64,000 bases of DNA from a virus. Positions 1 to 64,000 of the stretch are shown piece by piece; positions within the stretch are counted from its first letter, which is position 1, and each line of letters begins with the position of its first letter. The stretch spans positions 1-64,000 of the IMG/VR virus record IMGVR_UViG_3300027668_000010; one strand, written 5' to 3'. Below the pieces are notes generated by a model that was not told the origin of the DNA, did not search any database, and saw nothing but the letters and a program-made list of their open reading frames with translations. The translations under genes were made by a program, and so were the position numbers.

Positions 1-3
1 GGA

Positions 4-504
4 ATGGCTCGTAAAGGAAATGGATTAACTATTTATAACAAAGCCGAAGAAGAAAATGGTGATTACAAAAATGTAGCACTCATTGATAACAAAGGTAAAA
101 TAAAATACTTAGATAAAAAAGTACCATCTAACATTAAGAAACAAATTGAAGACGAAGCTAAGAAGATGATGGAAATCACAAACGAAGGAAACTCAATGAT
201 AAAATTAAAAAACTTAATGAACGAATCAATAGGACTTGGTGAACTACCATCTGAAAAACTAATGAAGATGAAAGTATCAGCTAAAGATATGTTGGATTCA
301 GTTAATCCTAAAAAAGTAAATGAATCTGAAGAGGATGAGTCAAGGAAGAGACTCGATTCTATCAATAAAATCAGACAGGCACTGTCAAAAACAAAAGACC
401 TAAAAAGAGCAGAGTTCGGCTTCCTTGATGATGTTAAAGCTAAAAGACTACTACTAAGCCTAATAGACCATCTAGAAAAACAAGTGAAGGTACTCTCAAA
501 ATAA
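4..504 (+). CDS. Hypothetical head-associated protein; may begin upstream of the window
   Basis: Charged ORF upstream of the scaffold/capsid genes with LMNES/VNES motifs resembling T4 prohead-protease (I/L-x-E) sites. Confidence 0.45.
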   Translation: MARKGNGLTIYNKAEEENGDYKNVALIDNKGKIKYLDKKVPSNIKKQIEDEAKKMMEITNEGNSMIKLKNLMNESIGLGELPSEKLMKMKVSAKDMLDSVNPKKVNESEEDESRKRLDSINKIRQALSKTKDLKRAEFGFLDDVKAKRLLLSLIDHLEKQVKVLSK

Positions 505-531
505 ATCATTAAAAAAGCTAGGATAACAATA

Positions 532-891
532 ATGGATTACTCAGATATATTACAAGATATTTCAGTTGACTTATCATTTATGGTAAAGAAACATCTAAAG
601 GATATTAAAAAATTAGATTCCAAAAAACAAAAACAATTTGGAAAACTATTAGGAGATATGCTGAAAGGTATAGATGATTTAAGTGAAGCCAATGAATCAG
701 TTGTTAACGAAGCTAAGATAGCATTTGTGAATGATAAGTTAGTGGGTGATAGAATCCAAAAATCAGGATTGTTACCACTATTGGGTGACAACAACGCATC
801 TTTAAATGCTAACAAAGTGAAATTTACAAGAGAGTTAAGAGATACACTAATAAAACTTTATAAAAAATACAGTTCATTGACAATAAAGTAA
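532..891 (+). CDS. Hypothetical head-associated protein
   Basis: AGGA upstream; LSE/VNE motifs; head-module context. Confidence 0.5.
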   Translation: MDYSDILQDISVDLSFMVKKHLKDIKKLDSKKQKQFGKLLGDMLKGIDDLSEANESVVNEAKIAFVNDKLVGDRIQKSGLLPLLGDNNASLNANKVKFTRELRDTLIKLYKKYSSLTIK

Positions 892-910
892 TTTTAATAA
901 AAATAAATTA

Positions 911-919
911 ATATTTATA
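911..919 (+). promoter_or_regulatory. Putative late-promoter box ATATTTATA upstream of bS21
   Basis: Same motif recurs in intergenic gaps before most structural operons. Confidence 0.6.
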
Positions 920-955
920 TACACCGGTCATTAGTTTGGCTGGTGTATTTTTTTT
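919..955 (+). terminator. Intrinsic terminator-like hairpin upstream of bS21
   Basis: ACACCGGTCA-ttagtt-TGGCTGGTGT stem (G-U pairs) followed by T8. Confidence 0.65.
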
Positions 956-969
956 AATAAAACAATTAT

Positions 970-1224
970 ATGCAAGAACGAAAAAGTAACTTTAAAAAAG
1001 TCCGTAGAGATGATATGGAAGTAATGGGTAATGCAATGGCAGTGAAAGTCGTTAACGGTCAAATTGAACCAGCTCTTAAATTATGGAAACGTAAGATGAA
1101 AGATAGTGGTAAATTAGATGAAGTTAAAGATAGACGAGAATTCATAAAACCATCAGCAGTTAATCGAAGAAAACGTGCAGAGGCTATACGAACTCAATGG
1201 CACAGAACTCAAGAAGATAAGTAA
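970..1224 (+). CDS. rpsU: Phage-encoded 30S ribosomal protein bS21
   Basis: VKVVNGQIEPALKLWKRKMKDSG..EVKDRREFIKPS..RRKR matches the bS21 signature (ALK.FKR...G...E.R.R..F.KPS); located beside head genes. Confidence 0.9.
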   Translation: MQERKSNFKKVRRDDMEVMGNAMAVKVVNGQIEPALKLWKRKMKDSGKLDEVKDRREFIKPSAVNRRKRAEAIRTQWHRTQEDK

Positions 1225-1375
1225 TGAGTACAATATTAGTGTTTTTATTTATACTACACTATTTATTGTAAATTGTGATACCACCTCCCAATAGGTGGTT
1301 AACGTTATTTTATATAAACAATTATATTAAGATTTACAATAATCTTATTTCCCCAAAAAATTTAGGAGAATTATT

Positions 1376-2347
1376 ATGGCAAGAAAAGACTTGTTATCAG
1401 AAGCAATTGCTGATGCTAAGGCTGTGAAAGAAACAGCAATGGCCAATGCAAAATTAGCTTTGGAAGAGGCATTCACTCCAAAACTTCAATCAATGATATC
1501 TGCGAAGCTAGCAGAAGAAGCTGAAGAAGAAATGGAAGAAGAAGAAACTGAAGAAGCGTATCATTCTGAAGAAGCTGAAGTAGAAGAGTACAAAGAAGCA
1601 GACATGGATTCTGAAGAAGAAGAAATGGAAGAAGCTGAAATGGATTCTGAAGAAGAAGCAGAAACGGAAGAAGAAGAAATGGAAATGGATTCGGAAGAAG
1701 AAATGGAAATGGATTCGGAAGAAGAAATGGAAATGGATTCTGAAGAGGATGAAGATGAATTAGATTTAGAATCTATCATTAGAGAACTTGAAGATGAAAA
1801 CGAAATGGATTCGGAAGAAGAAATGGAAATGACTGAAGAAGAAGAAATGGAAATGGATTCGGAAGAAGAAGTGACTGAAGAAGAAGAAGAAGAAATCGAT
1901 TTGGATGAAGTTATCAGAACATTGAAAGAAATGGAAGATGGTGACGAAGAAGAAGAATCGATGACTGAAGCTGAAGAAGAAGATGAAGATATGGCAGGTG
2001 AATTGGAAGAAGCTTATACAACTATAAAAAGTTTACAAACTACTATCAACGAAGTTAACCTATTGAACGCTAAACTTCTTTACACTAACAAATTATTCAG
2101 AACATTTGATTTAAATGAAAATCAAAAAGTAAAAGTTCTTGAAAACTTTGATAGAACTTCATCAGTAAGAGAAGTTAAGTTAGTATTTTCAACATTAGCT
2201 GAAAATCTTAACGTAGCTAAGAAAACAAAAGTTGTTGTTAGAGAAGGTTATGCTTCTAAAGCAACAAAAAGTTCTGCACCTAAGAAAATAATTTCTGAAG
2301 GTAATGAAATGGCCGCTCGCTGGAAAAAGCTTGCTGGTTTAAATTAA
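1376..2347 (+). CDS. Prohead core scaffolding protein (T4 gp22-like)
   Basis: Extremely acidic low-complexity centre, coiled-coil C-terminus, directly upstream of MCP; AGGAG SD at 1364-1368. Confidence 0.8.
   Translation: MARKDLLSEAIADAKAVKETAMANAKLALEEAFTPKLQSMISAKLAEEAEEEMEEEETEEAYHSEEAEVEEYKEADMDSEEEEMEEAEMDSEEEAETEEEEMEMDSEEEMEMDSEEEMEMDSEEDEDELDLESIIRELEDENEMDSEEEMEMTEEEEMEMDSEEEVTEEEEEEIDLDEVIRTLKEMEDGDEEEESMTEAEEEDEDMAGELEEAYTTIKSLQTTINEVNLLNAKLLYTNKLFRTFDLNENQKVKVLENFDRTSSVREVKLVFSTLAENLNVAKKTKVVVREGYASKATKSSAPKKIISEGNEMAARWKKLAGLN
1600..1870 (+). repeat. Coding tandem repeats (E-M-E-M-D-S-E-E, 24-bp unit)
   Basis: gaaatggaaatggattcggaagaa repeated inside the scaffold gene. Confidence 0.85.
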
Positions 2348-2377
2348 TTTTTAAATAAATAAAAACGGAGAATAAAC

Positions 2378-4024
2378 ATGGATTTAAAAAACATCCTTAG
2401 TGAAGGTTCTTCTCATACCGCTAGATTGTCAGAAGCTACAAGAGCTTTGGCAGGGAAATGGGAAAAAACTGGTCTTTTAGAAGGAATTGACAACGAAGTT
2501 GAAAAAGCAGGCGTTGCAACACTTTTAGAAAACCAAGCAAGACAATTAGTAAAAGAAGCATCTTCTACTGGAACAGCCGCAAACGGTGAAGAATGGGCTG
2601 GAGTAGCTCTACCATTAGTAAGACGTATCTTTTCTGAAATAGTTGCTAAAGATTTCGTATCTGTACAACCAATGAACTTACCATCAGGTCTAGTATTTTA
2701 TCTAGATTTCAAATATGGTACTGCTCAACCAGGTTTTGCAACAGGTGCTGGAAAAGATTCACAACTTGATTCTGTATTCGGTGTTACCGATACTACTGCA
2801 GATGCATCTGGTGGACTTTATGGTGCTGGAAGATTTGGTTATACAATCAATGACCAAGTTACTGCAACTCAATTGAGTTCATCAACTTCAGCAACAGCTG
2901 CAAATAAATTTGCAACTGGTTCAGCTGCATCAGCTGCTACATGGAATTATGATACTGCATTTAGTTCATCTTACCATACGAAGTTTAACGCAACACTACC
3001 AACTGTATATACAATTGCCGTTCCTACTGCATCTATGCCAGGTTTAGACCTTAAAGGTATTAGAGCATTTAGAATTATTGGTACAGATGTTTCTGACCAA
3101 TTCCCACAATTCGCTGTATTAGATGGTGGAGATGTTAGATTTGTAGTAGAAGGAAGTGCAGTACATAATGATAGTATTACAGTTAAGTATCACAAACAAC
3201 CAACTGATATTACTCGTGGTGATTTTGAAGCTACTTCAACTGCTAATCCTGAAGTTGATGTTGATATTCCAGAATTAAATGTTGAAATGAAATCAATTCC
3301 AATCGTTGCTAAGACACGTAAGTTGAAAGCACAATGGACTCCTGAATTCGCTCAAGATTTGAACGCTTATCATAGTATCGATGCAGAAGCTGAATTAACT
3401 TCTATGTTATCAGAATATATCTCACAAGAGATTGATTTTGAAATCTTAGATATGTTGATTACTGATGCTAAGACTACTGGATATTGGTCAACGCAAGTTG
3501 GACGTGAATGGAATGGTACAGCATTTGCTGATTATTCTTCTACTGCAGCTGCAGCTAGTGCATTCGGACAGGGAGCTTGGTTTCAAACTCTTGGAACAGT
3601 TATCGCTGGTGTATCTAATAAGATTCATCAAAAAACACTTAGAGGTGGAGCTAATTTCATAGTTGTATCTCCAGATGTTGCAACGATAATTGAATCTATT
3701 CCAGGTTATGCTAGTGGTGCTGACAACGGTGATGCACAATTTGCATTCGGTGTTCAGAAGATTGGTGCTTTGAATAGCAGATTTACTGTATATAAGAATC
3801 CTTATATGAAAGAGAACGTAATACTAATGGGTTATAGAGGAAATCAATTCCTTGAAACTGGCGCTGTTTATGCACCATATATTCCACTTATTATGACTCC
3901 TTTAGTATATGACCCTAAAAACTTCACTCCACGTAAAGGTGTTATGACACGTTACGCTAAGCAAATGCTAAGAGGTGAGTTCTACGGAAAAGTATACGTT
4001 GATTCATTAAACAAAATTCAGTAA
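2378..4024 (+). CDS. Major capsid protein (T4 gp23-like)
   Basis: LLENQ, PLVRR, VSVQPMNLPSGLVFYLD, AKTRKLKAQWTPEFAQDL..H.IDAEAEL, YAPYIPL, GVMTRY motifs. Confidence 0.97.
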   Translation: MDLKNILSEGSSHTARLSEATRALAGKWEKTGLLEGIDNEVEKAGVATLLENQARQLVKEASSTGTAANGEEWAGVALPLVRRIFSEIVAKDFVSVQPMNLPSGLVFYLDFKYGTAQPGFATGAGKDSQLDSVFGVTDTTADASGGLYGAGRFGYTINDQVTATQLSSSTSATAANKFATGSAASAATWNYDTAFSSSYHTKFNATLPTVYTIAVPTASMPGLDLKGIRAFRIIGTDVSDQFPQFAVLDGGDVRFVVEGSAVHNDSITVKYHKQPTDITRGDFEATSTANPEVDVDIPELNVEMKSIPIVAKTRKLKAQWTPEFAQDLNAYHSIDAEAELTSMLSEYISQEIDFEILDMLITDAKTTGYWSTQVGREWNGTAFADYSSTAAAASAFGQGAWFQTLGTVIAGVSNKIHQKTLRGGANFIVVSPDVATIIESIPGYASGADNGDAQFAFGVQKIGALNSRFTVYKNPYMKENVILMGYRGNQFLETGAVYAPYIPLIMTPLVYDPKNFTPRKGVMTRYAKQMLRGEFYGKVYVDSLNKIQ

Positions 4025-4054
4025 TCATTAGATTATAGAATTTATACTTAATCT

Positions 4055-4085
4055 AAAAGGGCTTACTTCGGTAGGCCCTTTTTTT
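4055..4085 (+). terminator. Intrinsic terminator after MCP
   Basis: AAAAGGGCTTAC-TTCG-GTAGGCCCTTTTTTT. Confidence 0.9.
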
Positions 4086-4154
4086 ATGCCTTAAATGTTG
4101 TAATAAAAAATGAATTGATATTTATACTAAAGGTTATTTAAGATAGGATTGTAT

Positions 4155-4814
4155 ATGCAGGAAAACGTAGAAAAAAAAGCACCCAAAGGGAATATTAAAT
4201 TTTCAATTACATTATCAGATGAACAAAAAACATCAAAAGCACAAATACTCAATCACCCATTTAGTTTTATAATAGGACAAGCTGGTAGTGGTAAAACTTT
4301 ATTAGCATGTCAGGTTGGATTGGATATGTTTTTTAAAAGAACTGTGAATAAAATAGTGGTTACTAGACCAACTGTATCAAATGAAGATAATGGATTTCTT
4401 CCAGGAACATTAGAAGAAAAAATGGAGCCCTGGTTAGTACCAATTAAATCGAATATGAGAAAGGTTTATAACAAGCCGGCTATATTAGATAAAATGATGG
4501 TAGATGAGCAAATTGAATTAGTATCATTATCACATTTTAGGGGAAGAACGTTTGAAAACTCCATAGTTATAGTAGATGAGTTTCAAAATTTAACTAAACA
4601 ACAACTTCTTATGGTGTTAGGTCGTGTAGGTAAAGGTTCTACTATGATATTATGTGGTGACCCACAACAAATTGATTTAAAATTCAGGAATGATTCAGCA
4701 ATACATGAAGTTCCTAAATTAAAAAATTCAAAATGGGTTTACGATGTTGTATTAAAGGATAACCATAGACATGAATCTTTAAATGATATTTTAAGATTAT
4801 TAACAGAATATTAA
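4155..4814 (+). CDS. phoH: PhoH-family ATPase
   Basis: GQAGSGKT P-loop, VTRP, GFLPGTLEEKMEPW, RGRTF, DEFQN, GDPQQID; ATG 4155 preferred over TTG 4149. Confidence 0.95.
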   Translation: MQENVEKKAPKGNIKFSITLSDEQKTSKAQILNHPFSFIIGQAGSGKTLLACQVGLDMFFKRTVNKIVVTRPTVSNEDNGFLPGTLEEKMEPWLVPIKSNMRKVYNKPAILDKMMVDEQIELVSLSHFRGRTFENSIVIVDEFQNLTKQQLLMVLGRVGKGSTMILCGDPQQIDLKFRNDSAIHEVPKLKNSKWVYDVVLKDNHRHESLNDILRLLTEY

Positions 4815-4853
4815 ATTGTATATATTTATTATAAACATTAATCAAAGGTAATT

Positions 4854-5246
4854 ATGTCAGCTGGAAAATATTCATTTACAATAGAGCAGGGGGCTACCCT
4901 CCAATTTGAAATACAATATAAAGATTCTAATAACATTCCTGTGGATTTAACTTCATATAACGGAAGATTACAAGTTAGACCAACAGTTGGTTCATCTGAT
5001 GTGTATTTAACGTTATCAAGTACCTTACAATCAGATAAGACCGGATTAAACTTTAGTGGTTCAAATGGAAGTACACCGTTATCATCAGGTTCAATTGGAA
5101 TATACGTTTCAGCAGTAACTTCATCAGTATTAGATTTCACAACTGCACATTATGATTTGGAAATCTACTCTGGTAGTGGTAATTCTGAGTATGTGGTTAG
5201 GTTATTGGAAGGTAAGGTAAACTTATCTAAAGAGGTAACACGATAA
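4854..5246 (+). CDS. Virion fibre-anchor/adaptor protein (BppU-N-like beta sandwich)
   Basis: IEQGAT...PVDLT.Y..R.QVR...YDLEI...RLLEG.V pattern typical of proteins preceding phage fibres. Confidence 0.55.
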   Translation: MSAGKYSFTIEQGATLQFEIQYKDSNNIPVDLTSYNGRLQVRPTVGSSDVYLTLSSTLQSDKTGLNFSGSNGSTPLSSGSIGIYVSAVTSSVLDFTTAHYDLEIYSGSGNSEYVVRLLEGKVNLSKEVTR

Positions 5247-8200
5247 ATGGCATCTAAGAAAGTAAATATAACAAATACTGATAATAAAGTAACTGTAACC
5301 AACTCAAATAATAAAATTGAGGTTATAGATACTAACGTTGCATCAAATATTGAAGTTACCCGACCCGTAACTACAATAGTTGAAGTAAAATCACCAGGCC
5401 CACAAGGTGCAGTTGGTATCACAGGCCCATCTGGGTCACAAGGTATTCAAGGAACTGCAGGCGTTGATGGTGGTGGGGTATTTACACTAATTGAAGGTGG
5501 AATAATATACGCAACCACATCATCTCTACAAATATCAGGTTCACTATATGTAAGTGGTTCATATTTTGGAGATGGTTCAAACCTAACAGGCGTTGGTGGA
5601 GCAGCTGGAACAATAAGTGGTTCGGCTCAAATCATAGCACATTTACCTGTTGGAACAATAAGTGGTTCAACGCAATTTGATACACTTACACTTCCATTTA
5701 CAGGTTCATTCACTGGGTCTTTCGCTGGAGATGGTTCTCAACTAACCTCTATTCCATCCCAAACTGCTAACGACTTCACAACAATATTAAAAAATAAACT
5801 TGATGCAATCGAAGCTAGTGCTGATGTAACTGATGCAACTAACGTATTAGCAAATTTACCTGCTGGAACAATTAGTAGTTCAGCACAATTACCATCTGGT
5901 ATTATAAGTGGTTCAACGCAATTTGATACACTTACACTTCCATTTACAGGTTCATTCACTGGGTCTTTCGCTGGAGATGGTTCTCAACTAACCTCTATTC
6001 CATCCCAAACTGCTAACGACTTCACAACAATATTAAAAAATAAACTTGATGCAATCGAAGCTAGTGCTGATGTAACTGATGCAACTAACGTATTAGCAAA
6101 TTTACCTGCTGGAACAATTAGTAGTTCAGCACAATTACCATCTGGTATTATAAGTGGTTCAACGCAATTTGATACACTTACACTTCCATTTACTGGGTCT
6201 TTTACAGGCTCATTTATTGGGGATGGTTCGTTATTAACTTCATTACCTACACAAACTGCAAATGACTTTACAAATACTCTAAAAAGCAAATTAGATGCAA
6301 TTGAAGCATCCGCAGACGTAACCGATACAACTAATGTAACATCTGCTGGGGCATTGATGGATTCTGAGGTTTCTGCATTAGCATTAATTAAAGGATTAAC
6401 CGCAGCATCAATTTCTGGTTCGTTTACTTCTGTAAGTTCTTCAATAGCATCCGATGTTGCAACCAATACCGCAAAAGTAACAAACGTAAGTACTAATTTA
6501 ACTAAAACAACTGCTACAGCTCAAATAACAATTAATTCATCTGATGGGGATAACGTAGTTATCGCAGAAGCAAGTGATTCTATTGCCGGCTTAATGAGTA
6601 CTACCCATCACGATAAACTTGATGGAATCGAAGCATTAGCAGATGTAACAGATACAACCAATGTATTATCTTCTTTAGTTGGGAGTGAATTGGTAGTTAA
6701 AACAATAACGGCTGAAGAATATGTAGTAAGTTCATCAGTAACTCATATGACTACATCATTTAGTAGTGGTTCTACAATATTTGGCGATGATATATTAGAT
6801 ACACATCAATTTACAGGTTCATTATTTGTTAGTGGTTCATTATATGGTGATGGTTCAAATTTAACAGGTGTTGGTGGAGCAGCTGGAACGATAAGTAGTT
6901 CAGCACAATTACCAACTGGTATTATAAGTGGTTCAACTCAATTCGATACACTCACTCTTCCATTTACAGGCTCATTCACTGGGTCTTTTAATGGTGATGG
7001 TAGTGGAATCACAGGAATTAGTGGAGCATCAGATGAAAACTTTACATCGACATTAAAAAACAAATTAGATGGAATTGAAGCATCCTCTGATGTAACAGAT
7101 ACAGCAAATGTATTAGCAAATTTACCTGCTGGTATTATAAGTGGTTCAACTCAATTTAATACATTAACAACTCCATTTACAGGTTCATTTACAGGTTCAT
7201 ATTTTGGAGATGGTTCAAACCTAACAGGCGTTGGTGGAGCAGCTGGAACAATTAGTAGTTCAGCTCAATTACCAAGTGGAATCATAAGTAGTTCAGCTCA
7301 ATTACCAAGTGGAATCATAAGTGGCTCAACACAATTCGATACACTTACTCTTCCATTTACAGGCTCATTCACTGGGTCTTTCGCTGGAGATGGCTCGTTA
7401 TTAACTTCATTACCTACTCAGACAGCAAATGATTTTACAAATACTTTAAAAACTAAATTAGATGCCATTGAAGCATCCGCAGATGTAACAGATACGGCAA
7501 ATGTATTAGCAAATTTACCTGCTGGTATCATAAGTGGTTCAACACAATTGCCAATTGGAATCATAAGTGGTTCAACACAATTCGATACATTAACCCTTCC
7601 ATTTACAGGTTCATTTACTGGGTCTTTCGCTGGAGATGGGAGTGGATTAACCTCTCTTCCAACCCAAACAGCAAATGATTTTACAAATACTTTAAAAACT
7701 AAATTAGATGCCATTGAAGCATCCGCAGATGTAACAGATGCAACTAATGTAGTAGCAGCACTTGATACGTTAGGAGTTATAAGTGGTTCGGCTCAAGTCT
7801 TAGCACAATTACCTGATGGAACGATAAGTGGCTCAACGCAATTCGATACATTAACACTCCCATTTACTGGGTCTTTTACAGGCTCATTTGTTGGCGATGG
7901 GAGTGGATTAACCTCTCTTCCAGCCCAAACTGCAAATGATTTTACAACAACATTAAAAAACAAATTAGATGCCATTGAGGCATCCGCAGACGTAACCGAT
8001 GCAGCTAATGTATTATCATCATTGCCAGCTGGGGTAGTAAGTAGTTCAGCATTTCCATTAGGTGTTAATATTACAGGCGGAGCTATAATTACAGGTTCAA
8101 CATCGATATATCGTTCTGGTTCTATTGGTGATACGACTATATTTAGTGTTGAAGGTGGACTAGGTACTTTATTCTCAGTAACAGATGAACTAACAGGTTC

Positions 8201-11177
8201 TCTATTCTCAGTAAATGATATATCTGGTATTCCGATTTTTGAAGTATTCTCTGATAATACAGTTAAAATAGGAACTCATAATCAAGAAGGTATTGTAGTA
8301 ACTGGGAGTAATATAGTAATAACAGGTTCATTATTTGTTAGTGGTTCATTATATGGAGATGGTTCTCAACTAACCTCTCTTCCAACCCAAACTGCAAATG
8401 ATTTTACAACAACATTAAAAAACAAATTAGATGCCATTGAAGCATCAGCAGATGTAACCGATGCAACTAACGTTGTTGCTGCACTTGATACATTGGGTGT
8501 AATAAGTGGCTCAACGCAATTTGATACATTAACTCTTCCATTTACAGGTTCATTTACAGGTTCATTTGCTGGAGATGGTAGTGGGTTAACTTCAGTTCCA
8601 ATTCCAAGTGGAACGATAAGTGGTTCGGCTCAATTCGATACATTAACTCTCCCATTTACAGGTTCATTCACTGGGTCTTTCTCTGGCGATGGAAGTGGGT
8701 TAACCTCTCTTCCAACTCAGACTGCAAATGACTTTACAAATACTCTAAAAAACAAATTAGATGCCATTGAAGCATCCGCAGATGTAACAGATGCAACTAA
8801 CGTTGTTGCTGCACTTGATACATTGGGTGTAATAAGTGGTTCGGCTCAAGTCTTAGCACAATTACCTGATGGAACGATAAGTGGTTCAACTCAATTCGAT
8901 ACATTAACTCTTCCATTTACAGGTTCGTTTACTGGGTCTTTCTCTGGCGATGGAAGTGGATTAACCTCTCTTCCAACCCAAACTGCAAATGATTTTACAA
9001 CAACATTAAAAAACAAATTAGATGCCATTGAAGCATCCGCAGATGTAACCGATGCAACTAATGTATTATCTTCTTTAGTTGGGAGTGAATTGGTAGTTAA
9101 AACAATAACGGCTGAAGAATATGTAGTAAGTTCATCGGTAACTCATATGACTACATCATTCAGTAGCGGCTCCACAATATTTGGTGATGATATATTAGAT
9201 ACACATCAATTTACAGGTTCATTATTTGTTAGTGGTTCAATACATAATGTTGGTAGTGTAACCTCATCATTTTTTATAGGAGATGGTTCAGCACTAACCT
9301 CACTACCTACTCAAACTGCAAATGATTTCACAACAACATTAAAAAATAAATTAGATGCGATTGAAGCATCCGCAGATGTAACAGATGCAACTAATGTAGT
9401 TGCGGCACTTGATACATTGGGTGTAATAAGTGGTTCAACACAATTCGATACATTAACCCTTCCATTTACAGGTTCATTTACTGGGTCTTTCGCTGGAGAT
9501 GCTAGTGGGTTAACTTCAGTTCCAATTCCAAGTGGTACAATAAGTGGCTCAACGCAATTCGATACATTAACACTCCCATTTACTGGGTCTTTTACAGGCT
9601 CATTTGTTGGTGATGGAAGTGGATTAACCTCTCTTCCAACCCAAACTGCTAATGACTTTACAAATACTCTAAAAAGCAAATTAGATGCAATTGAAGCATC
9701 CGCAGACGTAACCGATGCAACTAATGTAACTTCCGCAGGTGCATTAATGGATTCGGAAGTTACAAATCTAGCATTAGTAAAAGCATTAGCAAGTGGTATT
9801 TCCGATGGAAATGTTTTAACGGCTAATGATGCAGTAGCAGACGATGATTTTTTAAGAATCAACGGAACGGAAGTAGAAGGTAGAACTGTAGCTCAAGTAT
9901 TAAGTGATTTGAATGTTGAAGCTGGTGCAGATGTAACAGATGCTACTAATGTAGTAGCAGCACTTGATACATTGGGTGTAATAAGTGGTTCGGCTCAATT
10001 CGATACATTAACTCTCCCATTTACAGGTTCATTCACTGGGTCTTTTACTGGAGATGGAAGTGGGTTAACCTCTCTTCCAACTCAGACTGCAAATGACTTT
10101 ACAAATACTCTAAAAAGCAAATTAGATGCAATTGAGGCATCCGCAGACGTAACAGATGCTACTAATGTAGTAGCAGCACTTGATACGTTAGGAGTTATAA
10201 GTGGCTCAACGCAATTTGATACACTTACACTTCCATTTACAGGTTCATTTACAGGTTCATTTGTTGGTGATGGGAGTGGATTAACCTCTCTTCCAACCCA
10301 AACTGCAAATGACTTTACAAATACTCTAAAAAGCAAATTAGATGCAATTGAAGCATCAGCAGATGTAACCGATGCTACTAATGTAACCGCTGCTGGGGCA
10401 TTAATGGATTCGGAAGTTACAAATCTCGCATTAGTAAAAGCATTAGCAAGTGGTGTTTCAAATGGAAATGTTTTAGTTGCTAACGCAGCAGTAGCAGATA
10501 ATGATTTCTTAAAAATTGATGGAACATCTGTTGAAGGTAGAACTGTAGCTCAAGTATTAAGTGATTTGAATGTTGAAGCTGGTGCAGATGTAACCGATGC
10601 AGCAAATGTATTATCATCATTGCCAGCTGGGGTAGTATCATCATCAACATTTCCATTTACAGGTGATGCTCAAATCACAGGTTCATTAATACTATCGGGT
10701 TCGGCTGGTACTGTATTCGAAGTAATAGGTTCATCAGGTTCACTATTCGAAATTACTGACTCATTTGAAGGTACATTATTTTCAGTTGCAGATATATCAG
10801 GTATTCCACAATTTGGAGTAACCGATGCTGGTGTCGCAACCATTGGCTCTACACCCGTATCAATATATACAACTGCACAAATTGCATCAACCCAAGCCAC
10901 AACAAACGAATCCGTATATACGTTATCATCATCCTCATTTGATGGTGCTTGGTTTGATTATACTATAATTAGTTCTTCTAATATGAGAGCTGGAAACGTT
11001 ATGAGTATTTGGGAAGCTGGAACTACGAATATTAATTTTACAGAAACGACAACAACCGATATTGGTGATACGACAGGTGTTGTTATATCAACAGTAATCA
11101 CCGGGTCGGAAATAGCACTAAGAGTTAATACACCAACTGATAAATGGAAGATTAAAACAATCGTAAGAAGCATATAA
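5247..11177 (+). CDS. Long repetitive fibre protein (1976 aa; tail, neck or head fibre)
   Basis: Short collagen-like G-x-x run, about 15 copies of KLDAIEASADVTD and many FTGSFTGSF.GDGS.LT units. Confidence 0.8.
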   Translation: MASKKVNITNTDNKVTVTNSNNKIEVIDTNVASNIEVTRPVTTIVEVKSPGPQGAVGITGPSGSQGIQGTAGVDGGGVFTLIEGGIIYATTSSLQISGSLYVSGSYFGDGSNLTGVGGAAGTISGSAQIIAHLPVGTISGSTQFDTLTLPFTGSFTGSFAGDGSQLTSIPSQTANDFTTILKNKLDAIEASADVTDATNVLANLPAGTISSSAQLPSGIISGSTQFDTLTLPFTGSFTGSFAGDGSQLTSIPSQTANDFTTILKNKLDAIEASADVTDATNVLANLPAGTISSSAQLPSGIISGSTQFDTLTLPFTGSFTGSFIGDGSLLTSLPTQTANDFTNTLKSKLDAIEASADVTDTTNVTSAGALMDSEVSALALIKGLTAASISGSFTSVSSSIASDVATNTAKVTNVSTNLTKTTATAQITINSSDGDNVVIAEASDSIAGLMSTTHHDKLDGIEALADVTDTTNVLSSLVGSELVVKTITAEEYVVSSSVTHMTTSFSSGSTIFGDDILDTHQFTGSLFVSGSLYGDGSNLTGVGGAAGTISSSAQLPTGIISGSTQFDTLTLPFTGSFTGSFNGDGSGITGISGASDENFTSTLKNKLDGIEASSDVTDTANVLANLPAGIISGSTQFNTLTTPFTGSFTGSYFGDGSNLTGVGGAAGTISSSAQLPSGIISSSAQLPSGIISGSTQFDTLTLPFTGSFTGSFAGDGSLLTSLPTQTANDFTNTLKTKLDAIEASADVTDTANVLANLPAGIISGSTQLPIGIISGSTQFDTLTLPFTGSFTGSFAGDGSGLTSLPTQTANDFTNTLKTKLDAIEASADVTDATNVVAALDTLGVISGSAQVLAQLPDGTISGSTQFDTLTLPFTGSFTGSFVGDGSGLTSLPAQTANDFTTTLKNKLDAIEASADVTDAANVLSSLPAGVVSSSAFPLGVNITGGAIITGSTSIYRSGSIGDTTIFSVEGGLGTLFSVTDELTGSLFSVNDISGIPIFEVFSDNTVKIGTHNQEGIVVTGSNIVITGSLFVSGSLYGDGSQLTSLPTQTANDFTTTLKNKLDAIEASADVTDATNVVAALDTLGVISGSTQFDTLTLPFTGSFTGSFAGDGSGLTSVPIPSGTISGSAQFDTLTLPFTGSFTGSFSGDGSGLTSLPTQTANDFTNTLKNKLDAIEASADVTDATNVVAALDTLGVISGSAQVLAQLPDGTISGSTQFDTLTLPFTGSFTGSFSGDGSGLTSLPTQTANDFTTTLKNKLDAIEASADVTDATNVLSSLVGSELVVKTITAEEYVVSSSVTHMTTSFSSGSTIFGDDILDTHQFTGSLFVSGSIHNVGSVTSSFFIGDGSALTSLPTQTANDFTTTLKNKLDAIEASADVTDATNVVAALDTLGVISGSTQFDTLTLPFTGSFTGSFAGDASGLTSVPIPSGTISGSTQFDTLTLPFTGSFTGSFVGDGSGLTSLPTQTANDFTNTLKSKLDAIEASADVTDATNVTSAGALMDSEVTNLALVKALASGISDGNVLTANDAVADDDFLRINGTEVEGRTVAQVLSDLNVEAGADVTDATNVVAALDTLGVISGSAQFDTLTLPFTGSFTGSFTGDGSGLTSLPTQTANDFTNTLKSKLDAIEASADVTDATNVVAALDTLGVISGSTQFDTLTLPFTGSFTGSFVGDGSGLTSLPTQTANDFTNTLKSKLDAIEASADVTDATNVTAAGALMDSEVTNLALVKALASGVSNGNVLVANAAVADNDFLKIDGTSVEGRTVAQVLSDLNVEAGADVTDAANVLSSLPAGVVSSSTFPFTGDAQITGSLILSGSAGTVFEVIGSSGSLFEITDSFEGTLFSVADISGIPQFGVTDAGVATIGSTPVSIYTTAQIASTQATTNESVYTLSSSSFDGAWFDYTIISSSNMRAGNVMSIWEAGTTNINFTETTTTDIGDTTGVVISTVITGSEIALRVNTPTDKWKIKTIVRSI
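5658..6190 (+). repeat. Near-perfect 246-bp tandem duplication inside fibre gene
   Basis: Unit starts ataagtggttcaacgcaatttg at 5658, 5904 and 6150. Confidence 0.9.
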
Positions 11178-11178
11178 T

Positions 11179-11871
11179 ATGGCTATCATCAGAGGAAAAT
11201 CAATAGTAGCAGATGGGTTAGTATTACATACTGATGCTGCAAACAAAAAATCATATCCAGGCTCAGGCACAATTATAAATGATTTATCTGGAAATGAACG
11301 AAATGGTGAATTAATAAATGGAGCATCATTAGATACTGCAAATGCTGGTACTATTACATTTGATGGTACTAACGATAGAATAGTATTAAATGATACATTA
11401 GATATAGCATTCACTACACAATATTGGACTACTGATATATGGTTTAATCTTGATTCCACTTATGCTAGTTATGATGCAATGCTTGGAAATGGATACCCAT
11501 TTCAGTTGTATGCAGTTGGTGGTAAAATACAAGCATATTTATCATCAACCGCCGGCTCCGGAACTTATTTTTTAAGTGGAATGACATCTACACAAACACT
11601 ATCCACAGAAACATGGTATCATCTTTCTTTTGTTAGAGACGGAACAAATTATTACTATTATATTAATGGTGCTTTAGATAAATCAGCTACATCAAACACT
11701 AATGTATGTGCAGCAGCAAATCAAAACGCTCAAATTGGAAACTTATGGAATGTAAATGATACATATGCATGGGATGGTGAAATCGCAAACGTAAAAATCT
11801 ACAATAGAGCATTATCAGCAGCCGAATCACTTCAAAATTATAACGCAACTAAATCAAGGTTTTCATTATGA
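11179..11871 (+). CDS. LamG/ConA-like lectin domain protein 1
   Basis: IVADGLVLHTDAAN.KSYPGSG start, FDGTND, WYHL, YING, GEIANVKIYNRALS, QNYNATK end. Confidence 0.85.
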   Translation: MAIIRGKSIVADGLVLHTDAANKKSYPGSGTIINDLSGNERNGELINGASLDTANAGTITFDGTNDRIVLNDTLDIAFTTQYWTTDIWFNLDSTYASYDAMLGNGYPFQLYAVGGKIQAYLSSTAGSGTYFLSGMTSTQTLSTETWYHLSFVRDGTNYYYYINGALDKSATSNTNVCAAANQNAQIGNLWNVNDTYAWDGEIANVKIYNRALSAAESLQNYNATKSRFSL

Positions 11872-12557
11872 GTGGTATAGCGGGAAAATCAATAGTAACA
11901 GATGGGTTAGTGTTATCATTAGATGCAGCAAACCGAAAATCATATCCAGCTGCTGGAACTTCTATAACCGATTTAAGTGGTAATGGGAATAATGGTACAT
12001 TAGTAAACGGAACTGCATTCGATTCGGATAAAGTTGGAAATTTTAATTTTGATAGTACGAACGATTATATAACCCTATCAACGGCAGTATCAAATACAAT
12101 TTATACTTTAAATTTCTGGTATAAGACAGGTACAAATGATGGGTCATATGGGTATTTTTCAACTGATTCAAATAGCCCTAGAAGTAGAGGACTTGCAATA
12201 AGTGAGGGTGGAACTTTTGGAGGTCTTTCTTATGGAAAGTTTTATTATTACGATGGGGTATCAGTAAATGTATTGAACCAAACCACCTTACTAAACGTTA
12301 CCAACAAATGGTATAATATAGCAGCTGTAATTGATACTAGTAGTAATAATATTAAAGTATACATTAATGGAGTACTAGATGTAAATCAAACCATAAATGC
12401 TATGGCAACATCAGTTGATGAAATAGGAAGATGGAAATCAGGAAATGTTAATTTCCTAAATGGAAAAATGGCCTCATATAAAATATACAATAAAGCACTA
12501 ACAGCAACAGAAGTACTTCAAAACTATAACGCAACAAAAAATAGGTTCGGATTATAA
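11868..12557 (+). CDS. LamG/ConA-like lectin domain protein 2
   Basis: Same conserved termini; WYNI, YING, IYNKALT. Confidence 0.85.
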   Translation: MSGIAGKSIVTDGLVLSLDAANRKSYPAAGTSITDLSGNGNNGTLVNGTAFDSDKVGNFNFDSTNDYITLSTAVSNTIYTLNFWYKTGTNDGSYGYFSTDSNSPRSRGLAISEGGTFGGLSYGKFYYYDGVSVNVLNQTTLLNVTNKWYNIAAVIDTSSNNIKVYINGVLDVNQTINAMATSVDEIGRWKSGNVNFLNGKMASYKIYNKALTATEVLQNYNATKNRFGL

Positions 12558-12579
12558 AAATCTACCATATTTATAATAA
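12549..12579 (+). repeat. 31-bp direct repeat copy 1 containing the late-promoter box
   Basis: ggattataaaaatctaccatatttataataa; one mismatch to 18585-18615. Confidence 0.85.
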
Positions 12580-12610
12580 GTTAGTTGGATAGGGAAAACT
12601 AAAGGAAATT

Positions 12611-14119
12611 ATGGCAAATGAATTTATAATAAAGAACGGATTCCACTCTAAAGGGGATTCACAAGTATCAGGCTCACTATATGTATCAAGTTCGATAACA
12701 TCCACATTTGTTGGTGATGGAAGTGGATTAACCTCTCTTCCAACCCAAACTGCAAATGATTTTACAACAACATTAAAAAACAAATTAGATGCCATTGAAG
12801 CATCAGCAGATGTAACCGATGCTACTAATGTAGTAGCTGCACTTGATACATTGGGTGTAATAAGTGGCTCAACGCAATTTGATACACTTACACTTCCATT
12901 TACAGGTTCATTTACAGGTTCATTTGTTGGAGATGGAAGTGGGTTAACCTCTCTTCCAGCTCAGACTGCAAATGATTTTACAACAACATTAAAAAACAAA
13001 TTAGATGCCATTGAAGCATCAGCAGATGTAACCGATGCTACTAATGTAACCGCTGCTGGGGCATTAATGGATTCGGAATTAACTTCTATTGCTAATGTAA
13101 AGGCATTAAATCAATCGTTAGTGAGTGGAGCTACACCAACATTTACAACTACTAACTTTACAGATGCATCTGACAAACGGTTAATGACCAATGCACAAGA
13201 AACTAAATTAGATGCCATTGAAGCATCAGCAGATGTAACCGATGCTACTAATGTAGTAGCTGCACTTGATACATTGGGTGTAATAAGTGGCTCAACGCAA
13301 TTTGATACACTTACACTTCCATTTACAGGTTCATTTACAGGTTCATTTGTTGGAGATGGAAGTGGGTTAACCTCTCTTCCAGCAGCATTCCCATACACCG
13401 GAGATGCATTGGCTACCATTTCCGGCTCATTCGCAATCTCAAATGCATCCGGAATGATAATGCATATAACAAGCTCTGGTCCTACTCAACCCGATGGTAG
13501 AATGGATATCAACGCACAGACATCGATATATCGTTCTGGTTCTATTGGTGATACGACTATATTTAGTGTTGAAGGTGGGTTGGGTAACTTATTTACAGTA
13601 ACAGATGAACTAACAGGTTCTCTATTCTCAGTAAATGATATATCAGGTATCCCTTTGTTTGAAGTATTTTCATATGAACAAATTAAAATGGGAACGTTTG
13701 GAGCAGAGGGGTTACGTGTTAGTGGTAGTGATGCACAAACATCAGGCTCATTAGCAGTAGGACCTATTGTAAACTCAGGAATTGCTGGTAGAATTGATGC
13801 ATCAAATGATGTTGTAGCATTCTCAACCTCAGATAGAAGATGGAAAGATAATATCACACCAATTGAATCCCCATTACAAAAATTACTTGAATTAGGTGGG
13901 TATGAGTTTGATTGGCGAGAAGATAAAAAAGTACATGGTAATAAAGGACATGATGTTGGTGTTATTGCACAAGAAGTAGAATCAGTTCTACCTGAAGCAG
14001 TACAAACTCGAAGTAGTGGTATGAAAGCAGTTCGATATGAAAAAATAATACCATTATTGATAGAAACTATTAAAGAACAACAAAAACAAATTGATGAACT
14101 TAAAAATAGGATTAAGTAA
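12611..14119 (+). CDS. Fibre protein with C-terminal intramolecular chaperone (peptidase S74)
   Basis: Shares repeats with 5247-11177; C-terminal SDRRWKDNI...GVIAQEVE.VLPEAV...V.YEKIIPLLIE.IKE. Confidence 0.88.
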   Translation: MANEFIIKNGFHSKGDSQVSGSLYVSSSITSTFVGDGSGLTSLPTQTANDFTTTLKNKLDAIEASADVTDATNVVAALDTLGVISGSTQFDTLTLPFTGSFTGSFVGDGSGLTSLPAQTANDFTTTLKNKLDAIEASADVTDATNVTAAGALMDSELTSIANVKALNQSLVSGATPTFTTTNFTDASDKRLMTNAQETKLDAIEASADVTDATNVVAALDTLGVISGSTQFDTLTLPFTGSFTGSFVGDGSGLTSLPAAFPYTGDALATISGSFAISNASGMIMHITSSGPTQPDGRMDINAQTSIYRSGSIGDTTIFSVEGGLGNLFTVTDELTGSLFSVNDISGIPLFEVFSYEQIKMGTFGAEGLRVSGSDAQTSGSLAVGPIVNSGIAGRIDASNDVVAFSTSDRRWKDNITPIESPLQKLLELGGYEFDWREDKKVHGNKGHDVGVIAQEVESVLPEAVQTRSSGMKAVRYEKIIPLLIETIKEQQKQIDELKNRIK

Positions 14120-14544
14120 TGGCATTACCAGCAAGTGGAAACCCAATAAGTATCAACCAAATCAGAGCGGAGATGAGTAACCCTAATGGTTCATTAAAAG
14201 TATTATCAACAACAGATGTAAATGCTGCAAGTTCGGCTAGACCAGATGGAAATACACCACATCAACTATCAGAATTTTATTCATACGACCATTCAGCATC
14301 AAACTTAACTCGAATAGCACTATTCGGCCCAGACCAAGAAGCTGGTGAATTGTGTGGAGAAACTCCTAATACTAACTTTTATCACGATGGTGGTGGAGAC
14401 CCATTCGTTAATAGTGTCGTTTATTATCAAAACGATGATGCAAGTGGAGCAGTTGCAGAAGCGGGATTTTATATATACGGAAATGGTTCAGCTGGGATTG
14501 CAATTGGTGGGGATGGAAAAGTAGTAGGAGCATTTGATTGTTAA
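14119..14544 (+). CDS. Small fibre-associated protein (possible tip adhesin)
   Basis: MALPASG.PIS..QI..E N-terminus typical of genes following S74 fibres; translationally coupled. Confidence 0.5.
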   Translation: MALPASGNPISINQIRAEMSNPNGSLKVLSTTDVNAASSARPDGNTPHQLSEFYSYDHSASNLTRIALFGPDQEAGELCGETPNTNFYHDGGGDPFVNSVVYYQNDDASGAVAEAGFYIYGNGSAGIAIGGDGKVVGAFDC

Positions 14545-14565
14545 AATTAATTAAAAGGAAATAAT

Positions 14566-14817
14566 ATGAGTAACAATAGAGATTTTATGATATTTGATAC
14601 TTCTGAAACAGGAAGTATTGATTTTAACGATGTAGCAGAGACATCAATAGATACACTTAGAATAAATGTATCAGGTTCTAGAACATTTGTTAAATGGAAT
14701 GGTGATATACCAACATCAGTTTCTTCACTAACAACAAAAGAAGGACCATACACTCACCAACAAATTCTAACAATACTAACCGGTTCGGAATGGGCTGATA
14801 ATTCGGATATAGTATAA
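14566..14817 (+). CDS. Hypothetical protein commonly accompanying LamG virion proteins
   Basis: AAGGA SD; VAETS.DTLR...TFVKW.G..P...GPYTH.QIL.IL...EW. Confidence 0.55.
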   Translation: MSNNRDFMIFDTSETGSIDFNDVAETSIDTLRINVSGSRTFVKWNGDIPTSVSSLTTKEGPYTHQQILTILTGSEWADNSDIV

Positions 14818-15524
14818 TGGCATTTCATTATTCACCAAAAATAGTAACAGATGGGTTAGTGTTAGCATTAGATGCTGCAAACCTAAAATCATATCCAGGC
14901 TCAGGAACTGTATGGAAGGATTTATCAGTAAATAAAATCAATGGTACATTAACAAATGGGCCGACACTTGCTAGTGCAAATGCTGGTATCATTAGTTTTG
15001 ATGGGGCTAATGATTTTATTGATTTTGGGTCTATCGCTAGCACTAATCCATTATCATTATATGGAATTACTAATTTTACAATAGAGATTTGGATTAAAGC
15101 AAATGATGCAGGGGATGGATTCCAACGAATAATAGATAAAAGTTCAGGCGGCGCAGGCGCAGGAGGATGGTCTATATTTTTTGGTCATCCAGCTGGAGCT
15201 GATTCTCTATTTATAGCAGGAGGTGGTGCAACTTTGGTATCACAGACAGGCGGTGGAATTACGGATTATGGAAATTGGGTACACTATATGTTTACCAAAT
15301 CCAACAACACTCATAAAATTTATATGAATGGTGTATTTAGGAAAACTGCCAGTACTTCACAGGCTATCCCATCAACAACTACTAATTGTAGAATAGGCTC
15401 ATGGAATCACTCAACAGGAAGAGAATTAAATGGGGATATAGCATCACTTAAAATTTACACCAAAACATTTTCCCAATCTGAAGTCCTTCAAAATTATAAC
15501 GCGCTTAAAGGGAGATTTGTATAA
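14817..15524 (+). CDS. LamG/ConA-like lectin domain protein 3
   Basis: IVTDGLVLALDAAN.KSYPGSG ... EVLQNYNA. Confidence 0.85.
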   Translation: MAFHYSPKIVTDGLVLALDAANLKSYPGSGTVWKDLSVNKINGTLTNGPTLASANAGIISFDGANDFIDFGSIASTNPLSLYGITNFTIEIWIKANDAGDGFQRIIDKSSGGAGAGGWSIFFGHPAGADSLFIAGGGATLVSQTGGGITDYGNWVHYMFTKSNNTHKIYMNGVFRKTASTSQAIPSTTTNCRIGSWNHSTGRELNGDIASLKIYTKTFSQSEVLQNYNALKGRFV

Positions 15525-16234
15525 TGGGAACACATGGTGGACCAAAGATACCTACTAATGGATTGATATTAGCATTAGATGCAGGTAACAGTAAGTGTAC
15601 TGATAATGGCATAGTTGATACCGTTAGTAATATTGTAGGTGCACGTGGGATTGTATCAGGCCCATACGGCCAACCAAATACAGGCACACCTACACGACAC
15701 GGAGGGACATTCCCAGAAATAAGTGGTTCTTTTGGCGGCCATTTTGATTTTAGTGGTGGTAGGGGTATGAGAGTAGAAGAAGCATTATCAAAAGGTACTA
15801 CTATGACTCAATGTATGTGGTTTTACAATAAGACTTCTGATATTATGTACTTCGGTGATGGTAGGAATGATGCAGGAACTTATTTTTTAACTAACTATGG
15901 GGATGCAAATATAAACATTGGCCAAAAATTACGATATAAGTTTTCCAGCACTCACGCAGCCGATGACCCATTATTCCTAAATCGATGGCATTGTATGATT
16001 GTTACAAGTGATGGTAATGGTTCAAAATTATATTTAGCTGGAATAGAAGTAGATAGTTATATGTCTCAAATCTCTGTTGATGAAGATTTCGGTATAAACT
16101 ACACAATTGGTGCTAGATTCACTACACAGAACAAGTGGACTGGGTTGTTTGGGCAAATTCATTTCTATGATAGAGCACTATCCGCAATTGAAGCAAAACA
16201 ATATTACAACGCAACAAAAACGAGGTATAAATAA
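15524..16234 (+). CDS. LamG/ConA-like lectin domain protein 4 (divergent)
   Basis: GLILALDAGN, WHC, FYDRALS..E.KQYYNATK. Confidence 0.75.
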   Translation: MGTHGGPKIPTNGLILALDAGNSKCTDNGIVDTVSNIVGARGIVSGPYGQPNTGTPTRHGGTFPEISGSFGGHFDFSGGRGMRVEEALSKGTTMTQCMWFYNKTSDIMYFGDGRNDAGTYFLTNYGDANINIGQKLRYKFSSTHAADDPLFLNRWHCMIVTSDGNGSKLYLAGIEVDSYMSQISVDEDFGINYTIGARFTTQNKWTGLFGQIHFYDRALSAIEAKQYYNATKTRYK

Positions 16235-16235
16235 T

Positions 16236-16289
16236 ATGGTTATCATCAGAGGAAACTCAATAGTAGGTTCGGATTATGAAATTAGGTAA
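16236..16289 (+). pseudogene. Relic mini-ORF: start of a LamG-1-type gene fused to end of a LamG-2-type gene
   Basis: 16231-16266 matches 11174-11209 (2 mismatches in 36 bp); 16264-16277 identical to 12542-12555. Confidence 0.75.
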
Positions 16290-16971
16290 ATCAATAGTAA
16301 CAGATGGATTAGTATTCTCTGTAGATGCTGCAAATAAAAAATCATATCCTGGTAGTGGAACTGCAGTTAAAGATTTATCAGGAAATAGTGATAGTACACT
16401 AACTAATGGAACTACACATGATACTACATTTATTGGAGCTTTTGATTTTGATGGTTCTAATGATAAGATAGTTACTCCAGTAACTGCTACCAATTGGGCA
16501 GATGTTGCATTTACAATTCAATTATGGACTTCAGACTGTACACAAAATGATAGTTGTTTTGTAATGGGGGGAGATGGCGGCACAAATAATTTTGGACTTG
16601 TAGGGTTTTATTGGTCAAGTAGTAATCTAATATTTAGTTATTGGAGAACGGGGGGAGGTACTAGCAAAGGATTCCGTATGCAAGTGCCCCACGATAGAAC
16701 GGCACCTAATAATCTATGTCTGACATTTACTGGAGTTGGTGGAACTAATACCACTACAATAGTAAATAACTGTACTCTTTATTTTAATGGTATTAGTCAA
16801 ACTGTTATACATGGTGGTGGAGGTACTCCGAGCACGTCTGGAATACTAGAGTTAGGTGGAGGTAATTACCCATTAAATGGTAAAATACATAACACATTGT
16901 ATTATGATAGAGTATTAACATCCCAAGAAGTCCTTCAAAATTATAACGCAACAAAAAATAGGTTTATATAA
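16276..16971 (+). CDS. LamG/ConA-like lectin domain protein 5
   Basis: KSIVTDGLVFSVDAANKKSYPGSG ... YDRVLTSQEVLQNYNATKNRF. Confidence 0.82.
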   Translation: MKLGKSIVTDGLVFSVDAANKKSYPGSGTAVKDLSGNSDSTLTNGTTHDTTFIGAFDFDGSNDKIVTPVTATNWADVAFTIQLWTSDCTQNDSCFVMGGDGGTNNFGLVGFYWSSSNLIFSYWRTGGGTSKGFRMQVPHDRTAPNNLCLTFTGVGGTNTTTIVNNCTLYFNGISQTVIHGGGGTPSTSGILELGGGNYPLNGKIHNTLYYDRVLTSQEVLQNYNATKNRFI

Positions 16972-18338
16972 TGGGGATACAACTAAATAACAATTCATTC
17001 ATATCAGTATGGAAAACAGATAATACTGGGACAAGTAATAATGACCAAATTACACTACCATTACTTAATAATTCAACTAATAATTTTATTGCAAATTGGG
17101 GGGATGGTACATCCGATACAATAACCGCATATAATGCAGCGGAAATAACACATACATACGCATCAGCTGGAACGTATACTGTTACATTGAATGGGACAAT
17201 TGGTGCATTTCATTTCAACAATGGTGGGGATAAGCTAAAAATATTAGAAATTAAACAATGGGGAAGTTCCACATTAGGAGCAACAATCCGCGGATTTTGG
17301 GGAACTAGAAATTGTGACATAACAGCTATGGATAGGCCTACCATTACAGGTATTCAATTAGAACGAGCATTCGCTCAGTCGGGAACTGATGTTGTTGGTG
17401 GAAACCCATTTCGTAATATAGGCACTTGGGATATAAAAACAATCACTAATATTAACAATGCGTTTCAGGACAATGTAAGCTTTAACGAACCACTCAATGA
17501 TTGGTATATGGATAATAAAACTAGCCTTTATCTAACATTTGAGGGGTGTGAGCGATTCAACCAACCACTTAATAAGTGGAACACCTCTAATATTACTAAC
17601 ATTAGACAGACGTTTGAAAACAATTACAAATTTAACGGAAAAGTCGATGGATGGGATACATCAAACGTAATTTACGGATATAGAGCTTTTCTGACCGCAA
17701 GGGAATTCAACCAACCACTTACCAGCTGGAGATTGCCAATTTTTAGAGAGTTAAACCATTTCTTTGCGGGATGTCAGGTGTTCAATCAACCCGTTGCTCA
17801 ATTAGCAATATCAAGTAGTTGTACGAACATGCAGAGTTGCTTTCAAACCTGTCACAAATTTAACCAACCTATTGATAATTGGATTCCATCCAATGTAACT
17901 AATACATCCTTTATGTTTAATAACGCATTGGTGTTCAATCAACCACTTAATTCGTGGGATGTTGGTTCGGTTACGACTATGTTTCTTATGTTTGAAGGTG
18001 CCGTATCATTCAATCAACCACTTAATAATTGGGATACATCCAACGTAACAAATATGGGGCGGGTATTTAGGGACGCCACCGCATTCGACCAATCATTGGC
18101 GGATTGGGATGTGAGTAATGTAACTAGTATGGCTTTAATGTTTAGTGGTGCTGCATTATCAACTGAAAACTACGATGCGACACTCATAGGGTGGGCTAAT
18201 CAAGATGTTCAATCTAACGTATCTTTTCATGGCGGGAACTCCACATATACAGGTACACCAGGGAATGATGCATCGGCATCCCGAGCTCAATTAATTAATA
18301 GTTATAGTTGGACTATCATCGATGGTGGTTCTGCATAA
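16971..18338 (+). CDS. PKD + DUF285/BspA-type repeat surface protein
   Basis: NWGDG...HTYASAGTYTV (PKD), I.QWG, and ~25-aa FNQPL..WDTSNVTNM..MF repeats, ending NYDATL.GW. Confidence 0.85.
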   Translation: MGIQLNNNSFISVWKTDNTGTSNNDQITLPLLNNSTNNFIANWGDGTSDTITAYNAAEITHTYASAGTYTVTLNGTIGAFHFNNGGDKLKILEIKQWGSSTLGATIRGFWGTRNCDITAMDRPTITGIQLERAFAQSGTDVVGGNPFRNIGTWDIKTITNINNAFQDNVSFNEPLNDWYMDNKTSLYLTFEGCERFNQPLNKWNTSNITNIRQTFENNYKFNGKVDGWDTSNVIYGYRAFLTAREFNQPLTSWRLPIFRELNHFFAGCQVFNQPVAQLAISSSCTNMQSCFQTCHKFNQPIDNWIPSNVTNTSFMFNNALVFNQPLNSWDVGSVTTMFLMFEGAVSFNQPLNNWDTSNVTNMGRVFRDATAFDQSLADWDVSNVTSMALMFSGAALSTENYDATLIGWANQDVQSNVSFHGGNSTYTGTPGNDASASRAQLINSYSWTIIDGGSA

Positions 18339-18352
18339 AAACGGAAATAAAT

Positions 18353-18580
18353 ATGGCAAATATAATAAGTAATCCAATCCAACCCATCTGGTATTTGGCA
18401 TATAACCAATCGGATGATATATGGCACTATGGTGAAGTTCAATCAAATCAAACTATGACAACCCATCAACCGATATTAGAACAATTCGAAACTGAGGAAT
18501 TATTAGAAGCTAGAGTAGATAGTTTTAAGGGTGATGGGTGGTATGCCACCGAAAATAGTATAACTGAATACCCAATATAA
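18353..18580 (+). CDS. Hypothetical protein
   Basis: ATG 18353 with CGGA upstream, preferred to the 18308 start. Confidence 0.55.
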   Translation: MANIISNPIQPIWYLAYNQSDDIWHYGEVQSNQTMTTHQPILEQFETEELLEARVDSFKGDGWYATENSITEYPI

Positions 18581-18584
18581 AATT

Positions 18585-18615
18585 GGATTATAACAATCTA
18601 CCATATTTATAATAA
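18585..18615 (+). repeat. 31-bp direct repeat copy 2 containing the late-promoter box
   Basis: ggattataacaatctaccatatttataataa. Confidence 0.85.
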
Positions 18616-18631
18616 ACAATAGGAGATATTA

Positions 18632-19786
18632 ATGGCAGTACAAATTCCAATATGGCCAGGTTCATCATCATTCTTTCCAGATATGACACCGTTTGGACAT
18701 TATGATAATGATTATGAGTTTCAGCAAGATGCAGATAAAGTATCATCTTGGTGTGCCAAACGATTGGGTTATCCAATTGTTGATATTGAATTACAAGACA
18801 TTAACTTCTATACTTGCTTTGAAGAAGCAGTTACAGAATATTCAACACAAGTCAATCAATTTAACATTAGAGAGAATCTTTTAAATTTAAAAGGCTCTCC
18901 GACTGGTTCTAACATTTCACAAACTCAACTTGATGGAAATATGGGCGGGTTAGTATCACTTGCAAAGGATTATGGTTCGGAAGTAGGTAGTGGTGGTAGA
19001 TTAACATATTATACAGGCTCATTCAGTACTGTGGCAGGTCAGCAAGTTTATGATTTAACTACATCATCAGTTGCTTCATTAGAAAGTGGTACTGCTGGAG
19101 TTGATAAATTTGAAATTAAGAAGATGTTACACGATGCACCACCTGCTATGGTAAGATACTTTGACCCATTAGCCGGTGCAGGTGTTGGTTCTGATAATCT
19201 AATGGATGCATTTGGATGGGGTAACTATTCTCCAGGCGTTTCATTTATGATGCAACCACTTTATAGCGATTTACTTAAAGTTCAAGCAATTGAGTTCAAT
19301 GATATGATTCGTAGGTCACAATATGGATTCGATATTCAAAATAATAGAATTAGAATATTCCCAATCCCAACAGTAGCATACAAAATACACTTTCATTACA
19401 TTTTAGAGGATGAACGAAGTAATGGTATTATTTCTAATTCAGTAGTATCTGATTATTCAAATGTACCTTATGATAGGATTACTTATACAAAAGTTAATCA
19501 TGTAGGAAAGCGTTGGATTCATAAATACTCATTAGCATTAGCAAAAGAAATGTTAGGTGCAGTAAGAGCTAAGTTTAGTTCAGTACCAATTCCTAACTCA
19601 GAAATAACATTAGATGGGGCTGATTTAAGAGGTGAAGCATCAGCAGAAAAAGAAATATTAATTTCAGAATTAAGAGAAAACTTAGAAGCAACTTCTCGTA
19701 AATCATTATTAGAAGCCCAAAAGGATGAATCTGAATTTATGGAATCAACTCTAAGTCGAATCCCTAGAGCTGTTTACATAGGATAA
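18632..19786 (+). CDS. Neck protein (T4 gp13-like)
   Basis: RLGYPIVDIEL, W..KY.LALAKEMLG.VR.KF, ITLDG..L..EA. Confidence 0.8.
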   Translation: MAVQIPIWPGSSSFFPDMTPFGHYDNDYEFQQDADKVSSWCAKRLGYPIVDIELQDINFYTCFEEAVTEYSTQVNQFNIRENLLNLKGSPTGSNISQTQLDGNMGGLVSLAKDYGSEVGSGGRLTYYTGSFSTVAGQQVYDLTTSSVASLESGTAGVDKFEIKKMLHDAPPAMVRYFDPLAGAGVGSDNLMDAFGWGNYSPGVSFMMQPLYSDLLKVQAIEFNDMIRRSQYGFDIQNNRIRIFPIPTVAYKIHFHYILEDERSNGIISNSVVSDYSNVPYDRITYTKVNHVGKRWIHKYSLALAKEMLGAVRAKFSSVPIPNSEITLDGADLRGEASAEKEILISELRENLEATSRKSLLEAQKDESEFMESTLSRIPRAVYIG

Positions 19787-19790
19787 TAAT

Positions 19791-20318
19791 ATGGCACTAT
19801 TTGGTGGAAGCAGAGATGCTAGTTTATTTAGAAAGGTTAATAAGGAACTTATCAATGATATTATTGATACAGAGGTTTATTATTATAAATTAGTAATCGA
19901 TGAGACTAGTGTAAATGTATATGGTGAAGGTAAGGTTAAATCTTATTACAGTCCTGTAAAACTACCATGTATAATAGATAGAGCAGATAGAACTCAAATA
20001 TTCGATGAATTTGGTACTGATTACACTAGAATAGTAAGTTTTTTCTTTTTAAGAGATACATTAGTTGATAGTAATTTATATCCCCAAATAGGTGATGTAA
20101 TTGAGTGGGATTCAGAACAGCATGTTGTGGATAGTACAACCGAAAATCAATACTTTGCAGGAAAGAATCCTGAAACTTGGGATGGTGGTGATACACAAGG
20201 TTATAACCTATCAATAAAGCTTGAAACTCATGTAGCTAAAAAATCTCAATTAAATTTGAGAGATGATTATAGAGTTGGTATAAACAGAGATAACAATGAT
20301 TTACCAATAGGAATATAA
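19791..20318 (+). CDS. Neck/head-completion protein (gp14-like)
   Basis: NVYGE...K.Y, FG, P.IGDVI; synteny after gp13. Confidence 0.65.
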   Translation: MALFGGSRDASLFRKVNKELINDIIDTEVYYYKLVIDETSVNVYGEGKVKSYYSPVKLPCIIDRADRTQIFDEFGTDYTRIVSFFFLRDTLVDSNLYPQIGDVIEWDSEQHVVDSTTENQYFAGKNPETWDGGDTQGYNLSIKLETHVAKKSQLNLRDDYRVGINRDNNDLPIGI

Positions 20319-20319
20319 T

Positions 20320-21123
20320 ATGGCATACAAATACAGAAACGATAGAGATGAGAAGGTAGATTTGAAAAGAACACAAAGTTCATTTTCAGATGACCCCATA
20401 TTGAATAAAGCCAAACAAGTATCTCGAAGAACTGATGATGTTAAGATGCCATCCGTTGGTATCTATGATATTGATTTAGCTTTTAAAGATTTCTTAGAGA
20501 TTAACGTAAAACCTACTATTAAAGAGAACGGAAAGTTTATTCCTGTTCCTGTAATGTATTCAACTCCTGAAAATTGGGCATCTGCACAACGTGATGGGTT
20601 TATGAAAGATAGTAGTGGTAAGATTATAGCACCATTAATTACATTCAAACGAAATTCATTGGAAGTTAATACTGAATATGCTAAATTAAAAGTTTTAACT
20701 GATGATGATACTTCAAGAACGTTTACTAAGAAATATACGCAAGAAAACAAATACGATTCATTCTCTGAATTAATAGGACAATCGCCTGTACAAGAAAACT
20801 ACATTATAGATACACCTGATTATGTGAATATATCATATGATGTTATTGTATGGTGTGATTATATGGAAGATTTGAATAAAGTAGTTGAACAAATAATCTA
20901 TTTCAATGGTGGTTCATTCGGCCAACGATATAAATTCCAAATCAAAGGTGATTCTTACTCATTTGAAACTACCAATGGTGTTGGTGAAGAGAGAGTTGTA
21001 CGAAGTAACGTAACACTTACAGCTAAAGCATATTTAATTCCAGAACACAAAGGAAATACTGTAAATGCTCAAAAAGCATTCGGAGTTTCAAAAATTGTTT
21101 GGAATACTAAACTTTCTAAATAA
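20320..21123 (+). CDS. Tail sheath stabiliser/terminator (gp15-like)
   Basis: VPVMY..PE.W, P.I...R, P.YV.ISY....W, ..EQI; synteny before sheath. Confidence 0.65.
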   Translation: MAYKYRNDRDEKVDLKRTQSSFSDDPILNKAKQVSRRTDDVKMPSVGIYDIDLAFKDFLEINVKPTIKENGKFIPVPVMYSTPENWASAQRDGFMKDSSGKIIAPLITFKRNSLEVNTEYAKLKVLTDDDTSRTFTKKYTQENKYDSFSELIGQSPVQENYIIDTPDYVNISYDVIVWCDYMEDLNKVVEQIIYFNGGSFGQRYKFQIKGDSYSFETTNGVGEERVVRSNVTLTAKAYLIPEHKGNTVNAQKAFGVSKIVWNTKLSK

Positions 21124-21170
21124 ATAATCATATTTATATACGATAGTAATAAATTAAAATACAAAATGTT

Positions 21171-21470
21171 ATGGCAGAAATAAAACAAGTTACAGAAAAG
21201 CAAGTAATTAAGTTTCAAGAAGAAGAAATAAAGAAAATACACAAATTTAGAGATGATTATTCAGATATTACCGCTAAATTAGGTGAATTAGAGATTGAAT
21301 TGTTAGTTTTAGCTAACCAAAACAATCAGTTGATGACTTATAAAGAAGAACTTCAACAATCATATATAAAAATAAGAGAAAGTGAAATGACACTAGCAGC
21401 AGACTTAAAAGAAAAGTATGGTGATGGTGAATTTGATATAAATACAGGTATTTTTACACCGAAACAATAA
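21171..21470 (+). CDS. Hypothetical coiled-coil protein
   Basis: LGELE...L.EKYG.G..DI.TG.F; preceded by late box 21130-21138. Confidence 0.6.
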   Translation: MAEIKQVTEKQVIKFQEEEIKKIHKFRDDYSDITAKLGELEIELLVLANQNNQLMTYKEELQQSYIKIRESEMTLAADLKEKYGDGEFDINTGIFTPKQ

Positions 21471-21540
21471 CTATCACCGTTTCCAATTTTTAGAAGTATT
21501 TATTAGTATATAAACAATAAGAAATTAATAGGAGAATAAA

Positions 21541-23928
21541 ATGGCAGAAAGAATAGTAAGTCCTGGAGTATTTACCAGAGAAAAGGACTTGTCGTTTCTA
21601 CCCCAAGGAATTGGTGAAATTGGTGCAGCATTAATAGGGTCAACTGTAAAAGGACCTGCGTTTGTACCAACGACCGTACAATCGTATCAAGAGTTTCAAC
21701 AAGTATTCGGAGGATTGACAGAAGATTCATACCTACCTTATACTGCACAAGCTTATTTAGAAGATGCAGGTACAGCAACAATCGTTAGGGTATTGGGACA
21801 AGATGGGTATACTTTAGAAAACCCAATAGCATTACAAATTTCATCATCAGCGCTTGGTATTAAAACTGTAGCAGTATTACACCCAACAACGGCTGTAACA
21901 TCTGATGTTGATGTATTTAGTGGACCACTACCTGTATCTGAAAACACAGGTTCGGAGTTTTTATTAACAATTACAGGTTCAACTGTAACAGGAAAGGTAT
22001 TTTCCTCTTCATTAAATCCAACAAACGATAACTACATAACTAAAGCATTAGGATTCTCCCCAAGAGGTTCTGAAAACGCATATCTTTTATCAAACTTTAA
22101 AATATTTCAATCAGAATCAATCGCAACAGGCGAAACTGTAGCAGTAACTGCAGTAACCAGTTCTGATATTGATTATACTAAAGCATACACAGAAGCTGCA
22201 ACACCATTTATTACATCTCAAAAAGTTGGTGGAAACACTACTAATTTGTTTAAGTTCCATACATTATCACATGGTACTGCTACAAACTATGAGTTTAAAA
22301 TTGGTATTCAAGATATTAAAATAGCAGGTTCAGTACCTGGCTCTGAATATGGTTCATTTACAGTAGTTGTACGAAGAGTTGACCAGGACAAAATTGTTGG
22401 TTCACCATTCGTAGGAGTAGTTGATTCGGATATCAGACCAAATTTAGTTGAAACGTTTCAAGGATGTAACTTAAACCCTGATTCTCCAAACTATATAGCT
22501 AGAGTAATTGGTGACAAATATATTACAGTTGATGCAAATGGTAAATTATCAACAAATGGTGATTATAACAACCTATCAGCAAATATTAGAGTTGAAGTAG
22601 CTACCGCAGTTGGTAATGGTGCAGTTGATGTATCATTAGTACCATTCGGATTCGCAGCATTGCAAAATCCTTACGGAACAGCATTTACATTACCAAATCC
22701 AGCATTTGTAGCAAATCAACAAATCAATAGTTCATATAACGCTAAAAAGTTTTTTGGATTTAATTTTGATTTATCTAAAACGGATAACGTAAATTATTTA
22801 TCAGTATTTCCTGATTCCGCAACAGCAACAGCTGGAACGGCATTTTACTTAGGTGATTATAACCAAGAAAGTGGAGCTAATTTCCCATCATCTGCAGCTG
22901 CAAATAGTGGTTCTATTTCATTATCAGATGTAACTACATCAGTTAACTCTCGTAAATTTATAGTACCATTTCAAGGTGGTTTTGATGGATTCAAACCAAA
23001 TAGAATTGTAAGTACTACTGGTGATATTACTGCTGGAAATACGCAAGGATATGATTGTTCATCAAATACAGCGACTGGAACGGTAGCATTTAGAAAAGCT
23101 ATTAACTCAGTATCTAATCCTGATGAATTTGATATTAATATGTTAGTATTGCCAGGGTTAATCCACAGATTACATTCATCTGTTACTACATTCGCTAAAG
23201 ATATGTGTGAAGACAGACAGGATGCATTCTTTATAATGGATGCTGGAGCATACGCTGATTCAATATCAACAATTGTAAACACAGTTCAACCATTTGATTC
23301 AAATTATGTAGCATCTTATCACCCATGGGTTAAGATACTAAATTCAGATAAAAACAAACCTGTATGGGTTCCACCATCTGTAGTTCTACCGGGTGTTATT
23401 GCATTTAACGATTCAGTAGCAGCCGAATGGTTCGCACCAGCTGGTTTAAATCGTGGTGGATTAACTAACGTTATTGAAGCTAAGAGTAGATTGACTAGAG
23501 TTGAGAGAGATGCACTTTACGAAGGTAGAGTAAATCCTATCGCAACGTTCCCTGGTCAAGGAGTTACTGTATTTGGACAAAAAACCTTACAAGCTAAACC
23601 ATCCGCATTGGATAGAATTAATGTAAGAAGATTATTAATCGCAGTTAAGAAGTTTATCGCATCTTCAACTCGTTACTTAGTATTTGAAAATAATACAGCA
23701 GCGACACGAAATCGTTTCTTATCAATCGTAAATCCTTATTTGGAATCAATCCAACAAAGACAAGGTTTATTCGCATTTAGAGTAGTTATGGATGATACCA
23801 ACAACACTCCTGATGTAATTGATAGAAACATTATGGTAGGTGAGATTTTCTTACAACCTGCAAAAACAGCAGAATTCATTGTACTTGATTTCAACGTACT
23901 ACCGACTGGCGCTGCATTCCCATCTTAA
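21541..23928 (+). CDS. Contractile tail sheath protein (gp18-like)
   Basis: SPGVFTREKDLS, WFAPAGLNRG, RD.LY..RVNPI, FGQKTLQ, LDRINVRRL, LVFE.N. Confidence 0.96.
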   Translation: MAERIVSPGVFTREKDLSFLPQGIGEIGAALIGSTVKGPAFVPTTVQSYQEFQQVFGGLTEDSYLPYTAQAYLEDAGTATIVRVLGQDGYTLENPIALQISSSALGIKTVAVLHPTTAVTSDVDVFSGPLPVSENTGSEFLLTITGSTVTGKVFSSSLNPTNDNYITKALGFSPRGSENAYLLSNFKIFQSESIATGETVAVTAVTSSDIDYTKAYTEAATPFITSQKVGGNTTNLFKFHTLSHGTATNYEFKIGIQDIKIAGSVPGSEYGSFTVVVRRVDQDKIVGSPFVGVVDSDIRPNLVETFQGCNLNPDSPNYIARVIGDKYITVDANGKLSTNGDYNNLSANIRVEVATAVGNGAVDVSLVPFGFAALQNPYGTAFTLPNPAFVANQQINSSYNAKKFFGFNFDLSKTDNVNYLSVFPDSATATAGTAFYLGDYNQESGANFPSSAAANSGSISLSDVTTSVNSRKFIVPFQGGFDGFKPNRIVSTTGDITAGNTQGYDCSSNTATGTVAFRKAINSVSNPDEFDINMLVLPGLIHRLHSSVTTFAKDMCEDRQDAFFIMDAGAYADSISTIVNTVQPFDSNYVASYHPWVKILNSDKNKPVWVPPSVVLPGVIAFNDSVAAEWFAPAGLNRGGLTNVIEAKSRLTRVERDALYEGRVNPIATFPGQGVTVFGQKTLQAKPSALDRINVRRLLIAVKKFIASSTRYLVFENNTAATRNRFLSIVNPYLESIQQRQGLFAFRVVMDDTNNTPDVIDRNIMVGEIFLQPAKTAEFIVLDFNVLPTGAAFPS

Positions 23929-23933
23929 ATTAA

Positions 23934-23973
23934 AGATTAGTTCCCCATTTCGGTGGGGAACTTCATCTTTTTT
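23934..23973 (+). terminator. Intrinsic terminator after sheath
   Basis: GTTCCCCA-tttcgg-TGGGGAAC then T-tract. Confidence 0.85.
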
Positions 23974-24029
23974 AAAAAGTTGGATATTTATAGTAAAGAA
24001 ATAAAGTTGAATAACAACGGAGAAATTAA

Positions 24030-24518
24030 ATGGCACAATTATTAGACCCAACAGAAGTAATGTTTACATCGTTCGAACCAAAAATGTCGAATCGATTTAT
24101 TATGTATATAGAGGGAATCCCAGCATACTTAGTAAAAGCAGCAGGTAGACCAGAAATAACAAACGGTAAAGTCACTATCGACCACATTAACGTTAAAAGA
24201 TATGTAAAAGGTAGAAGTGAGTGGAGTGATTTAACAATTACACTATATGACCCAGTAGTTCCTTCAGCAGCACAAGCAGCTATGGAATGGGTAAGATTAC
24301 ACCATGAATCTGTAACAGGACGAGATGGATACTCTGATTTCTACAAAAAAGATATCACATTTAACAGTTTGGGTCCTGTTGGTGATAAAGTAGAAGAGTG
24401 GAAACTAAAAGGTGCATTTATTCAATCAGCAAAATTCTCAGATATGGATTATACTGGAGAAGATATCGCAACTGTAGATTTAACACTTACATTTGATTAC
24501 GCAATACTAAATTTCTAA
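24030..24518 (+). CDS. Tail tube protein (gp19-like)
   Basis: FEPKMSNRF, W.D.TITLYDP, EW, YKKD, EEW.LKGAF; follows sheath. Confidence 0.92.
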   Translation: MAQLLDPTEVMFTSFEPKMSNRFIMYIEGIPAYLVKAAGRPEITNGKVTIDHINVKRYVKGRSEWSDLTITLYDPVVPSAAQAAMEWVRLHHESVTGRDGYSDFYKKDITFNSLGPVGDKVEEWKLKGAFIQSAKFSDMDYTGEDIATVDLTLTFDYAILNF

Positions 24519-24550
24519 TTCAGAATTACCGAATTATTAATAAAATTTAT

Positions 24551-24580
24551 AACCCTACCAGAGATGGTGGGGTTTTTTGT
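24551..24580 (+). terminator. Intrinsic terminator after tube
   Basis: AACCCTACCA-gaga-TGGTGGGGTT then T-tract. Confidence 0.85.
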
Positions 24581-24640
24581 TTATAAAGTATTTTTTTCAT
24601 ATTTATATACGAACAAAGTTATAAAAACGGAGATTACTAT

Positions 24641-25525
24641 ATGAGTGAAAAACTACAAGATGATTATTCATCAAAGCCCATGTCTAATTCAGATATGGTG
24701 GAACTCGCAAAGCAACAACATGCACAAACGCAAGTTTCAGATTACAAATTCCCAACAGAAATAATTGAATTACCTTCAAATGGGTTGGTTTATCCAAAAG
24801 ATAATCCATTATCATCAGGAAAGATAGAATTAAAATATATGACTGCCAGAGAGGAAGATATCCTTACAACACAGTCATACATTAAAGATGGTAGTGTATT
24901 GGATAGATTATTTCAAGCACTAATTATATCGAATGGTGATGGATTGCCAATCAAATACGTTGATTTAGTAACAGGCGATAAAAACGCAATTATGATAGCA
25001 TCGCGTGTTTTAGGTTATGGTAAAGATTACGAAGTTGAAATCGATGACCCTACCACATCAAACATAACTCAGAAAGATATAATTGATTTAACTCAATTTG
25101 AAAACAAAGGGTATGATGGTTCAGGCCAAACTGAATTAAACAAAAACGAATACGAATTTGAATTACCCCGCTCTAAGAGAATGGTAACATTTCAAGCACT
25201 AACTGAAAGTAAAGAACGTAAGATTAAACATCAGTTAGAAGAAAGTAAAAAAGCACGTAAGAAATTAAAAGATGAAACCTCTAAAGATTTAACAACTCGA
25301 TTAAAAAATATGATTTTATCAGTTGATGGTGAATACGACCAAAAGATAATCACTAATTTTGTGGATAATGAGTTATTCGCAGTAGATTCAAAGGCTTTAA
25401 GAACGCATATAAGTGAAGTTACACCTGATATAGATTTAACATGGGAATTTGTATCAGATGAGACTGGTGAAAGGAGGAATATGCTACTGCCTATGGAGGC
25501 CGGGTTTTTTTGGCCTAAGTCTTAA
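24641..25525 (+). CDS. Baseplate hub/tail assembly protein (gp26-like)
   Basis: IELPSNG..YP, KYMTAREEDIL, GDKNAIMI.SR..GYG, ends FFWP. Confidence 0.8.
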   Translation: MSEKLQDDYSSKPMSNSDMVELAKQQHAQTQVSDYKFPTEIIELPSNGLVYPKDNPLSSGKIELKYMTAREEDILTTQSYIKDGSVLDRLFQALIISNGDGLPIKYVDLVTGDKNAIMIASRVLGYGKDYEVEIDDPTTSNITQKDIIDLTQFENKGYDGSGQTELNKNEYEFELPRSKRMVTFQALTESKERKIKHQLEESKKARKKLKDETSKDLTTRLKNMILSVDGEYDQKIITNFVDNELFAVDSKALRTHISEVTPDIDLTWEFVSDETGERRNMLLPMEAGFFWPKS

Positions 25526-25715
25526 CTACCGAAAGCAGTTGCATTCCCAAATATTTGATTTAATCTATCATGGTAATGGTGGATTTACATTTACAGATGT
25601 ATATAACCTACCCGTTTGGTCTAGGAAATTCTACATCAGTAAAATAATAGAATTTAAAAAAGAAGAACAGAAGCAACATGATACAGCTATGAAAAAAGCT
25701 AAATCAAAAAGATAA
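25503..25715 (+). CDS. gp51-like extension, probably reached by frameshift from the gp26-like ORF
   Basis: QIFDLIYHGNGGFTFTDVYNLPVWSRKFYI in the +1 frame, overlapping GGG TTT TTT T; no SD-backed start. Confidence 0.6.
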   Translation, partial: GFFGLSLNYRKQLHSQIFDLIYHGNGGFTFTDVYNLPVWSRKFYISKIIEFKKEEQKQHDTAMKKAKSKR

Positions 25716-25718
25716 TAG

Positions 25719-25745
25719 GATACCCAACAGAAATGTTGGGTATTT
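25719..25745 (+). terminator. Hairpin (possible terminator)
   Basis: TACCCAACA-gaaa-TGTTGGGTA then short T-run. Confidence 0.6.
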
Positions 25746-25783
25746 ACATATTTATAGATAAGTAACTTAATAAGGAATCTATT

Positions 25784-26023
25784 ATGGCAAAAATAAAACT
25801 ATCAACTGTTAAGGAAATCTTTAATGAACTAGAGGTTAGTGAGGGTTTATTTGATATTTTTAAAAGTAAACGGAGTAAGTTAAAAAATACATTAGATAAT
25901 GTTAAATCTCAAATAGATGATTTAATAAAATCAGCACCAACTACTAAAGATAAAGAAGATTTAGCCGCATTAGTAAAAGCGTTTAGAGCAGTTGAAGCAC
26001 AAAAAAGAAAAATGGGTAGATAG
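25784..26023 (+). CDS. Hypothetical protein
   Basis: Late box 25748-25756 and TAAGGA SD; VSEG motif. Confidence 0.6.
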   Translation: MAKIKLSTVKEIFNELEVSEGLFDIFKSKRSKLKNTLDNVKSQIDDLIKSAPTTKDKEDLAALVKAFRAVEAQKRKMGR

Positions 26024-26047
26024 ATTATTTAATTCGGTATAATTGCA

Positions 26048-28210
26048 ATGGCAAAAAAGAATCAAGAACAAAGTGAATTTAATAAACTTCTTCAGGATGA
26101 GATTACTCTCAGAGAACTGGAGCAAGGTCTTCAAGACAAACTGCTTCAGTCTGTCAAAAATAAAGAAAGAATATCTACCAATGCTCAAATTGTTCAACAA
26201 GATTTAAACAAATCATTATTAGAATCAGTATCTACCGAAGACAAAATTGAAGCAATTAAACAAGCTCAGGATAAACTCTTAGATGAAGCCGTTTCCAAAG
26301 GTAAGGCAATAAACGCAGAGCATTACAAAAGATTAGATACAGCAAAACAACTGTTGGTTAAATCCAAAGAAGAAGCAGATACTACCAAAACACTTAAAGA
26401 TGGATTAAAGGGTGCAAAAGATGAATTATTAGGTTCACTTGGACCAGCTGGCCAATTAGTAAGTCAAATGTTAGCCGCTGGGACTGCTGTAGCTATAATG
26501 GTGGTAGCTCTCACAGCTGCACTAAAGTTTATAATCGATATGGTTAGGCGTGGTATTGAATTAAACCAAACATTGGGTATGAGTGCTAAAGATTCAACTG
26601 CACTTGAAGCTAATATTATGGGAGCTAGCTACTCTATGGAGGGGTTACTTTATTCAACTGAGGAAATGCGAGCATCTGCTATGGCTTTAGTAGACACTAT
26701 GGGTAGGGTACAAGTTCCATCACAATTAATAACAGATGCAACTAGACTTACAAAGTTATTAGGTGGGGATGACGCTTCTGGTACATCATTAGCAAGGTCA
26801 CTCAAAAACGCTGGGCATAATCAAACTAAATTAACGGATGATATTGAAGCAATGGCAACCTCAATGGGTATGACTGCGGGTCCCGCTATGGAAATGCTAG
26901 TTCTGAATCAAATGAAGCTCGGTAGTTTATCTCACGAACAAGCACTAGCAGAAGCAAGAAAAGGATTAGAAATAAAAAAGCAAGGTTTAGATGTAAAGAA
27001 AATGAACGCAATGATGCGGGAAGCTTTAGATATTGAAGGTAGTATGCGAAGTGCAATGAAGCTCAGAATTATGAGTGGAAAAGAAATAAACTTTAATGCA
27101 ATAAATCAAGCAAAACTCGCAGATGATGAAGCGGGGCTAGCAAAAGCACTCAATGACCAAATTGCTCTAATGGGTCCTGGGTTTGAAACCAACCATAGGA
27201 TGCAGCAGTTAATGGCAGATGGTTTAAATCTATCAGTCGAAGAGATGAATAATATGCGTAACGCTACAGCAGAACAAGCAACACTTGCAGCTGAATTAGT
27301 AGAACTTCAAAAAACAAATAAAGATGCCACAGAAGAAACATTACTGGCTCAAAAAGAAAGTACTGAAGAAACTGGAAATGGTATAATGGCTATGATAGGA
27401 GGAATGCCAATGTGGGCTAAAGTTACCGCTGCAATTGTAGGTATTGGTGCAGCCCTAATCGTTGTAGCAATGCTAATCCCATCAGTAGGTGCAGGTATAA
27501 TTTCCATTACCGGAGCAGTTGGCTCGGGAATCGCATCAATAGGTGCAGGGATAGGTACTGCATTATCATCAATAGGTTTAGGAATTGCAGGATTAGCAGC
27601 CGGTTCTGTTGGAGTTCCCGTCTTATTAGCATTAACACTTGCTGTAATTGGGTTCGGTGCGGCACTTTACTTAGCTACACCTGCAATTGTAGAAATCGGT
27701 GGGGTACTTAAAACTGTATTCGAAGGAATTGGTTTAATAGTTACCAATATAGGAAATGTTATAATAGGTATATTCTCAGAAATACCACCAATCATTACAG
27801 CAGTATCAGATGGACTTGTTAATATGATGAATGTAGTAACTATGGATAATGTAGGTGCTATGTTACTATTAGGACCCGCTCTTATGGGTGTTGCATTCGG
27901 ATTGGCTGCAATTGGTATGATGGGGATACCTGGGTTACTAGCTCTTACAGGGTTAGGAGCAGTAACTGTTCTACTTGCACCTAGTTTAATGGGAATTGCT
28001 GATAGTATTGGTGATATGATGGGTGGTGGTTCAGATGATGTTGATACAAATTCAGATAATTCGGATTCTAAGTTAATAGATGCTATTAATGGATTACGTG
28101 GTGATATTCAGTCTCAACCTATACTAATAAGTGTAGATGGTAAAGTAGTTTCTGAAATAACAAAAATTCAAAGTAGACAGGGTGTATCTAAAAACGTATA
28201 TAGGAAATAA
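26048..28210 (+). CDS. Tape-measure-like protein
   Basis: Long helical Ala/Leu/Met-rich protein with Gly-rich hydrophobic C-half; located after tube and chaperone genes. Confidence 0.7.
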   Translation: MAKKNQEQSEFNKLLQDEITLRELEQGLQDKLLQSVKNKERISTNAQIVQQDLNKSLLESVSTEDKIEAIKQAQDKLLDEAVSKGKAINAEHYKRLDTAKQLLVKSKEEADTTKTLKDGLKGAKDELLGSLGPAGQLVSQMLAAGTAVAIMVVALTAALKFIIDMVRRGIELNQTLGMSAKDSTALEANIMGASYSMEGLLYSTEEMRASAMALVDTMGRVQVPSQLITDATRLTKLLGGDDASGTSLARSLKNAGHNQTKLTDDIEAMATSMGMTAGPAMEMLVLNQMKLGSLSHEQALAEARKGLEIKKQGLDVKKMNAMMREALDIEGSMRSAMKLRIMSGKEINFNAINQAKLADDEAGLAKALNDQIALMGPGFETNHRMQQLMADGLNLSVEEMNNMRNATAEQATLAAELVELQKTNKDATEETLLAQKESTEETGNGIMAMIGGMPMWAKVTAAIVGIGAALIVVAMLIPSVGAGIISITGAVGSGIASIGAGIGTALSSIGLGIAGLAAGSVGVPVLLALTLAVIGFGAALYLATPAIVEIGGVLKTVFEGIGLIVTNIGNVIIGIFSEIPPIITAVSDGLVNMMNVVTMDNVGAMLLLGPALMGVAFGLAAIGMMGIPGLLALTGLGAVTVLLAPSLMGIADSIGDMMGGGSDDVDTNSDNSDSKLIDAINGLRGDIQSQPILISVDGKVVSEITKIQSRQGVSKNVYRK

Positions 28211-28212
28211 CT

Positions 28213-31200
28213 ATGGCATTAAAAGATTTAAAATCAGACCTTTCAAAGTTTAGGATGCCAAAGAAAGACCCGTTGGAATCTAAAGAAAGAGTAACTGTTA
28301 ACAAAAACTTAAACAAAACACCTTTAAGTTCTATGGTAGAATCAGCACCAAAGATTCCACGTTCTCAAACAACTACTAATAAAGAGGGTGTTAATCCAAA
28401 AAATATGGATAACACATCTAAGTTCTTAGGTGAAACCACACCTACACCATCTAATAACTCTGAAAAGTTTTTAGGTGAAACCACTACTAAACCATTAAGT
28501 TTAGAAGAACGTTACTTAGGTGAAACAACACCAACCAATTCAGATAACACATCTAAGTTCTTAGGGGAAACGACTCCTACTAAATTTGATAATCAATCTA
28601 GCTTCTTAGGTGAAACAACTCCTAATAAATTTGATAATAACGAAAACTTCTTAGGATTAACAACCCCAACTCTATCTAATAGGGAATCGAAGTTTTTAGG
28701 TGAAACCACTCCTAATTCAGCAGATAACACATCTAAGTTTTTAGGTGAAACCACTCCTAATTCAGCAGATAACACATCTAAGTTTTTGGGTGAAACAACA
28801 CAAACTCCATCTAATAACACATCTAAGTTTTTAGGTGAAACAACACAAACTCCATCTAACAATAAATCTAGGTTCTTAGGGGAAACAACACCCACCGAAG
28901 TTAACTTTATTACAGATATTCATGCTAAAGGGTTTACATCAAAACAAAAGCATAAATCACCATCTAAGTTCAATGGTATAAACAAACCCCAAAGTTCATT
29001 CGATGGGAATTCATCAGTATATGGTAAACTTAAAACTTCTAATTTTATAACAGATACTCATTCAACTGGGTTTTCTTTAAATAAATTTCATAAAGCTCCA
29101 TCCGAATTTACTGGTGTAGGAAAAACGCAAGATATATGGAATAATAACTCATTATTTGGTAATATAGGAACTGTTGATTTCTTTCCAAATGACGGAAAAT
29201 CACAATCACGCGGGTTTACATTAAATCAAAAGCATAAATCACCATCACAGTTTACTGGGATTTCAAACGAACAAAATAAGTGGGATACTGATTCATCTGA
29301 ATACAGTAGTTTTTCTAATTATATACATGATGATTTATCATCAGCACCTGGTTATGGTAAGTTTAAATTACAAAAACAATCATCAGGTCAAAAGCAAAGT
29401 TACAACCAAGACAGCACCTATTATATGGATTCATTCCAAAGAGGTGATTTTGCATTAGATTTGACTAAAGGTAAAATATCCAAACTACAAGAGATGCGGA
29501 ATTCACCATCGTTCTTAGATGAGATGTATTCTAAATTTAATCTAAGAGATGATGCACATAATACTGGAATGACTGCATTTGACCATCCACTAATTCTTAG
29601 AGGTATACAACGTAAGGGTAAGAAGGGAAACGAACCTCAAAACTTTGGTATACCAGGTACTAACATTGATTTAGATGATGGACTTATCAGAGGTGGTATA
29701 ATAACATCAACTACAAGAGCAGTTATAGATGCAATTAGACTTGGTAAGTGGATGGTATCCATCAAAGGGTTATTATGGGGTGTTAAGCAATTTGGATTAC
29801 AACAATCAAATCCAAATGTGGAAAAGATTGGTGGAATCAGACGTACAAAAATGTGGACACCTATAAACACATTAGCATCTGCAATTGGTGTACAGATTGG
29901 ATTACACCCAAATAGACATGGATTCACACCATTTGATTTAAATGATGGTTCATATGAATCGGTACAAAAGCAAAAAGCAATAGCACATAGGGCTGGTAAG
30001 TTAATAATAGGTGCACCAATAGTTGGTAATAGGTTAGTTGGATTATGGAAAGATTCGTTTTCTACTTTTTACGGGACATCAACCTCATCTACCTTTACAG
30101 GCTCACCTCATTCAAGGCTTCAAGGAATAGGTGGACCTAATTCAGTATATGGATTAATTCCAAACGGTAAATTTCCTAGACGTGATGAAGATACCCGATA
30201 TGATGTATTCTACGGTAATACTGAGGATAATCGGTATGGTACATTCGTTCAGACTATCACACCTAATCCGGGATTTACCGATAGTATACCTGAACCAGCA
30301 GCTGTAAACCAAAATAAAGCAGAACGGTTAAAAAAATTAGTTGAATCTGGAAACATTAGGAAGTTCGCAGGTGGAGGCGCACCATTACAAGATGCTAAAG
30401 GCCGGAACTATGATGCAACAAATGCAGCCGGCGATGATATTGGCAAAAATATACCCGGCTCAGAAGTAATCAACGATTACGAAACCATTGCATATGGTGA
30501 TATGCCCAATAGAGTTTCCGGGGAAACATCAGATATAGATTTCAGAAGTTTGTTAACAAAAGATAGTAATGAATCTAATCGAGCCAAAAAAGAAAACTAT
30601 ACTGAAAAAAACATAAACGCAAGAGTTAATTTTGGAAATCCTGGTAAATTAGGTACAGGTGAAAATAGAGTAGATTATGATAATACAGACCCAAAAAAGG
30701 CAGGATTTCTAGATAGATTTGATAAAGTAAATGCATCTGATGTAGGCGATGCTGTCTTAAATGATTTAATTCACTTACAGTTCAAAACATCTGATAAGAC
30801 GAGAATTCAATTCAGAGGAACGGTTTCAGGAATAACCGATACATTCTCACCATCATGGGATTCTATAAAGTACAATGGTAGAGCAGACCAAGCATATCAA
30901 TACAAAACATTCGAACGAAGTTTATCATTTGCCTTTAAAATTTATGCAACCTCCCGTATTGAAATGATGCCTATATATAAAAAACTATCTCAGTTATCAA
31001 AAATGACTATGCCGGTATATAATGGTGACCCTGGATATAGTGGACAACTAATTAATTTCCGTTTGGGTAGTTTGTTTAACAAACGACAAGCATTCATCGA
31101 ATCATTATCATATTCAATGTCAGATGAAACCCCATGGGACCTCGCATTAGATAATAACGTAGGTGAATTACCAATGGGTATTGATGTATCAATAGGATTA

Positions 31201-31260
31201 AAAATTCTAGGAGAAACTCCATCATCTACAATGGAAAAAGTTTATGATACAGTATTTTAG
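28213..31260 (+). CDS. Baseplate/tube-initiator-like protein with N-terminal repeats
   Basis: C-terminal FRG.VSGITD.FSPSW....YNGRA....Y..FERSLSF.F.I domain; 15-aa repeats at N-terminus. Confidence 0.55.
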   Translation: MALKDLKSDLSKFRMPKKDPLESKERVTVNKNLNKTPLSSMVESAPKIPRSQTTTNKEGVNPKNMDNTSKFLGETTPTPSNNSEKFLGETTTKPLSLEERYLGETTPTNSDNTSKFLGETTPTKFDNQSSFLGETTPNKFDNNENFLGLTTPTLSNRESKFLGETTPNSADNTSKFLGETTPNSADNTSKFLGETTQTPSNNTSKFLGETTQTPSNNKSRFLGETTPTEVNFITDIHAKGFTSKQKHKSPSKFNGINKPQSSFDGNSSVYGKLKTSNFITDTHSTGFSLNKFHKAPSEFTGVGKTQDIWNNNSLFGNIGTVDFFPNDGKSQSRGFTLNQKHKSPSQFTGISNEQNKWDTDSSEYSSFSNYIHDDLSSAPGYGKFKLQKQSSGQKQSYNQDSTYYMDSFQRGDFALDLTKGKISKLQEMRNSPSFLDEMYSKFNLRDDAHNTGMTAFDHPLILRGIQRKGKKGNEPQNFGIPGTNIDLDDGLIRGGIITSTTRAVIDAIRLGKWMVSIKGLLWGVKQFGLQQSNPNVEKIGGIRRTKMWTPINTLASAIGVQIGLHPNRHGFTPFDLNDGSYESVQKQKAIAHRAGKLIIGAPIVGNRLVGLWKDSFSTFYGTSTSSTFTGSPHSRLQGIGGPNSVYGLIPNGKFPRRDEDTRYDVFYGNTEDNRYGTFVQTITPNPGFTDSIPEPAAVNQNKAERLKKLVESGNIRKFAGGGAPLQDAKGRNYDATNAAGDDIGKNIPGSEVINDYETIAYGDMPNRVSGETSDIDFRSLLTKDSNESNRAKKENYTEKNINARVNFGNPGKLGTGENRVDYDNTDPKKAGFLDRFDKVNASDVGDAVLNDLIHLQFKTSDKTRIQFRGTVSGITDTFSPSWDSIKYNGRADQAYQYKTFERSLSFAFKIYATSRIEMMPIYKKLSQLSKMTMPVYNGDPGYSGQLINFRLGSLFNKRQAFIESLSYSMSDETPWDLALDNNVGELPMGIDVSIGLKILGETPSSTMEKVYDTVF
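28411..28900 (+). repeat. 11 coding copies of a 45-bp/15-aa unit (NTSKFLGETTPxxxD)
   Basis: Visible in both translation and DNA. Confidence 0.9.
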
Positions 31261-31269
31261 AGGTAGATT

Positions 31270-31566
31270 ATGAATAGATATGAAAATATAACAATAGTAA
31301 AGACAGAAGAAGGTAAGAGATATCGGAAATCAGTCCAATACCCTGCGATAGAACGTAATCTAAATGATATTTATATCATAGGTGCTAGACACGATAGGTT
31401 AGATAATCTTGCATTCCAATATTACGAAGATGCAGCCTTATGGTGGATTATAGCAAGAGCAAATAATATAGGAAAAGGTAATCTAACAGTTCCAATCGGA
31501 GTACAGATTAGAATACCACACGATTATTTAACAATTGTAAGAGAATATAACGAATTAAACGAATAA
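31270..31566 (+). CDS. LysM-like baseplate wedge protein (gp53/tail-X-like)
   Basis: DRLDNLAFQYY.D..LWWIIA.AN...G.QIRIP. Confidence 0.8.
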   Translation: MNRYENITIVKTEEGKRYRKSVQYPAIERNLNDIYIIGARHDRLDNLAFQYYEDAALWWIIARANNIGKGNLTVPIGVQIRIPHDYLTIVREYNELNE

Positions 31567-31569
31567 GTT

Positions 31570-33453
31570 ATGGAAAACCCATTTAATCCAATATTTAGTG
31601 AAGCCGCTAAAAAAGAATTAGACAGACGTAGTAATATGCCTGATTCGTGGAAGTACAAAAAATACGCATACATTAATTTAGAACTTACAGGCGAAACTGC
31701 AACTAACATTTGTGTATCAGATACATCTTTAAAAATAGGTGATACTAATTCAGGTAAACTGTATACTACTGATAACGGTGTTAGACGACCTAACATAACA
31801 CTCCAATCGGTTAATATTAGAAATGAAGGTGGTAGTGATTATACCAATTCATATTTGTATGAAATAGAGGCATCCTTTAAAGTTTGGAGCAAAGACCAAA
31901 TGGATAAAGTAGAGAAGGGATTTTTTAGACTTGGTGGGGAGATGAAAGTATCCTTTGGATGGCGAGGTAGTACTGATGTAGTAAATACCGATTCAATCCT
32001 TGCTTCTATATATAATTTTGGATTCTCAATGGATTCCGATGGTAGTTATAATTGTAATGTTAAAGCAATGTCAGGAGCATCGTTGTTTGGACAAGAAACT
32101 ATGGGTGGGGAACGTACTACCGAATCACTTGGATTAAAGACGGAAATAACTGGAATAGATAAAGTATTCGCAAATCCAATAGAAACTTTTATATTAATGG
32201 GTAGACAATCGTTCGGTATAAAAGAAGGTAAGACGGATACCGCTGATGGATTAGAAAATAATGAAGTTCAATTCCGAAGGTACGAAAAAAAATACGACTT
32301 CGCCGCATTAGAGTTGGAAGAACCATCGAGTGGTGTATTAGATTTTTTATCTGGTGGTAATGATAAAACTGTATTATATACATCATTAGGTTCAATCATT
32401 AGGTATTTAAACGATACTACTAAAACATCCGATGGTTTGTTTAATATTAATATTCATGGTACTACTGATGAATTCAAATACTCACCAAAAGAATTTAAAG
32501 ATTTTGGTTCATCTAACCCATTTAGAACTTTTATACCAATAGGAAATGCTGGGCAGTATGGTACAGAAGGTGGAATTAACTTCACAAAAAGTTACGACAT
32601 TCCGTTACCATCCAATTCTAGCGAAATCGAACAAATATTTATTAATACAAACGTGTTAGCTGATGCCTATAGTGGTTTACAAAGTAGTGCTTCTGGAAAA
32701 GATGGAGTAAAAGCCCCACCCAAAACAAAGGATTTTTTGTCAAAACTATTTTCTATAATAGAAACTGATACCGGTGGTATTGTTAGGTTACAACTCCGAC
32801 CAAAAATTACTGACTTAGATTCAAAACAACCTAGCCCAGAGAACCAAATGACCTTCGACATTATAAATCGGGCTATGATAAGAACCAAAGCAAAAAAAGA
32901 GGATTCAAAACCATACATATTTTCAGTATTAGGGGAAAACTCAATTACACGAAACGTAAGTCTTCAAAGTGATTTCGATTCTGATATGTTGATGCGGACA
33001 ACTTCAAAATCTATGAAAGAAGGAAGTTCAAATTTCAGAGTGATATCGACGTTATATTCTGATTGTGATAAGTTAAAGGTTGAGAAAACTAAGGCTGATG
33101 AAAATACTATTGTAACGGCAAAAATGATAACACAGGCAAAAACGAATATGGGTGTAGAGGGGTATACTTCTGAAAAAGCAAGTTCATTAACTTCTCTTAT
33201 TCAAAAATTTGTAGGTCAAAACGCCGACACAATATCGGTAGGTTCGTTTGGTGAAGTTCCAATGATGTTAAAATTAGGGGTAACGATTGATGGTATTTCA
33301 GGTGTAAAGTATATGTCTCCCATAATGATTGACCGTATGCCAACGGTGTATACCAAAAAAGGCATCGATTTTCCTATAATCTCAATTGAACATTCATTTG
33401 ATGGACAAGGTGATTGGTCAACTACATATGAAACTGTAATGAGAATTAAATAG
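31570..33453 (+). CDS. Putative baseplate hub protein
   Basis: V.FGW, NF.FS...DG.Y.C, C-terminal GVTIDGISG...I.H.F...W.T; synteny. Confidence 0.5.
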   Translation: MENPFNPIFSEAAKKELDRRSNMPDSWKYKKYAYINLELTGETATNICVSDTSLKIGDTNSGKLYTTDNGVRRPNITLQSVNIRNEGGSDYTNSYLYEIEASFKVWSKDQMDKVEKGFFRLGGEMKVSFGWRGSTDVVNTDSILASIYNFGFSMDSDGSYNCNVKAMSGASLFGQETMGGERTTESLGLKTEITGIDKVFANPIETFILMGRQSFGIKEGKTDTADGLENNEVQFRRYEKKYDFAALELEEPSSGVLDFLSGGNDKTVLYTSLGSIIRYLNDTTKTSDGLFNINIHGTTDEFKYSPKEFKDFGSSNPFRTFIPIGNAGQYGTEGGINFTKSYDIPLPSNSSEIEQIFINTNVLADAYSGLQSSASGKDGVKAPPKTKDFLSKLFSIIETDTGGIVRLQLRPKITDLDSKQPSPENQMTFDIINRAMIRTKAKKEDSKPYIFSVLGENSITRNVSLQSDFDSDMLMRTTSKSMKEGSSNFRVISTLYSDCDKLKVEKTKADENTIVTAKMITQAKTNMGVEGYTSEKASSLTSLIQKFVGQNADTISVGSFGEVPMMLKLGVTIDGISGVKYMSPIMIDRMPTVYTKKGIDFPIISIEHSFDGQGDWSTTYETVMRIK

Positions 33454-33460
33454 AACTAAC

Positions 33461-34093
33461 ATGGCTGATAAACGAAACCGTATATATTACACTAAAGCAC
33501 AGATAACAACTGGATTAATTACCGATGGTTCTGAATGGATGTTTACTGATAATGTTGAATACATTGGGCAGTATCATACATATACGACTGGTGAGGTATT
33601 TTCAGAACCATCATTTGTTAATACTAAATCAAGAATCTTAATTCCATATGTAGATATCAAAAAATTAAATCAACAAACTGATGTAGGATTTGATTTAGCA
33701 AAAAACTTTGAGTACGATAATATAAAAACATTGGATGTAAAAAAATCAATTACACCTAACCCATCACAACTAACACCAACCAATTCTGATATAAAGCGGG
33801 GTTGGATGGAACGATACTTTGCACAAAAGGTAAATGATGATTCTTTCTTAGAGTTATCTAAAAAGGATTTTGGAAAAGTAGGAACTGATAAGGGATTGGA
33901 TTCTATATTATGGAAAAAGTTCAAAATAAGATGGAAAATATCCGGCCCTATTGTTGATATAAAGAACCCCGATGGTAGTATTAAAGAAGCAGGTATAGAA
34001 AACACAAATAGAAGAACTACCCTAATATCATCAGATAATTACCCACCCCTCAAAACTTATATCACAAATTACAGAGAGTTTGCACAAACTTAA
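33461..34093 (+). CDS. Conserved baseplate-region hypothetical protein
   Basis: YIG.YH...G..FS, PT..D...G...RYF, W.ISGP. Confidence 0.55.
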   Translation: MADKRNRIYYTKAQITTGLITDGSEWMFTDNVEYIGQYHTYTTGEVFSEPSFVNTKSRILIPYVDIKKLNQQTDVGFDLAKNFEYDNIKTLDVKKSITPNPSQLTPTNSDIKRGWMERYFAQKVNDDSFLELSKKDFGKVGTDKGLDSILWKKFKIRWKISGPIVDIKNPDGSIKEAGIENTNRRTTLISSDNYPPLKTYITNYREFAQT

Positions 34094-34099
34094 AAATAC

Positions 34100-34155
34100 T
34101 TAACAATTTCTTAACATTGGAAGTTTGGTAATACCATGCTTTTTTCGTATATTTA
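34100..34155 (+). promoter_or_regulatory. Bacteroidota-type early promoter with upstream TTAACA tandem
   Basis: TTAACA 34100 and 34111; TTTG 34124-27, 20-nt spacer, TATATTTA 34148-55. Confidence 0.75.
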
Positions 34156-34207
34156 CATAGTAAAAGGGTTAGAGTTAACCTCATTTAATAAGTAAAAATT
34201 AAAAAAT

Positions 34208-34546
34208 ATGAAAAAGCCATTAAACACTAAGTACGGAATCCAAATCACAAAACCTTGGAGTAACGAAATGTATGACCACAATGATAAGGTGGCCGATTTG
34301 ATGAAGATTGAAATATTAATTCAGTTAAAAAACGCTAAACATACGGATGATGAGGAACTTTTACGAAAGGTTTCTTCTATTGTTTGTCCAACTGGGTATG
34401 GTACTGGATTTGATTTTGAAGATATCTATAATGAAACTCTTAGAGAGCTTGAAAACGTTCAAAACTTCTGGCTGAATGAAGAATACCCATATGCAGTAAG
34501 TAAAGGTATTATTCCTGAGGTTAAGTTGGAATTCATTGGATATTAA
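34208..34546 (+). CDS. Hypothetical protein
   Basis: ORF directly after early promoter, A-rich leader. Confidence 0.7.
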   Translation: MKKPLNTKYGIQITKPWSNEMYDHNDKVADLMKIEILIQLKNAKHTDDEELLRKVSSIVCPTGYGTGFDFEDIYNETLRELENVQNFWLNEEYPYAVSKGIIPEVKLEFIGY

Positions 34547-34548
34547 AT

Positions 34549-34603
34549 TTAACATTTTTTAACATTTAAAATTTGGTAAATCCAATAAATTGTTGTACAT
34601 TAG
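34549..34603 (+). promoter_or_regulatory. Early promoter with TTAACA tandem
   Basis: TTTG 34572-75, N20, TACATTAG 34596-603. Confidence 0.65.
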
Positions 34604-34656
34604 TAAGGTAATACGGAGTTAAGGTTTAACCCAATTAAAAATTAAATAAATAAGTT

Positions 34657-34953
34657 ATGAAAAGTAAATTAAAAATTCATTCTCAGTTCTATGAGAATTA
34701 CGGAGCCCATGATTGGGATGGTAATGGTGATTGTCCACAGAGTTGGAAGCCAAAAGGTGGCCACACCTTCGAAATCGAAGTAGATTCGGATGTGGTAATG
34801 TATTCAACTAAGTTAGAATCTCATCTTACAGAGATTGTAGCATCTCAATCAGATGATTATCAGAAGTTTGAGTATTTAGAGCATGAGTTGGAATTCGTTA
34901 AACCATCCGTATTGGATTCGGAATTACTTTATTCACTATTAAGAGCAGAGTAA
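34657..34953 (+). CDS. Hypothetical protein
   Basis: Q..ENYGAHDWDG.G.CPQ.WK.KGG, a motif I recall from other phage small proteins. Confidence 0.7.
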   Translation: MKSKLKIHSQFYENYGAHDWDGNGDCPQSWKPKGGHTFEIEVDSDVVMYSTKLESHLTEIVASQSDDYQKFEYLEHELEFVKPSVLDSELLYSLLRAE

Positions 34954-35129
34954 TGGATAAAGATTTAAAAGAAATACTAAACAGAATCAAATTCCTAAAG
35001 GAAGATTTTGAGATGTTACAAGATGGTAGATGGAGTTTAACTTATTCAGATGGTTCAAGTGTAGATGCATCTATTGAAAATTGTGATAAGATAATCAAAG
35101 CAGTTGAACGTTTAAATAAACGAAAATGA
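34953..35129 (+). CDS. Hypothetical protein (58 aa, not in ORF track)
   Basis: TAATG coupling; MDKDLKEILNRIKFLKEDFEMLQDGRW...RK; overlaps next start. Confidence 0.55.
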   Translation: MDKDLKEILNRIKFLKEDFEMLQDGRWSLTYSDGSSVDASIENCDKIIKAVERLNKRK

Positions 35130-35347
35130 GACCAAAAGATAAAGCAAGCAAATTAGCAAATAAATTCATTACTAAATCTGTATTTGATATGACAGATAAA
35201 GAACTAAAAGAGCAAAGAGAACAAGGTAAAACATTTGCTATTATTTGTGTAGACGAAATATTAAGTGACAACCCAAATATTTATGATAGCGATAGACTGA
35301 ATCATAAATATTGGAAAGAAGTAAAAAAAGAGGTTGAGCTATTGTAG
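35126..35347 (+). CDS. Hypothetical protein
   Basis: PK.KA..L, A.ICVDEIL, YW.EVKKE. Confidence 0.65.
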   Translation: MRPKDKASKLANKFITKSVFDMTDKELKEQREQGKTFAIICVDEILSDNPNIYDSDRLNHKYWKEVKKEVELL

Positions 35348-35392
35348 CTAACGGTTAGTGTAAGAATAGTTTAGGATTAAATAACAGAAATT

Positions 35393-35707
35393 ATGAAAGA
35401 TATAATTACAGCAGAAGATATGATTAAAAGATTAGGTTTAGAGAAAAAACGAAATATTATGAATATAGACTACAGTAAAATAACAAATAACTCAGAAGTA
35501 GTAAAGCTTTTGAAGCAAAGATTAAAATTGGAAGCAAAGATAAAAGCACTTGACCCAATGGCTTTAATAAACCACGAAATTGAGTTATTATCTTTACCTG
35601 ATGTTGTAGAGCAAAGCGAACAGTATTGCGACTGCGATAAACCTGCTCCTGGAGACAATGTTTGGAGTTGCGGTTGTGGTAATCCATTTAAGAAAAAAGA
35701 TAAATAG
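35393..35707 (+). CDS. Hypothetical protein with C-terminal Cys cluster
   Basis: YCDCD...SCGCG; bounded by AACGGTT repeats. Confidence 0.55.
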   Translation: MKDIITAEDMIKRLGLEKKRNIMNIDYSKITNNSEVVKLLKQRLKLEAKIKALDPMALINHEIELLSLPDVVEQSEQYCDCDKPAPGDNVWSCGCGNPFKKKDK

Positions 35708-35769
35708 CAATATTGCCTACAACGGTTTGGGTATGAAATGTAATTTTAACGGATTAAATAAAACTAAGG

Positions 35770-35958
35770 ATGGAAAAGTGGACGTATAGGGAAATGGGTA
35801 GTAGGAATAAAAAGACTGGAAAGTTATCCTATTATACTGTAACAGTTACAGATTTTAAAATAACCGATTGTGAATGTCCTGCTAGGGAGTTCCGTAGTTA
35901 TACCCCATGTAAACATATGAAACGATTAAACGAAAAATTAACACATTTTACAATATGA
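35770..35958 (+). CDS. SWIM zinc-finger protein
   Basis: YTV...CECP......PCKH. Confidence 0.75.
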   Translation: MEKWTYREMGSRNKKTGKLSYYTVTVTDFKITDCECPAREFRSYTPCKHMKRLNEKLTHFTI

Positions 35959-36013
35959 ATTGGTATCAATTAGAAGTAGAAGCAGATAAGTACGAAGAAT
36001 TGCAGGAATTACT

Positions 36014-36045
36014 TTTGGAATTGTCAAAATAATTTCGTATATTTA
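36014..36045 (+). promoter_or_regulatory. Early promoter
   Basis: TTTG-N20-TATATTTA. Confidence 0.7.
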
Positions 36046-36169
36046 CAAAAATAAAGATGAAAATGAATAACCAAGAAGATTCAGCCAAATTTGTATTCAT
36101 TGCAATGATTGGCATCGGAGTATTAATATTAATTTTATTATTAACAGTATAAGTTATGACAACACAAAG

Positions 36170-36961
36170 ATGAGTGAAACAATATACATAGGAGATATAC
36201 ATGGTAGAGATGTATGGAGAGATATTGTTGCCAAACACAAAGATGCTGATAACATTGTTTTCATTGGAGATTATTTCGATTCATTTGATATTACATCTGT
36301 AATCCAATTAGATAACATTAAGAAGATAGTAGAGTTCAAAAAGAAGAGAGAATTAGATACTACTAAAAAAGTATATCTCTTAATCGGAAATCACGATATT
36401 CACTATTGGCCAGGGATTAAAGAACGAGGTAGTACATCAGGCTTTCAATCAACTATGTCATTTCAATATGAACAATTCTTTAGAGAAAATGAAAAGTGCT
36501 TTCAAATGTCAGTACTAATCGATAATAGATTATGTACTCATGCTGGGGTTAGTTCTCAATTCTTAAAAGATGTAGGTTTCTATAAGCAAGATAATGTAGA
36601 TGAATCAATGATATCTAATTATCTAAATGAACTGTTTCACCACAAGCCAAATGAATTTACATTCAATGGTTGTTATGATAGAAATAATACAGGCAAAAGC
36701 CCAAATGGACATGGAGATGATGATTGGCAATCACCAATTTGGATTCGACCTCATTCATTACAAAGAGTTAATAAGAATACAGAATTAAAGAAAAATTACA
36801 TTCAAATTGTTGGGCATACTCAACAACATCATATTGATATTAAAGGTAAAACGACCGGTGGTAAGTATTATTATATTGATACACTTCCTATTGGTGAATA
36901 CCTTATCGATACAGATGGTGAATTTAAAATAGGATATACAACAATTGTAAAATACACATAA
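36170..36961 (+). CDS. Calcineurin-like metallophosphoesterase
   Basis: GDIHG, GDYFD, GNHD, HAG, GHT motifs. Confidence 0.92.
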   Translation: MSETIYIGDIHGRDVWRDIVAKHKDADNIVFIGDYFDSFDITSVIQLDNIKKIVEFKKKRELDTTKKVYLLIGNHDIHYWPGIKERGSTSGFQSTMSFQYEQFFRENEKCFQMSVLIDNRLCTHAGVSSQFLKDVGFYKQDNVDESMISNYLNELFHHKPNEFTFNGCYDRNNTGKSPNGHGDDDWQSPIWIRPHSLQRVNKNTELKKNYIQIVGHTQQHHIDIKGKTTGGKYYYIDTLPIGEYLIDTDGEFKIGYTTIVKYT

Positions 36962-36962
36962 G

Positions 36963-37127
36963 ATGATTGAGATTTCACTATTAGAGTTCTATGCTAAATA
37001 TTGTAAAGTAAATGGAAAAGAACCTACCATAACAGATAAGGATAAATGGTTGCTTGAAAATTTAGAGAGTGGCAATATACAAAGAGTATGGACTCGTAAA
37101 TATGGATGGCAATACAAACAATTGTAA
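36963..37127 (+). CDS. Small hypothetical protein (54 aa) between 27-bp direct repeats
   Basis: MIEISLLEFYAKYCKVNGKEP...YKQL; not in ORF track. Confidence 0.45.
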   Translation: MIEISLLEFYAKYCKVNGKEPTITDKDKWLLENLESGNIQRVWTRKYGWQYKQL

Positions 37128-37282
37128 AATACATATAAGATGAGAAAAATAGAAATAGAAATAAGTGAAATATGGGGGCAAATATACCTCCTTCCCTTTA
37201 TAAAGATAACACATGATAAGTTTCTTAACGGAAAATATGAGTTTATAGTAGGGTGGTTAAAATGGGAAGTAATTATAATGTT

Positions 37283-37507
37283 ATGAAAGGAATATTAGAA
37301 TACAATTTAGACGAAAGAGAAGATGAAATGGCAATGAAAAAAGCTATGAAATCATCAGATATGGCAGGATTTATATGGGACTTACAACATAACTTTTGGA
37401 GAAAATGGAAACATGATGAAACTGATTTTAACTTAGAAACATATAGAGAAGCATTGGGTGAGTTATTAGAGAATTACAATATTAACATAGATGAGTTAAT
37501 AGAATAA
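37283..37507 (+). CDS. Hypothetical protein
   Basis: MKGILEYNL..; ATG 37283 preferred over the 37253 start. Confidence 0.6.
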   Translation: MKGILEYNLDEREDEMAMKKAMKSSDMAGFIWDLQHNFWRKWKHDETDFNLETYREALGELLENYNINIDELIE

Positions 37508-37534
37508 AAATTAAAAAAGTTAGATTGAAATTAA

Positions 37535-38785
37535 ATGATTGATTTCCAAAGTGAAGGTTCAATAGTAATGAATAAAGTGTATATGCACCCAATATGGTCG
37601 GATGTACATCTTCACCCTGCGCAAAATAAACTATCATTACTCTACATCTACGATATAGAGGAAAAGCGAGAGGTTGTTATCAACATTGGTAATAGTGATT
37701 ACCATACATCATCCCTAAGTGATATAACATTCGATATAAAGGAGGCAAATGTATTTGGGAAGAAATCCTTCCTAAATATGATAGAACTCCCACAAACGGT
37801 TGAAGCGGGGTTGTACAAATACCTACAAGATAACAAAACCCTAAAAGAATACCCAACATCAGCACATACATTTTATCAGAGAAAGTTTCATAATATGAAA
37901 TGGGTAAATAATTTAATACCTATCACTAAACATATAGAATCTATCAGACAAACAAGAGATGAATTCCTACAGTATTACGATGTAGGTGGGGGAATCGAAA
38001 AAAGTGTGAAGAAATTTGACAATTTCTACATAGAGCCGTTATCCAAAGTAGAAAAAAGTGGGATATGGACAGAGAGTGGGATGGAGTGGACTCAATATCA
38101 TCCGTTTACGTTAACTTCCCGCCCTTCAAACAACTTTGGGGGTATCAACTATGCTGCACTTAACAAAGAAGATGGTAGTAGAGATAGATTTGTGAGTAGA
38201 TTCGATGGGGGTAAATTAATCCAATTTGATTATGATGCATATCATCCTCGTATTATTGGTAAGATGGTAGGAGAACCGATTCCGTTGGATGTGAGTGGAC
38301 ACCAAACCCTAGCAGATATGTATGGGGTATCTTATTCGGAATCAAAACCAATAACGTTTCGTCAATTATATGGTGGTGTTCAAAGTGAGTACTTACATAT
38401 ACCGTTGTTTAAGAAAGTATCACACAAAATAGATAAGATGTGGGTTGAGTTCACACGTAATGGTTACATTATTACTCCAATGGGTAGAAAGCTTGTTAGA
38501 ACGAACCTAAACGATATGAACGCTAATAAACTATTTAATTATGTTTTACAATCAACGGAAACCGAATTAAATATGGTTATACTTTTAAAATTAATGGAGT
38601 TTATGAAAGATATGAAGTCTAAAATGGTTTTATATACATATGATTCATATTTATTGGATATACACCCTACTGAAATTGGGGTATTAAAAGAATTAAAGAT
38701 ACTTATAGAAGTAAATGGCTTTCCAACGAAAGTAGAGGCTGGTAATCGGTATTCAGAGATGAGTTCGGTTGAAATGAATAAATAG
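37535..38785 (+). CDS. Compact, divergent family-A DNA polymerase
   Basis: T.RPSN, motif A FDYDAYHPR, motif B SKPITFRQLYG, NY.LQS, motif C YTYDS. Confidence 0.8.
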   Translation: MIDFQSEGSIVMNKVYMHPIWSDVHLHPAQNKLSLLYIYDIEEKREVVINIGNSDYHTSSLSDITFDIKEANVFGKKSFLNMIELPQTVEAGLYKYLQDNKTLKEYPTSAHTFYQRKFHNMKWVNNLIPITKHIESIRQTRDEFLQYYDVGGGIEKSVKKFDNFYIEPLSKVEKSGIWTESGMEWTQYHPFTLTSRPSNNFGGINYAALNKEDGSRDRFVSRFDGGKLIQFDYDAYHPRIIGKMVGEPIPLDVSGHQTLADMYGVSYSESKPITFRQLYGGVQSEYLHIPLFKKVSHKIDKMWVEFTRNGYIITPMGRKLVRTNLNDMNANKLFNYVLQSTETELNMVILLKLMEFMKDMKSKMVLYTYDSYLLDIHPTEIGVLKELKILIEVNGFPTKVEAGNRYSEMSSVEMNK

Positions 38786-38793
38786 GCAAATAT

Positions 38794-40839
38794 ATGAAAG
38801 ATTTTCTTAAAGAGATTATAAGGTTATGGTGGGTTGAAGCTGGAACTGCATTAAAAAACCCTAAATCAGAGGCATCCATTAAAGCACTTAGAACAATTTT
38901 AAAAGAAGACTTAGATTTTCCTAGTGAAGCCATTGAGTACATAATTGAAAATATAAAAACACCAACAACTCACTTTGCAGCAGATACCAAATCATCATCA
39001 GGAATCAATGTTGGCAAAAATCAATCTGCAGTTTCAGCACAATTACATCCTGATTGGGATGATGACGATTTAAATGAAGATGGTAACGATTTAAATGAAG
39101 CTGAAAAGTTTTCTGCTATAAAGAACGATACTAACAATCGAACTGATTTTGGAAGTCAACAAGCTAAAGATGCAGCAATTGCATTAGGTACACATACAGA
39201 TATTAATAAAGATACCGGTGATGCAGAGGAAGATGATTCTACCGAAGAAGAAACTCCCGAAGACAAATTGGCCAGAGAAAAGGCGGAAGAGAAAGCTGCT
39301 GAACCTGAATTTGATAAAGCTGCTCAAATGGATATGATGACCGCTCTCGAAAAGGATGTGGTTAAAGCAAACGATGATAAAGTTGAAAAAGATACAGCTG
39401 GTGAGAAATCAGAACCACAAGCAAATGGGTATGTAGGTGATAAGGATAAAAGTTTAAAACAAGGTGACCCGATAGAATCTGATGTTTATCAACAAGAGTT
39501 ACCACCTGATGATAAAGAGTTTACAGAAAAGAATAAAAAGTTTGCAAACCCAATCCCACCCGAACCATATAAAATGCCGGATTTCTTAAATGATAATCCT
39601 AAATTCCCTAAGAAATATGTTAAGGCATTAGAACGTATGATGAATACACAGCCAAAGGGTGATGCTACTAAATGGGGGCATTTTTCTGATATAGAGGGTG
39701 GAGCCGGTCAAATCTCAGCACAAGCTGGTGAGTTAATGACTATGATGGGTTCTACTATGAGTGATGATGAGTGGAATGAATTTTCTAACTCAATTCTTAA
39801 ACATGATGATGATTTCAATAAAGCTAATCCAAAACTTAAAGCTTCTAAACATAAGATAGTTGATAAAACGTGGGTAAAGGCAGCAACACAAAGTAGAAAA
39901 GCAATTAAGGATAGATTAACTGCTCAATATGGTGAAGGTGTTGAAATTGTAGCAGGTGCGTGGGATACACAATCTGATGTAGAAGCCATGGGATTATCAG
40001 ATTATGAAAAAAACAAAGGATTTTCAACTGATATGTATCTTAAAGTAAGAAAGTCTAATGGTGAAGAAGTTTTAGATGAGGTATCATTAAAAAAATCAAC
40101 TAAAGTAAACTTCCTAAATTCAGGAGCTGGTGAATTTGCAAAATGGGATAAAAACTTACCTGATGAAATTAATCAATCCGTATATAGAGATAAAGCTAGA
40201 GCTCGTAATATATCAGTTGTTAATGAAAATAGAGCTGAAATTGAAAAGTTATTAAAATCACCTGAAGGTGCATCATTAAATGCTTTACTTAAATCTAAAA
40301 AGATGAATTTGGATGATGCATTACAGGGTAACTCTAGAGCTAAACAAAAAGTTCTATGGACTGCTATTAATGAATTAGCTAAAAACGGAAACAAAGGTGC
40401 ACAATCTACTGTAGATACTGATGATAAAGCACATAGACAGTTTCAAGCTGATTCGGTTAAAGCAATTACTGAAAATCCAAAAATGAAAGAGGGTATGTTG
40501 AATACCATTAAAAATGAGTTTCCATTAAAAGCTGTAAGTGATGGTGAAGAAACTATGGCCATCGGACCAAACTCATTAGATAAGAAAACGATGAAAGAGA
40601 TATTTGGTACTGATGATTATAGTATATTAAAAGAGAACTTAGTTGCTGAAGATGGACCACCACCATTTATTGGATATAAAATAGAAACTTCAGGTGAAGT
40701 ATTCGCAATTGCAGATATTGTTATTAGAGAAGATGGACGTGGTTATGGTGGTCAATTTAAATTTGAAATGCAGTTGAATCAAAAATCATTTGCAAAACGA
40801 CTGGAACAAGCACAAGCAGATGTTTACGGTGATAACTAA
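38794..40839 (+). CDS. Large acidic hypothetical protein (possibly head-internal)
   Basis: 681-aa ORF; LNE motifs and acidic linker; STD.Y...EVSLKK weakly PD-(D/E)xK-like. Confidence 0.55.
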   Translation: MKDFLKEIIRLWWVEAGTALKNPKSEASIKALRTILKEDLDFPSEAIEYIIENIKTPTTHFAADTKSSSGINVGKNQSAVSAQLHPDWDDDDLNEDGNDLNEAEKFSAIKNDTNNRTDFGSQQAKDAAIALGTHTDINKDTGDAEEDDSTEEETPEDKLAREKAEEKAAEPEFDKAAQMDMMTALEKDVVKANDDKVEKDTAGEKSEPQANGYVGDKDKSLKQGDPIESDVYQQELPPDDKEFTEKNKKFANPIPPEPYKMPDFLNDNPKFPKKYVKALERMMNTQPKGDATKWGHFSDIEGGAGQISAQAGELMTMMGSTMSDDEWNEFSNSILKHDDDFNKANPKLKASKHKIVDKTWVKAATQSRKAIKDRLTAQYGEGVEIVAGAWDTQSDVEAMGLSDYEKNKGFSTDMYLKVRKSNGEEVLDEVSLKKSTKVNFLNSGAGEFAKWDKNLPDEINQSVYRDKARARNISVVNENRAEIEKLLKSPEGASLNALLKSKKMNLDDALQGNSRAKQKVLWTAINELAKNGNKGAQSTVDTDDKAHRQFQADSVKAITENPKMKEGMLNTIKNEFPLKAVSDGEETMAIGPNSLDKKTMKEIFGTDDYSILKENLVAEDGPPPFIGYKIETSGEVFAIADIVIREDGRGYGGQFKFEMQLNQKSFAKRLEQAQADVYGDN

Positions 40840-40854
40840 ATACGGAGAGAATGA

Positions 40855-41244
40855 GTGAGAACACAACTATTATGTAGCTTTACCGATGAGAATTCATTTG
40901 AGGGGTTATTAGAAACTATATTTAAAAAGTACGAAATATTCAGTAGAAAGATATTCATATTAAAGTTAGACCCTTCTAAAGAATTGGTGATAAGTTATAA
41001 TATAATACCAAATGTTAATTCAGAGTTTTTACCAAGTACTATAATGGTACATCGAAAGCAGGAAAGTAACACTCTATACACTATTAATTCATTAAACAGT
41101 TTGATATTAGACTTAAACAATGGTAAGGTAGATAACGAATACCAAGTAGATTGGCAGAATTACAAAAATTCAATGGTTCTGACTGATGGGGGTGGGTATA
41201 AGATAATGAAAACACACTTATTCAGAATAGTCAACGTTAATTAA
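40855..41244 (+). CDS. Conserved hypothetical protein
   Basis: QLLC.F, HRK.E.NTLYTIN.LN, W..Y.N; GGAG upstream of GTG. Confidence 0.65.
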   Translation: MRTQLLCSFTDENSFEGLLETIFKKYEIFSRKIFILKLDPSKELVISYNIIPNVNSEFLPSTIMVHRKQESNTLYTINSLNSLILDLNNGKVDNEYQVDWQNYKNSMVLTDGGGYKIMKTHLFRIVNVN

Positions 41245-41343
41245 AATAATTTAATATTTATTAACATAAAAGACCAGCATAATTTGGTAAATCCAATTAA
41301 ATGTTGTATATTTACAAAGTAAAGAAATCAAAAGGATAACACT

Positions 41344-41733
41344 ATGGCAAATTTAAATGAAAACAGACGTTTAATGGAAGCGCAAATCAAATCATTAAGA
41401 AATATCAACGAAGCTTTGGGGATGACCAAAGGGAAAGATAACAGACTAATGAAAGATTTAGAAAATATCATAGGTAATGAAGTTGAGTATACTACTAAAA
41501 AGAACGGTAGAGTATCAGTTATCACATCATTTAGTGTACCTGGTGGAAAAAACAAATTGGAAGTTGAAGAAGATATGGATGGAATGTGGGTTGTAACATT
41601 GAGAGCTAAGAAAGGTATGAAAATATGGGCTAATGAGTTCGATTTTGGATTTAGTGATATCAAAGATGAAGAAACTGCAATGAAAGCTGCAATGAAAATG
41701 GCTAAAAAGCACAAAGGTGCATTCGCTTACTAA
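41344..41733 (+). CDS. Hypothetical protein
   Basis: Preceded by promoter TTTG 41283-N20-TATATTTA 41307. Confidence 0.65.
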   Translation: MANLNENRRLMEAQIKSLRNINEALGMTKGKDNRLMKDLENIIGNEVEYTTKKNGRVSVITSFSVPGGKNKLEVEEDMDGMWVVTLRAKKGMKIWANEFDFGFSDIKDEETAMKAAMKMAKKHKGAFAY

Positions 41734-41821
41734 AAAGAAATTACAAAATATATACAGAAAGGATTGGTTAATCCAAGTTCTTTCCGTATATTTACAAACC
41801 AAATGGGTTATAATCACATCA

Positions 41822-41956
41822 ATGAGTAAAGTACCTACTAAAGCAGTTATAAATACCGCAGAATGGCCTAAATGTGTATATTGTAAAGAATCAATACCGG
41901 TAGGATTACAACTCAAAAGAATATGTTTAAAGTGTTTAGGTAATAAAAATAAGTAA
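41822..41956 (+). CDS. Small C4 zinc-finger protein (DksA/TraR-finger-like)
   Basis: CVYCKESIP......ICLKC; promoter 41763-41794. Confidence 0.45.
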   Translation: MSKVPTKAVINTAEWPKCVYCKESIPVGLQLKRICLKCLGNKNK

Positions 41957-42019
41957 AATAAATTAAAAAAAACAACAAAACATTAGGAATATCCAAATTA
42001 ATGTTGTATATTTACAAAG

Positions 42020-42176
42020 TAATGATTGAGAGATGTACTCTTTCAGCCTTACAGATGTATTGGTTATTTAGAATTGGCGTAAAGTTCGCCCTTAGTAAAA
42101 TAAATAATCGGTGGTTTTAAATCCACTATAAAAAATTAAGACCAGGTCAACGTATGGGTTTAAATTAACGTTGAAA
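42020..42176 (+). ncRNA. Candidate structured ncRNA
   Basis: Own promoter (41983-42014), several stems, second promoter downstream for ssb. Confidence 0.4.
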
Positions 42177-42267
42177 AATAATAAATGAAATATAATTAGG
42201 AAATTAGAAATAGTTTTCGTATATTTGTTTAAATAATAATAATTAATAACTAAAAACATAGTAAATT

Positions 42268-43074
42268 ATGGCAATTGATTTAAATGCAATTCGAAACAGA
42301 CTAGACAGTCTACAAACAAAGGTAACAAAAACAGATAACCTTTGGAAGCCGAAGCCCGGCAAACAGCAAGTAAGAATAGTACCTTACATCCACAACGAAT
42401 CCAATCCGTTTATTGAACTTTTCTTCCATTATGGTTTTGGTGGTAAGAATATTCTTTCACCCCAAACACATGGTGAAGCAGACCCATTAGTAGAGTTCGC
42501 TCAACAACTAAAGGCGACTGGTGATAGAAACGATTGGAATTTATCAAAAGATTTAACACCCAAAATGAGAACTTATGTTCCCGTTGTAGTTCGTGGTGAA
42601 GAATCAGAAGGAGTTAAGTTTTGGGGATTCGGTAAAACCGTATATCAAGAACTACTTGCTTTCTTTGCAGACCCAGACTATGGTGATTTAACAGACCCGA
42701 TTAGTGGTAGAGATATCACCGTTGAGTTTAAGACAGCAAAGGAGTTAGGTAAGAACTATCCTGAAACTTATATCAGAGTTAAACCAAATCAAACACCTAT
42801 TTCAGAAGATAAGAATGTTTTGACAATGTTGAAAGACCAAATTGAACTTCCTGGTATGTTCAAAAAATATGATTATGATGAAATGAAAGGTTTATTGGAA
42901 ACTTGGATGGAAACTGGGAAAGTTGGTGAAGATACGGAATCTGAAACTCAACCTACTCAAACAGAATCACCATTTAAAGGTGATACCCCACAAACATCAG
43001 CACCACAATCATCAGCACCTTCTTCGAAGGCAGCAGATGTAAAGGATGCATTTGATGATTTATTTAATAACTAA
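42268..43074 (+). CDS. Single-stranded DNA-binding protein (gp32-like)
   Basis: WKP..G...VRI.P, GVKFWGFGK.VYQ, D.TD...GRD, acidic FDDLF tail; upstream of recA. Confidence 0.85.
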   Translation: MAIDLNAIRNRLDSLQTKVTKTDNLWKPKPGKQQVRIVPYIHNESNPFIELFFHYGFGGKNILSPQTHGEADPLVEFAQQLKATGDRNDWNLSKDLTPKMRTYVPVVVRGEESEGVKFWGFGKTVYQELLAFFADPDYGDLTDPISGRDITVEFKTAKELGKNYPETYIRVKPNQTPISEDKNVLTMLKDQIELPGMFKKYDYDEMKGLLETWMETGKVGEDTESETQPTQTESPFKGDTPQTSAPQSSAPSSKAADVKDAFDDLFNN

Positions 43075-43083
43075 AATTAGGAT

Positions 43084-44205
43084 ATGGCAACGAAACGTGA
43101 TGAATTATCTTCACTTCTCGCCAGTAATCTTAATAAAAAGTTCAAAGGACAGGCACAAGCTGCATATTTCTTAGATGGCTCAGAACAGACACCCACCGAT
43201 TTAACGGAGTGGGTGTCTACTGGGGATGATATGTTAGATTTAGCAATATCGAATCGACCGAATGGTGGGTTTCCTGTTGGACGAATAGTTGAGGTTACGG
43301 GTTTAGAAGCGAGTGGAAAATCTCTATTATCTGCACATACATTAGCAAACTGCCAGAAGAAGGGTGGGTTAGCAGTATACATAGATACAGAGAACGCTAT
43401 CAATCAAGAGTTTTTAGAAGCATTAGGTGTTGATACCGCAAAGTTACTTTATGTACCTTTGGAAACGGTAGAAGATATCTTTGATGCTATGGATTCGATT
43501 ATTGAATCAGTAAGAAAATCTGATAAGAAACGATTAGTAACAATTGTAGTTGATTCAGTAGCAGCTGCTACCACTAAGGTAGAACTTGCTGCAGATTATG
43601 ACCAAGCGGGTTATGCAACCCAAAAGGCTATAATCATTTCAAAAGCAATGAGAAAGATTACAAATCTTATCGGAAGAGAAAGAATCTTAGTGGTATTTAC
43701 AAATCAACTGAGAGTTAGAATGGGAGTATCCTTTGGAGACCCATATACAACATCAGGTGGTAAAGCATTAGGGTTTCACGCATCTTGTAGATTGAGAATG
43801 AAACAGATGGGTAAACTTAACGCTAAAATCGGTGGGGTTGAACAAGCAGTTGGTATTAAGACTAGAGTTCAGGTTATTAAAAACCGAATGGGACCACCAT
43901 TACGTTCAATAGATTTTGAAATATATTTTGATAGGGGAATTGATAGATATGCTTCATGGCTTAACACTATGAAAACATATAAGTTACTAGAACAAGGTGG
44001 TGCATGGTACACATGGACTTCCAAAGAGACTGGTGAGATTATTAAATTCCAAGCAAAAGATTTTCAAGGTAAATTGGATGAGAAGCCAGAGATAAAGGAG
44101 GAAATGTATAAACAAATTTGTGATGCATATATTTTAGGATACAAAGAAGCATCCGAAAACGCAAACACAGATACAACCCAATTAGATGATACACACGAAA
44201 TATAA
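43084..44205 (+). CDS. recA: RecA/UvsX recombinase
   Basis: GLEASGKS, YIDTENA, VVDSVAA, FTNQLR, TSGGKALGFHAS, KNRMGPP. Confidence 0.95.
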   Translation: MATKRDELSSLLASNLNKKFKGQAQAAYFLDGSEQTPTDLTEWVSTGDDMLDLAISNRPNGGFPVGRIVEVTGLEASGKSLLSAHTLANCQKKGGLAVYIDTENAINQEFLEALGVDTAKLLYVPLETVEDIFDAMDSIIESVRKSDKKRLVTIVVDSVAAATTKVELAADYDQAGYATQKAIIISKAMRKITNLIGRERILVVFTNQLRVRMGVSFGDPYTTSGGKALGFHASCRLRMKQMGKLNAKIGGVEQAVGIKTRVQVIKNRMGPPLRSIDFEIYFDRGIDRYASWLNTMKTYKLLEQGGAWYTWTSKETGEIIKFQAKDFQGKLDEKPEIKEEMYKQICDAYILGYKEASENANTDTTQLDDTHEI

Positions 44206-45223
44206 AGAAATGGTTGACAATCTATCAGAAACAAAACATGGTGATGTTAATGATAAAGTAATGATTGTTGATGGATTGAATATGTTTATCAGATGTTTTG
44301 GGGCAGTTCCAACTTTAAATGATGATGGGAATCACGTCGGTGGGGTAACAGGTTTTCTGTTATCCCTCGGCGCTCTTATCCGAAACAATAAACCTACCAG
44401 GGTTTTTATGGTATTTGATGGAAAGGGTGGTTCTACTCGTAGAAAGAAAATGTATAAAGGTTATAAGGAAGGTAGAACTGGAATGACTAAAGTAAACAGA
44501 TTAGCTGGATACGAAGATTTAGAAGACCAGAGAGAATCTATGAAGAATCAATTCAATACGTTGATGAGATACTTAGATTTACTTCCAATCGATGTATGTT
44601 TTGTAGATTACGTTGAGGCTGATGATATTATGGCATATGCTGCAAAGCATGTATTCAAAAAAGAAGTTTTGATAGTATCATCTGATAAGGACTTTCTACA
44701 ATTAGTGGATGATAGGATATCAGTATGGCAACCGATAAAGAAAAAGATGATGTACAAAGATGATGTTCAAAAATTATATGGAGTTCCATCAAAGAACTTA
44801 GTGTATTTCAGAATCTTCGATGGGGATAAATCAGATAATATTCCAGGTGTTAAGGGTGTAGGTCCTAAAACAATTTTAAATAAGTTACCATTCCTTCAAG
44901 AAGATAATATGAGTATGGAGAAATTGTTTGAAAATGTAGAGAAGCTTGATGATGAGAAGTTAAAGGCAAAAATAATGAATAGTAAAGATGTATTAACATT
45001 GAACTACGATTTAATGCAGTTAAAAGAACCAGATATGTTGAGTGCAGCAATAACCTCAACAGTCCGTAGCATGATAGATTCACCAATTGAAGGATTAAAC
45101 TCATTTCAGTTCAAAAAAGATTTTATGGTTGATAAACTATACACTGCTTTTAAGAATATAGAGGTATGGTTATCAAACACTTGGACCGAATTAGACACCT
45201 ATTCAAAACAAACTAGAAAATAG
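44186..45223 (+). CDS. 5'-3' exonuclease/flap endonuclease (T4 RNase H or Pol I N-terminal type)
   Basis: VDGLN, VFDG, YK.GR, EADD, SSDKDFLQL, GDKSDNIPGVKGVGPKT. Confidence 0.93.
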   Translation: MIHTKYKEMVDNLSETKHGDVNDKVMIVDGLNMFIRCFGAVPTLNDDGNHVGGVTGFLLSLGALIRNNKPTRVFMVFDGKGGSTRRKKMYKGYKEGRTGMTKVNRLAGYEDLEDQRESMKNQFNTLMRYLDLLPIDVCFVDYVEADDIMAYAAKHVFKKEVLIVSSDKDFLQLVDDRISVWQPIKKKMMYKDDVQKLYGVPSKNLVYFRIFDGDKSDNIPGVKGVGPKTILNKLPFLQEDNMSMEKLFENVEKLDDEKLKAKIMNSKDVLTLNYDLMQLKEPDMLSAAITSTVRSMIDSPIEGLNSFQFKKDFMVDKLYTAFKNIEVWLSNTWTELDTYSKQTRK

Positions 45224-45275
45224 CTTGTTAGTTTAGAATAAAAGTCGTATATTTACAAAGTACTAATAAAAAACT

Positions 45276-46634
45276 ATGGATACATTCGGGCAGAAATTTG
45301 GGACTAGCTTTCAAATAAAAATAATATCAGCGTTATTATCTGATAGAATATTCCTACAAACGGTATATGATATCTTAAAGCCTGAGGCGTTCGATTCGGA
45401 GGCTAATGAGTGGTTAGTAAAGATAATACTAAAACATTTTGATGAATTTTCCAAATTACCCACCTTAGATGTATTCAAAGTTGAAATAGATAAGGTACAA
45501 AGGGATGTACTAAAACAAACGGTTTTAGATAACTTAAAGCAAGTTTGGAATAAGTTAGAATCTGATGATTTAGAGTATGTTAAGGAACAAACGTTGGAGT
45601 TTTGTAAAAACCAAAACTTTAAGGGTGCTATCTTAGAATCTGTTCAATTACTTGAAGAAGGTAAGTTTGATGTTATCAAAGAAAAGATTGATAACGCTAT
45701 GAAATCAGGTCAAGATACTGATATCGGACATGAGTACAAAGCTGATGTTAAACAAAGGTATGAAGAAAACATTAGAAATGTTATTCCGACTGGATGGGAT
45801 GTTGTTGATGAATTAGTTGATGGTGGGTTTGGAAAGGGTGAACTTATACTATTTGCGGCACCTCCGGGTATTGGTAAATCTTGGGCATTAATTAATGTTG
45901 GGATGGCAGCTGTAAAAGCTGGTAAAACTGTGGTTCATTATACATTAGAGTTAAACGAAGGTTATGTAGGTCAGAGATATGATGCTATACTAACAGGTAC
46001 AGCAGTACCTAACCTAAAATATAACATCGAAGAAGTAGAACGACAGGTTTCTAATTTATCAGGTGAATTGATAGTTAAGTATTGGCCTACTAAATCTGCT
46101 GGATTGAACGCAATAAGAGCGAGTCTTGATAAATTAACATTGCAGGGTAAGAAACCTGATGTGATAATTTGTGATTACGCAGATTTATTATTGGGTAATA
46201 GTAGAAAAGAACGACACGAAGAGTTGGAAGAGTTAGTAGAAGGATTACGAGGTATTGCTGGTGAATATGAATGTCCGTTATATACAGCATCACAAATTAA
46301 TCGAAGTGGAGCAGATGCAGATGTTATTACAGGCACATCAATAGCAGGTTCATTCTCAAAATTGATGACTGCTGATTTTGTGGTATCATTGAGTAGAAAG
46401 ATTGAAGATAAATTAGCAGGAACGGGTCGATGGCACGTAATTAAAAACAGATTTGGGCCAGATGGAATGACTCTACCATCTAAAGCAAATATGAGTAATG
46501 GTAGGATGGATATTTATTCAGATGATAGCATTGATGGTAAAAAAACTCAAAGTGATATGAATAAAGGTGAATCATTAGTTCGTAAGAATTTATTACAAAA
46601 ATACAACGAATTAAAAACAGATACCGATTTTTAA
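45276..46634 (+). CDS. Replicative DnaB-like helicase (gp41-like)
   Basis: APPGIGKS, HYTLEL, DYADL, TASQINR, KNRFGPDG. Confidence 0.93.
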   Translation: MDTFGQKFGTSFQIKIISALLSDRIFLQTVYDILKPEAFDSEANEWLVKIILKHFDEFSKLPTLDVFKVEIDKVQRDVLKQTVLDNLKQVWNKLESDDLEYVKEQTLEFCKNQNFKGAILESVQLLEEGKFDVIKEKIDNAMKSGQDTDIGHEYKADVKQRYEENIRNVIPTGWDVVDELVDGGFGKGELILFAAPPGIGKSWALINVGMAAVKAGKTVVHYTLELNEGYVGQRYDAILTGTAVPNLKYNIEEVERQVSNLSGELIVKYWPTKSAGLNAIRASLDKLTLQGKKPDVIICDYADLLLGNSRKERHEELEELVEGLRGIAGEYECPLYTASQINRSGADADVITGTSIAGSFSKLMTADFVVSLSRKIEDKLAGTGRWHVIKNRFGPDGMTLPSKANMSNGRMDIYSDDSIDGKKTQSDMNKGESLVRKNLLQKYNELKTDTDF

Positions 46635-46689
46635 TCTATATTTATTATCACCCCAAATAAGTTAAATTAACAAAATTAAAAGGAAAAGA

Positions 46690-47682
46690 ATGGCATTATT
46701 TAAAGAAAGAATGGAGTATAAACCATTCGAATATCCAGAGTATTATACCGAAGGTTGGTTGAAGCAAGCACAAGCATTTTGGTTACATACTGAGATACCA
46801 ATGCAAGGTGATATTAAAGATTGGAATGAAAATTTAACTAAAGAGGAAAAGAATTTAGTTGGTAATATTCTTTTAGGATTTTCACAAACAGAATGTGCAG
46901 TATCCGATTATTGGACTACTATGGTTACTAAGTGGTTTCCAAAGCACGAAATTAAACAAATGGCTATGATGTTCGGTTCGCAAGAAACAATTCATGCAAC
47001 TGCATATTCATACCTAAACGAATCTTTAGGATTAGAAGATTTTGAAGCATTCCTACACGAACCTGCAATAGCAGAGAAGTTTGATTTTCTAACATCTACT
47101 ACATCCGAATGGACACATACGGATTTACAAACAAATCCTATAGCACGAAAAGAAGTAGCCAGGTCATTAGCAATATTCTCAGCATTCGCCGAAGGGGTAT
47201 CTTTATATAGTTCTTTCGCAGTTCTATATAGTTTTCAAATGAGAAATCTTTTAAAAGGTATTGGACAGCAAATGAAATGGAGTGTAAGAGATGAATCTTT
47301 ACATTCGAAGATGGGTTGTCAGTTATTCAGAGAAATGTGTAATGAATATCCTGAACTTTTTGAAGAAGTTAAGGATGATGTGCATGAAGCAGCAAAACAT
47401 ATGATAGAAATGGAACATAAGTTCATTGATATGATATTTGAGCAGGGTGATTTAGAAAACTTAAAATCATCTGATTTAAAAGAGTTTATCTCAAAAAGAG
47501 GTAATGAAAAGTTAAAAGAATTAGGATACGAACCTACATTTGAATTTAATGATAAGAAAGCATCTAATTTAGATTGGTTTTATCATCTTACCGGGGGAAT
47601 AACCCACACCGATTTCTTCGCAGTAAGACCAACTGATTATGCAAAGGCTGGTGAAGGTGAAGATTTTAGTGATATGTGGTAA
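46690..47682 (+). CDS. nrdB: Ribonucleotide reductase class Ia beta subunit
   Basis: YKPFEYP, FW..TE, E.IH..AYS, EG..LYSSF, RDESLH, DFF. Confidence 0.95.
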   Translation: MALFKERMEYKPFEYPEYYTEGWLKQAQAFWLHTEIPMQGDIKDWNENLTKEEKNLVGNILLGFSQTECAVSDYWTTMVTKWFPKHEIKQMAMMFGSQETIHATAYSYLNESLGLEDFEAFLHEPAIAEKFDFLTSTTSEWTHTDLQTNPIARKEVARSLAIFSAFAEGVSLYSSFAVLYSFQMRNLLKGIGQQMKWSVRDESLHSKMGCQLFREMCNEYPELFEEVKDDVHEAAKHMIEMEHKFIDMIFEQGDLENLKSSDLKEFISKRGNEKLKELGYEPTFEFNDKKASNLDWFYHLTGGITHTDFFAVRPTDYAKAGEGEDFSDMW

Positions 47683-47703
47683 TAATAAAAAAAAGAATAA
47701 GTT

Positions 47704-48003
47704 ATGGAATTTAATGAATTAATTACAAACGTAATAGGGTGGGCTGAAGATAAAGATATCTTAAAAGCTGAAAACGCACCTAAACAAATGTTAAAAGTTG
47801 TAGAAGAAGTTGGAGAAACTGCTGGGGCTTTACTTAAAAACAATAGGGATGAATTGATAGATGGTATTGGTGATTCCTTTGTAACATTGATTATATTATC
47901 AATGCAGTTAGGAGTACATCCATCCGAATGTTTAGAAGCGGCTTGGAATGAAATAAAAGACCGTAAAGGTGAAACTAAAAATGGGGTATTCATAAAAGAA
48001 TGA
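47704..48003 (+). CDS. MazG-like NTP pyrophosphohydrolase
   Basis: Q.LK..EE.GE...D.IGD..VTL, AW.EIKDRKG. Confidence 0.85.
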   Translation: MEFNELITNVIGWAEDKDILKAENAPKQMLKVVEEVGETAGALLKNNRDELIDGIGDSFVTLIILSMQLGVHPSECLEAAWNEIKDRKGETKNGVFIKE

Positions 48004-49772
48004 AAAATCACGGAGAAGAATTAGGATGGGAGTTGGATGTCGATTTCCCATCATGGGCAAATACAGAAATATATGTTAAAACAATTAGTAAAGGTTACCT
48101 TTTGGAAGGAGAAACTCCGAAAGATGCGTATTGGCGTGTCGCTACTAAAGTCGCCCGCCGTTTGGAACGGGGTGATATGGCCTCTAAGTTTTTTGATTAT
48201 ATTTGGCGTGGTTGGCTTAATCTTGCTACTCCCGTTTTATCTAATACGGGTACTGATAGGGGTTTGCCGATATCTTGTTTTGGAGTTGATGTTGGTGATT
48301 CGATTCAAGAAATCGGAACCAAAAACTTAGAAATGATGCTACTCGCCAAAAGTGGTGGTGGTGTTGGGTTCGGTATGAATATGATTAGACCCGCTGGTAG
48401 TAAAATCAATCAAAATGGAACATCAGATGGTGTAGTGCCATTTGCTAAGATATTTGATTCAACTATTATAGCTACCAATCAAGGTTCAGTTCGTAGAGGT
48501 GCTGCATCAGTAAACTTAAACATAGAACATGGTGATTTTGATGAATGGATTGATATTCGTGAACCAAAGGGTGATGTAAACAGACAATGTTTAAATTTAC
48601 ATCAATGTGTAGTTGTTGGTGATAAGTTCATGCGACAATTAGAAGATGGAGATGCTGAAGCCCGTAGAAAGTGGAGTAAAGTAATTCAGAAACGTAAAGC
48701 AACTGGTGAACCTTATATTATGTATAAAGGTAATATCAATAAAGCAAATCCAGAAGCATATAAACATAATGGATTAAAAGTTCATATGACAAACATATGT
48801 TCTGAGATTACATTACATACAGATGAGAATCATTCATTCGTATGTTGTTTATCTTCTCTTAACCTTTCAAAATACGATGAGTGGAAAGATACAGATTTAA
48901 TTTATACAGCAACTTGGTTTTTAGATGGTGTATTAGATGAGTTTATTCAAAAAGCAAAAAATATGCGTGGTTTTGAAAACTCAGTACGTTCTGCTGAAAA
49001 GGGTAGAGCATTAGGATTAGGTGTATTAGGATGGCATACTTACTTACAACAAAGAGGTATTCCATTTGATTCATTAACCGCACAATTTGAAACTCGTAAA
49101 ATATTCTCTCAAATGAAGATTGAATCTGAAAGAGCAAGTAGAGATATGGCAGATGTTTACGGAGAACCACTATGGTGTGTTGGTACTGGGTTGAGAAATA
49201 CTCACCTAAGAGCAATTGCACCAACGGTATCTAACTCTAAATTAAGTGGTAACGTTTCTCCAGGTATTGAACCTTGGGCAGCAAATGTATTTACTGAACA
49301 AACTTCAAAAGGTACGTTTATTAGAAAAAACAGAGAATTAGAAAAAGTTCTTCGTAAAGCTGGAATCAACACCAAAGATACTTGGGATAAGATACTTGCT
49401 GATGGTGGTAGTATTCAGGATATAGCTGAATTAGATAATTGGTTATATTGTGATAATAAACTTACAAATATATCAGAAGTAGGTGAAGGTATTGAGTGTG
49501 ATAAGGTAAAGGATGTATTTAAAACCTTTAAGGAAATCAATCAATTAGAATTGGTTAGACAAGCTGGTATTAGACAACAATATATCGACCAATCAGTATC
49601 ATTGAACTTAGCATTCCCATCTGAGGCAACTCCGAAATGGCTTAATCTCGTACACATGGAAGCGTGGAAGCAAGGTGTAAAAACACTTTACTATACGAGA
49701 ACCGAATCAGTACTTAGAGGTGATATAGCACAAAAGGCAATGGATGCAGACTGTATAAGTTGTGACGGATAG
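48000..49772 (+). CDS. nrdA: Ribonucleotide reductase class Ia alpha subunit
   Basis: ATPVL.N, ISCF, TNICSEI, CCLSS, AIAPT.S, DQS.S.N, KTLYY, C-terminal CISC. Confidence 0.95.
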   Translation: MKNHGEELGWELDVDFPSWANTEIYVKTISKGYLLEGETPKDAYWRVATKVARRLERGDMASKFFDYIWRGWLNLATPVLSNTGTDRGLPISCFGVDVGDSIQEIGTKNLEMMLLAKSGGGVGFGMNMIRPAGSKINQNGTSDGVVPFAKIFDSTIIATNQGSVRRGAASVNLNIEHGDFDEWIDIREPKGDVNRQCLNLHQCVVVGDKFMRQLEDGDAEARRKWSKVIQKRKATGEPYIMYKGNINKANPEAYKHNGLKVHMTNICSEITLHTDENHSFVCCLSSLNLSKYDEWKDTDLIYTATWFLDGVLDEFIQKAKNMRGFENSVRSAEKGRALGLGVLGWHTYLQQRGIPFDSLTAQFETRKIFSQMKIESERASRDMADVYGEPLWCVGTGLRNTHLRAIAPTVSNSKLSGNVSPGIEPWAANVFTEQTSKGTFIRKNRELEKVLRKAGINTKDTWDKILADGGSIQDIAELDNWLYCDNKLTNISEVGEGIECDKVKDVFKTFKEINQLELVRQAGIRQQYIDQSVSLNLAFPSEATPKWLNLVHMEAWKQGVKTLYYTRTESVLRGDIAQKAMDADCISCDG

Positions 49773-49822
49773 AAGATAGTGTGGTCTAACGACCACCTTT
49801 AGGACCGTTACTCGTAACGGAC

Positions 49823-49859
49823 GAGATGGGGAGATTCGCTACCTCCCCATTTCATTTTT
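49823..49859 (+). terminator. Terminator hairpin after nrdA (third of three hairpins)
   Basis: GAGATGGGGAG-N9-CTCCCCATTTC then ATTTTT. Confidence 0.7.
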
Positions 49860-49883
49860 GATAACAATTAAAATAAAAGCATT

Positions 49884-50123
49884 ATGAAATATTTATACTT
49901 CTCAGCAGCTTGGTGTGGCCCATGCAAAACATTAGCACCGATTATGGCTCAAGTAGGCCAATCAGTATCAGTTCAAAAAATCGATGTGGATTCACAATCA
50001 GCATTAGCATCACAATACAACGTTAGGAATGTACCAACTGTGATATTAATAAATGGGTCAACTGAAGTAAAAAGATTCGTTGGGATTCAGTCAAAAGAAA
50101 CTTATATAAATGCCGCAAGATAA
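49884..50123 (+). CDS. trxA: Thioredoxin
   Basis: FSAAWCGPCK, IDVD, VPT. Confidence 0.93.
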   Translation: MKYLYFSAAWCGPCKTLAPIMAQVGQSVSVQKIDVDSQSALASQYNVRNVPTVILINGSTEVKRFVGIQSKETYINAAR

Positions 50124-50181
50124 ATTAGGAAATTCCAAAAAAAAGTTGTATATTTACAATAAGAAACAGTTACGAAAGAAA

Positions 50182-50385
50182 ATGGCACTACGAGGGGAAT
50201 CACATCCAGCACATAAGCTTACGGAAGAGCAGGTTACATCTATTAGAACCCTATATAAAATAGGACACCGAAACATCAAAGTTTTGGCGAGAAATAATGG
50301 AGTATCACCAGCTAACATCCGTAGGATTGTAAAGGGTGAGACTTGGAGACATTTATTGCACGGAAAATTCAATGATTATCAATAA
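50182..50385 (+). CDS. Stand-alone HTH DNA-binding protein (like the C-terminal domain of HNH endonucleases)
   Basis: GE.HP.HKLTEEQV..IR...LA...GVS...I..I..G.TW.H; promoter 50125-50156; ATG 50182. Confidence 0.7.
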   Translation: MALRGESHPAHKLTEEQVTSIRTLYKIGHRNIKVLARNNGVSPANIRRIVKGETWRHLLHGKFNDYQ

Positions 50386-50391
50386 TCAGTT

Positions 50392-51195
50392 ATGAAAGAA
50401 GAAGGTAAACATTACGTTGATGCATCTAAGGTGAGTGTAGCTCCAATTGCTAAATCTATCGCTAAAGATATGATTATCAAAAAACACTATACTCATGCAT
50501 GGACTGCATGTAGGTATTCATTAGGTATATACCATACATTAGATGAAAAAGATGTATTTGGAAACGACCAGCAATTAGTTGGAGTTGCTGTATACGGATT
50601 CCCGGTCGGAGCAAGAGCACCCACATCAGTATGTGATGGTTTAACAAAAGATAATATCTTAGAACTTACTCGATTATATGTAGATGATGGGTTCGGTTCA
50701 AATATAGAGAGCTGTGCATTAGGTAAAACTTTCCAATGGATAAAGGATAATGATAAAAATATCAAAGTGTTACTCAGTTATGCTAATAATGGTGAAGGAC
50801 ACGTTGGTGGTATTTACAAAGCAACCAATTGGATTTATCAAGGATTAAACACCGATTACGCATTGATGGCAAACTGGGGTATATCCCTAACCAAAGACCC
50901 ATATGATTGGATTCATAGTAGAACTGTTTATAATAATTGGGGTAGTGGTAACTTAGAACATCTTCGTAGAGAGATTGGTAAGGAAGGTCATACTGAGTTT
51001 TGGAGAAGAGAAGAACCACCTAAACATAGGTACATTCAGATACTTGCTACCAATAAAAAAGAAAAGAAGGATTTATTCAAAAGGTTAAAGCATGAAATCA
51101 AACCTTATCCTAAAGAATTAAATGATTACAACACCGAAGTTGTAACACATACCACTTATGCGCCTGAAGAGAGTAATGATATCAATTTTTGGTAA
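50392..51195 (+). CDS. Mom-family (GNAT) DNA adenine-modification protein
   Basis: I.KHY, GVAVYG.P, LELTRL...D....N.ES, LLSYA....H.G.IYKATNW.Y.G, K.RY. Confidence 0.8.
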   Translation: MKEEGKHYVDASKVSVAPIAKSIAKDMIIKKHYTHAWTACRYSLGIYHTLDEKDVFGNDQQLVGVAVYGFPVGARAPTSVCDGLTKDNILELTRLYVDDGFGSNIESCALGKTFQWIKDNDKNIKVLLSYANNGEGHVGGIYKATNWIYQGLNTDYALMANWGISLTKDPYDWIHSRTVYNNWGSGNLEHLRREIGKEGHTEFWRREEPPKHRYIQILATNKKEKKDLFKRLKHEIKPYPKELNDYNTEVVTHTTYAPEESNDINFW

Positions 51196-51280
51196 TTGTT
51201 AATAACTTTTCAAAAAAAATACAAAATATTAGGATATACGGAAACGAATTCGTATATTTGTTAAAATTAAAAACACATAA

Positions 51281-53797
51281 ATGTATCAAAATGTATATTA
51301 TGAAAAACAAGCAGGAGTTATCCATTGTTGGGATGATTCTCGTGGATATTTTACAAAGAAGTATAGGAATTATGCTTATGTAGAAGATGGTAATGGTTCA
51401 TACCAATCAATCTATGGTGAACGCTTAAAGAAAATCAATTATTGGAAGCATGAGGATAATCTGAAATTATATGAATCTGATGTAAATGAGGTAACTCGAT
51501 TCTTGATTGATGAGTATGGTGATTCTGATGAGGTATCAGAGGGTAACGTTGTACTAACGTTTGACATTGAGGTAGAAATGAACTCAGGCCTACCTGATAT
51601 TACGGAAGCTAAGAATGCAATGACTTCGGTAGCATTCCATGATTCAGCAACAAAAGATTATCACGTATATGTTATAAACGATGGTGATGAGATAAACAAA
51701 ACTATCAAAGGTGCTATGGTTCGTTCTTTCCGAAGTGAGGAAGATATGCTAATGGCATTCTTAACCAAATGGGAAGAGATTTCACCTACAATCATAACAG
51801 GTTGGAATATTGATTTCTTTGATGTGACTTATCTTTATAATCGAATGAATCGTTTATTGGGAACTAAAAACGCAAATAGATTATCCCCAATACAAAAGGT
51901 TCATTGGAATAAATACAGACAACGTTATATCATAGCCGGTGTATCTGCATTAGATTATATGGCTCTATTTAAAAACTTTACATATACAGAACATCCAAAT
52001 TATAGATTGGATACTATTGCTCGTATGACATTGGGTAGAGGTAAGATTGAATACGAAGGAAACCTCGACCAATTATTCAGAGATGATTTGGAAAAATTCA
52101 TTGAGTATAACTTAGTGGATGTTGAATTGATTGTTGATATGGATAAGAAATTACAGTATATCGATTTGGCTAGAGCAATCTGCCATACAGGACACGTATT
52201 CTATGAAGATTTTATATTCTCATCAAAATGGTTAGAAGGGGCGATATTAACATTCCTACGAAGAAGTAGTCGTATAGCTCCAGATAGACCTCACAGAAGA
52301 AATAAGAACGATGATGGAAGTGATGCAGAAGGTAAGTTTCAAGGAGCATATGTAAAAGAACCAAAACCTGGTCTTTATAAGTGGGTGTATGATTTAGATT
52401 TAACATCACTATACCCATCTATTATTATGACAATTAACATTTCCCCTGAAACAAAGGTTGGTAAGGTAAAAGGATACTCCGTTGAAGAACATATGAAATC
52501 TGCTATTGATGAATACATCATTGTAGATGATAACGGTAAAGACTACCCATCAATGGATAAAGACAAGTTCGAAGATTTCGCTAAAAAGATGGATTTATCA
52601 GTAGCATCGAATGGTGTGTTATATAAGCAAGATTCCGTAGGTGTAATACCTGAGATTCTTAATGTATGGTTCGATAAGAGGGTTAAGTATAAAGACGAGA
52701 TGAAAACGCATGGTAAAGCTGGGAATGATGAATTATACAAATTCTATCATCAAAGGCAGTTAGTTCAGAAGATTATGTTAAATTCACTTTATGGAGTATT
52801 AGGGCTACCTGCTTTTAGATTCTATGATGTGGATAATGCAGAAGCAGTTACACTTACAGGTCAGACTGTAATTAAAACTACTGAGATGATAGCTAATAGT
52901 TATTATAGTAAAATCACAGGTGAGAATAAGGATTATAACATTTATGTTGATACGGATTCAGTATTTTATCAGGCAGCTCCATTAGTGAAAGCTAGAAACC
53001 CCGAAATTGATGAAAGTGATGATGCACAAATGATACCTGCGATACTGCAAGTAGCACAAGAGGTTGAGGCTCACATCAATGCAACGTATGATACGATGTC
53101 AAAAAAGTTATTCAACGTAATTAATCATCGGTTCGATATAAAACAGGAGACTATCGCAAAAGGTGGTTTTTGGGTATCAAAGAAACGATACGCACAATGG
53201 ATTATCAATGATAATACTGTGGATTGTGATAAATTAGATGTTAAGGGATTGGATGTAAAACGTAGTTCATTTCCAACATACTTTAAAGAGGTAATGTCAA
53301 CTGTATTATGGGATATTCTAAAGGATGAGGATAAGATGAAGTTGGACCAGAAGATTTTAGATTATAAGGATGACATGCCTAAAAGAAACTTTATCGATAT
53401 TGCTAAGAATTCAGCAGTAAAGGGTATGAGTAAGTATTCTACTAAAACGCAAGTACTTGGTGAATTTATGAAAGGTACTCCAGCGCATGTTAAAGCAGCA
53501 CTTACTTACAATCAATTATTGAAGTATTACAAAACCGCTTTCAAATACGAACCAATGAAAGATGGTGATAAGATAAAGTATGTGTATTTGAAGAATAACC
53601 CATTAGGATTAGAAACAGTTGGATTGACTGGGTATAACGACCCAAAAGAGATATTGGATTTAGTAGAAGAGTATATTGATTACAATAAACTATGGGAACG
53701 TGAGTTAAAGAATAAGTTAGATGATTTCTATTCAGCGATGAATTGGGAGAACCCAAATCCAAACTTAGAGAATATAGGAAAATTCTTTTCGTTTTAA
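51281..53797 (+). CDS. Family-B DNA polymerase (gp43-like)
   Basis: Exo FDIE, GWN...FD, YN..D; pol DLTSLYPS, KIMLNSLYG, YVDTDS, KKRY. Confidence 0.97.
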   Translation: MYQNVYYEKQAGVIHCWDDSRGYFTKKYRNYAYVEDGNGSYQSIYGERLKKINYWKHEDNLKLYESDVNEVTRFLIDEYGDSDEVSEGNVVLTFDIEVEMNSGLPDITEAKNAMTSVAFHDSATKDYHVYVINDGDEINKTIKGAMVRSFRSEEDMLMAFLTKWEEISPTIITGWNIDFFDVTYLYNRMNRLLGTKNANRLSPIQKVHWNKYRQRYIIAGVSALDYMALFKNFTYTEHPNYRLDTIARMTLGRGKIEYEGNLDQLFRDDLEKFIEYNLVDVELIVDMDKKLQYIDLARAICHTGHVFYEDFIFSSKWLEGAILTFLRRSSRIAPDRPHRRNKNDDGSDAEGKFQGAYVKEPKPGLYKWVYDLDLTSLYPSIIMTINISPETKVGKVKGYSVEEHMKSAIDEYIIVDDNGKDYPSMDKDKFEDFAKKMDLSVASNGVLYKQDSVGVIPEILNVWFDKRVKYKDEMKTHGKAGNDELYKFYHQRQLVQKIMLNSLYGVLGLPAFRFYDVDNAEAVTLTGQTVIKTTEMIANSYYSKITGENKDYNIYVDTDSVFYQAAPLVKARNPEIDESDDAQMIPAILQVAQEVEAHINATYDTMSKKLFNVINHRFDIKQETIAKGGFWVSKKRYAQWIINDNTVDCDKLDVKGLDVKRSSFPTYFKEVMSTVLWDILKDEDKMKLDQKILDYKDDMPKRNFIDIAKNSAVKGMSKYSTKTQVLGEFMKGTPAHVKAALTYNQLLKYYKTAFKYEPMKDGDKIKYVYLKNNPLGLETVGLTGYNDPKEILDLVEEYIDYNKLWERELKNKLDDFYSAMNWENPNPNLENIGKFFSF

Positions 53798-53861
53798 TTA
53801 GGATATATGGAAAAGAATTCGTATATTAGTATAAATAAATAATAAATAGTAAATTTAAAGC

Positions 53862-54557
53862 ATGAAAAAAGCATCAATTGAACAATTCGTCAATCGTTAC
53901 AACTTAGGTGGTGAGGTTGAATCAGTAAAAATTGAATCTACAGATGATTCAATGAAAGTAAGTTTTATCTCAGATGATAAAACTCTATTAGGTACAGTAG
54001 AATCCGCAGAGAAGGATTTCCCAAATGGTGAATTTGGTATCTATACAACATCTCAAATGAAAGCACTATTAGGTGTAGTAGAATCAAACGTAGACGTAGG
54101 AGCAGAAGATTCGTATCTTACGTTTTCGGATAAAGGTACATCAGTAAACTATATGTTGGCTGATTTATCAGTTATTCCAGTAGTTCCAGATTTAAAGCAA
54201 GTACCACCATTCGATTCTGAAATTACTTTAGATGATGAATTTACAAATAGATTCATTAAATCTAAAGGAGCACTTAACGAATCAGATACATTTACATTTA
54301 CTTGTACTGGCGGTAAAGGTGAGGTTGTATTAGGTTATTCAACTATTAATACAAACAGAATCTCTATGACAGTTGAGTGTAAATGTGATACGGATATAAA
54401 ACCTATTTCGTTTTCAGCAAAATATCTAAAAGAGATACTAATGGCGAACAAAGGTTCTAAATCAGCAACTCTTAAAATAGCATCAGCTGGATTAGCACAT
54501 GTTAAGTTCGAACGAGATGGTTTAGTTTCCAATTATTTTCTCGTAGAAATTAAGTAG
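53862..54557 (+). CDS. Sliding clamp (gp45-like)
   Basis: EFGIY, Y.LAD.SVI; located between polymerase and clamp loader. Confidence 0.8.
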   Translation: MKKASIEQFVNRYNLGGEVESVKIESTDDSMKVSFISDDKTLLGTVESAEKDFPNGEFGIYTTSQMKALLGVVESNVDVGAEDSYLTFSDKGTSVNYMLADLSVIPVVPDLKQVPPFDSEITLDDEFTNRFIKSKGALNESDTFTFTCTGGKGEVVLGYSTINTNRISMTVECKCDTDIKPISFSAKYLKEILMANKGSKSATLKIASAGLAHVKFERDGLVSNYFLVEIK

Positions 54558-54615
54558 TTTGGTAAAACCAATTCTTTTTCGTATATTTACAAATAATAAT
54601 TAAAAACAATTAAGT

Positions 54616-55833
54616 ATGGATTTTTGGGATGCAGAGCCAGAGAAACCTAAATTTGATTTTGAGAAGCAGAAGAGTGAGTTAATCCAAAATATGGATTATC
54701 TCGCTACCATGTCTGTTCAAGAGCAAGTTTTGTATAAGAAGTGGGTAGAATTACAGGATGTTAAAATGATTAGGGATAAATCTCAAATCGCAGCAATGTA
54801 TGATACTCAATGGGCTCCAACTGATATTAACAATTTGGAGCAAACTATTAAAGAGATTGAAGAGTTAGAACCTTATGTTGAAATTTTGGAAGATACTAAA
54901 GATGCAGCTAAATGGACATATGCTAGACGTATGATTCATTCTATGGATTTTACTGCTAATCCCGGCCGCAATGTTAAAATCAATGTTAAAGATAAAACGA
55001 GTGGTAAACTCTTAGGACAAATATCATTAGCATCAGATGTAACATCAATGGCAGTTAGAGATAACTACATTGGTTGGACTAAGGATGATAAGTTTAAGAA
55101 AGGAAAGCTAAACCATACTACAATTGCATCAACTATTGTTTGTACACAACCGTTAGGTTATAATTTCTTAGGTGGAAAGCTCGTTGCTATGATGACAACA
55201 GTTCCGGACGTAAGAGAATTTTGGAAGAAAAAGTATGGACAGACTTTGGTAGGTGTTGGTACAACTTCATTATATGGGATTCATTCTCAATATAATGGAA
55301 TTCCTCACTTTAAAACATTGGGTGAATCAGCAGGAAAGATTTCTCTGAAACCTGATGATAAGTTCTACGAACCTTGGCATCAGCATATTAAAGAAGAACA
55401 TGCCGAATGGTATGAAACCGCAATCACTAATGAACGAATTCGTAATGGTGCTAGTATGGGTACTGGTGAAGGTGCTAGTGGACCTGTAAGTGGTATCAAA
55501 CAAAAGATTCTTGGAAAGATTTTCAAAGAATGTGGTATCAAACAATCAGCTTACCACCACGGATTCCACAGGGGAGTTTATTTGGCAATGATGTACGATA
55601 ATGGACAAGCATTCTTACGAGATGAAATTGAAGAATCTGAATTGGTGATGAAAAAGAAGTTTGAGGATGGAGTTCCTTATATTAATAATTGGTGGAAGAA
55701 GAAAGCCATCAAACGTTACACTAAATTACACTCAGAGGGTAGGTTAAAGCCTGAGCATTTATTTTATTTGGAAGCAATTGGAATGAGTTGGGAAAAGATG
55801 AAGGAAACTTACTTAAAAGAAATAGGAAGATAA
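54616..55833 (+). CDS. DUF4338/DruA-like (GNAT-related) protein
   Basis: PGR.....V.D..SGK.LG.I.L.SD....RD..IGW, QPLGYNFLGGKL.A, TTSLYG..SQY, G.S.G. Confidence 0.7.
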   Translation: MDFWDAEPEKPKFDFEKQKSELIQNMDYLATMSVQEQVLYKKWVELQDVKMIRDKSQIAAMYDTQWAPTDINNLEQTIKEIEELEPYVEILEDTKDAAKWTYARRMIHSMDFTANPGRNVKINVKDKTSGKLLGQISLASDVTSMAVRDNYIGWTKDDKFKKGKLNHTTIASTIVCTQPLGYNFLGGKLVAMMTTVPDVREFWKKKYGQTLVGVGTTSLYGIHSQYNGIPHFKTLGESAGKISLKPDDKFYEPWHQHIKEEHAEWYETAITNERIRNGASMGTGEGASGPVSGIKQKILGKIFKECGIKQSAYHHGFHRGVYLAMMYDNGQAFLRDEIEESELVMKKKFEDGVPYINNWWKKKAIKRYTKLHSEGRLKPEHLFYLEAIGMSWEKMKETYLKEIGR

Positions 55834-55843
55834 AATTACAAAT

Positions 55844-56776
55844 ATGATTAAAAAAGAAAAGCACTCACTATGGGTGGAACGGTATAGGCCGGATTCAATG
55901 GATGGGTATGTTGGTAATCAGCATATCATAGAGAAAGTAAAGATTTACATTGAGAGTAATGATGTACCCCATTTGTTACTATACGGACAAGCTGGTACAG
56001 GTAAAACAACTCTTGCTAAAATCATTACAAACCAAATCGATTGTGATTTGATGTATATTAACGCATCTGATGAAAACTCAGTTGATGCAGTTCGTGATAA
56101 GATTCGTGGATTTGCATCATCAATGGGATTCAAAGAGTGGAAGATTGTAATACTTGATGAAGCAGATTACCTAACACCAAACGCACAAGCAGCTCTCCGT
56201 AACCTGATGGAAACGTTCTCCAGAACGACAAGATTCATTTTGACTTGTAACTATGTAGAGAAAGTGATTGACCCTATCCAAAGTAGATGTCAAACATTTG
56301 GGATTACACCACCATCTAAAAAGGAAGTAGCTATGAGATTGAAACAAATCTTAGATACCGAAGAGGTGAAGTATGAAATGTCTGACTTAGCAATCTTAGT
56401 GAATAGTGGATACCCTGATATTCGTAGAGTTTTAAACGCAGCTCAACGACAAGTAGTAGGTAATGAATTAAAGATTGATAAAACATCAGCTATTCAGGCC
56501 AACTATATGGATGAGGTACTTACTGTATTACAATCAAATGGTAGTGTTAAAGATTCTTTTACTAACGTAAGAAAGATTATAGCTGATTCAAAGGTAAGAG
56601 ATTTTACACCATTTTACAGATTTTTGTATGATGAAGTAGATAACTATGCAAATGGTAAGATTGGTAGTACAATTTTAAATATAGCAGATGCTCAATATAA
56701 GGATTCTCAATGTGTAGATAAAGAAATATCTGTGATGGCTATGTTGTTAGAAATAATAACTGACATTAGAAAATAA
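55844..56776 (+). CDS. Clamp loader ATPase subunit (gp44/RFC-like)
   Basis: WVERYRP, GQAGTGKTT, INASDE, DEADY, AQAALR, SRC. Confidence 0.95.
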   Translation: MIKKEKHSLWVERYRPDSMDGYVGNQHIIEKVKIYIESNDVPHLLLYGQAGTGKTTLAKIITNQIDCDLMYINASDENSVDAVRDKIRGFASSMGFKEWKIVILDEADYLTPNAQAALRNLMETFSRTTRFILTCNYVEKVIDPIQSRCQTFGITPPSKKEVAMRLKQILDTEEVKYEMSDLAILVNSGYPDIRRVLNAAQRQVVGNELKIDKTSAIQANYMDEVLTVLQSNGSVKDSFTNVRKIIADSKVRDFTPFYRFLYDEVDNYANGKIGSTILNIADAQYKDSQCVDKEISVMAMLLEIITDIRK

Positions 56777-56868
56777 AAGTAAATAAATTAGGATATATGG
56801 AAAAGAATTCGTATATTTGTGTAAACAATAAGTAAATTAAATTAGTAACAATAAACAAAAGTAGTATT

Positions 56869-57039
56869 ATGACAAATTCAAATGAAATTTTCGAATCAAT
56901 TAAAGAATTATATACAGAGTTCGAAGCAGAGCACAACGGTACAACAAAAGCATCTAAAAGTAGAGCTAGAAAAGCTATCGGAGAAATCAAAAAGTTAGTA
57001 ACTGAGTACAGAAAACTATCAGTAGAAGAATCTAAGTAA
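56869..57039 (+). CDS. Hc1-like (Bacteroidota histone-H1-like) small basic protein, 56 aa, not in ORF track
   Basis: MTNSNEIFESIKELYTEFEAEHNGTTKASKSRARKAIGEIKKLVTEYRKLSVEESK; own promoter 56788-56819. Confidence 0.7.
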   Translation: MTNSNEIFESIKELYTEFEAEHNGTTKASKSRARKAIGEIKKLVTEYRKLSVEESK

Positions 57040-57041
57040 TT

Positions 57042-57302
57042 ATGGCAAAGAAAAGTGGAAAGGTGATTGGTATGAACCAACCGCCACCTGCACCTAAAAT
57101 GCAGTTAGACCCAACAAAGTTGGACACCGTTCGTTGTGAAGAATGTGATGGTATATTCTTCAATGAGGTAACGATGTACAAAGTAGTTCCTGCAGTACAA
57201 GCACCTAATGGTCAGAAATCAATGTTACCTATTCCGGTACAACGATGTGCTGATTGTGGTAATGTATCAGAACAATTTTTACCAAAAGAGTTATTACCTT
57301 AA
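57042..57302 (+). CDS. Zinc-ribbon protein
   Basis: CEECD ... CADCG. Confidence 0.65.
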   Translation: MAKKSGKVIGMNQPPPAPKMQLDPTKLDTVRCEECDGIFFNEVTMYKVVPAVQAPNGQKSMLPIPVQRCADCGNVSEQFLPKELLP

Positions 57303-57757
57303 TGGCGAAAAAAGCAAGTACAGGTATAAAAGCAAAATCCATATTCGACCACCTTTCGGGAATTAAAGAAAAGAAAACATCTTGGGAATCTTTAACAGAT
57401 ATGGACAAGAAATCATTCAGCCCCTTTATAATCAACCGATGGTTAAGTATGAATATGGATTTGCTGCCTATTGTTAATATTCTCCAAAAGTACACAATCG
57501 GACTTCTATCTGCTAGAGATACCTACAAAGTATATTTAGATTTCCTACCTAATAAGAAAACGTTTGATAAATATATCAAAGGTAAATCTGATGGGAAATA
57601 TAATAAAGATATGTTAAAGTATCTATCTACTTGGTATGGTGTTTCTCAGAGAGAGGTTATCGATTATATGGAGCTCCTACCGAAGCAGGAGGTTTTGGAT
57701 ATATTAATGAAATACGGGTTAACAGATAAAGAAGCTAAAAAACTATTAAAAAAATGA
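57302..57757 (+). CDS. Clamp loader small subunit (gp62-like)
   Basis: FD.L..I...K, FSPFIINRWLSM, YGVS.RE..DY; near gp44-like gene. Confidence 0.7.
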   Translation: MAKKASTGIKAKSIFDHLSGIKEKKTSWESLTDMDKKSFSPFIINRWLSMNMDLLPIVNILQKYTIGLLSARDTYKVYLDFLPNKKTFDKYIKGKSDGKYNKDMLKYLSTWYGVSQREVIDYMELLPKQEVLDILMKYGLTDKEAKKLLKK

Positions 57758-58020
57758 TGAGAAATAAAAACGTATTAGTAGATATGCTGAGAACATCAGC
57801 AATGGCTGATAAAGCAAAAGCACTACTTTCATTAGATTTGTTGGAACATCGAGCCGTAGGGATTGGTGACCATTCAACTGATGATTTCTATAAAAACGCG
57901 GAGGAAGCTCTTATGTTATTGGTAGATGCAGATGATAGATTAACGGCATTGGATAAGTATTTTAATCCAAATACAATTTCCAACGATAGTAATGAAAGTA
58001 AAACTTGGTTAAATGGATAA
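57754..58020 (+). CDS. Hypothetical protein
   Basis: AKA.L.L..L....VGIGDHS. Confidence 0.6.
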   Translation: MMRNKNVLVDMLRTSAMADKAKALLSLDLLEHRAVGIGDHSTDDFYKNAEEALMLLVDADDRLTALDKYFNPNTISNDSNESKTWLNG

Positions 58021-58450
58021 TATTATATTAAAATTGGAGAATATTAAAGAATCAAAATCGAAAGTAGTTCATAGAGGTGAGAGAGAATACAAAGCCAATA
58101 TGGGTGATAAAACCCTAACTGCAATCCAACATTGTGAAGAAACATATCCTATAATGATGGAAGAGTACAAACGTATTATGTGGGACCAATATGAAACGTT
58201 TTGTAAGAAACAAAAAAATTATGGGCCGGGTAACATATCAGTAGGTACTCCCTTAGAAACGAAGGATGATATTAAATTATCATTAACTGGATTGTGGTTT
58301 AGAATGAATGATAAAATTCAAAGACTAAAACAATTAGTTGTATTAGGACATGATGATGAAGTAGGTGAATCTGTGCAAGATACATTTCAAGACTTATCGG
58401 TATATGGAATCATAGCTCAAATTGTTCAAAATAAAAAGTGGGGAAAGTAA
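58013..58450 (+). CDS. DUF1599 / nucleotide-modification-associated protein
   Basis: KKQ.NYG, R.NDKI.RL, ES..DT..DL..Y.II. Confidence 0.7.
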   Translation: MDNIILKLENIKESKSKVVHRGEREYKANMGDKTLTAIQHCEETYPIMMEEYKRIMWDQYETFCKKQKNYGPGNISVGTPLETKDDIKLSLTGLWFRMNDKIQRLKQLVVLGHDDEVGESVQDTFQDLSVYGIIAQIVQNKKWGK

Positions 58451-58451
58451 T

Positions 58452-59036
58452 ATGAAAAACTTATTAACATTAGTAGTATGTATATTGTTTACATACATAG
58501 GGTTTGGACAGAAAACAAAAACAATAGAAACTGATATATTTAAAATAGTATATTCAGAAAAGTATCAACAACCCCTTTCAGTAGAGTATGAGGTTCAATG
58601 TCCTAATGGGGATGCGAGTAGGAAGGGTATGAATTTCTATGGAGTTGATTCTGTAATAACATCAAACAACGCTGATTATAAAAACAATGTATGGGATAAA
58701 GGTCATATGGCACCTGCAGCTGCATTCAATTGTAATACACAACTATTAAGAGAAACATTCAGTTATCTTAATTGTGCACTACAACATCAAGGTTTAAATA
58801 GAGGCCCATGGAAAGAATTGGAAGCGTTTGAGAGAAGCTTAGCAAAAGTACATTCATTAGTTATTGTAATTATTACAATTCATTTTGATGATGAGATGGG
58901 GTTACTCCCAACTGATGCGAGAGTACCTACTGGATTTACAAAGAAAATATTCACAGGCTCTTCTGATTCACTCGTATTCCATTTTCCTAATAGTAATGTA
59001 GCCGGTGTAAATTGGTTGGAATTTCAAATAGATTAA
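58452..59036 (+). CDS. Exported DNA/RNA non-specific endonuclease (NucA/EndA family)
   Basis: Signal peptide MKNLLTLVVCILFTYIGFG-Q; DKGHMAPAA, TF.Y.N...Q...LNRG.W..LE. Confidence 0.88.
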   Translation: MKNLLTLVVCILFTYIGFGQKTKTIETDIFKIVYSEKYQQPLSVEYEVQCPNGDASRKGMNFYGVDSVITSNNADYKNNVWDKGHMAPAAAFNCNTQLLRETFSYLNCALQHQGLNRGPWKELEAFERSLAKVHSLVIVIITIHFDDEMGLLPTDARVPTGFTKKIFTGSSDSLVFHFPNSNVAGVNWLEFQID

Positions 59037-59055
59037 AAATATAATTGTTCATAAC

Positions 59056-59111
59056 TTAACAATTTGTTAACATTAAAAGCTTGGTAATACCAGGCTTTTT
59101 TTGTATATTTA
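59056..59111 (+). promoter_or_regulatory. Early promoter with TTAACA tandem; near copy of 34098-34162
   Basis: TTAACA 59056 and 59067; CTTG 59080-N20-TATATTTA 59104. Confidence 0.75.
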
Positions 59112-59151
59112 CATAGTAAGAAAGTTAAGAAATACTTAAACAATTAAAACT

Positions 59152-59370
59152 ATGAGTGAATTATATCAAGTAATTAGAACAACTGAGGGGTATGAAGAAC
59201 ATACAACCGATTTATCACATACTGATGCTGTGGAGTTAGTAACAGAATTAGAATCGTGTTTTGAAGGTGAACAATATGAAGTACACCCACAGATGGAAGC
59301 AACACCTGAGCGTGAGTATAGAACTATACCACATGGAGCAGCTGATGGTTGGGAAGATTTAAATTACTAA
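59152..59370 (+). CDS. Acidic hypothetical protein
   Basis: Glu-rich 72-aa ORF after promoter. Confidence 0.6.
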   Translation: MSELYQVIRTTEGYEEHTTDLSHTDAVELVTELESCFEGEQYEVHPQMEATPEREYRTIPHGAADGWEDLNY

Positions 59371-59409
59371 AAGTTTGGTAGTTCCAATAATAATTTGTAT
59401 ATTTACACT

Positions 59410-60357
59410 ATGAAAGAATCAAAGATAAGTAATGTGTTTACATTTGGGGTGAAAGAACCTAATGAGGGTGATGTTACGGTATCATATTCGCAATACACGC
59501 AATATGCGAATTGCCCACATCAATGGAAGTTGAATTATATGGATGGTAATCGTTCATTCGACCCATCAATCCATTTGGTATTTGGCACTGCAATGCACGA
59601 AACCTTACAAAGTTGGTTAGATACATTGTATAATAACTCAATTGAGGATGCATCTAAAATCGATTTAGGTAAGATGTTATACGAATGTATGTTAGTTGAA
59701 TACAAAAAGATGAGAGAACAGACTGGAGTAGAATTCAGTAACGCATCTCAGATGGAAGAGTTCTTAGAGGATGGTATCGCCATACTTGATGAAGTTACTA
59801 AGAATAGAGTTGATTACTTCAATACTCGTCATATGAACTTAGTAGCTATTGAATTACCAATATACCAAAAAGCAATGGAATCTCACAATGTTTATATGAG
59901 GGGGTTCTTAGATTTGGTATTCGAAGATACATACGAAAACAAACTACAGATTTGGGATATCAAAACATCTACGATGGGTTGGAACAAATGGCAGAAAGCT
60001 GATAAAACTAAAACAGCACAATTGGTGTTGTATAAGAAGTTCTTATCAGAACAATTCGGATATCCATTAGATAGAATTAGTACAAAGTATTTTATAGTAA
60101 AACGTAAGTTGATGGAAGGAATGATGTTTGCTCAGAAGAGAGTTCAAACATTCGAACCCGCAAACGGTAAACCGACACTAAATAAGATTACTAAGAGTTT
60201 TGAGGATTTCGTTAGAAATTCGTTCAATGAGGATGGTTCATATAGAACCAAATCGGAGTATCCTGCTATGGCAGGTAAGAACGGAAAATCATGCAAATAC
60301 TGTCCATTTAAAACTGACTACGAAAAGTGTCCGAAGGAGAATAGACATCGAGTTTAA
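59410..60357 (+). CDS. PD-(D/E)xK RecB/Cas4-like exonuclease
   Basis: SYSQ...Y..CP, FGTA.HE, E, GFLDL, DIKTS, QL.LY, C.YCPF...C. Confidence 0.85.
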   Translation: MKESKISNVFTFGVKEPNEGDVTVSYSQYTQYANCPHQWKLNYMDGNRSFDPSIHLVFGTAMHETLQSWLDTLYNNSIEDASKIDLGKMLYECMLVEYKKMREQTGVEFSNASQMEEFLEDGIAILDEVTKNRVDYFNTRHMNLVAIELPIYQKAMESHNVYMRGFLDLVFEDTYENKLQIWDIKTSTMGWNKWQKADKTKTAQLVLYKKFLSEQFGYPLDRISTKYFIVKRKLMEGMMFAQKRVQTFEPANGKPTLNKITKSFEDFVRNSFNEDGSYRTKSEYPAMAGKNGKSCKYCPFKTDYEKCPKENRHRV

Positions 60358-60377
60358 CAATAATTAAAAATTAAAAT

Positions 60378-60917
60378 ATGAAAAAGTTAATATTATTAAC
60401 AATACCCGTTATATTTGGATTAGGTAGTACAAACCCTCATATGGTGGAATCAGCAGATACATTAGAACTAACAAACGTTGAAATGAAGTTAGTTGAACCT
60501 GTATTTGTAACCCCAATATATACCTTAGATGTTGAATCATTAATTGAAGCGATGATTTGGGTTGAAAGTAGAGGAAATGATTCCGCATATTGCAAAAGAG
60601 AAGAAGCGGTAGGGTGTTTACAAATACGACCTATTATGTTACGGGAATGTAATCGTATATTAGGTATTCAGAAATCTGAATTAGAATACGCATTAGAGGA
60701 TAGGTGGAGTAGAGAGAAGTCGATTGAAATATTTCATATCGTAAATAGTTATCACAACAAAAATAATACATATGAAGCAATCGCACGGTCGTGGAATGGT
60801 GGGCCACAATGGATTAAAAAAAGTAATACAAAAAAATATTGGAGAAAAGTTAACCATCAACTCAAAAAACTCAAAAAAGAAAATGAATATAGTTCTAATA
60901 GGTTCGCCCAGCTATGA
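60378..60917 (+). CDS. Exported lysozyme-fold/lytic transglycosylase-like protein
   Basis: N-terminal hydrophobic signal; AMI.VES.G, A.GCLQI, WNGG. Confidence 0.75.
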   Translation: MKKLILLTIPVIFGLGSTNPHMVESADTLELTNVEMKLVEPVFVTPIYTLDVESLIEAMIWVESRGNDSAYCKREEAVGCLQIRPIMLRECNRILGIQKSELEYALEDRWSREKSIEIFHIVNSYHNKNNTYEAIARSWNGGPQWIKKSNTKKYWRKVNHQLKKLKKENEYSSNRFAQL

Positions 60918-61278
60918 AAACATCAGAAAGCTTAGAGATTTCCTGTTTACTATAAAGCAGAGGTTAGGTACGGATGTTAATATCATTACGCGGGGGAATA
61001 AAGATGGATGTGAAAAGTACATTCGGAAATATGCAATTGAGTTTGGATTCCGATATACTGAATACAACCCAGCAAGTACCAACAGAAATCTATATAGTGG
61101 AATGAGTAAGGAGTATTATGATAAACCATTTCATCCTACACAAACATTACATCAGTATGATTGTATTGTAAAGCACGCTGATAAAATGTTTTACTTTGGT
61201 GGTATAAAGCCATCCGAACAAAAGCACTTGGAGAGATTATTAAATAGATATAATAAAAAAGTAATGTATTTGGATTGA
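60883..61278 (+). CDS. SLOG/YspA-like nucleotide-binding protein
   Basis: I.LIGS, I.RG...G.E....YA; ATG 60883. Confidence 0.5.
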   Translation: MNIVLIGSPSYENIRKLRDFLFTIKQRLGTDVNIITRGNKDGCEKYIRKYAIEFGFRYTEYNPASTNRNLYSGMSKEYYDKPFHPTQTLHQYDCIVKHADKMFYFGGIKPSEQKHLERLLNRYNKKVMYLD

Positions 61279-61330
61279 TTAATTTCAATTACATATTTAT
61301 AGTAAACATATAAAAACAAGTTATAAAACA

Positions 61331-62728
61331 ATGAGTACAGAAAAAAAGAAACGCAAGATATTATTGCTATCAGATGATATGAGACTCCATAGTGGAATCG
61401 CTACAATGTCGAAGGAGATGGTTCTACATACAGTACACAAATACGATTGGATTCAAGTCGGAGCAGCTGTTAAACATCCTGATGCAGGAAAACTATTTGA
61501 TGTATCAGATTCAGTAGCAGCAGAAAGTGGTGTTAAGGATGCTAGTGTAAAGATTATCCCATTTAGTGGATATGGTAATCAAGAACTACTTAGACAATTA
61601 ATAGCATCAGAACGACCCGATGCTATATTACACTTTACAGACCCGAGGTTTTGGGAGTGGTTGTATGCTATGGAAGATGAAGTTCGTAGACACTGCCCTA
61701 TTATGTATTATAATATATGGGATGATTTACCAGACCCACAATGGAACGCTCCGTTCTATGCAAGTTGTGATTTACTAATGGGTATTTCAAAACAAACGTA
61801 TGGTATTAACCATAGGGTATTAGAAAAGTTTGGTGAGAAGTATGAAGATTGGCAGATAAAGTATGTACCACATGGTGTATCAGAAAAGTTCAAACCAATT
61901 CCAAAAGATTCAGTTGATTTCGGTAAAGTAACTGAATTAAAAAAGAAGCTGAATATTTCAGATAAGAAGTTCGTTGTGTTATATAACAATAGAAACATCC
62001 GTAGAAAGAACCCAGGTGATGTAATATTAGCATATAAAGAAATGTGTGATAGCATGACCGTTGATGAAGCTAAGGATTGTGTTTTATTATTACATACAAC
62101 ACCCATCGACTCTAATGGTACAGATATCCCTGCAGTAATTAAGGAATTATGTTCTGATTATGATGTGGTATTTACAAACGCTCAGTTCTCAACTGATGAA
62201 TTGAATGTATTATACAATATTGCTGATGTTACACTTAATATGGCATCCAATGAAGGATTCGGATTAGCAACTTGTGAATCAATGAAAGCAGGTACACCTA
62301 TTATAGTTAATGTAACAGGTGGTATGCAAGACCATTGTGGATTTACCAAAGATGGTAAGTTCATATCAGCTGATGATTATATAGAATTAGGGTCACTCCA
62401 CAACCACAAAAAACTTCCAGAGAATTTAGGATGGGGTAGATGGGTAAAGCCAATATGGCCTACAAATCGTTCATTACAAGGTTCTCCTATGACACCTTAT
62501 ATATTTGATGATAGGTGTTCATACGAAGATGCTGGTAAAGCATTAAAGCAATGGTATGATATGAGTGAAGAGACTCGTATCGAATGTGGATTAGAAGGTT
62601 CGGAGTTCGCAAATTCAGAAGAAAGTGGAATGAGTGCAAGAAATATGGGAGCGAGATTTATCGATTCCATTGAAGGTACATTTAAAAATTGGTCACCAAG
62701 AAACGAAATAAATTTATGGAAAATATAA
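61331..62728 (+). CDS. Glycosyltransferase (GT-B/GT4-like)
   Basis: SG.A, YVPHGV, NRN.RRK, LY..AD, NEGFGL..CES..AGTPII. Confidence 0.88.
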   Translation: MSTEKKKRKILLLSDDMRLHSGIATMSKEMVLHTVHKYDWIQVGAAVKHPDAGKLFDVSDSVAAESGVKDASVKIIPFSGYGNQELLRQLIASERPDAILHFTDPRFWEWLYAMEDEVRRHCPIMYYNIWDDLPDPQWNAPFYASCDLLMGISKQTYGINHRVLEKFGEKYEDWQIKYVPHGVSEKFKPIPKDSVDFGKVTELKKKLNISDKKFVVLYNNRNIRRKNPGDVILAYKEMCDSMTVDEAKDCVLLLHTTPIDSNGTDIPAVIKELCSDYDVVFTNAQFSTDELNVLYNIADVTLNMASNEGFGLATCESMKAGTPIIVNVTGGMQDHCGFTKDGKFISADDYIELGSLHNHKKLPENLGWGRWVKPIWPTNRSLQGSPMTPYIFDDRCSYEDAGKALKQWYDMSEETRIECGLEGSEFANSEESGMSARNMGARFIDSIEGTFKNWSPRNEINLWKI

Positions 62729-64000
62729 AGAAGTTATGTGTAGTAAGTGCGCCCGTTGCAACCCGAAGTGGTTATGGTGCACGTAGTAGAGATTTTGTAA
62801 GAGGTCTTATCAAATCAAAACCAGATTGGGATATTAAAATCCTTTCTCAGAGATGGGGAGCAACTCCAATGGATGCACTTAAAGAAGGTGAAGATAGTGA
62901 TTTATTAAATAGAATCATATTGGAGAAAATGGATACTAAACCAAATGTATGGATTCAAATTACTGTACCAAATGAGTTTCAATCAGTTGGTGATTATAAC
63001 ATTGGTGTTACTGCAGGTGTAGAAACAACAGTTATGCCACCTGAATGTTTAGAGGGTATTAATCGTATGGATTTAACATTAGTATCATCCAATTTTACTA
63101 AGGAGGTAATAATGAGTTCTACCTTTGATAAGAAGGATAAAGATTCAGGTCAACAAATAGGCCAGTTGAAGCTTGAAAAGCCGGTTGAGGTTCTATTTGA
63201 AGGTATCGATTTGGATATCTACAATGAAAAAGCAGCAACTGAACCTAGAATTGATAATGTTCTCAAAGATGTTACAGAGGAATTTGCGTTCCTATTTGTA
63301 GGACATTGGTTAAAGGGTGAATTCTTACAAGATAGAAAGAATGTAAGTGGTTTAATTTGGACATTCTTAAATCAGTTCAAAAATAAAAACAAAGTACCAG
63401 CATTAATTCTAAAAACATCATCAGGTTCTACTTCATTAGTAGATAGGGTTCATATTAAACAACAGATTGAACACATAAAGAATCATGTAAGAAAAGAAAC
63501 GGGTGCAAAGAAATTACCTAATATATACCTACTACATTCAGATTTAACAGATGCGGAAATGAACGCATTATACAATCACCCAAAAGTTAAAGCCCATACT
63601 TCTTTTACGAGAGGTGAAGGATTTGGAAGACCTTTATTAGAAGCTACTATTAGTGGTAAACCAATGGTTGTTAGTGGTTGGAGTGGTCATATGGACTTTA
63701 TGCAACCAACATTTGTTAATGTAATTAGTGGTAAGTTAGACAACGTTCATAATACAGCTGCTGATAAGTTCCTTCTTAAAGAAGGGCAGTGGTTCACAAT
63801 TGATTATAGTGCCGCTGGTTCATATATGGAAGGTATTTTCAAAAATTACAAAACACATTTGGAATTATCAAGAAAACATCGTAAGTTTACAAAAGATAAC
63901 TTTTCATTTGATAAGATGGTTGAATTAATGGGTACTCTAATAGATGAAACTAAGGTTGCCTCTAAACCACAGACTGTTGGTTTACAGTTACCTAAGTTGA
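62716..64000 (+). CDS. Second glycosyltransferase (GT-B); runs off the window end
   Basis: ATG 62716, open to end; SGYG..SRD, FLFVGHW, DRKN, RGEGFGRPLLEA, WSGH.DF. Confidence 0.85.
   Translation, partial: MENIKKLCVVSAPVATRSGYGARSRDFVRGLIKSKPDWDIKILSQRWGATPMDALKEGEDSDLLNRIILEKMDTKPNVWIQITVPNEFQSVGDYNIGVTAGVETTVMPPECLEGINRMDLTLVSSNFTKEVIMSSTFDKKDKDSGQQIGQLKLEKPVEVLFEGIDLDIYNEKAATEPRIDNVLKDVTEEFAFLFVGHWLKGEFLQDRKNVSGLIWTFLNQFKNKNKVPALILKTSSGSTSLVDRVHIKQQIEHIKNHVRKETGAKKLPNIYLLHSDLTDAEMNALYNHPKVKAHTSFTRGEGFGRPLLEATISGKPMVVSGWSGHMDFMQPTFVNVISGKLDNVHNTAADKFLLKEGQWFTIDYSAAGSYMEGIFKNYKTHLELSRKHRKFTKDNFSFDKMVELMGTLIDETKVASKPQTVGLQLPKL

Follow-up and report, generated by a model that had tools for sequence, protein, structure and literature searches.

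Our analysis suggests that the bS21 ribosomal protein encoded by this phage re-tunes host 30S subunits so that virion mRNAs led by a Shine-Dalgarno (SD) sequence gain an advantage; judging from sequence, we put the probability of this reading at about 0.5. The window, the 64,000-nt stretch of DNA analyzed here, lies on a 100.5-kb contig that is a ~53% complete fragment of a roughly 170-kb genome. The features on which the argument turns are as follows.

532-31566, + strand: virion block, with an SD on 18 of 28 genes; members include PhoH (4155), adaptor (18632), sheath (21541) and tube (24030), as well as tail-fibre and lectin-like genes
911-919, + strand: late-promoter-like motif ATATTTATA, just 5′ of rpsU
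919-956, + strand: terminator-like hairpin (919-948) and T-run, from a terminator scan and fold energy
970-1224, + strand: rpsU, encoding the 84-aa phage bS21 (Pfam PF01165; alignment to solved bS21 chains)
1259-1375, + strand: structured leader of the gene preceding the capsid gene, from an alignment of 40 loci; it contains promoter-like CTATTTATT (1259-1267), hairpin 1 (1280-1299) and hairpin 2 (1328-1346), all + strand
1376-2347, + strand: candidate head scaffold gene (assigned by position); SD AGGAG with a 7-nt spacer
2378-4024, + strand: major capsid protein (phrog_138, E 4e-75); SD GGAG at 2367-2370
34125-34156, + strand: example of an early promoter, TTGG-N-CGTATATTTAC, of the Bacteroidota -33/-7 type; further early-class promoters start at 41284, 45225, 54559 and 59081
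34208-64000, + strand: replication and nucleotide-metabolism block (e.g. DNA polymerase, 51281), with A-rich, G-poor, SD-less leaders

Motifs of the GGAG/AGGA core type, scored 4-11 nt before the start, precede 18 of the 28 virion-block genes and 14 of the remaining 104 genes on the whole contig, the virion-block signal including sites inside upstream coding sequence. Mean anti-SD pairing dG is -4.46 in the virion block (n = 28) versus -1.51 in the rest (n = 104), and G occupies positions -10 and -9 in 57% and 50% of virion-block leaders compared with 12% in the rest. The difference between virion block and rest is pronounced (Mann-Whitney p 1.4e-6; Fisher OR 11.6, p 2.5e-7; permutation p <1e-5). 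Spacers are mostly 6-8 nt with a mode of 7 nt, and the background is low, with a motif before 6% of non-start ATGs. All six strong SDs listed in the initial annotation (AGGAG 1364, GGAG 2367, AGGAG 18621, AGGAG 21530, GGAG 24019 and GGAG 24629) are in place, 6-8 nt before an ATG. Weak AGGA or TAGGA is the most frequent form (9 of 18 virion-block sites). Phage SDs are 4-5 nt long, and some 20-30 genes other than rpsU have one. These are putative SD sites by their complementarity to the anti-SD core, their 4-11 nt spacing, their excess over background and their conservation in orthologues.

The initial annotation had contrasted SD-bearing late genes with SD-less early genes. The split is real, but virion or abundant-protein class fits it better than promoter class. 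When genes are assigned by nearest upstream promoter, SDs precede 22 of 59 late and 8 of 72 early genes. Anti-SD pairing computed for all starts is likewise enriched in the virion block, but some late-promoter genes are SD-less, among them the glycosylation genes at 61331-68778; such genes count against the proposed mechanism. The exceptions named earlier hold: the starts at 21171, 31570 and 33461 are SD-less, and those at 40855 and 41344 are SD-bearing. The latter two and the RNR small subunit gene (46690) have a conserved SD despite their location in the replication block.

The rpsU product is assigned to bS21 by Pfam PF01165 (E 1.9e-12; 47.1 bits, curated cut-off 27), with residues 25-76 aligned to profile positions 2-54 of 55, and it also matches at least 30 solved bS21 chains. 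It lacks the Bacteroidota-type start, an MLIIPVKEG-like strand with no N-terminal extension, and instead has 24 extra N-terminal residues that are kept, along with the Arg described next, in close homologues. A HMMER alignment to solved bS21, gap-free after KPS, places Arg74 at the Tyr54 position and Thr75 at the Ile55 position; it confirms the earlier reading FIKPS...EAIRTQ, with Arg at the Tyr position. The Bacteroidota-type anti-SD-sequestering signature (Tyr54 plus hydrophobic 55) is thus replaced by Arg74 and Thr75, and the Arg is invariant among the nine closest homologues. An AF2 model (pLDDT 80) predicts helices at 32-46, 48-53 and 61-83, a bS21 helical fold with its long C-terminal helix, in which R74, W77 and H78 would share one helix face. 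Based on this model, Trp77 and His78, one helical turn from Arg74, could replace Tyr in stacking. The claim that rpsU has no SD was also correct, as its leader aataaaacaattatATG is SD-less and has no anti-SD pairing potential (dG +2.1). Neither bS18 nor bS6 of phage origin turned up in five genomes.

Relatives of the phage show bS21 and SDs going together. Among 162 surveyed loci of the same capsid lineage, scored for SD on the capsid gene, 69 were bS21+/SD+, one was bS21+/SD-, none was bS21-/SD+ and 51 were bS21-/SD- (70 bS21+ loci and 51 confident bS21- loci). The SD-led pattern was seen only in phages encoding bS21, and all 69 SD-positive relatives retain the capsid-gene SD. The per-gene SD state is conserved across diverged relatives with capsid proteins 60-84% identical (Spearman 0.55, p 4e-8), and the same within-genome split occurs in three further genomes, G001-G003 (p 8e-4 to 6e-3). 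Early genes are SD-poor and G-depleted in five genomes, no relative examined has an SD before rpsU, and terminase and portal genes are SD-less in most relatives. Since the two states change together just 1-3 times on the capsid tree, their co-occurrence is not independent statistical proof; one bS21+/SD+ clade is compatible with the AU test (p 0.195), and 1-2 pairs exist as independent contrasts. Two relatives depart from the pattern, and both count against the mechanism proposed below. LR756508 encodes a syntenic bS21, with Met at position 54, yet has no late SDs. Mel-JY01, recorded as a Microcystis phage, has SDs genome-wide, with early genes also SD-bearing (42% vs 55%).

The host is probably a member of the Bacteroidota. 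Most likely, the contig represents an uncultured marine myovirus of Flavobacteriia. Relatives turn up commonly in metagenomes from seawater, with 12 studies represented. The Bacteroidota-type promoter TTG-N17-21-TAnnTTT[GA] has an intergenic density 10-17 times higher than elsewhere, and with a relaxed consensus this contig has 12 sites across its 6.4 kb of intergenic sequence versus 17 across 94 kb of coding sequence; G001 and G002 show a stronger enrichment. Host-type -33/-7 promoters (TTG ... TAnnTTTG) are present on early genes, and sigma-70-type sites show no enrichment. The capsid protein shares 56% identity with its Flavobacterium phage counterpart, and among cultured phages the closest relatives have Flavobacterium and, according to the record, Microcystis as hosts. 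Bacteroidota is the commonest bin assignment of related MAG contigs (17 of 37 by bin labels, several of the others being plainly mis-binned), and a Flavobacterium MAG contains a fragment 97% identical. A nucleotide search of a phage database and a tblastn search with P0036 gave no match.

The anti-SD of such ribosomes is held by bS21 Tyr54/Ile55, bS18 and bS6, with Tyr54 stacking on A1534 (PMC7797042). In vivo, strong-SD translation rises 1.7- to 5-fold when bS21 is lost, truncated at its C-terminus or mutated to Y54A, while the output of SD-less reporters does not change (PMC9976891). In Flavobacterium johnsoniae the Y54A protein raises it 1.7- to 3-fold (PMC9976891), and the proposed unmasking is therefore chemically plausible. 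Based on these observations, we predict that early genes, with their Bacteroidota-type promoters and A-rich SD-less leaders, suit SD-blind host ribosomes. A late-type promoter would then give an SD-less mRNA for phage bS21, which would take the bS21 site on host 30S subunits without keeping hold of the 16S 3′ tail in the bS21/bS18/bS6 pocket. The freed anti-SD would pair with SD-led virion mRNAs, giving capsid, scaffold, adaptor, sheath and tube a several-fold advantage. Because SD-less mRNAs would still be translated, we envisage a boost rather than an on/off switch. The published effects involved SDs of 7 nt or longer, with host rpsU SDs below -13 kcal/mol, and the shortness of the phage SDs counts against the mechanism.

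The initial annotation's unmasking reading is supported by the SD dichotomy, its conservation, its occurrence only with bS21 and the probable Bacteroidota host, but not in the role that it gave to the Tyr-to-Arg change. Members of the same clade have Tyr or Phe at position 54 (L028-L034, L082-L086, L150, L165, L166 and L202-L219), Leu (L226, L227, L247 and L251) or Lys (Mel-JY01), and the aromatic residue is found in the clade's deeper branches. Since SD-led virion genes and an SD-less rpsU are common to all these relatives, Arg74 was rejected as the determinant of the SD pattern. The N-terminal extension is not a general determinant either; the Leu54 group is without it, yet SD-positive. As both features vary among SD-positive phages, no bS21 sequence feature explains the unmasking. 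Since the published Y54A change exposes the anti-SD in part, Arg74 may still contribute; Arg74 and Thr75 may strengthen the effect in the subclade of this phage without defining the system. For the clade as a whole, we tentatively suggest, at slightly under an even chance, that Bacteroidota phages use their own bS21 to make SD-blind ribosomes SD-reading late in infection, that virion SDs are a phage-private signal that host mRNAs (except rpsU) lack, and that sister phages losing bS21 lost every SD.

The joint change of bS21 and SD states just 1-3 times means that a lineage or host effect could explain their co-occurrence equally well. The clade's hosts would then use SDs somewhat, SDs would mark highly expressed virion genes, and bS21 would be kept for another reason, such as ribosome supply or defence evasion. 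This would fit the tracking of protein abundance rather than promoter class (terminase, portal and late-promoter glycosylation genes being SD-less) and the genome-wide SDs of Mel-JY01 with its recorded Microcystis host. We nevertheless consider it unlikely. Bacteroidota ribosomes are reported not to recognize SDs (PMC7797042), the early promoters are of Bacteroidota type, early genes are SD-poor and G-depleted in five genomes, and 0 of 51 bS21-less loci have a capsid-gene SD. In addition, the SD-using control, Pelagibacter phage HTVC008M, has SDs on structural and non-structural genes alike, with no split (44% vs 37%, p 0.16).

Phage SDs might instead exploit ribosomes without bS21. Host shut-off would deplete the loosely bound host bS21 late in infection and free the anti-SD, and a host-like phage bS21 would buffer the pool so that SD-less phage mRNAs stay readable. 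Initiation by ribosomes that lack bS21 is indeed quicker on SD mRNA and slower on mRNA with no SD (PMC9976891), many SD-positive phages retain Tyr54 as in host-type bS21, and the conclusion of Chen et al. was that the anti-SD is blocked by phage bS21 just as by host bS21 (PMC9723584). Against this, bS21-less relatives with the same kind of host never have late-gene SDs, so infection alone does not seem to make SDs useful, and the bS21 in the window has lost both pocket-contact residues. We regard this explanation as decidedly unlikely. It is very improbable that 16S rRNA does not read the motif at all and that it serves a phage translational regulator or RNA processing, or is a by-product of composition. 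T4-type phages have RegA and RegB acting at such purine-rich sites, HTVC008M encodes RegA, and the commonest form of the motif is the weak one. Its position and 7-nt modal spacing are those of a classical SD, though; the most abundant proteins have the strongest sites, which are perfectly complementary to the anti-SD; diverged genomes retain the motif at the same genes; and the background frequency is just 6%. We thus continue to favor re-tuning of host 30S subunits by phage bS21.

Phage bS21 has been described in similar settings. The freshwater Bacteroidetes myoviruses of Chen et al. 2022 (PMC9723584) also have the gene among those for terminase, portal, protease and capsid, express it late and were proposed to replace host bS21 and favor phage mRNAs. 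Their gene is on the opposite strand, whereas here it is co-directional, and their protein is host-like (61 of 61 aromatic at position 54), in contrast to the N-terminal extension and Arg found here. Those authors inferred, without an SD analysis, that the anti-SD stays blocked; here the virion genes are SD-bearing. Autoregulation of F. johnsoniae rpsU (McNutt et al. 2023, PMC9976891; Jha et al. 2021, PMC7797042) shares the principle that bS21 occupancy, notably Tyr54, decides anti-SD pairing, with SD-led mRNA favored. That host circuit depends on a single, extremely strong SD (below -13 kcal/mol) that belongs to rpsU itself, whereas here rpsU is SD-less and the ordinary SDs are on other genes. 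HTVC008M, a T4-like marine phage, also encodes bS21, which is reportedly incorporated into E. coli ribosomes (Mizuno et al. 2019, cited by PMC9976891), but its host uses SDs and its gene lies outside the head module. In Francisella, swapping bS21 paralogues likewise changes the mRNAs translated; the system (PMC9578407) involves cellular paralogues, with no phage and no anti-SD sequestration.

Our literature search found no paper connecting SD-led virion genes with phage bS21. Of all ribosomal proteins, bS21 is the one that phages encode most often, and the sole detailed study concluded that its behavior is host-like. If true, a clade-wide bS21/SD link in SD-blind hosts would give phage bS21 a concrete job, offer a testable reason for phages to encode it and provide a natural case of a virus making specialized ribosomes. 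It would also explain why host rpsU autoregulation could be a counter-measure, as McNutt et al. speculated, and existing F. johnsoniae tools make it experimentally approachable. Phage stop-codon recoding similarly alters the translation machinery, and correct reading of late genes depends on that change; its means are the genetic code and suppressor tRNAs or release factors rather than initiation signals.

The regions around rpsU have features of their own. The motif ATATTTAT[AT], to which the late-promoter-like site belongs, is intergenic at 16 of 23 sites on the contig, although intergenic DNA makes up 5%, and it is also enriched in relatives, immuto among them. The hairpin at 919-948 overlaps this site and has 12 pairs and a fold energy of -16.6 kcal/mol (z -3.95); with its T-run it ends 13 nt 5′ of the rpsU ATG. 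No extended-SD decoy RNA stands out within the 100-kb fragment, the best 16S-tail complements lying inside coding sequence. The putative scaffold gene had no PHROG match, and its two-hairpin leader had no Rfam match. An anti-SD-like CACCTCC in hairpin 1 was rejected as an anti-SD mimic, since the stem covaries and relatives have other sequence variants of it. The leader was also rejected as a bS21-specific element, since Flavobacterium phage immuto and Mel-JY01 have homologous hairpins before the same gene. In the 40-locus alignment, hairpin 1 has compensatory changes in 9-17 sequences per pair, and hairpin 2 is nearly invariant (1-2 compensatory changes). Hairpin 2 is followed by TTTCC, an A-rich stretch and the SD AGGAG (1364-1368); at this place in the homologous leader, bS21 phages have AGGAG whereas immuto has a CA-rich stretch.

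The virus contig (100,504 bp, 34% G+C, all genes on the + strand), whose first 64 kb form the window, is a fragment, since its estimated completeness is 53% (CheckV-type), contigs of relatives span 157-178 kb, and it lacks the terminase, portal and protease genes found 5′ of rpsU (the gene for bS21) in those relatives. It was found again in marine metagenomes from 12 studies. Its capsid protein shares 59.7% identity with that of the recorded Microcystis phage Mel-JY01, 55.7% with that of Flavobacterium phage immuto and 36.7% with that of Rhodothermus phage RM378. The relevant features, in window coordinates unless the contig is named, are:

911-956, +, late-type motif (911-919) overlapping a strong terminator-like hairpin (919-948)
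970-1224, +, rpsU, bS21 of 84 residues (Pfam Ribosomal_S21, 47 bits vs cut-off 27)
2378-4024, +, capsid protein (phrog_138)
4155, +, PhoH (PHROG match)
18632, +, adaptor (PHROG match)
21541, +, sheath (PHROG match)
24030, +, tube (PHROG match)
46690 and 48000, +, RNR subunits (PHROG match)
51281, +, DNA polymerase (PHROG match)
contig 80459, +, endolysin-like gene (PHROG match)
contig 92964-94577 (L006 8964-10577), +, GroEL (phrog_5725, E 5e-154)

Shine-Dalgarno (SD) signals are concentrated in the virion block (genes of 532-31566). When the 20 nt 5′ of each start were scored for pairing with CACCUCCUUU, mean dG was -4.46 in this block and -1.51 in the rest of the contig (Mann-Whitney p 1.4e-6). 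A stricter core test, which required GGAG, GAGG or AGGA ending 3-11 nt 5′ of the start, was passed by 18/28 virion genes, 14/104 others (Fisher p 2.5e-7) and 6% of non-start ATGs. A G peak at -10/-9 (57% and 50%) was confined to the virion block; leaders elsewhere are A-rich and G-poor (~12% G vs 19% genome-wide). Many core sites lie inside the preceding gene, which ties them to the start codon rather than to intergenic signals. The strong SDs listed in the initial annotation were all recovered at their positions, as were the exceptions it had named.

Two intergenic promoter motifs were recognized: a late type, ATATTTAT[AT], with 16/23 copies in the non-coding 5% of the DNA, and an early type, TTGG...N...(C/T)GTATATTT(A/G), consistent with the -33/-7 consensus of Bacteroidota, TTG-N17-21-TAnnTTTG. 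Sigma-70-type sites were not enriched in the contig. The proposed division between SD-bearing late and SD-less early genes held in pairing energy for the virion block against the rest, but was weaker when genes were assigned to their nearest promoter (SDs at 22/59 late vs 8/72 early). Glycosylation genes follow a late-type promoter without SDs, and the RNR small subunit, GroEL, the endolysin-like gene and a few unknowns carry SDs beyond the virion block. These outliers indicate that the signal marks abundant or late-acting proteins, not every late transcript. The GroEL gene has an AGGA site 7 nt 5′ of its start, and its SD is retained in 2 of the 3 relatives with an orthologue. Directly before rpsU, the late promoter motif at 911-919 overlaps the 5′ arm of the terminator-like hairpin, in a region (911-956) that stops 13 nt short of the SD-less start codon of rpsU. 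Transcripts from this promoter would miss the full hairpin and upstream read-through would stop, which could isolate rpsU expression.

To collect relatives, close bS21 homologues were used in a pattern search (80 viral loci) and the immuto capsid protein as a query (80 further loci); two additional bS21 queries gave 18 loci and a capsid alignment 37 contigs from genome bins. No rpsU in the bS21 loci inspected has an SD, in contrast to the strong SDs of the scaffold, capsid and tail genes; in most of these loci terminase and portal are SD-less too. No capsid-gene SD was found in immuto and 73 bS21-less relatives, and mean capsid-gene dG was +1.5 in this group vs -6.3 in 63 bS21 loci. The within-genome split was seen again in four near-complete or complete relatives, significantly in three, and per-gene SD state is kept across genomes (Spearman 0.55, p 4e-8).

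Table. bS21 and SD state in the loci above, the bin contigs and the bS21-bearing relative LR756508.
bS21+/SD+: 69 loci
bS21-/SD-: 51 loci
bS21+/SD-: 1 locus
bS21-/SD+: 0 loci

These counts do not amount to statistical proof that the two traits are coupled, since a single host shift could yield them. The capsid tree implies 1-2 changes in bS21 presence and 1-3 in SD state, leaving only 1-2 independent contrasts, and a single bS21+/SD+ clade was not rejected by the AU test (p 0.195). An effect of host lineage on both traits is nevertheless unlikely in our judgment. It would accommodate LR756508 (a 484-kb member of the same capsid lineage; bS21 at L260 9777-10013), the sole bS21+/SD- case found, whose syntenic bS21 has Met at position 54, a long basic tail and no N-terminal extension, and whose head and late genes lack SDs. 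It would also suit Mel-JY01 (PP395634; L001, L003, L004), where SDs precede early and late genes alike, although TTG-N17-21-TAnnTTTG promoters are present (10 intergenic vs 2 coding); the host on record may need re-examination, or its bS21 may already act when infection begins. Against a simple host effect stand the scarcity of SDs on early genes of these genomes, their Bacteroidota-type promoters and the control phage HTVC008M, which has bS21 and an SD-using host and in which SDs occur on both structural (44%) and non-structural genes (37%; p 0.16). The huge phages LR756504 and LR745206 (L257, L258) have host-like bS21 ending AIYVQ or AIYIQ, without the extension; genes within 20 kb on either side lack SDs (2-4% core), as does a weak capsid-protein match in LR745206 (24% identity).

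The rpsU product also matched solved bS21 chains. Its gapless HMMER alignment to chain 9i5v_9, from KPS through AIYVK/AIRTQ, places Arg74 on Tyr54, an anti-SD pocket contact in F. johnsoniae, and Thr75 on residue 55. Arg is invariant at this position in the nearest homologues. Position 54 is Tyr or Phe in L028-L034, L082-L086, L150, L165, L166 and L202-L219, some ending AIYIQ like flavobacterial hosts, Leu in L226, L227, L247 and L251, and Lys in Mel-JY01. Since the aromatic forms sit on deeper branches, Arg looks derived. The initial annotation had stressed the Tyr-to-Arg change; a role for it as determinant of the SD pattern is contradicted by Tyr/Phe, Leu and Lys proteins of the SD-positive clade, which accompany the same SD layout. 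The N-terminal extension is common but missing from the Leu group, so no single bS21 feature tracks the pattern.

Y54A F. johnsoniae is healthy; its strong-SD reporters gain between 70% and 3-fold in vivo, with SD-less reporters unaltered, and the gain in vitro is 3-fold (PMC9976891), so a bound bS21 lacking the Tyr should loosen the anti-SD. Those effects were measured with SDs far stronger than the 4-5-nt phage sites, and in the predicted structure Trp77 and His78 sit on the Arg74 helix a single turn away, which tempers an argument from Tyr loss. We give about even odds (roughly 0.5) to the reading that phage bS21 leaves the anti-SD free and boosts SD-led virion mRNAs. The protein would be made late, by ordinary ribosomes of the presumed host, from its SD-less message; it would then take the bS21 site, the anti-SD would stay available, and SD-led mRNAs of abundant virion proteins would gain in translation. 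The sequence data establish rpsU and its residues, how SDs are distributed and conserved, their co-occurrence with bS21 and the promoter types; the host, uptake of the protein by ribosomes, anti-SD release and the translational gain are inferences. It is rather improbable that the SDs exploit bS21-free ribosomes while phage bS21 behaves as the host protein does; Chen et al. (PMC9723584) made the case that the anti-SD stays blocked with phage bS21, leaving SDs unexamined. That the purine motif serves a non-ribosomal reader seems very improbable. Ribosome redirection by phage bS21 has already been proposed (PMC9723584; PMC9976891 discussion), and no publication that connects phage bS21 with SD-bearing late genes was found. 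This analysis contributes a subclade with Arg74, a survey of residues at position 54, LR756508 as an exception and HTVC008M as a control.

Immediately upstream of the capsid gene lies a gene whose leader is homologous across the lineage: a late-type promoter is followed by two hairpins, the first covarying, with many compensatory changes and a CyAAT loop, the second near-invariant, TTAAGATT-N5-AATCTTA. There follow TTTCC, an A-rich stretch and AGGAG in bS21 phages vs a CA-rich stretch in immuto. This two-hairpin leader, which had no Rfam match, spans the whole capsid lineage, bS21 present or absent (window 1259-1375; L007-L219, alignment A4), and also occurs at L001 ~21530-21650 and L002 ~18573-18733. 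Identical late-promoter copies, CTACCATATTTATAATAA, at 12567 and 18603 flank a lectin-like/tail-fibre cassette region. At window 36963-37286, neighbouring small ORFs of 54 and 48 aa have near-identical 20-nt leaders, aattgtaaaatacacataag and aattgtaaaatacatataag, which suggests a local duplication.

What the first reader, a model, noticed from the sequence alone, without database searches (positions are those of the whole stretch)
50182..58450. Two GNAT-type DNA-modifier candidates built into the replisome cluster
Gene order is HTH, Mom-like, PolB, clamp, DUF4338/DruA-like, clamp loader, then gp62-like and DUF1599. Mu Mom modifies adenine to block restriction. DruA-like proteins are known from Druantia defence, but here one stands alone among replication genes. 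The polymerase ends in a clamp-binding-like NIGKFFSF, the Mom-like protein ends in a flexible ..ESNDINFW, and the DUF4338 protein begins MDFWD. These similar aromatic terminal peptides could dock on the clamp. Inference: a replication-coupled, clamp-tethered DNA hypermodification system with possibly new base chemistry.
Basis: partly seen in the sequence, partly recalled or inferred. Interest (0 to 1): 0.72.

Follow-up and report, generated by a model that had tools for sequence, protein, structure and literature searches.

The report
Mom and DruA-like acyltransferases among replisome genes
An uncultured marine phage keeps two acyltransferase-fold enzymes among its DNA-replication genes: a true relative of phage Mu's DNA-disguising enzyme Mom, and a member of the unexplained bacterial defence family DruA whose closest solved structure is Mom itself. 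They most likely mark the phage's own DNA, which gives a testable lead on what DruA proteins do.

Summary
Genes, order and terminal peptides are as described, with three extra small genes.

- **Mom-like gene (50392-51195).** It is a bona fide Mom-family member. It keeps the residues shown to be essential in Mu Mom (R111/S124 equivalents).
- **DUF4338 gene (54616-55833).** It belongs to the DruA protein family but not to a Druantia system. Its model is confident (pLDDT 90.8). Of 48,161 solved chains, the Mu Mom crystal 8bv8 is the best match (Z 10.1), followed by ordinary GNATs.
- **Position.** In clamp-seeded relatives the gene follows the clamp in 63 of 69 loci. In four cyanomyophage genera it lies between the two clamp-loader genes.
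- **Relatives without it.** The same slot then holds a DNA glycosyltransferase (TAGT) or a GT-B-like protein. The Mom slot is empty or holds an ABC-ATPase+GNAT.
- **Terminal peptides.** The FW ends are strictly conserved. In Aeromonas phage PX29 a Mom-like protein ends in the same peptide as its own polymerase.

HTH and DUF1599 stay when Mom and DruA are lost, so they are probably not part of the system. The chemistry of the DruA-like enzyme is unknown.

This scan had already noted the same module in at least 30 other genomes, with the same reading.

The parts
50110..50385 (+). Small HTH protein upstream of Mom. Probably not specific to Mom.
   Evidence: phrog_517 E 2e-6; Pfam HTH hits are below cut-off. 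It is retained and abuts PolB in relatives that lack Mom.
50392..51195 (+). Mom-family GNAT (267 aa), a candidate aminoacyl-tRNA-dependent adenine N6 modifier.
   Evidence: PF25680 E 4.2e-44. 8bv8 (Mu Mom) E 5.9e-5, with equivalents of H58, Y59, R111, S124, Y159 and W181 kept as H32, Y33, R94, S107, Y142 and W162. AF2 model pLDDT 86.4.
51169..51192 (+). C-terminal peptide ESNDINFW of Mom. It ends a 25-aa extension beyond the YPK where Mu Mom stops.
   Evidence: FW is kept while the linker varies. pLDDT 57 for 261-267.
51281..53797 (+). Family B replicative DNA polymerase (838 aa).
   Evidence: PF00136, PF03104; phrog_262 E 1.5e-187.
53771..53794 (+). Polymerase C-terminal peptide NIGKFFSF, the presumed clamp-binding epitope.
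   Evidence: [QEK]FF[GSA]F* is kept in nearly all relatives. T4-family polymerases bind gp45 through such C-termini (PMC2988020).
53862..54557 (+). Sliding clamp (gp45-type, 231 aa).
   Evidence: phrog_223 E 9.8e-11; weak NCBIfam sliding-clamp hit.
54616..55833 (+). DUF4338/DruA-family protein (405 aa). N-terminal helical domain (about 15-83) plus a GNAT core (about 79-335).
   Evidence: PF14236 E 4.7e-21; PADLOC DruA E 7e-17. AF2 pLDDT 90.8. Best of 48,161 chains is 8bv8_B, Z 10.1, rmsd 3.6, 166 aligned residues.
54616..54639 (+). N-terminal peptide MDFWDAEP of the DruA-like protein.
   Evidence: M(x)FWD[TA]EP in every N-terminus that could be read, 65 loci of the clamp-seeded set, and in close relatives. 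Residues 1-6 have pLDDT below 50.
55844..56776 (+). Clamp-loader large subunit (gp44-type).
   Evidence: phrog_168 E 8e-80; AAA, DNA_pol3_delta2, Gp44_lid.
56869..57039 (+). Hc1 histone-like protein.
   Evidence: PF07432 E 3e-9.
57042..57302 (+). Small Zn-ribbon protein.
   Evidence: Weak Zn-ribbon hits; conserved in relatives.
57302..57757 (+). Clamp-loader small subunit (gp62-type).
   Evidence: PF16790 E 1.1e-6; phrog_225 E 1.7e-18.
58013..58450 (+). DUF1599 (Nmad1) protein. A neighbour, probably independent of Mom and DruA.
   Evidence: PF07659 25.8 bits. Retained in relatives without Mom and DruA.
54578..54587 (+). Promoter-like motif TTCGTATATT in the 58-nt gap before the DruA-like gene. 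Exact copies also lie before PolB (51249), clamp (53818), Hc1 (56808) and gp32 (42216).
   Evidence: 7 exact + strand copies, 5 of them checked to lie just upstream of genes. 26 matches with up to 1 mismatch against 10.2 expected; 0 of 100 shuffles reach that number.

Best explanation
The block holds two DNA-directed acyltransferases that are expressed with the replication genes. The Mom-like protein is an active Mom-type enzyme. By analogy with Mu Mom, it takes an aminoacyl group (glycine in Mu) from a charged host tRNA and puts it on N6 of adenine in double-stranded phage DNA, which blocks restriction. The DruA-like protein is a second GNAT of the DUF4338 family whose core is most like Mom. 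It most likely also modifies a DNA base, with a donor not yet known; an acyl-CoA donor is possible, because a Q-x-x-G ... GGK loop sits where GNATs bind CoA. Both carry a short conserved aromatic-acidic end peptide (Mom ...NFW at the C-end, DruA-like M-x-FWD at the N-end). This peptide probably docks them on the sliding clamp, as the polymerase tail does, so that new DNA is marked just behind the fork. Shown: family membership, fold, conserved catalytic residues of Mom, gene position, conservation of the end peptides. Inferred: DNA as the substrate of the DruA-like protein, its donor, and clamp docking.
For: Mom: PF25680 at 151 bits. The alignment to 8bv8 keeps R111/S124 (essential in Mu, PMC13219725) and H58, Y59, Y159, W181. 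DruA-like: the model has pLDDT 90.8. Mu Mom is the top hit of 48,161 chains at Z 10.1, then GNATs at Z 8-8.7. Weak Foldseek hits are nearly all acyl/acetyltransferase-fold proteins. Longer family members are fused to ParB_N, UDG or DUF3102 and to DndF (PMC10853773), which are DNA contexts. Position: the gene directly follows the clamp in 63 of 69 clamp-seeded relatives. It lies between gp44 and gp62 in S-PRM1, S-SSM7, S-CAM9 and S-SM2. Slot replacement: in DruA-less relatives the slot holds a TAGT DNA glycosyltransferase (PF20691 E 9e-36; phrog_842) or a GT-B-like protein. The Mom slot is empty or holds an ABC-ATPase+GNAT of a type predicted elsewhere to acylate DNA bases (PMC7824862). 4 of 5 DruA-less records also lack Mom. 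Mom and DruA identities track each other (Spearman 0.78, n=16, not independent) better than either tracks PolB. Tags: the FW ends are conserved. PX29 Mom-like ends GLTDLFGDF and its PolB ends SLTDLFGDW. In the complete relative G001, gp44 starts MGFFEE, an endonuclease VII-like protein starts MTFWE, and a sigma-like protein ends FFSY like PolB. The DruA-like gene has the same promoter-like motif as PolB and clamp.
Against: Profile comparison of the Mom and DruA families is not significant (hhalign probability 0.5%). The link is therefore fold only, and Z 10.1 is only about 1.5 above generic GNATs. No equivalents of Mom's R/S pair could be mapped in the DruA-like protein. The FW peptides differ from the polymerase's FFSF. 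Terminal F[FW] pairs are not rare in an AT-rich proteome: about 2 N-terminal and 1 C-terminal are expected by my estimate per 283 ORFs, against 3 and 3 seen. Three FW-tagged proteins of the own contig have no known function. Cyanophage and pelagiphage DruA-like proteins lack FW ends. Only the last 7 or so residues of Mom are of low confidence. Mu Mom works post-replicatively without any known clamp link (PMC13219725). One relative has two Moms and no DruA, so the two are not obligate partners. No modification data exist for this uncultured phage.
Confidence: 0.5

Rival explanations
1. The DruA-like protein is an acetyltransferase for a non-DNA target: a replisome or host protein, or a charged tRNA as with TacT/AtaT toxins. 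It sits in the clamp operon only to be expressed at the right time.
For: Most GNATs at Z 8-8.7 act on proteins or small molecules. Foldseek's weak hits include p300/CBP and the tRNA acetyltransferase TmcA. A motif-A-like Q-x-x-G...GGK loop suggests acyl-CoA, the usual donor of protein acetyltransferases (sequence). No sequence link to Mom.
Against: The best structural match is the DNA-modifying Mom. Family fusions are to DNA-handling domains: ParB_N, UDG, DndF (PMC10853773). Its slot is taken by a DNA glycosyltransferase in a relative. It tends to be lost together with Mom.
Confidence: 0.2
2. Both enzymes modify DNA, but the FW end peptides are not clamp tags. They serve folding, oligomerisation, or binding to another hub or to each other, and the gene position reflects co-expression only.
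For: FW is not FFSF. Cyanophage DruA-like proteins keep the clamp-loader position without any such end. Part of the Mom extension is predicted to pack as a strand. Terminal aromatic pairs are near the chance number. Mu Mom needs no clamp (PMC13219725).
Against: PX29 Mom-like carries the polymerase's exact tail. In G001 the clamp loader itself has an N-terminal GFFEE end. Other enzymes found in these two slots end in NKFF (clamp-to-loader slot) or KFWDIG (Mom slot). The ends are acidic plus hydrophobic, as are the T4 clamp epitopes (PMC2988020).
Confidence: 0.35
3. The DruA-like protein is a captured defence component used as a decoy or inhibitor against host type I Druantia.
For: It matches the PADLOC DruA models. 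Phages do capture defence parts (general knowledge).
Against: It is a near-core gene: 63 of 69 relatives, and 1023 clusters at 50% identity. It is fixed in the replication operon under a replication-type promoter motif. It is present in Pelagibacter phages, whose hosts have very few defence systems (my own knowledge, not tested). Conserved catalytic-looking residues argue for an enzyme.
Confidence: 0.05

Closest known systems
Phage Mu Mom (PF25680; PDB 8bv8; Silva et al., Nat Commun 2026, PMC13219725)
   Same: The 267-aa protein is a sequence-level family member with the essential R and S and four further important residues kept. The DruA-like protein shares the fold, with Mom as its best structural match.
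   Different: The gene here lies in the early/replication block, next to the polymerase, not at the late end of the genome behind Com. It has a 25-aa C-terminal extension ending in FW that Mu Mom lacks. The DruA-like protein has no detectable sequence relation to Mom, an extra N-terminal helical domain and a different conserved-residue set.
DruA (DUF4338, PF14236), first gene of type I Druantia (DruABCDE)
   Same: Significant matches to the Pfam and PADLOC DruA models. The GNAT nature of DUF4338 was already stated by Aravind's group (PMC10853773).
   Different: No other Druantia gene is present. It is a phage gene, placed between clamp and clamp loader. The function of DruA itself is unknown, so no functional sameness can be claimed.
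DUF4338 'putative cytoplasmic protein' (T4-GC 1216) of cyanomyophages; DruA-like proteins noted by Phold (bioRxiv 10.1101/2025.08.05.668817)
   Same: Same family (26-32% identity over the GNAT core) and the same association with clamp/clamp-loader genes.
   Different: The cyanophage gene lies between gp44 and gp62. Its similarity to this protein starts only at about residue 106-116, so the N-terminal region is not shared. It has no FW end.
T4 clamp clients gp43, gp55, gp33 with interchangeable hydrophobic-acidic C-terminal epitopes (PMC2988020)
   Same: A short hydrophobic plus acidic end peptide on a variable linker. The polymerase here ends in a conserved FFSF.
   Different: The Mom and DruA-like ends are FW, and one of them is N-terminal. 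Binding is untested.
TAGT DNA glycosyltransferase (PF20691) and the ABC-ATPase+GNAT predicted DNA acylase (PMC7824862)
   Same: They occupy the very same two gene slots in a DruA-less, Mom-less relative (L134).
   Different: Unrelated folds or architectures. They are positional stand-ins, not homologues.

Membership tests
Mom family (PF25680) | Match to the family profile above the curated cut-off | tested here: met
   151.1 bits against a cut-off of 27.1, covering profile 2-202 of 202; phrog_1384 E 3.8e-46.
Mom family (PF25680) | Catalytic R111 and S124 of Mu Mom | tested here: met
   R94 and S107 align with them (chain number = native number minus 9, checked on H58/Y59, W48, Y159, W181). R94 is invariant across diverse phage Moms. 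S107 is S or T there and invariant in the lineage.
Mom family (PF25680) | Further residues important for activity (H58, Y59, W48, Y159, W181) | tested here: met
   H32, Y33, Y142 and W162 are kept. The W48 equivalent is Ser.
Mom family (PF25680) | HTH-like insertion needed for activity (Mu residues about 175-209) | tested here: inconclusive
   The model has two helices, 176-183 and 188-197, in the matching region. No superposition could be made.
Mom family (PF25680) | Gly-tRNA(Gly)-dependent modification of dA in dsDNA | not testable with these tools
   This needs biochemistry. There is no tRNA gene in the 100.5-kb record or in a complete relative, so a host tRNA would be used.
Mom family, for the DruA-like protein | Sequence or profile relation to Mom | tested here: not met
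   No PF25680 hit. BLASTP shows nothing. hhalign probability 0.5%.
Mom family, for the DruA-like protein | Mom-like fold | tested here: met
   8bv8_B is rank 1 of 48,161 chains: Z 10.1, rmsd 3.6, 166 of 202 residues.
DruA / DUF4338 (PF14236) | Match to the family profiles | tested here: met
   PF14236 75.6 bits against a cut-off of 27; PADLOC PDLC00002 E 7.3e-17.
Type I Druantia system | DruA together with DruB-DruE (large DruE helicase with an MZB/DUF1998 domain) | tested here: not met
   The neighbours are clamp and clamp loader. No PF09369 match in the 100.5-kb record. The record is only about 53% complete.
GNAT superfamily, for the DruA-like protein | GNAT core fold | tested here: met
   Dozens of GNATs at Z 7.4-8.7 over model residues about 80-350. 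Foldseek hits are nearly all acyl/acetyltransferase-fold proteins.
GNAT superfamily, for the DruA-like protein | Motif A (Q/R-x-x-G-x-G/A) at the beta4-alpha3 loop that binds CoA | tested here: inconclusive
   A near-invariant Q178-P179-x-G181 ... G186-G187-K188 lies between strand 168-176 and helix 186-195. The register relative to the classic motif was not checked by superposition.
T4-type sliding-clamp clients | Conserved hydrophobic-acidic terminal peptide on a variable or disordered linker | tested here: met
   For Mom, the low-confidence part is only the last 7 or so residues.
T4-type sliding-clamp clients | Same peptide as the polymerase tail | tested here: not met
   FW against FFSF in this phage. 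It is met in Aeromonas phage PX29 for its Mom-like protein.
T4-type sliding-clamp clients | Physical binding to the clamp | not testable with these tools

The most novel reading that the evidence does not exclude
DUF4338/DruA proteins are a second, widespread family of DNA-base acyltransferases, sisters in fold to Mom. In marine phages they ride the sliding clamp and mark newly made DNA with a modification not yet described. By extension, DruA of type I Druantia would mark or read DNA in the same way, which would explain the first gene of a defence system whose mechanism is unknown.
Probability: 0.3. Interest if true: 0.8.

Novelty: new variant of a known kind. Interest (0 to 1): 0.6.

Why it matters
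DruA is the unexplained first gene of type I Druantia, and Mom's chemistry was solved only in 2026. This phage lineage is very abundant: 3006 homologues of the DruA-like protein at E <= 1e-5, most of them from metagenomes. It offers three things:

- A DruA-family enzyme in a context that points to DNA.
- Natural 'knock-out' relatives that lack it.
- Stand-in enzymes in the same gene slot.

If the enzyme modifies DNA, many marine phage genomes carry an unrecognised base modification. That would affect sequencing, restriction-based methods and host-range inference. If the end peptides bind the clamp, this would be a case of DNA-modifying enzymes carried on the replisome 'toolbelt'.

Tried and rejected
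- **Nucleotide search.** The block found no match among 50,697 phage records.
- **Sequence searches against solved structures.** Neither the DruA-like protein nor its family profile found anything meaningful.
- **Mom against DruA by sequence.** BLASTP and hhalign gave nothing significant. Residue-level mapping of Mom's catalytic pair onto the DruA-like model was not possible, because the tools give ranges only.
- **Private glycine tRNA idea** (from earlier notes). No tRNA in the whole 100.5-kb record. None in a complete 252.6-kb relative with Mom at 87% and DruA at 78% identity. A second complete relative has 26 tRNAs, including two ordinary-looking tRNA-Gly. So a phage tRNA is not required in this lineage.
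- **gp55-type late sigma factor with a matching tail.** The HTVC008M gp55 query found nothing in this record or in two complete relatives. A 239-aa protein ending FFSY in G001 is sigma-like only by language-model features. It shows no BLASTP match to gp55 and no useful PHROG hit.
- **Counting terminal aromatic pairs as enrichment.** Rejected as evidence: the observed numbers are near my chance estimate.
- **HTH as a Com-like regulator of Mom, and DUF1599 as part of the system.** Both are kept where Mom and DruA are absent.
Full report
**What is there.** The window is the first 64 kb of a 100.5-kb IMG/VR virus record, about 53% complete, with G+C about 34% and nearly all genes on the + strand.
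- HTH (50110-50385)
- Mom (50392-51195)
- PolB (51281-53797)
- clamp (53862-54557)
- DUF4338/DruA-like (54616-55833)
- gp44-type clamp loader (55844-56776)
- Hc1-like, Zn-ribbon
- gp62-type clamp loader (57302-57757)
- a phrog_1811 protein
- DUF1599 (58013-58450)

Upstream lie gp32, RecA/UvsX, FEN, DnaB-type helicase, RNR, MazG-like and thioredoxin genes. One close Mom relative is labelled 'Polaribacter phage' by its source. The best cultured-phage match of Mom is Polaribacter phage P12002L. With the Hc1 gene, this fits a Bacteroidota host.

**The Mom-like protein is a real Mom.**
- It matches PF25680 at 151 bits and the crystal sequence of Mu Mom (8bv8) at E 5.9e-5.
- Chain numbering in 8bv8 is native minus 9. 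I checked this on H58/Y59, W48, Y159 and W181.
- With that offset, the two residues shown to be essential in Mu (R111, S124; PMC13219725) correspond to R94 and S107. These are invariant, or S/T, across diverse phage Moms.
- H58, Y59, Y159 and W181 are also kept. W48 is not.
- Mu Mom transfers glycine from Gly-tRNA(Gly) to N6 of adenine in dsDNA after replication, and the adduct rearranges to carbamoylmethyl-adenine (PMC13219725). That is the most likely chemistry here, with a host tRNA as donor.
- Neither this record nor a complete 252.6-kb relative has any tRNA gene.
- Unlike Mu Mom, which ends at the conserved YPK, this protein has a further 25 residues ending in FW.

**The DruA-like protein is a GNAT whose nearest solved structure is Mom.**
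- It matches PF14236 (E 4.7e-21) and the PADLOC DruA model (E 7e-17).
- No DruE-type MZB domain is in the record, and its neighbours are the clamp and the clamp loader.
- The family is large: 3006 homologues at E <= 1e-5 and 1023 clusters at 50% identity.
- A model built on 54 sequences has pLDDT 90.8.
- Foldseek gives only weak hits, nearly all acyl/acetyltransferase-fold proteins.
- The wide VIA search puts Mu Mom 8bv8_B first of 48,161 chains (Z 10.1, rmsd 3.6 A, 166 residues, model 79-335). A long list of GNATs follows at Z 8.7 and below.
- The margin over generic GNATs is modest, and profile comparison with Mom is not significant. The claim is therefore 'GNAT, most Mom-like in shape', not 'Mom family'.
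- A near-invariant Q178-P-x-G181...G186-G187-K188 sits at the beta4-alpha3 junction, where GNATs bind the CoA pyrophosphate. An acyl-CoA donor is therefore possible. This is inference.
- That DUF4338 is a GNAT was already stated (PMC10853773). DruA-like proteins in Synechococcus phages were already noticed (bioRxiv 10.1101/2025.08.05.668817).

**Context points to DNA.**
- Longer members of the family carry N-terminal ParB_N, UDG or DUF3102 domains. Some are fused to DndF (PMC10853773).
- In relatives found with the DruA-like protein itself, the order clamp, DruA, gp44 holds even where PolB, clamp and gp44 have fallen to 50-60% identity.
- In relatives found with the clamp, a search unbiased for DruA, 63 of 69 loci have the gene directly after the clamp.
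- In four cyanomyophage genera the family member lies between gp44 and gp62. In Pelagibacter myophages it lies a few kb upstream of the clamp.
- The gene has its own copy of a promoter-like motif, TTCGTATATT. Exact copies also precede PolB, clamp, gp32 and Hc1.

**Natural replacements.** Six clamp-seeded relatives lack the gene.
- In the L109/L111/L114/L115 lineage, HTH abuts PolB, so there is no Mom. The clamp-to-loader slot holds a 496-aa protein that looks like a GT-B glycosyltransferase by language-model features (a lead only) and ends in NKFF.
- In L134 the DruA slot holds a TAGT DNA glycosyltransferase (PF20691 E 9e-36; phrog_842). The Mom slot holds an ABC-ATPase+GNAT protein of the kind predicted to acylate DNA bases (PMC7824862).
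- L130 has two Moms and no DruA.
- Over whole records, 4 of 5 DruA-less relatives also lack Mom. These are fragments and probably only one or two independent events.
- Identities of Mom and DruA to the window's proteins track each other (Spearman 0.78, 16 non-independent loci) better than either tracks PolB.
- Together this suggests two 'modification slots' in the replisome block, whose occupants change together.
- HTH and DUF1599 stay in place when Mom and DruA are gone, so I do not count them as parts of the system.

**Clamp docking.** T4-family clamps bind the interchangeable hydrophobic-acidic C-termini of gp43, gp55 and gp33 (PMC2988020).

In favour:
- PolB here always ends [QEK]FF[GSA]F. 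One class of Mom paralogs always ends in FW behind a variable linker. The DruA-like protein always starts M(x)FWD[TA]EP.
- An extra Mom paralog in L026, placed between the Zn-ribbon gene and gp62, starts MEFW.
- The best independent support is Aeromonas phage PX29, a T4 relative. Its Mom-like protein ends GLTDLFGDF and its polymerase ends SLTDLFGDW.
- In the complete relative G001, gp44 itself starts MGFFEE, an endonuclease VII-like protein starts MTFWE, and a possibly sigma-like protein ends FFSY.

Against:
- FW is not FFSF.
- Cyanophage and pelagiphage homologues lack such ends.
- The count of terminal aromatic pairs is near my chance estimate.
- Only about 7 residues of the Mom tail and 6 of the DruA head are of low confidence in the models.

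I put clamp docking at about 0.4.

**Verdict.** My estimates:
- About 0.8 that the Mom-like protein is an active adenine modifier.
- About 0.5 that the DruA-like protein is a DNA-base acyltransferase.
- About 0.4 that clamp tethering occurs.

This scan had already met the same module in at least 30 other genomes, and earlier follow-ups reached the same reading. I re-derived the fold match, the synteny and the end peptides myself. I add the cyanophage gp44/gp62 position, the TAGT and ABC-GNAT replacements, the PX29 tail identity, and the finding that a phage tRNA is not needed in this lineage.

Noticed in passing
window 61331-64000, continuing to about 79 kb of the record (L054): A large island of glycosyltransferase and nucleotide-sugar genes follows the replication block. 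It includes two GT4 (one hitting 'GT4-conflict'), a GT2, a TOD1/MUCI70-like GT, UDP-GlcNAc 2-epimerase, an NAD epimerase/dehydratase, an MBL-fold protein and a 2-hydroxyacid dehydrogenase. The target (DNA, virion or host surface) is unknown.
   Followed up: partly
window 37535-38785: A 416-aa ORF has only a sub-threshold match to family A DNA polymerase (23.3 bits against a cut-off of 34.3), in a genome that already has a full PolB.
   Followed up: no
window 56869-57039: An Hc1 histone H1-like protein gene (PF07432 E 3e-9) lies between the two clamp-loader genes, with its own copy of the TTCGTATATT motif at 56808.
   Followed up: no
window 34144, 36034, 42216, 51249, 53818, 54578, 56808 (+ strand): Seven exact copies of TTCGTATATT; the five copies checked (42216, 51249, 53818, 54578, 56808) each lie just upstream of an early/replication gene. 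The TATATTTG part resembles the Bacteroidota -7 promoter element (my own knowledge).
   Followed up: partly
own record 90765-91265 (L064:4766-5266), outside the window: A 166-aa protein of no known family ends in ...KNFW, like Mom. Two further unknown ORFs start MIFW (65163-66005 and 98884-99069).
   Followed up: partly
L018:1761-2519, L036:15988-16734, L113 886-2410: Many relatives have two tandem Mom paralogs. One class ends in FW. The other ends LEPIE(R/S)x and has no aromatic tag.
   Followed up: partly
L049:459-1343 and L053 (Aeromonas phage PX29, NC_023688.1): The Mom-like protein of this T4 relative has a long C-terminal extension that ends in the same LTDLFGD[FW] peptide as its DNA polymerase.
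   Followed up: yes
L056 (Pelagibacter phage HTVC008M, 95828-101038): HTVC008M has a second DUF4338 paralog of the cyanophage type (ending ...IQIIR), in the same 5.2-kb locus as PolB, besides the one at 86116-87258.
   Followed up: no
L058:7540-7610 (Synechococcus phage S-SSM7): A tRNA-Gly gene lies about 3 kb downstream of the DUF4338 gene.
   Followed up: no
L048 (Microbacterium phage Cassita): The order HTH protein, Mom-like acetyltransferase, small ORF, DNA polymerase I recurs in an unrelated actinophage.
   Followed up: no
window 58422-59036: A DNA/RNA non-specific endonuclease (PF01223 E 7.5e-26) with a hydrophobic N-terminal segment overlaps the end of the DUF1599 gene.
   Followed up: no
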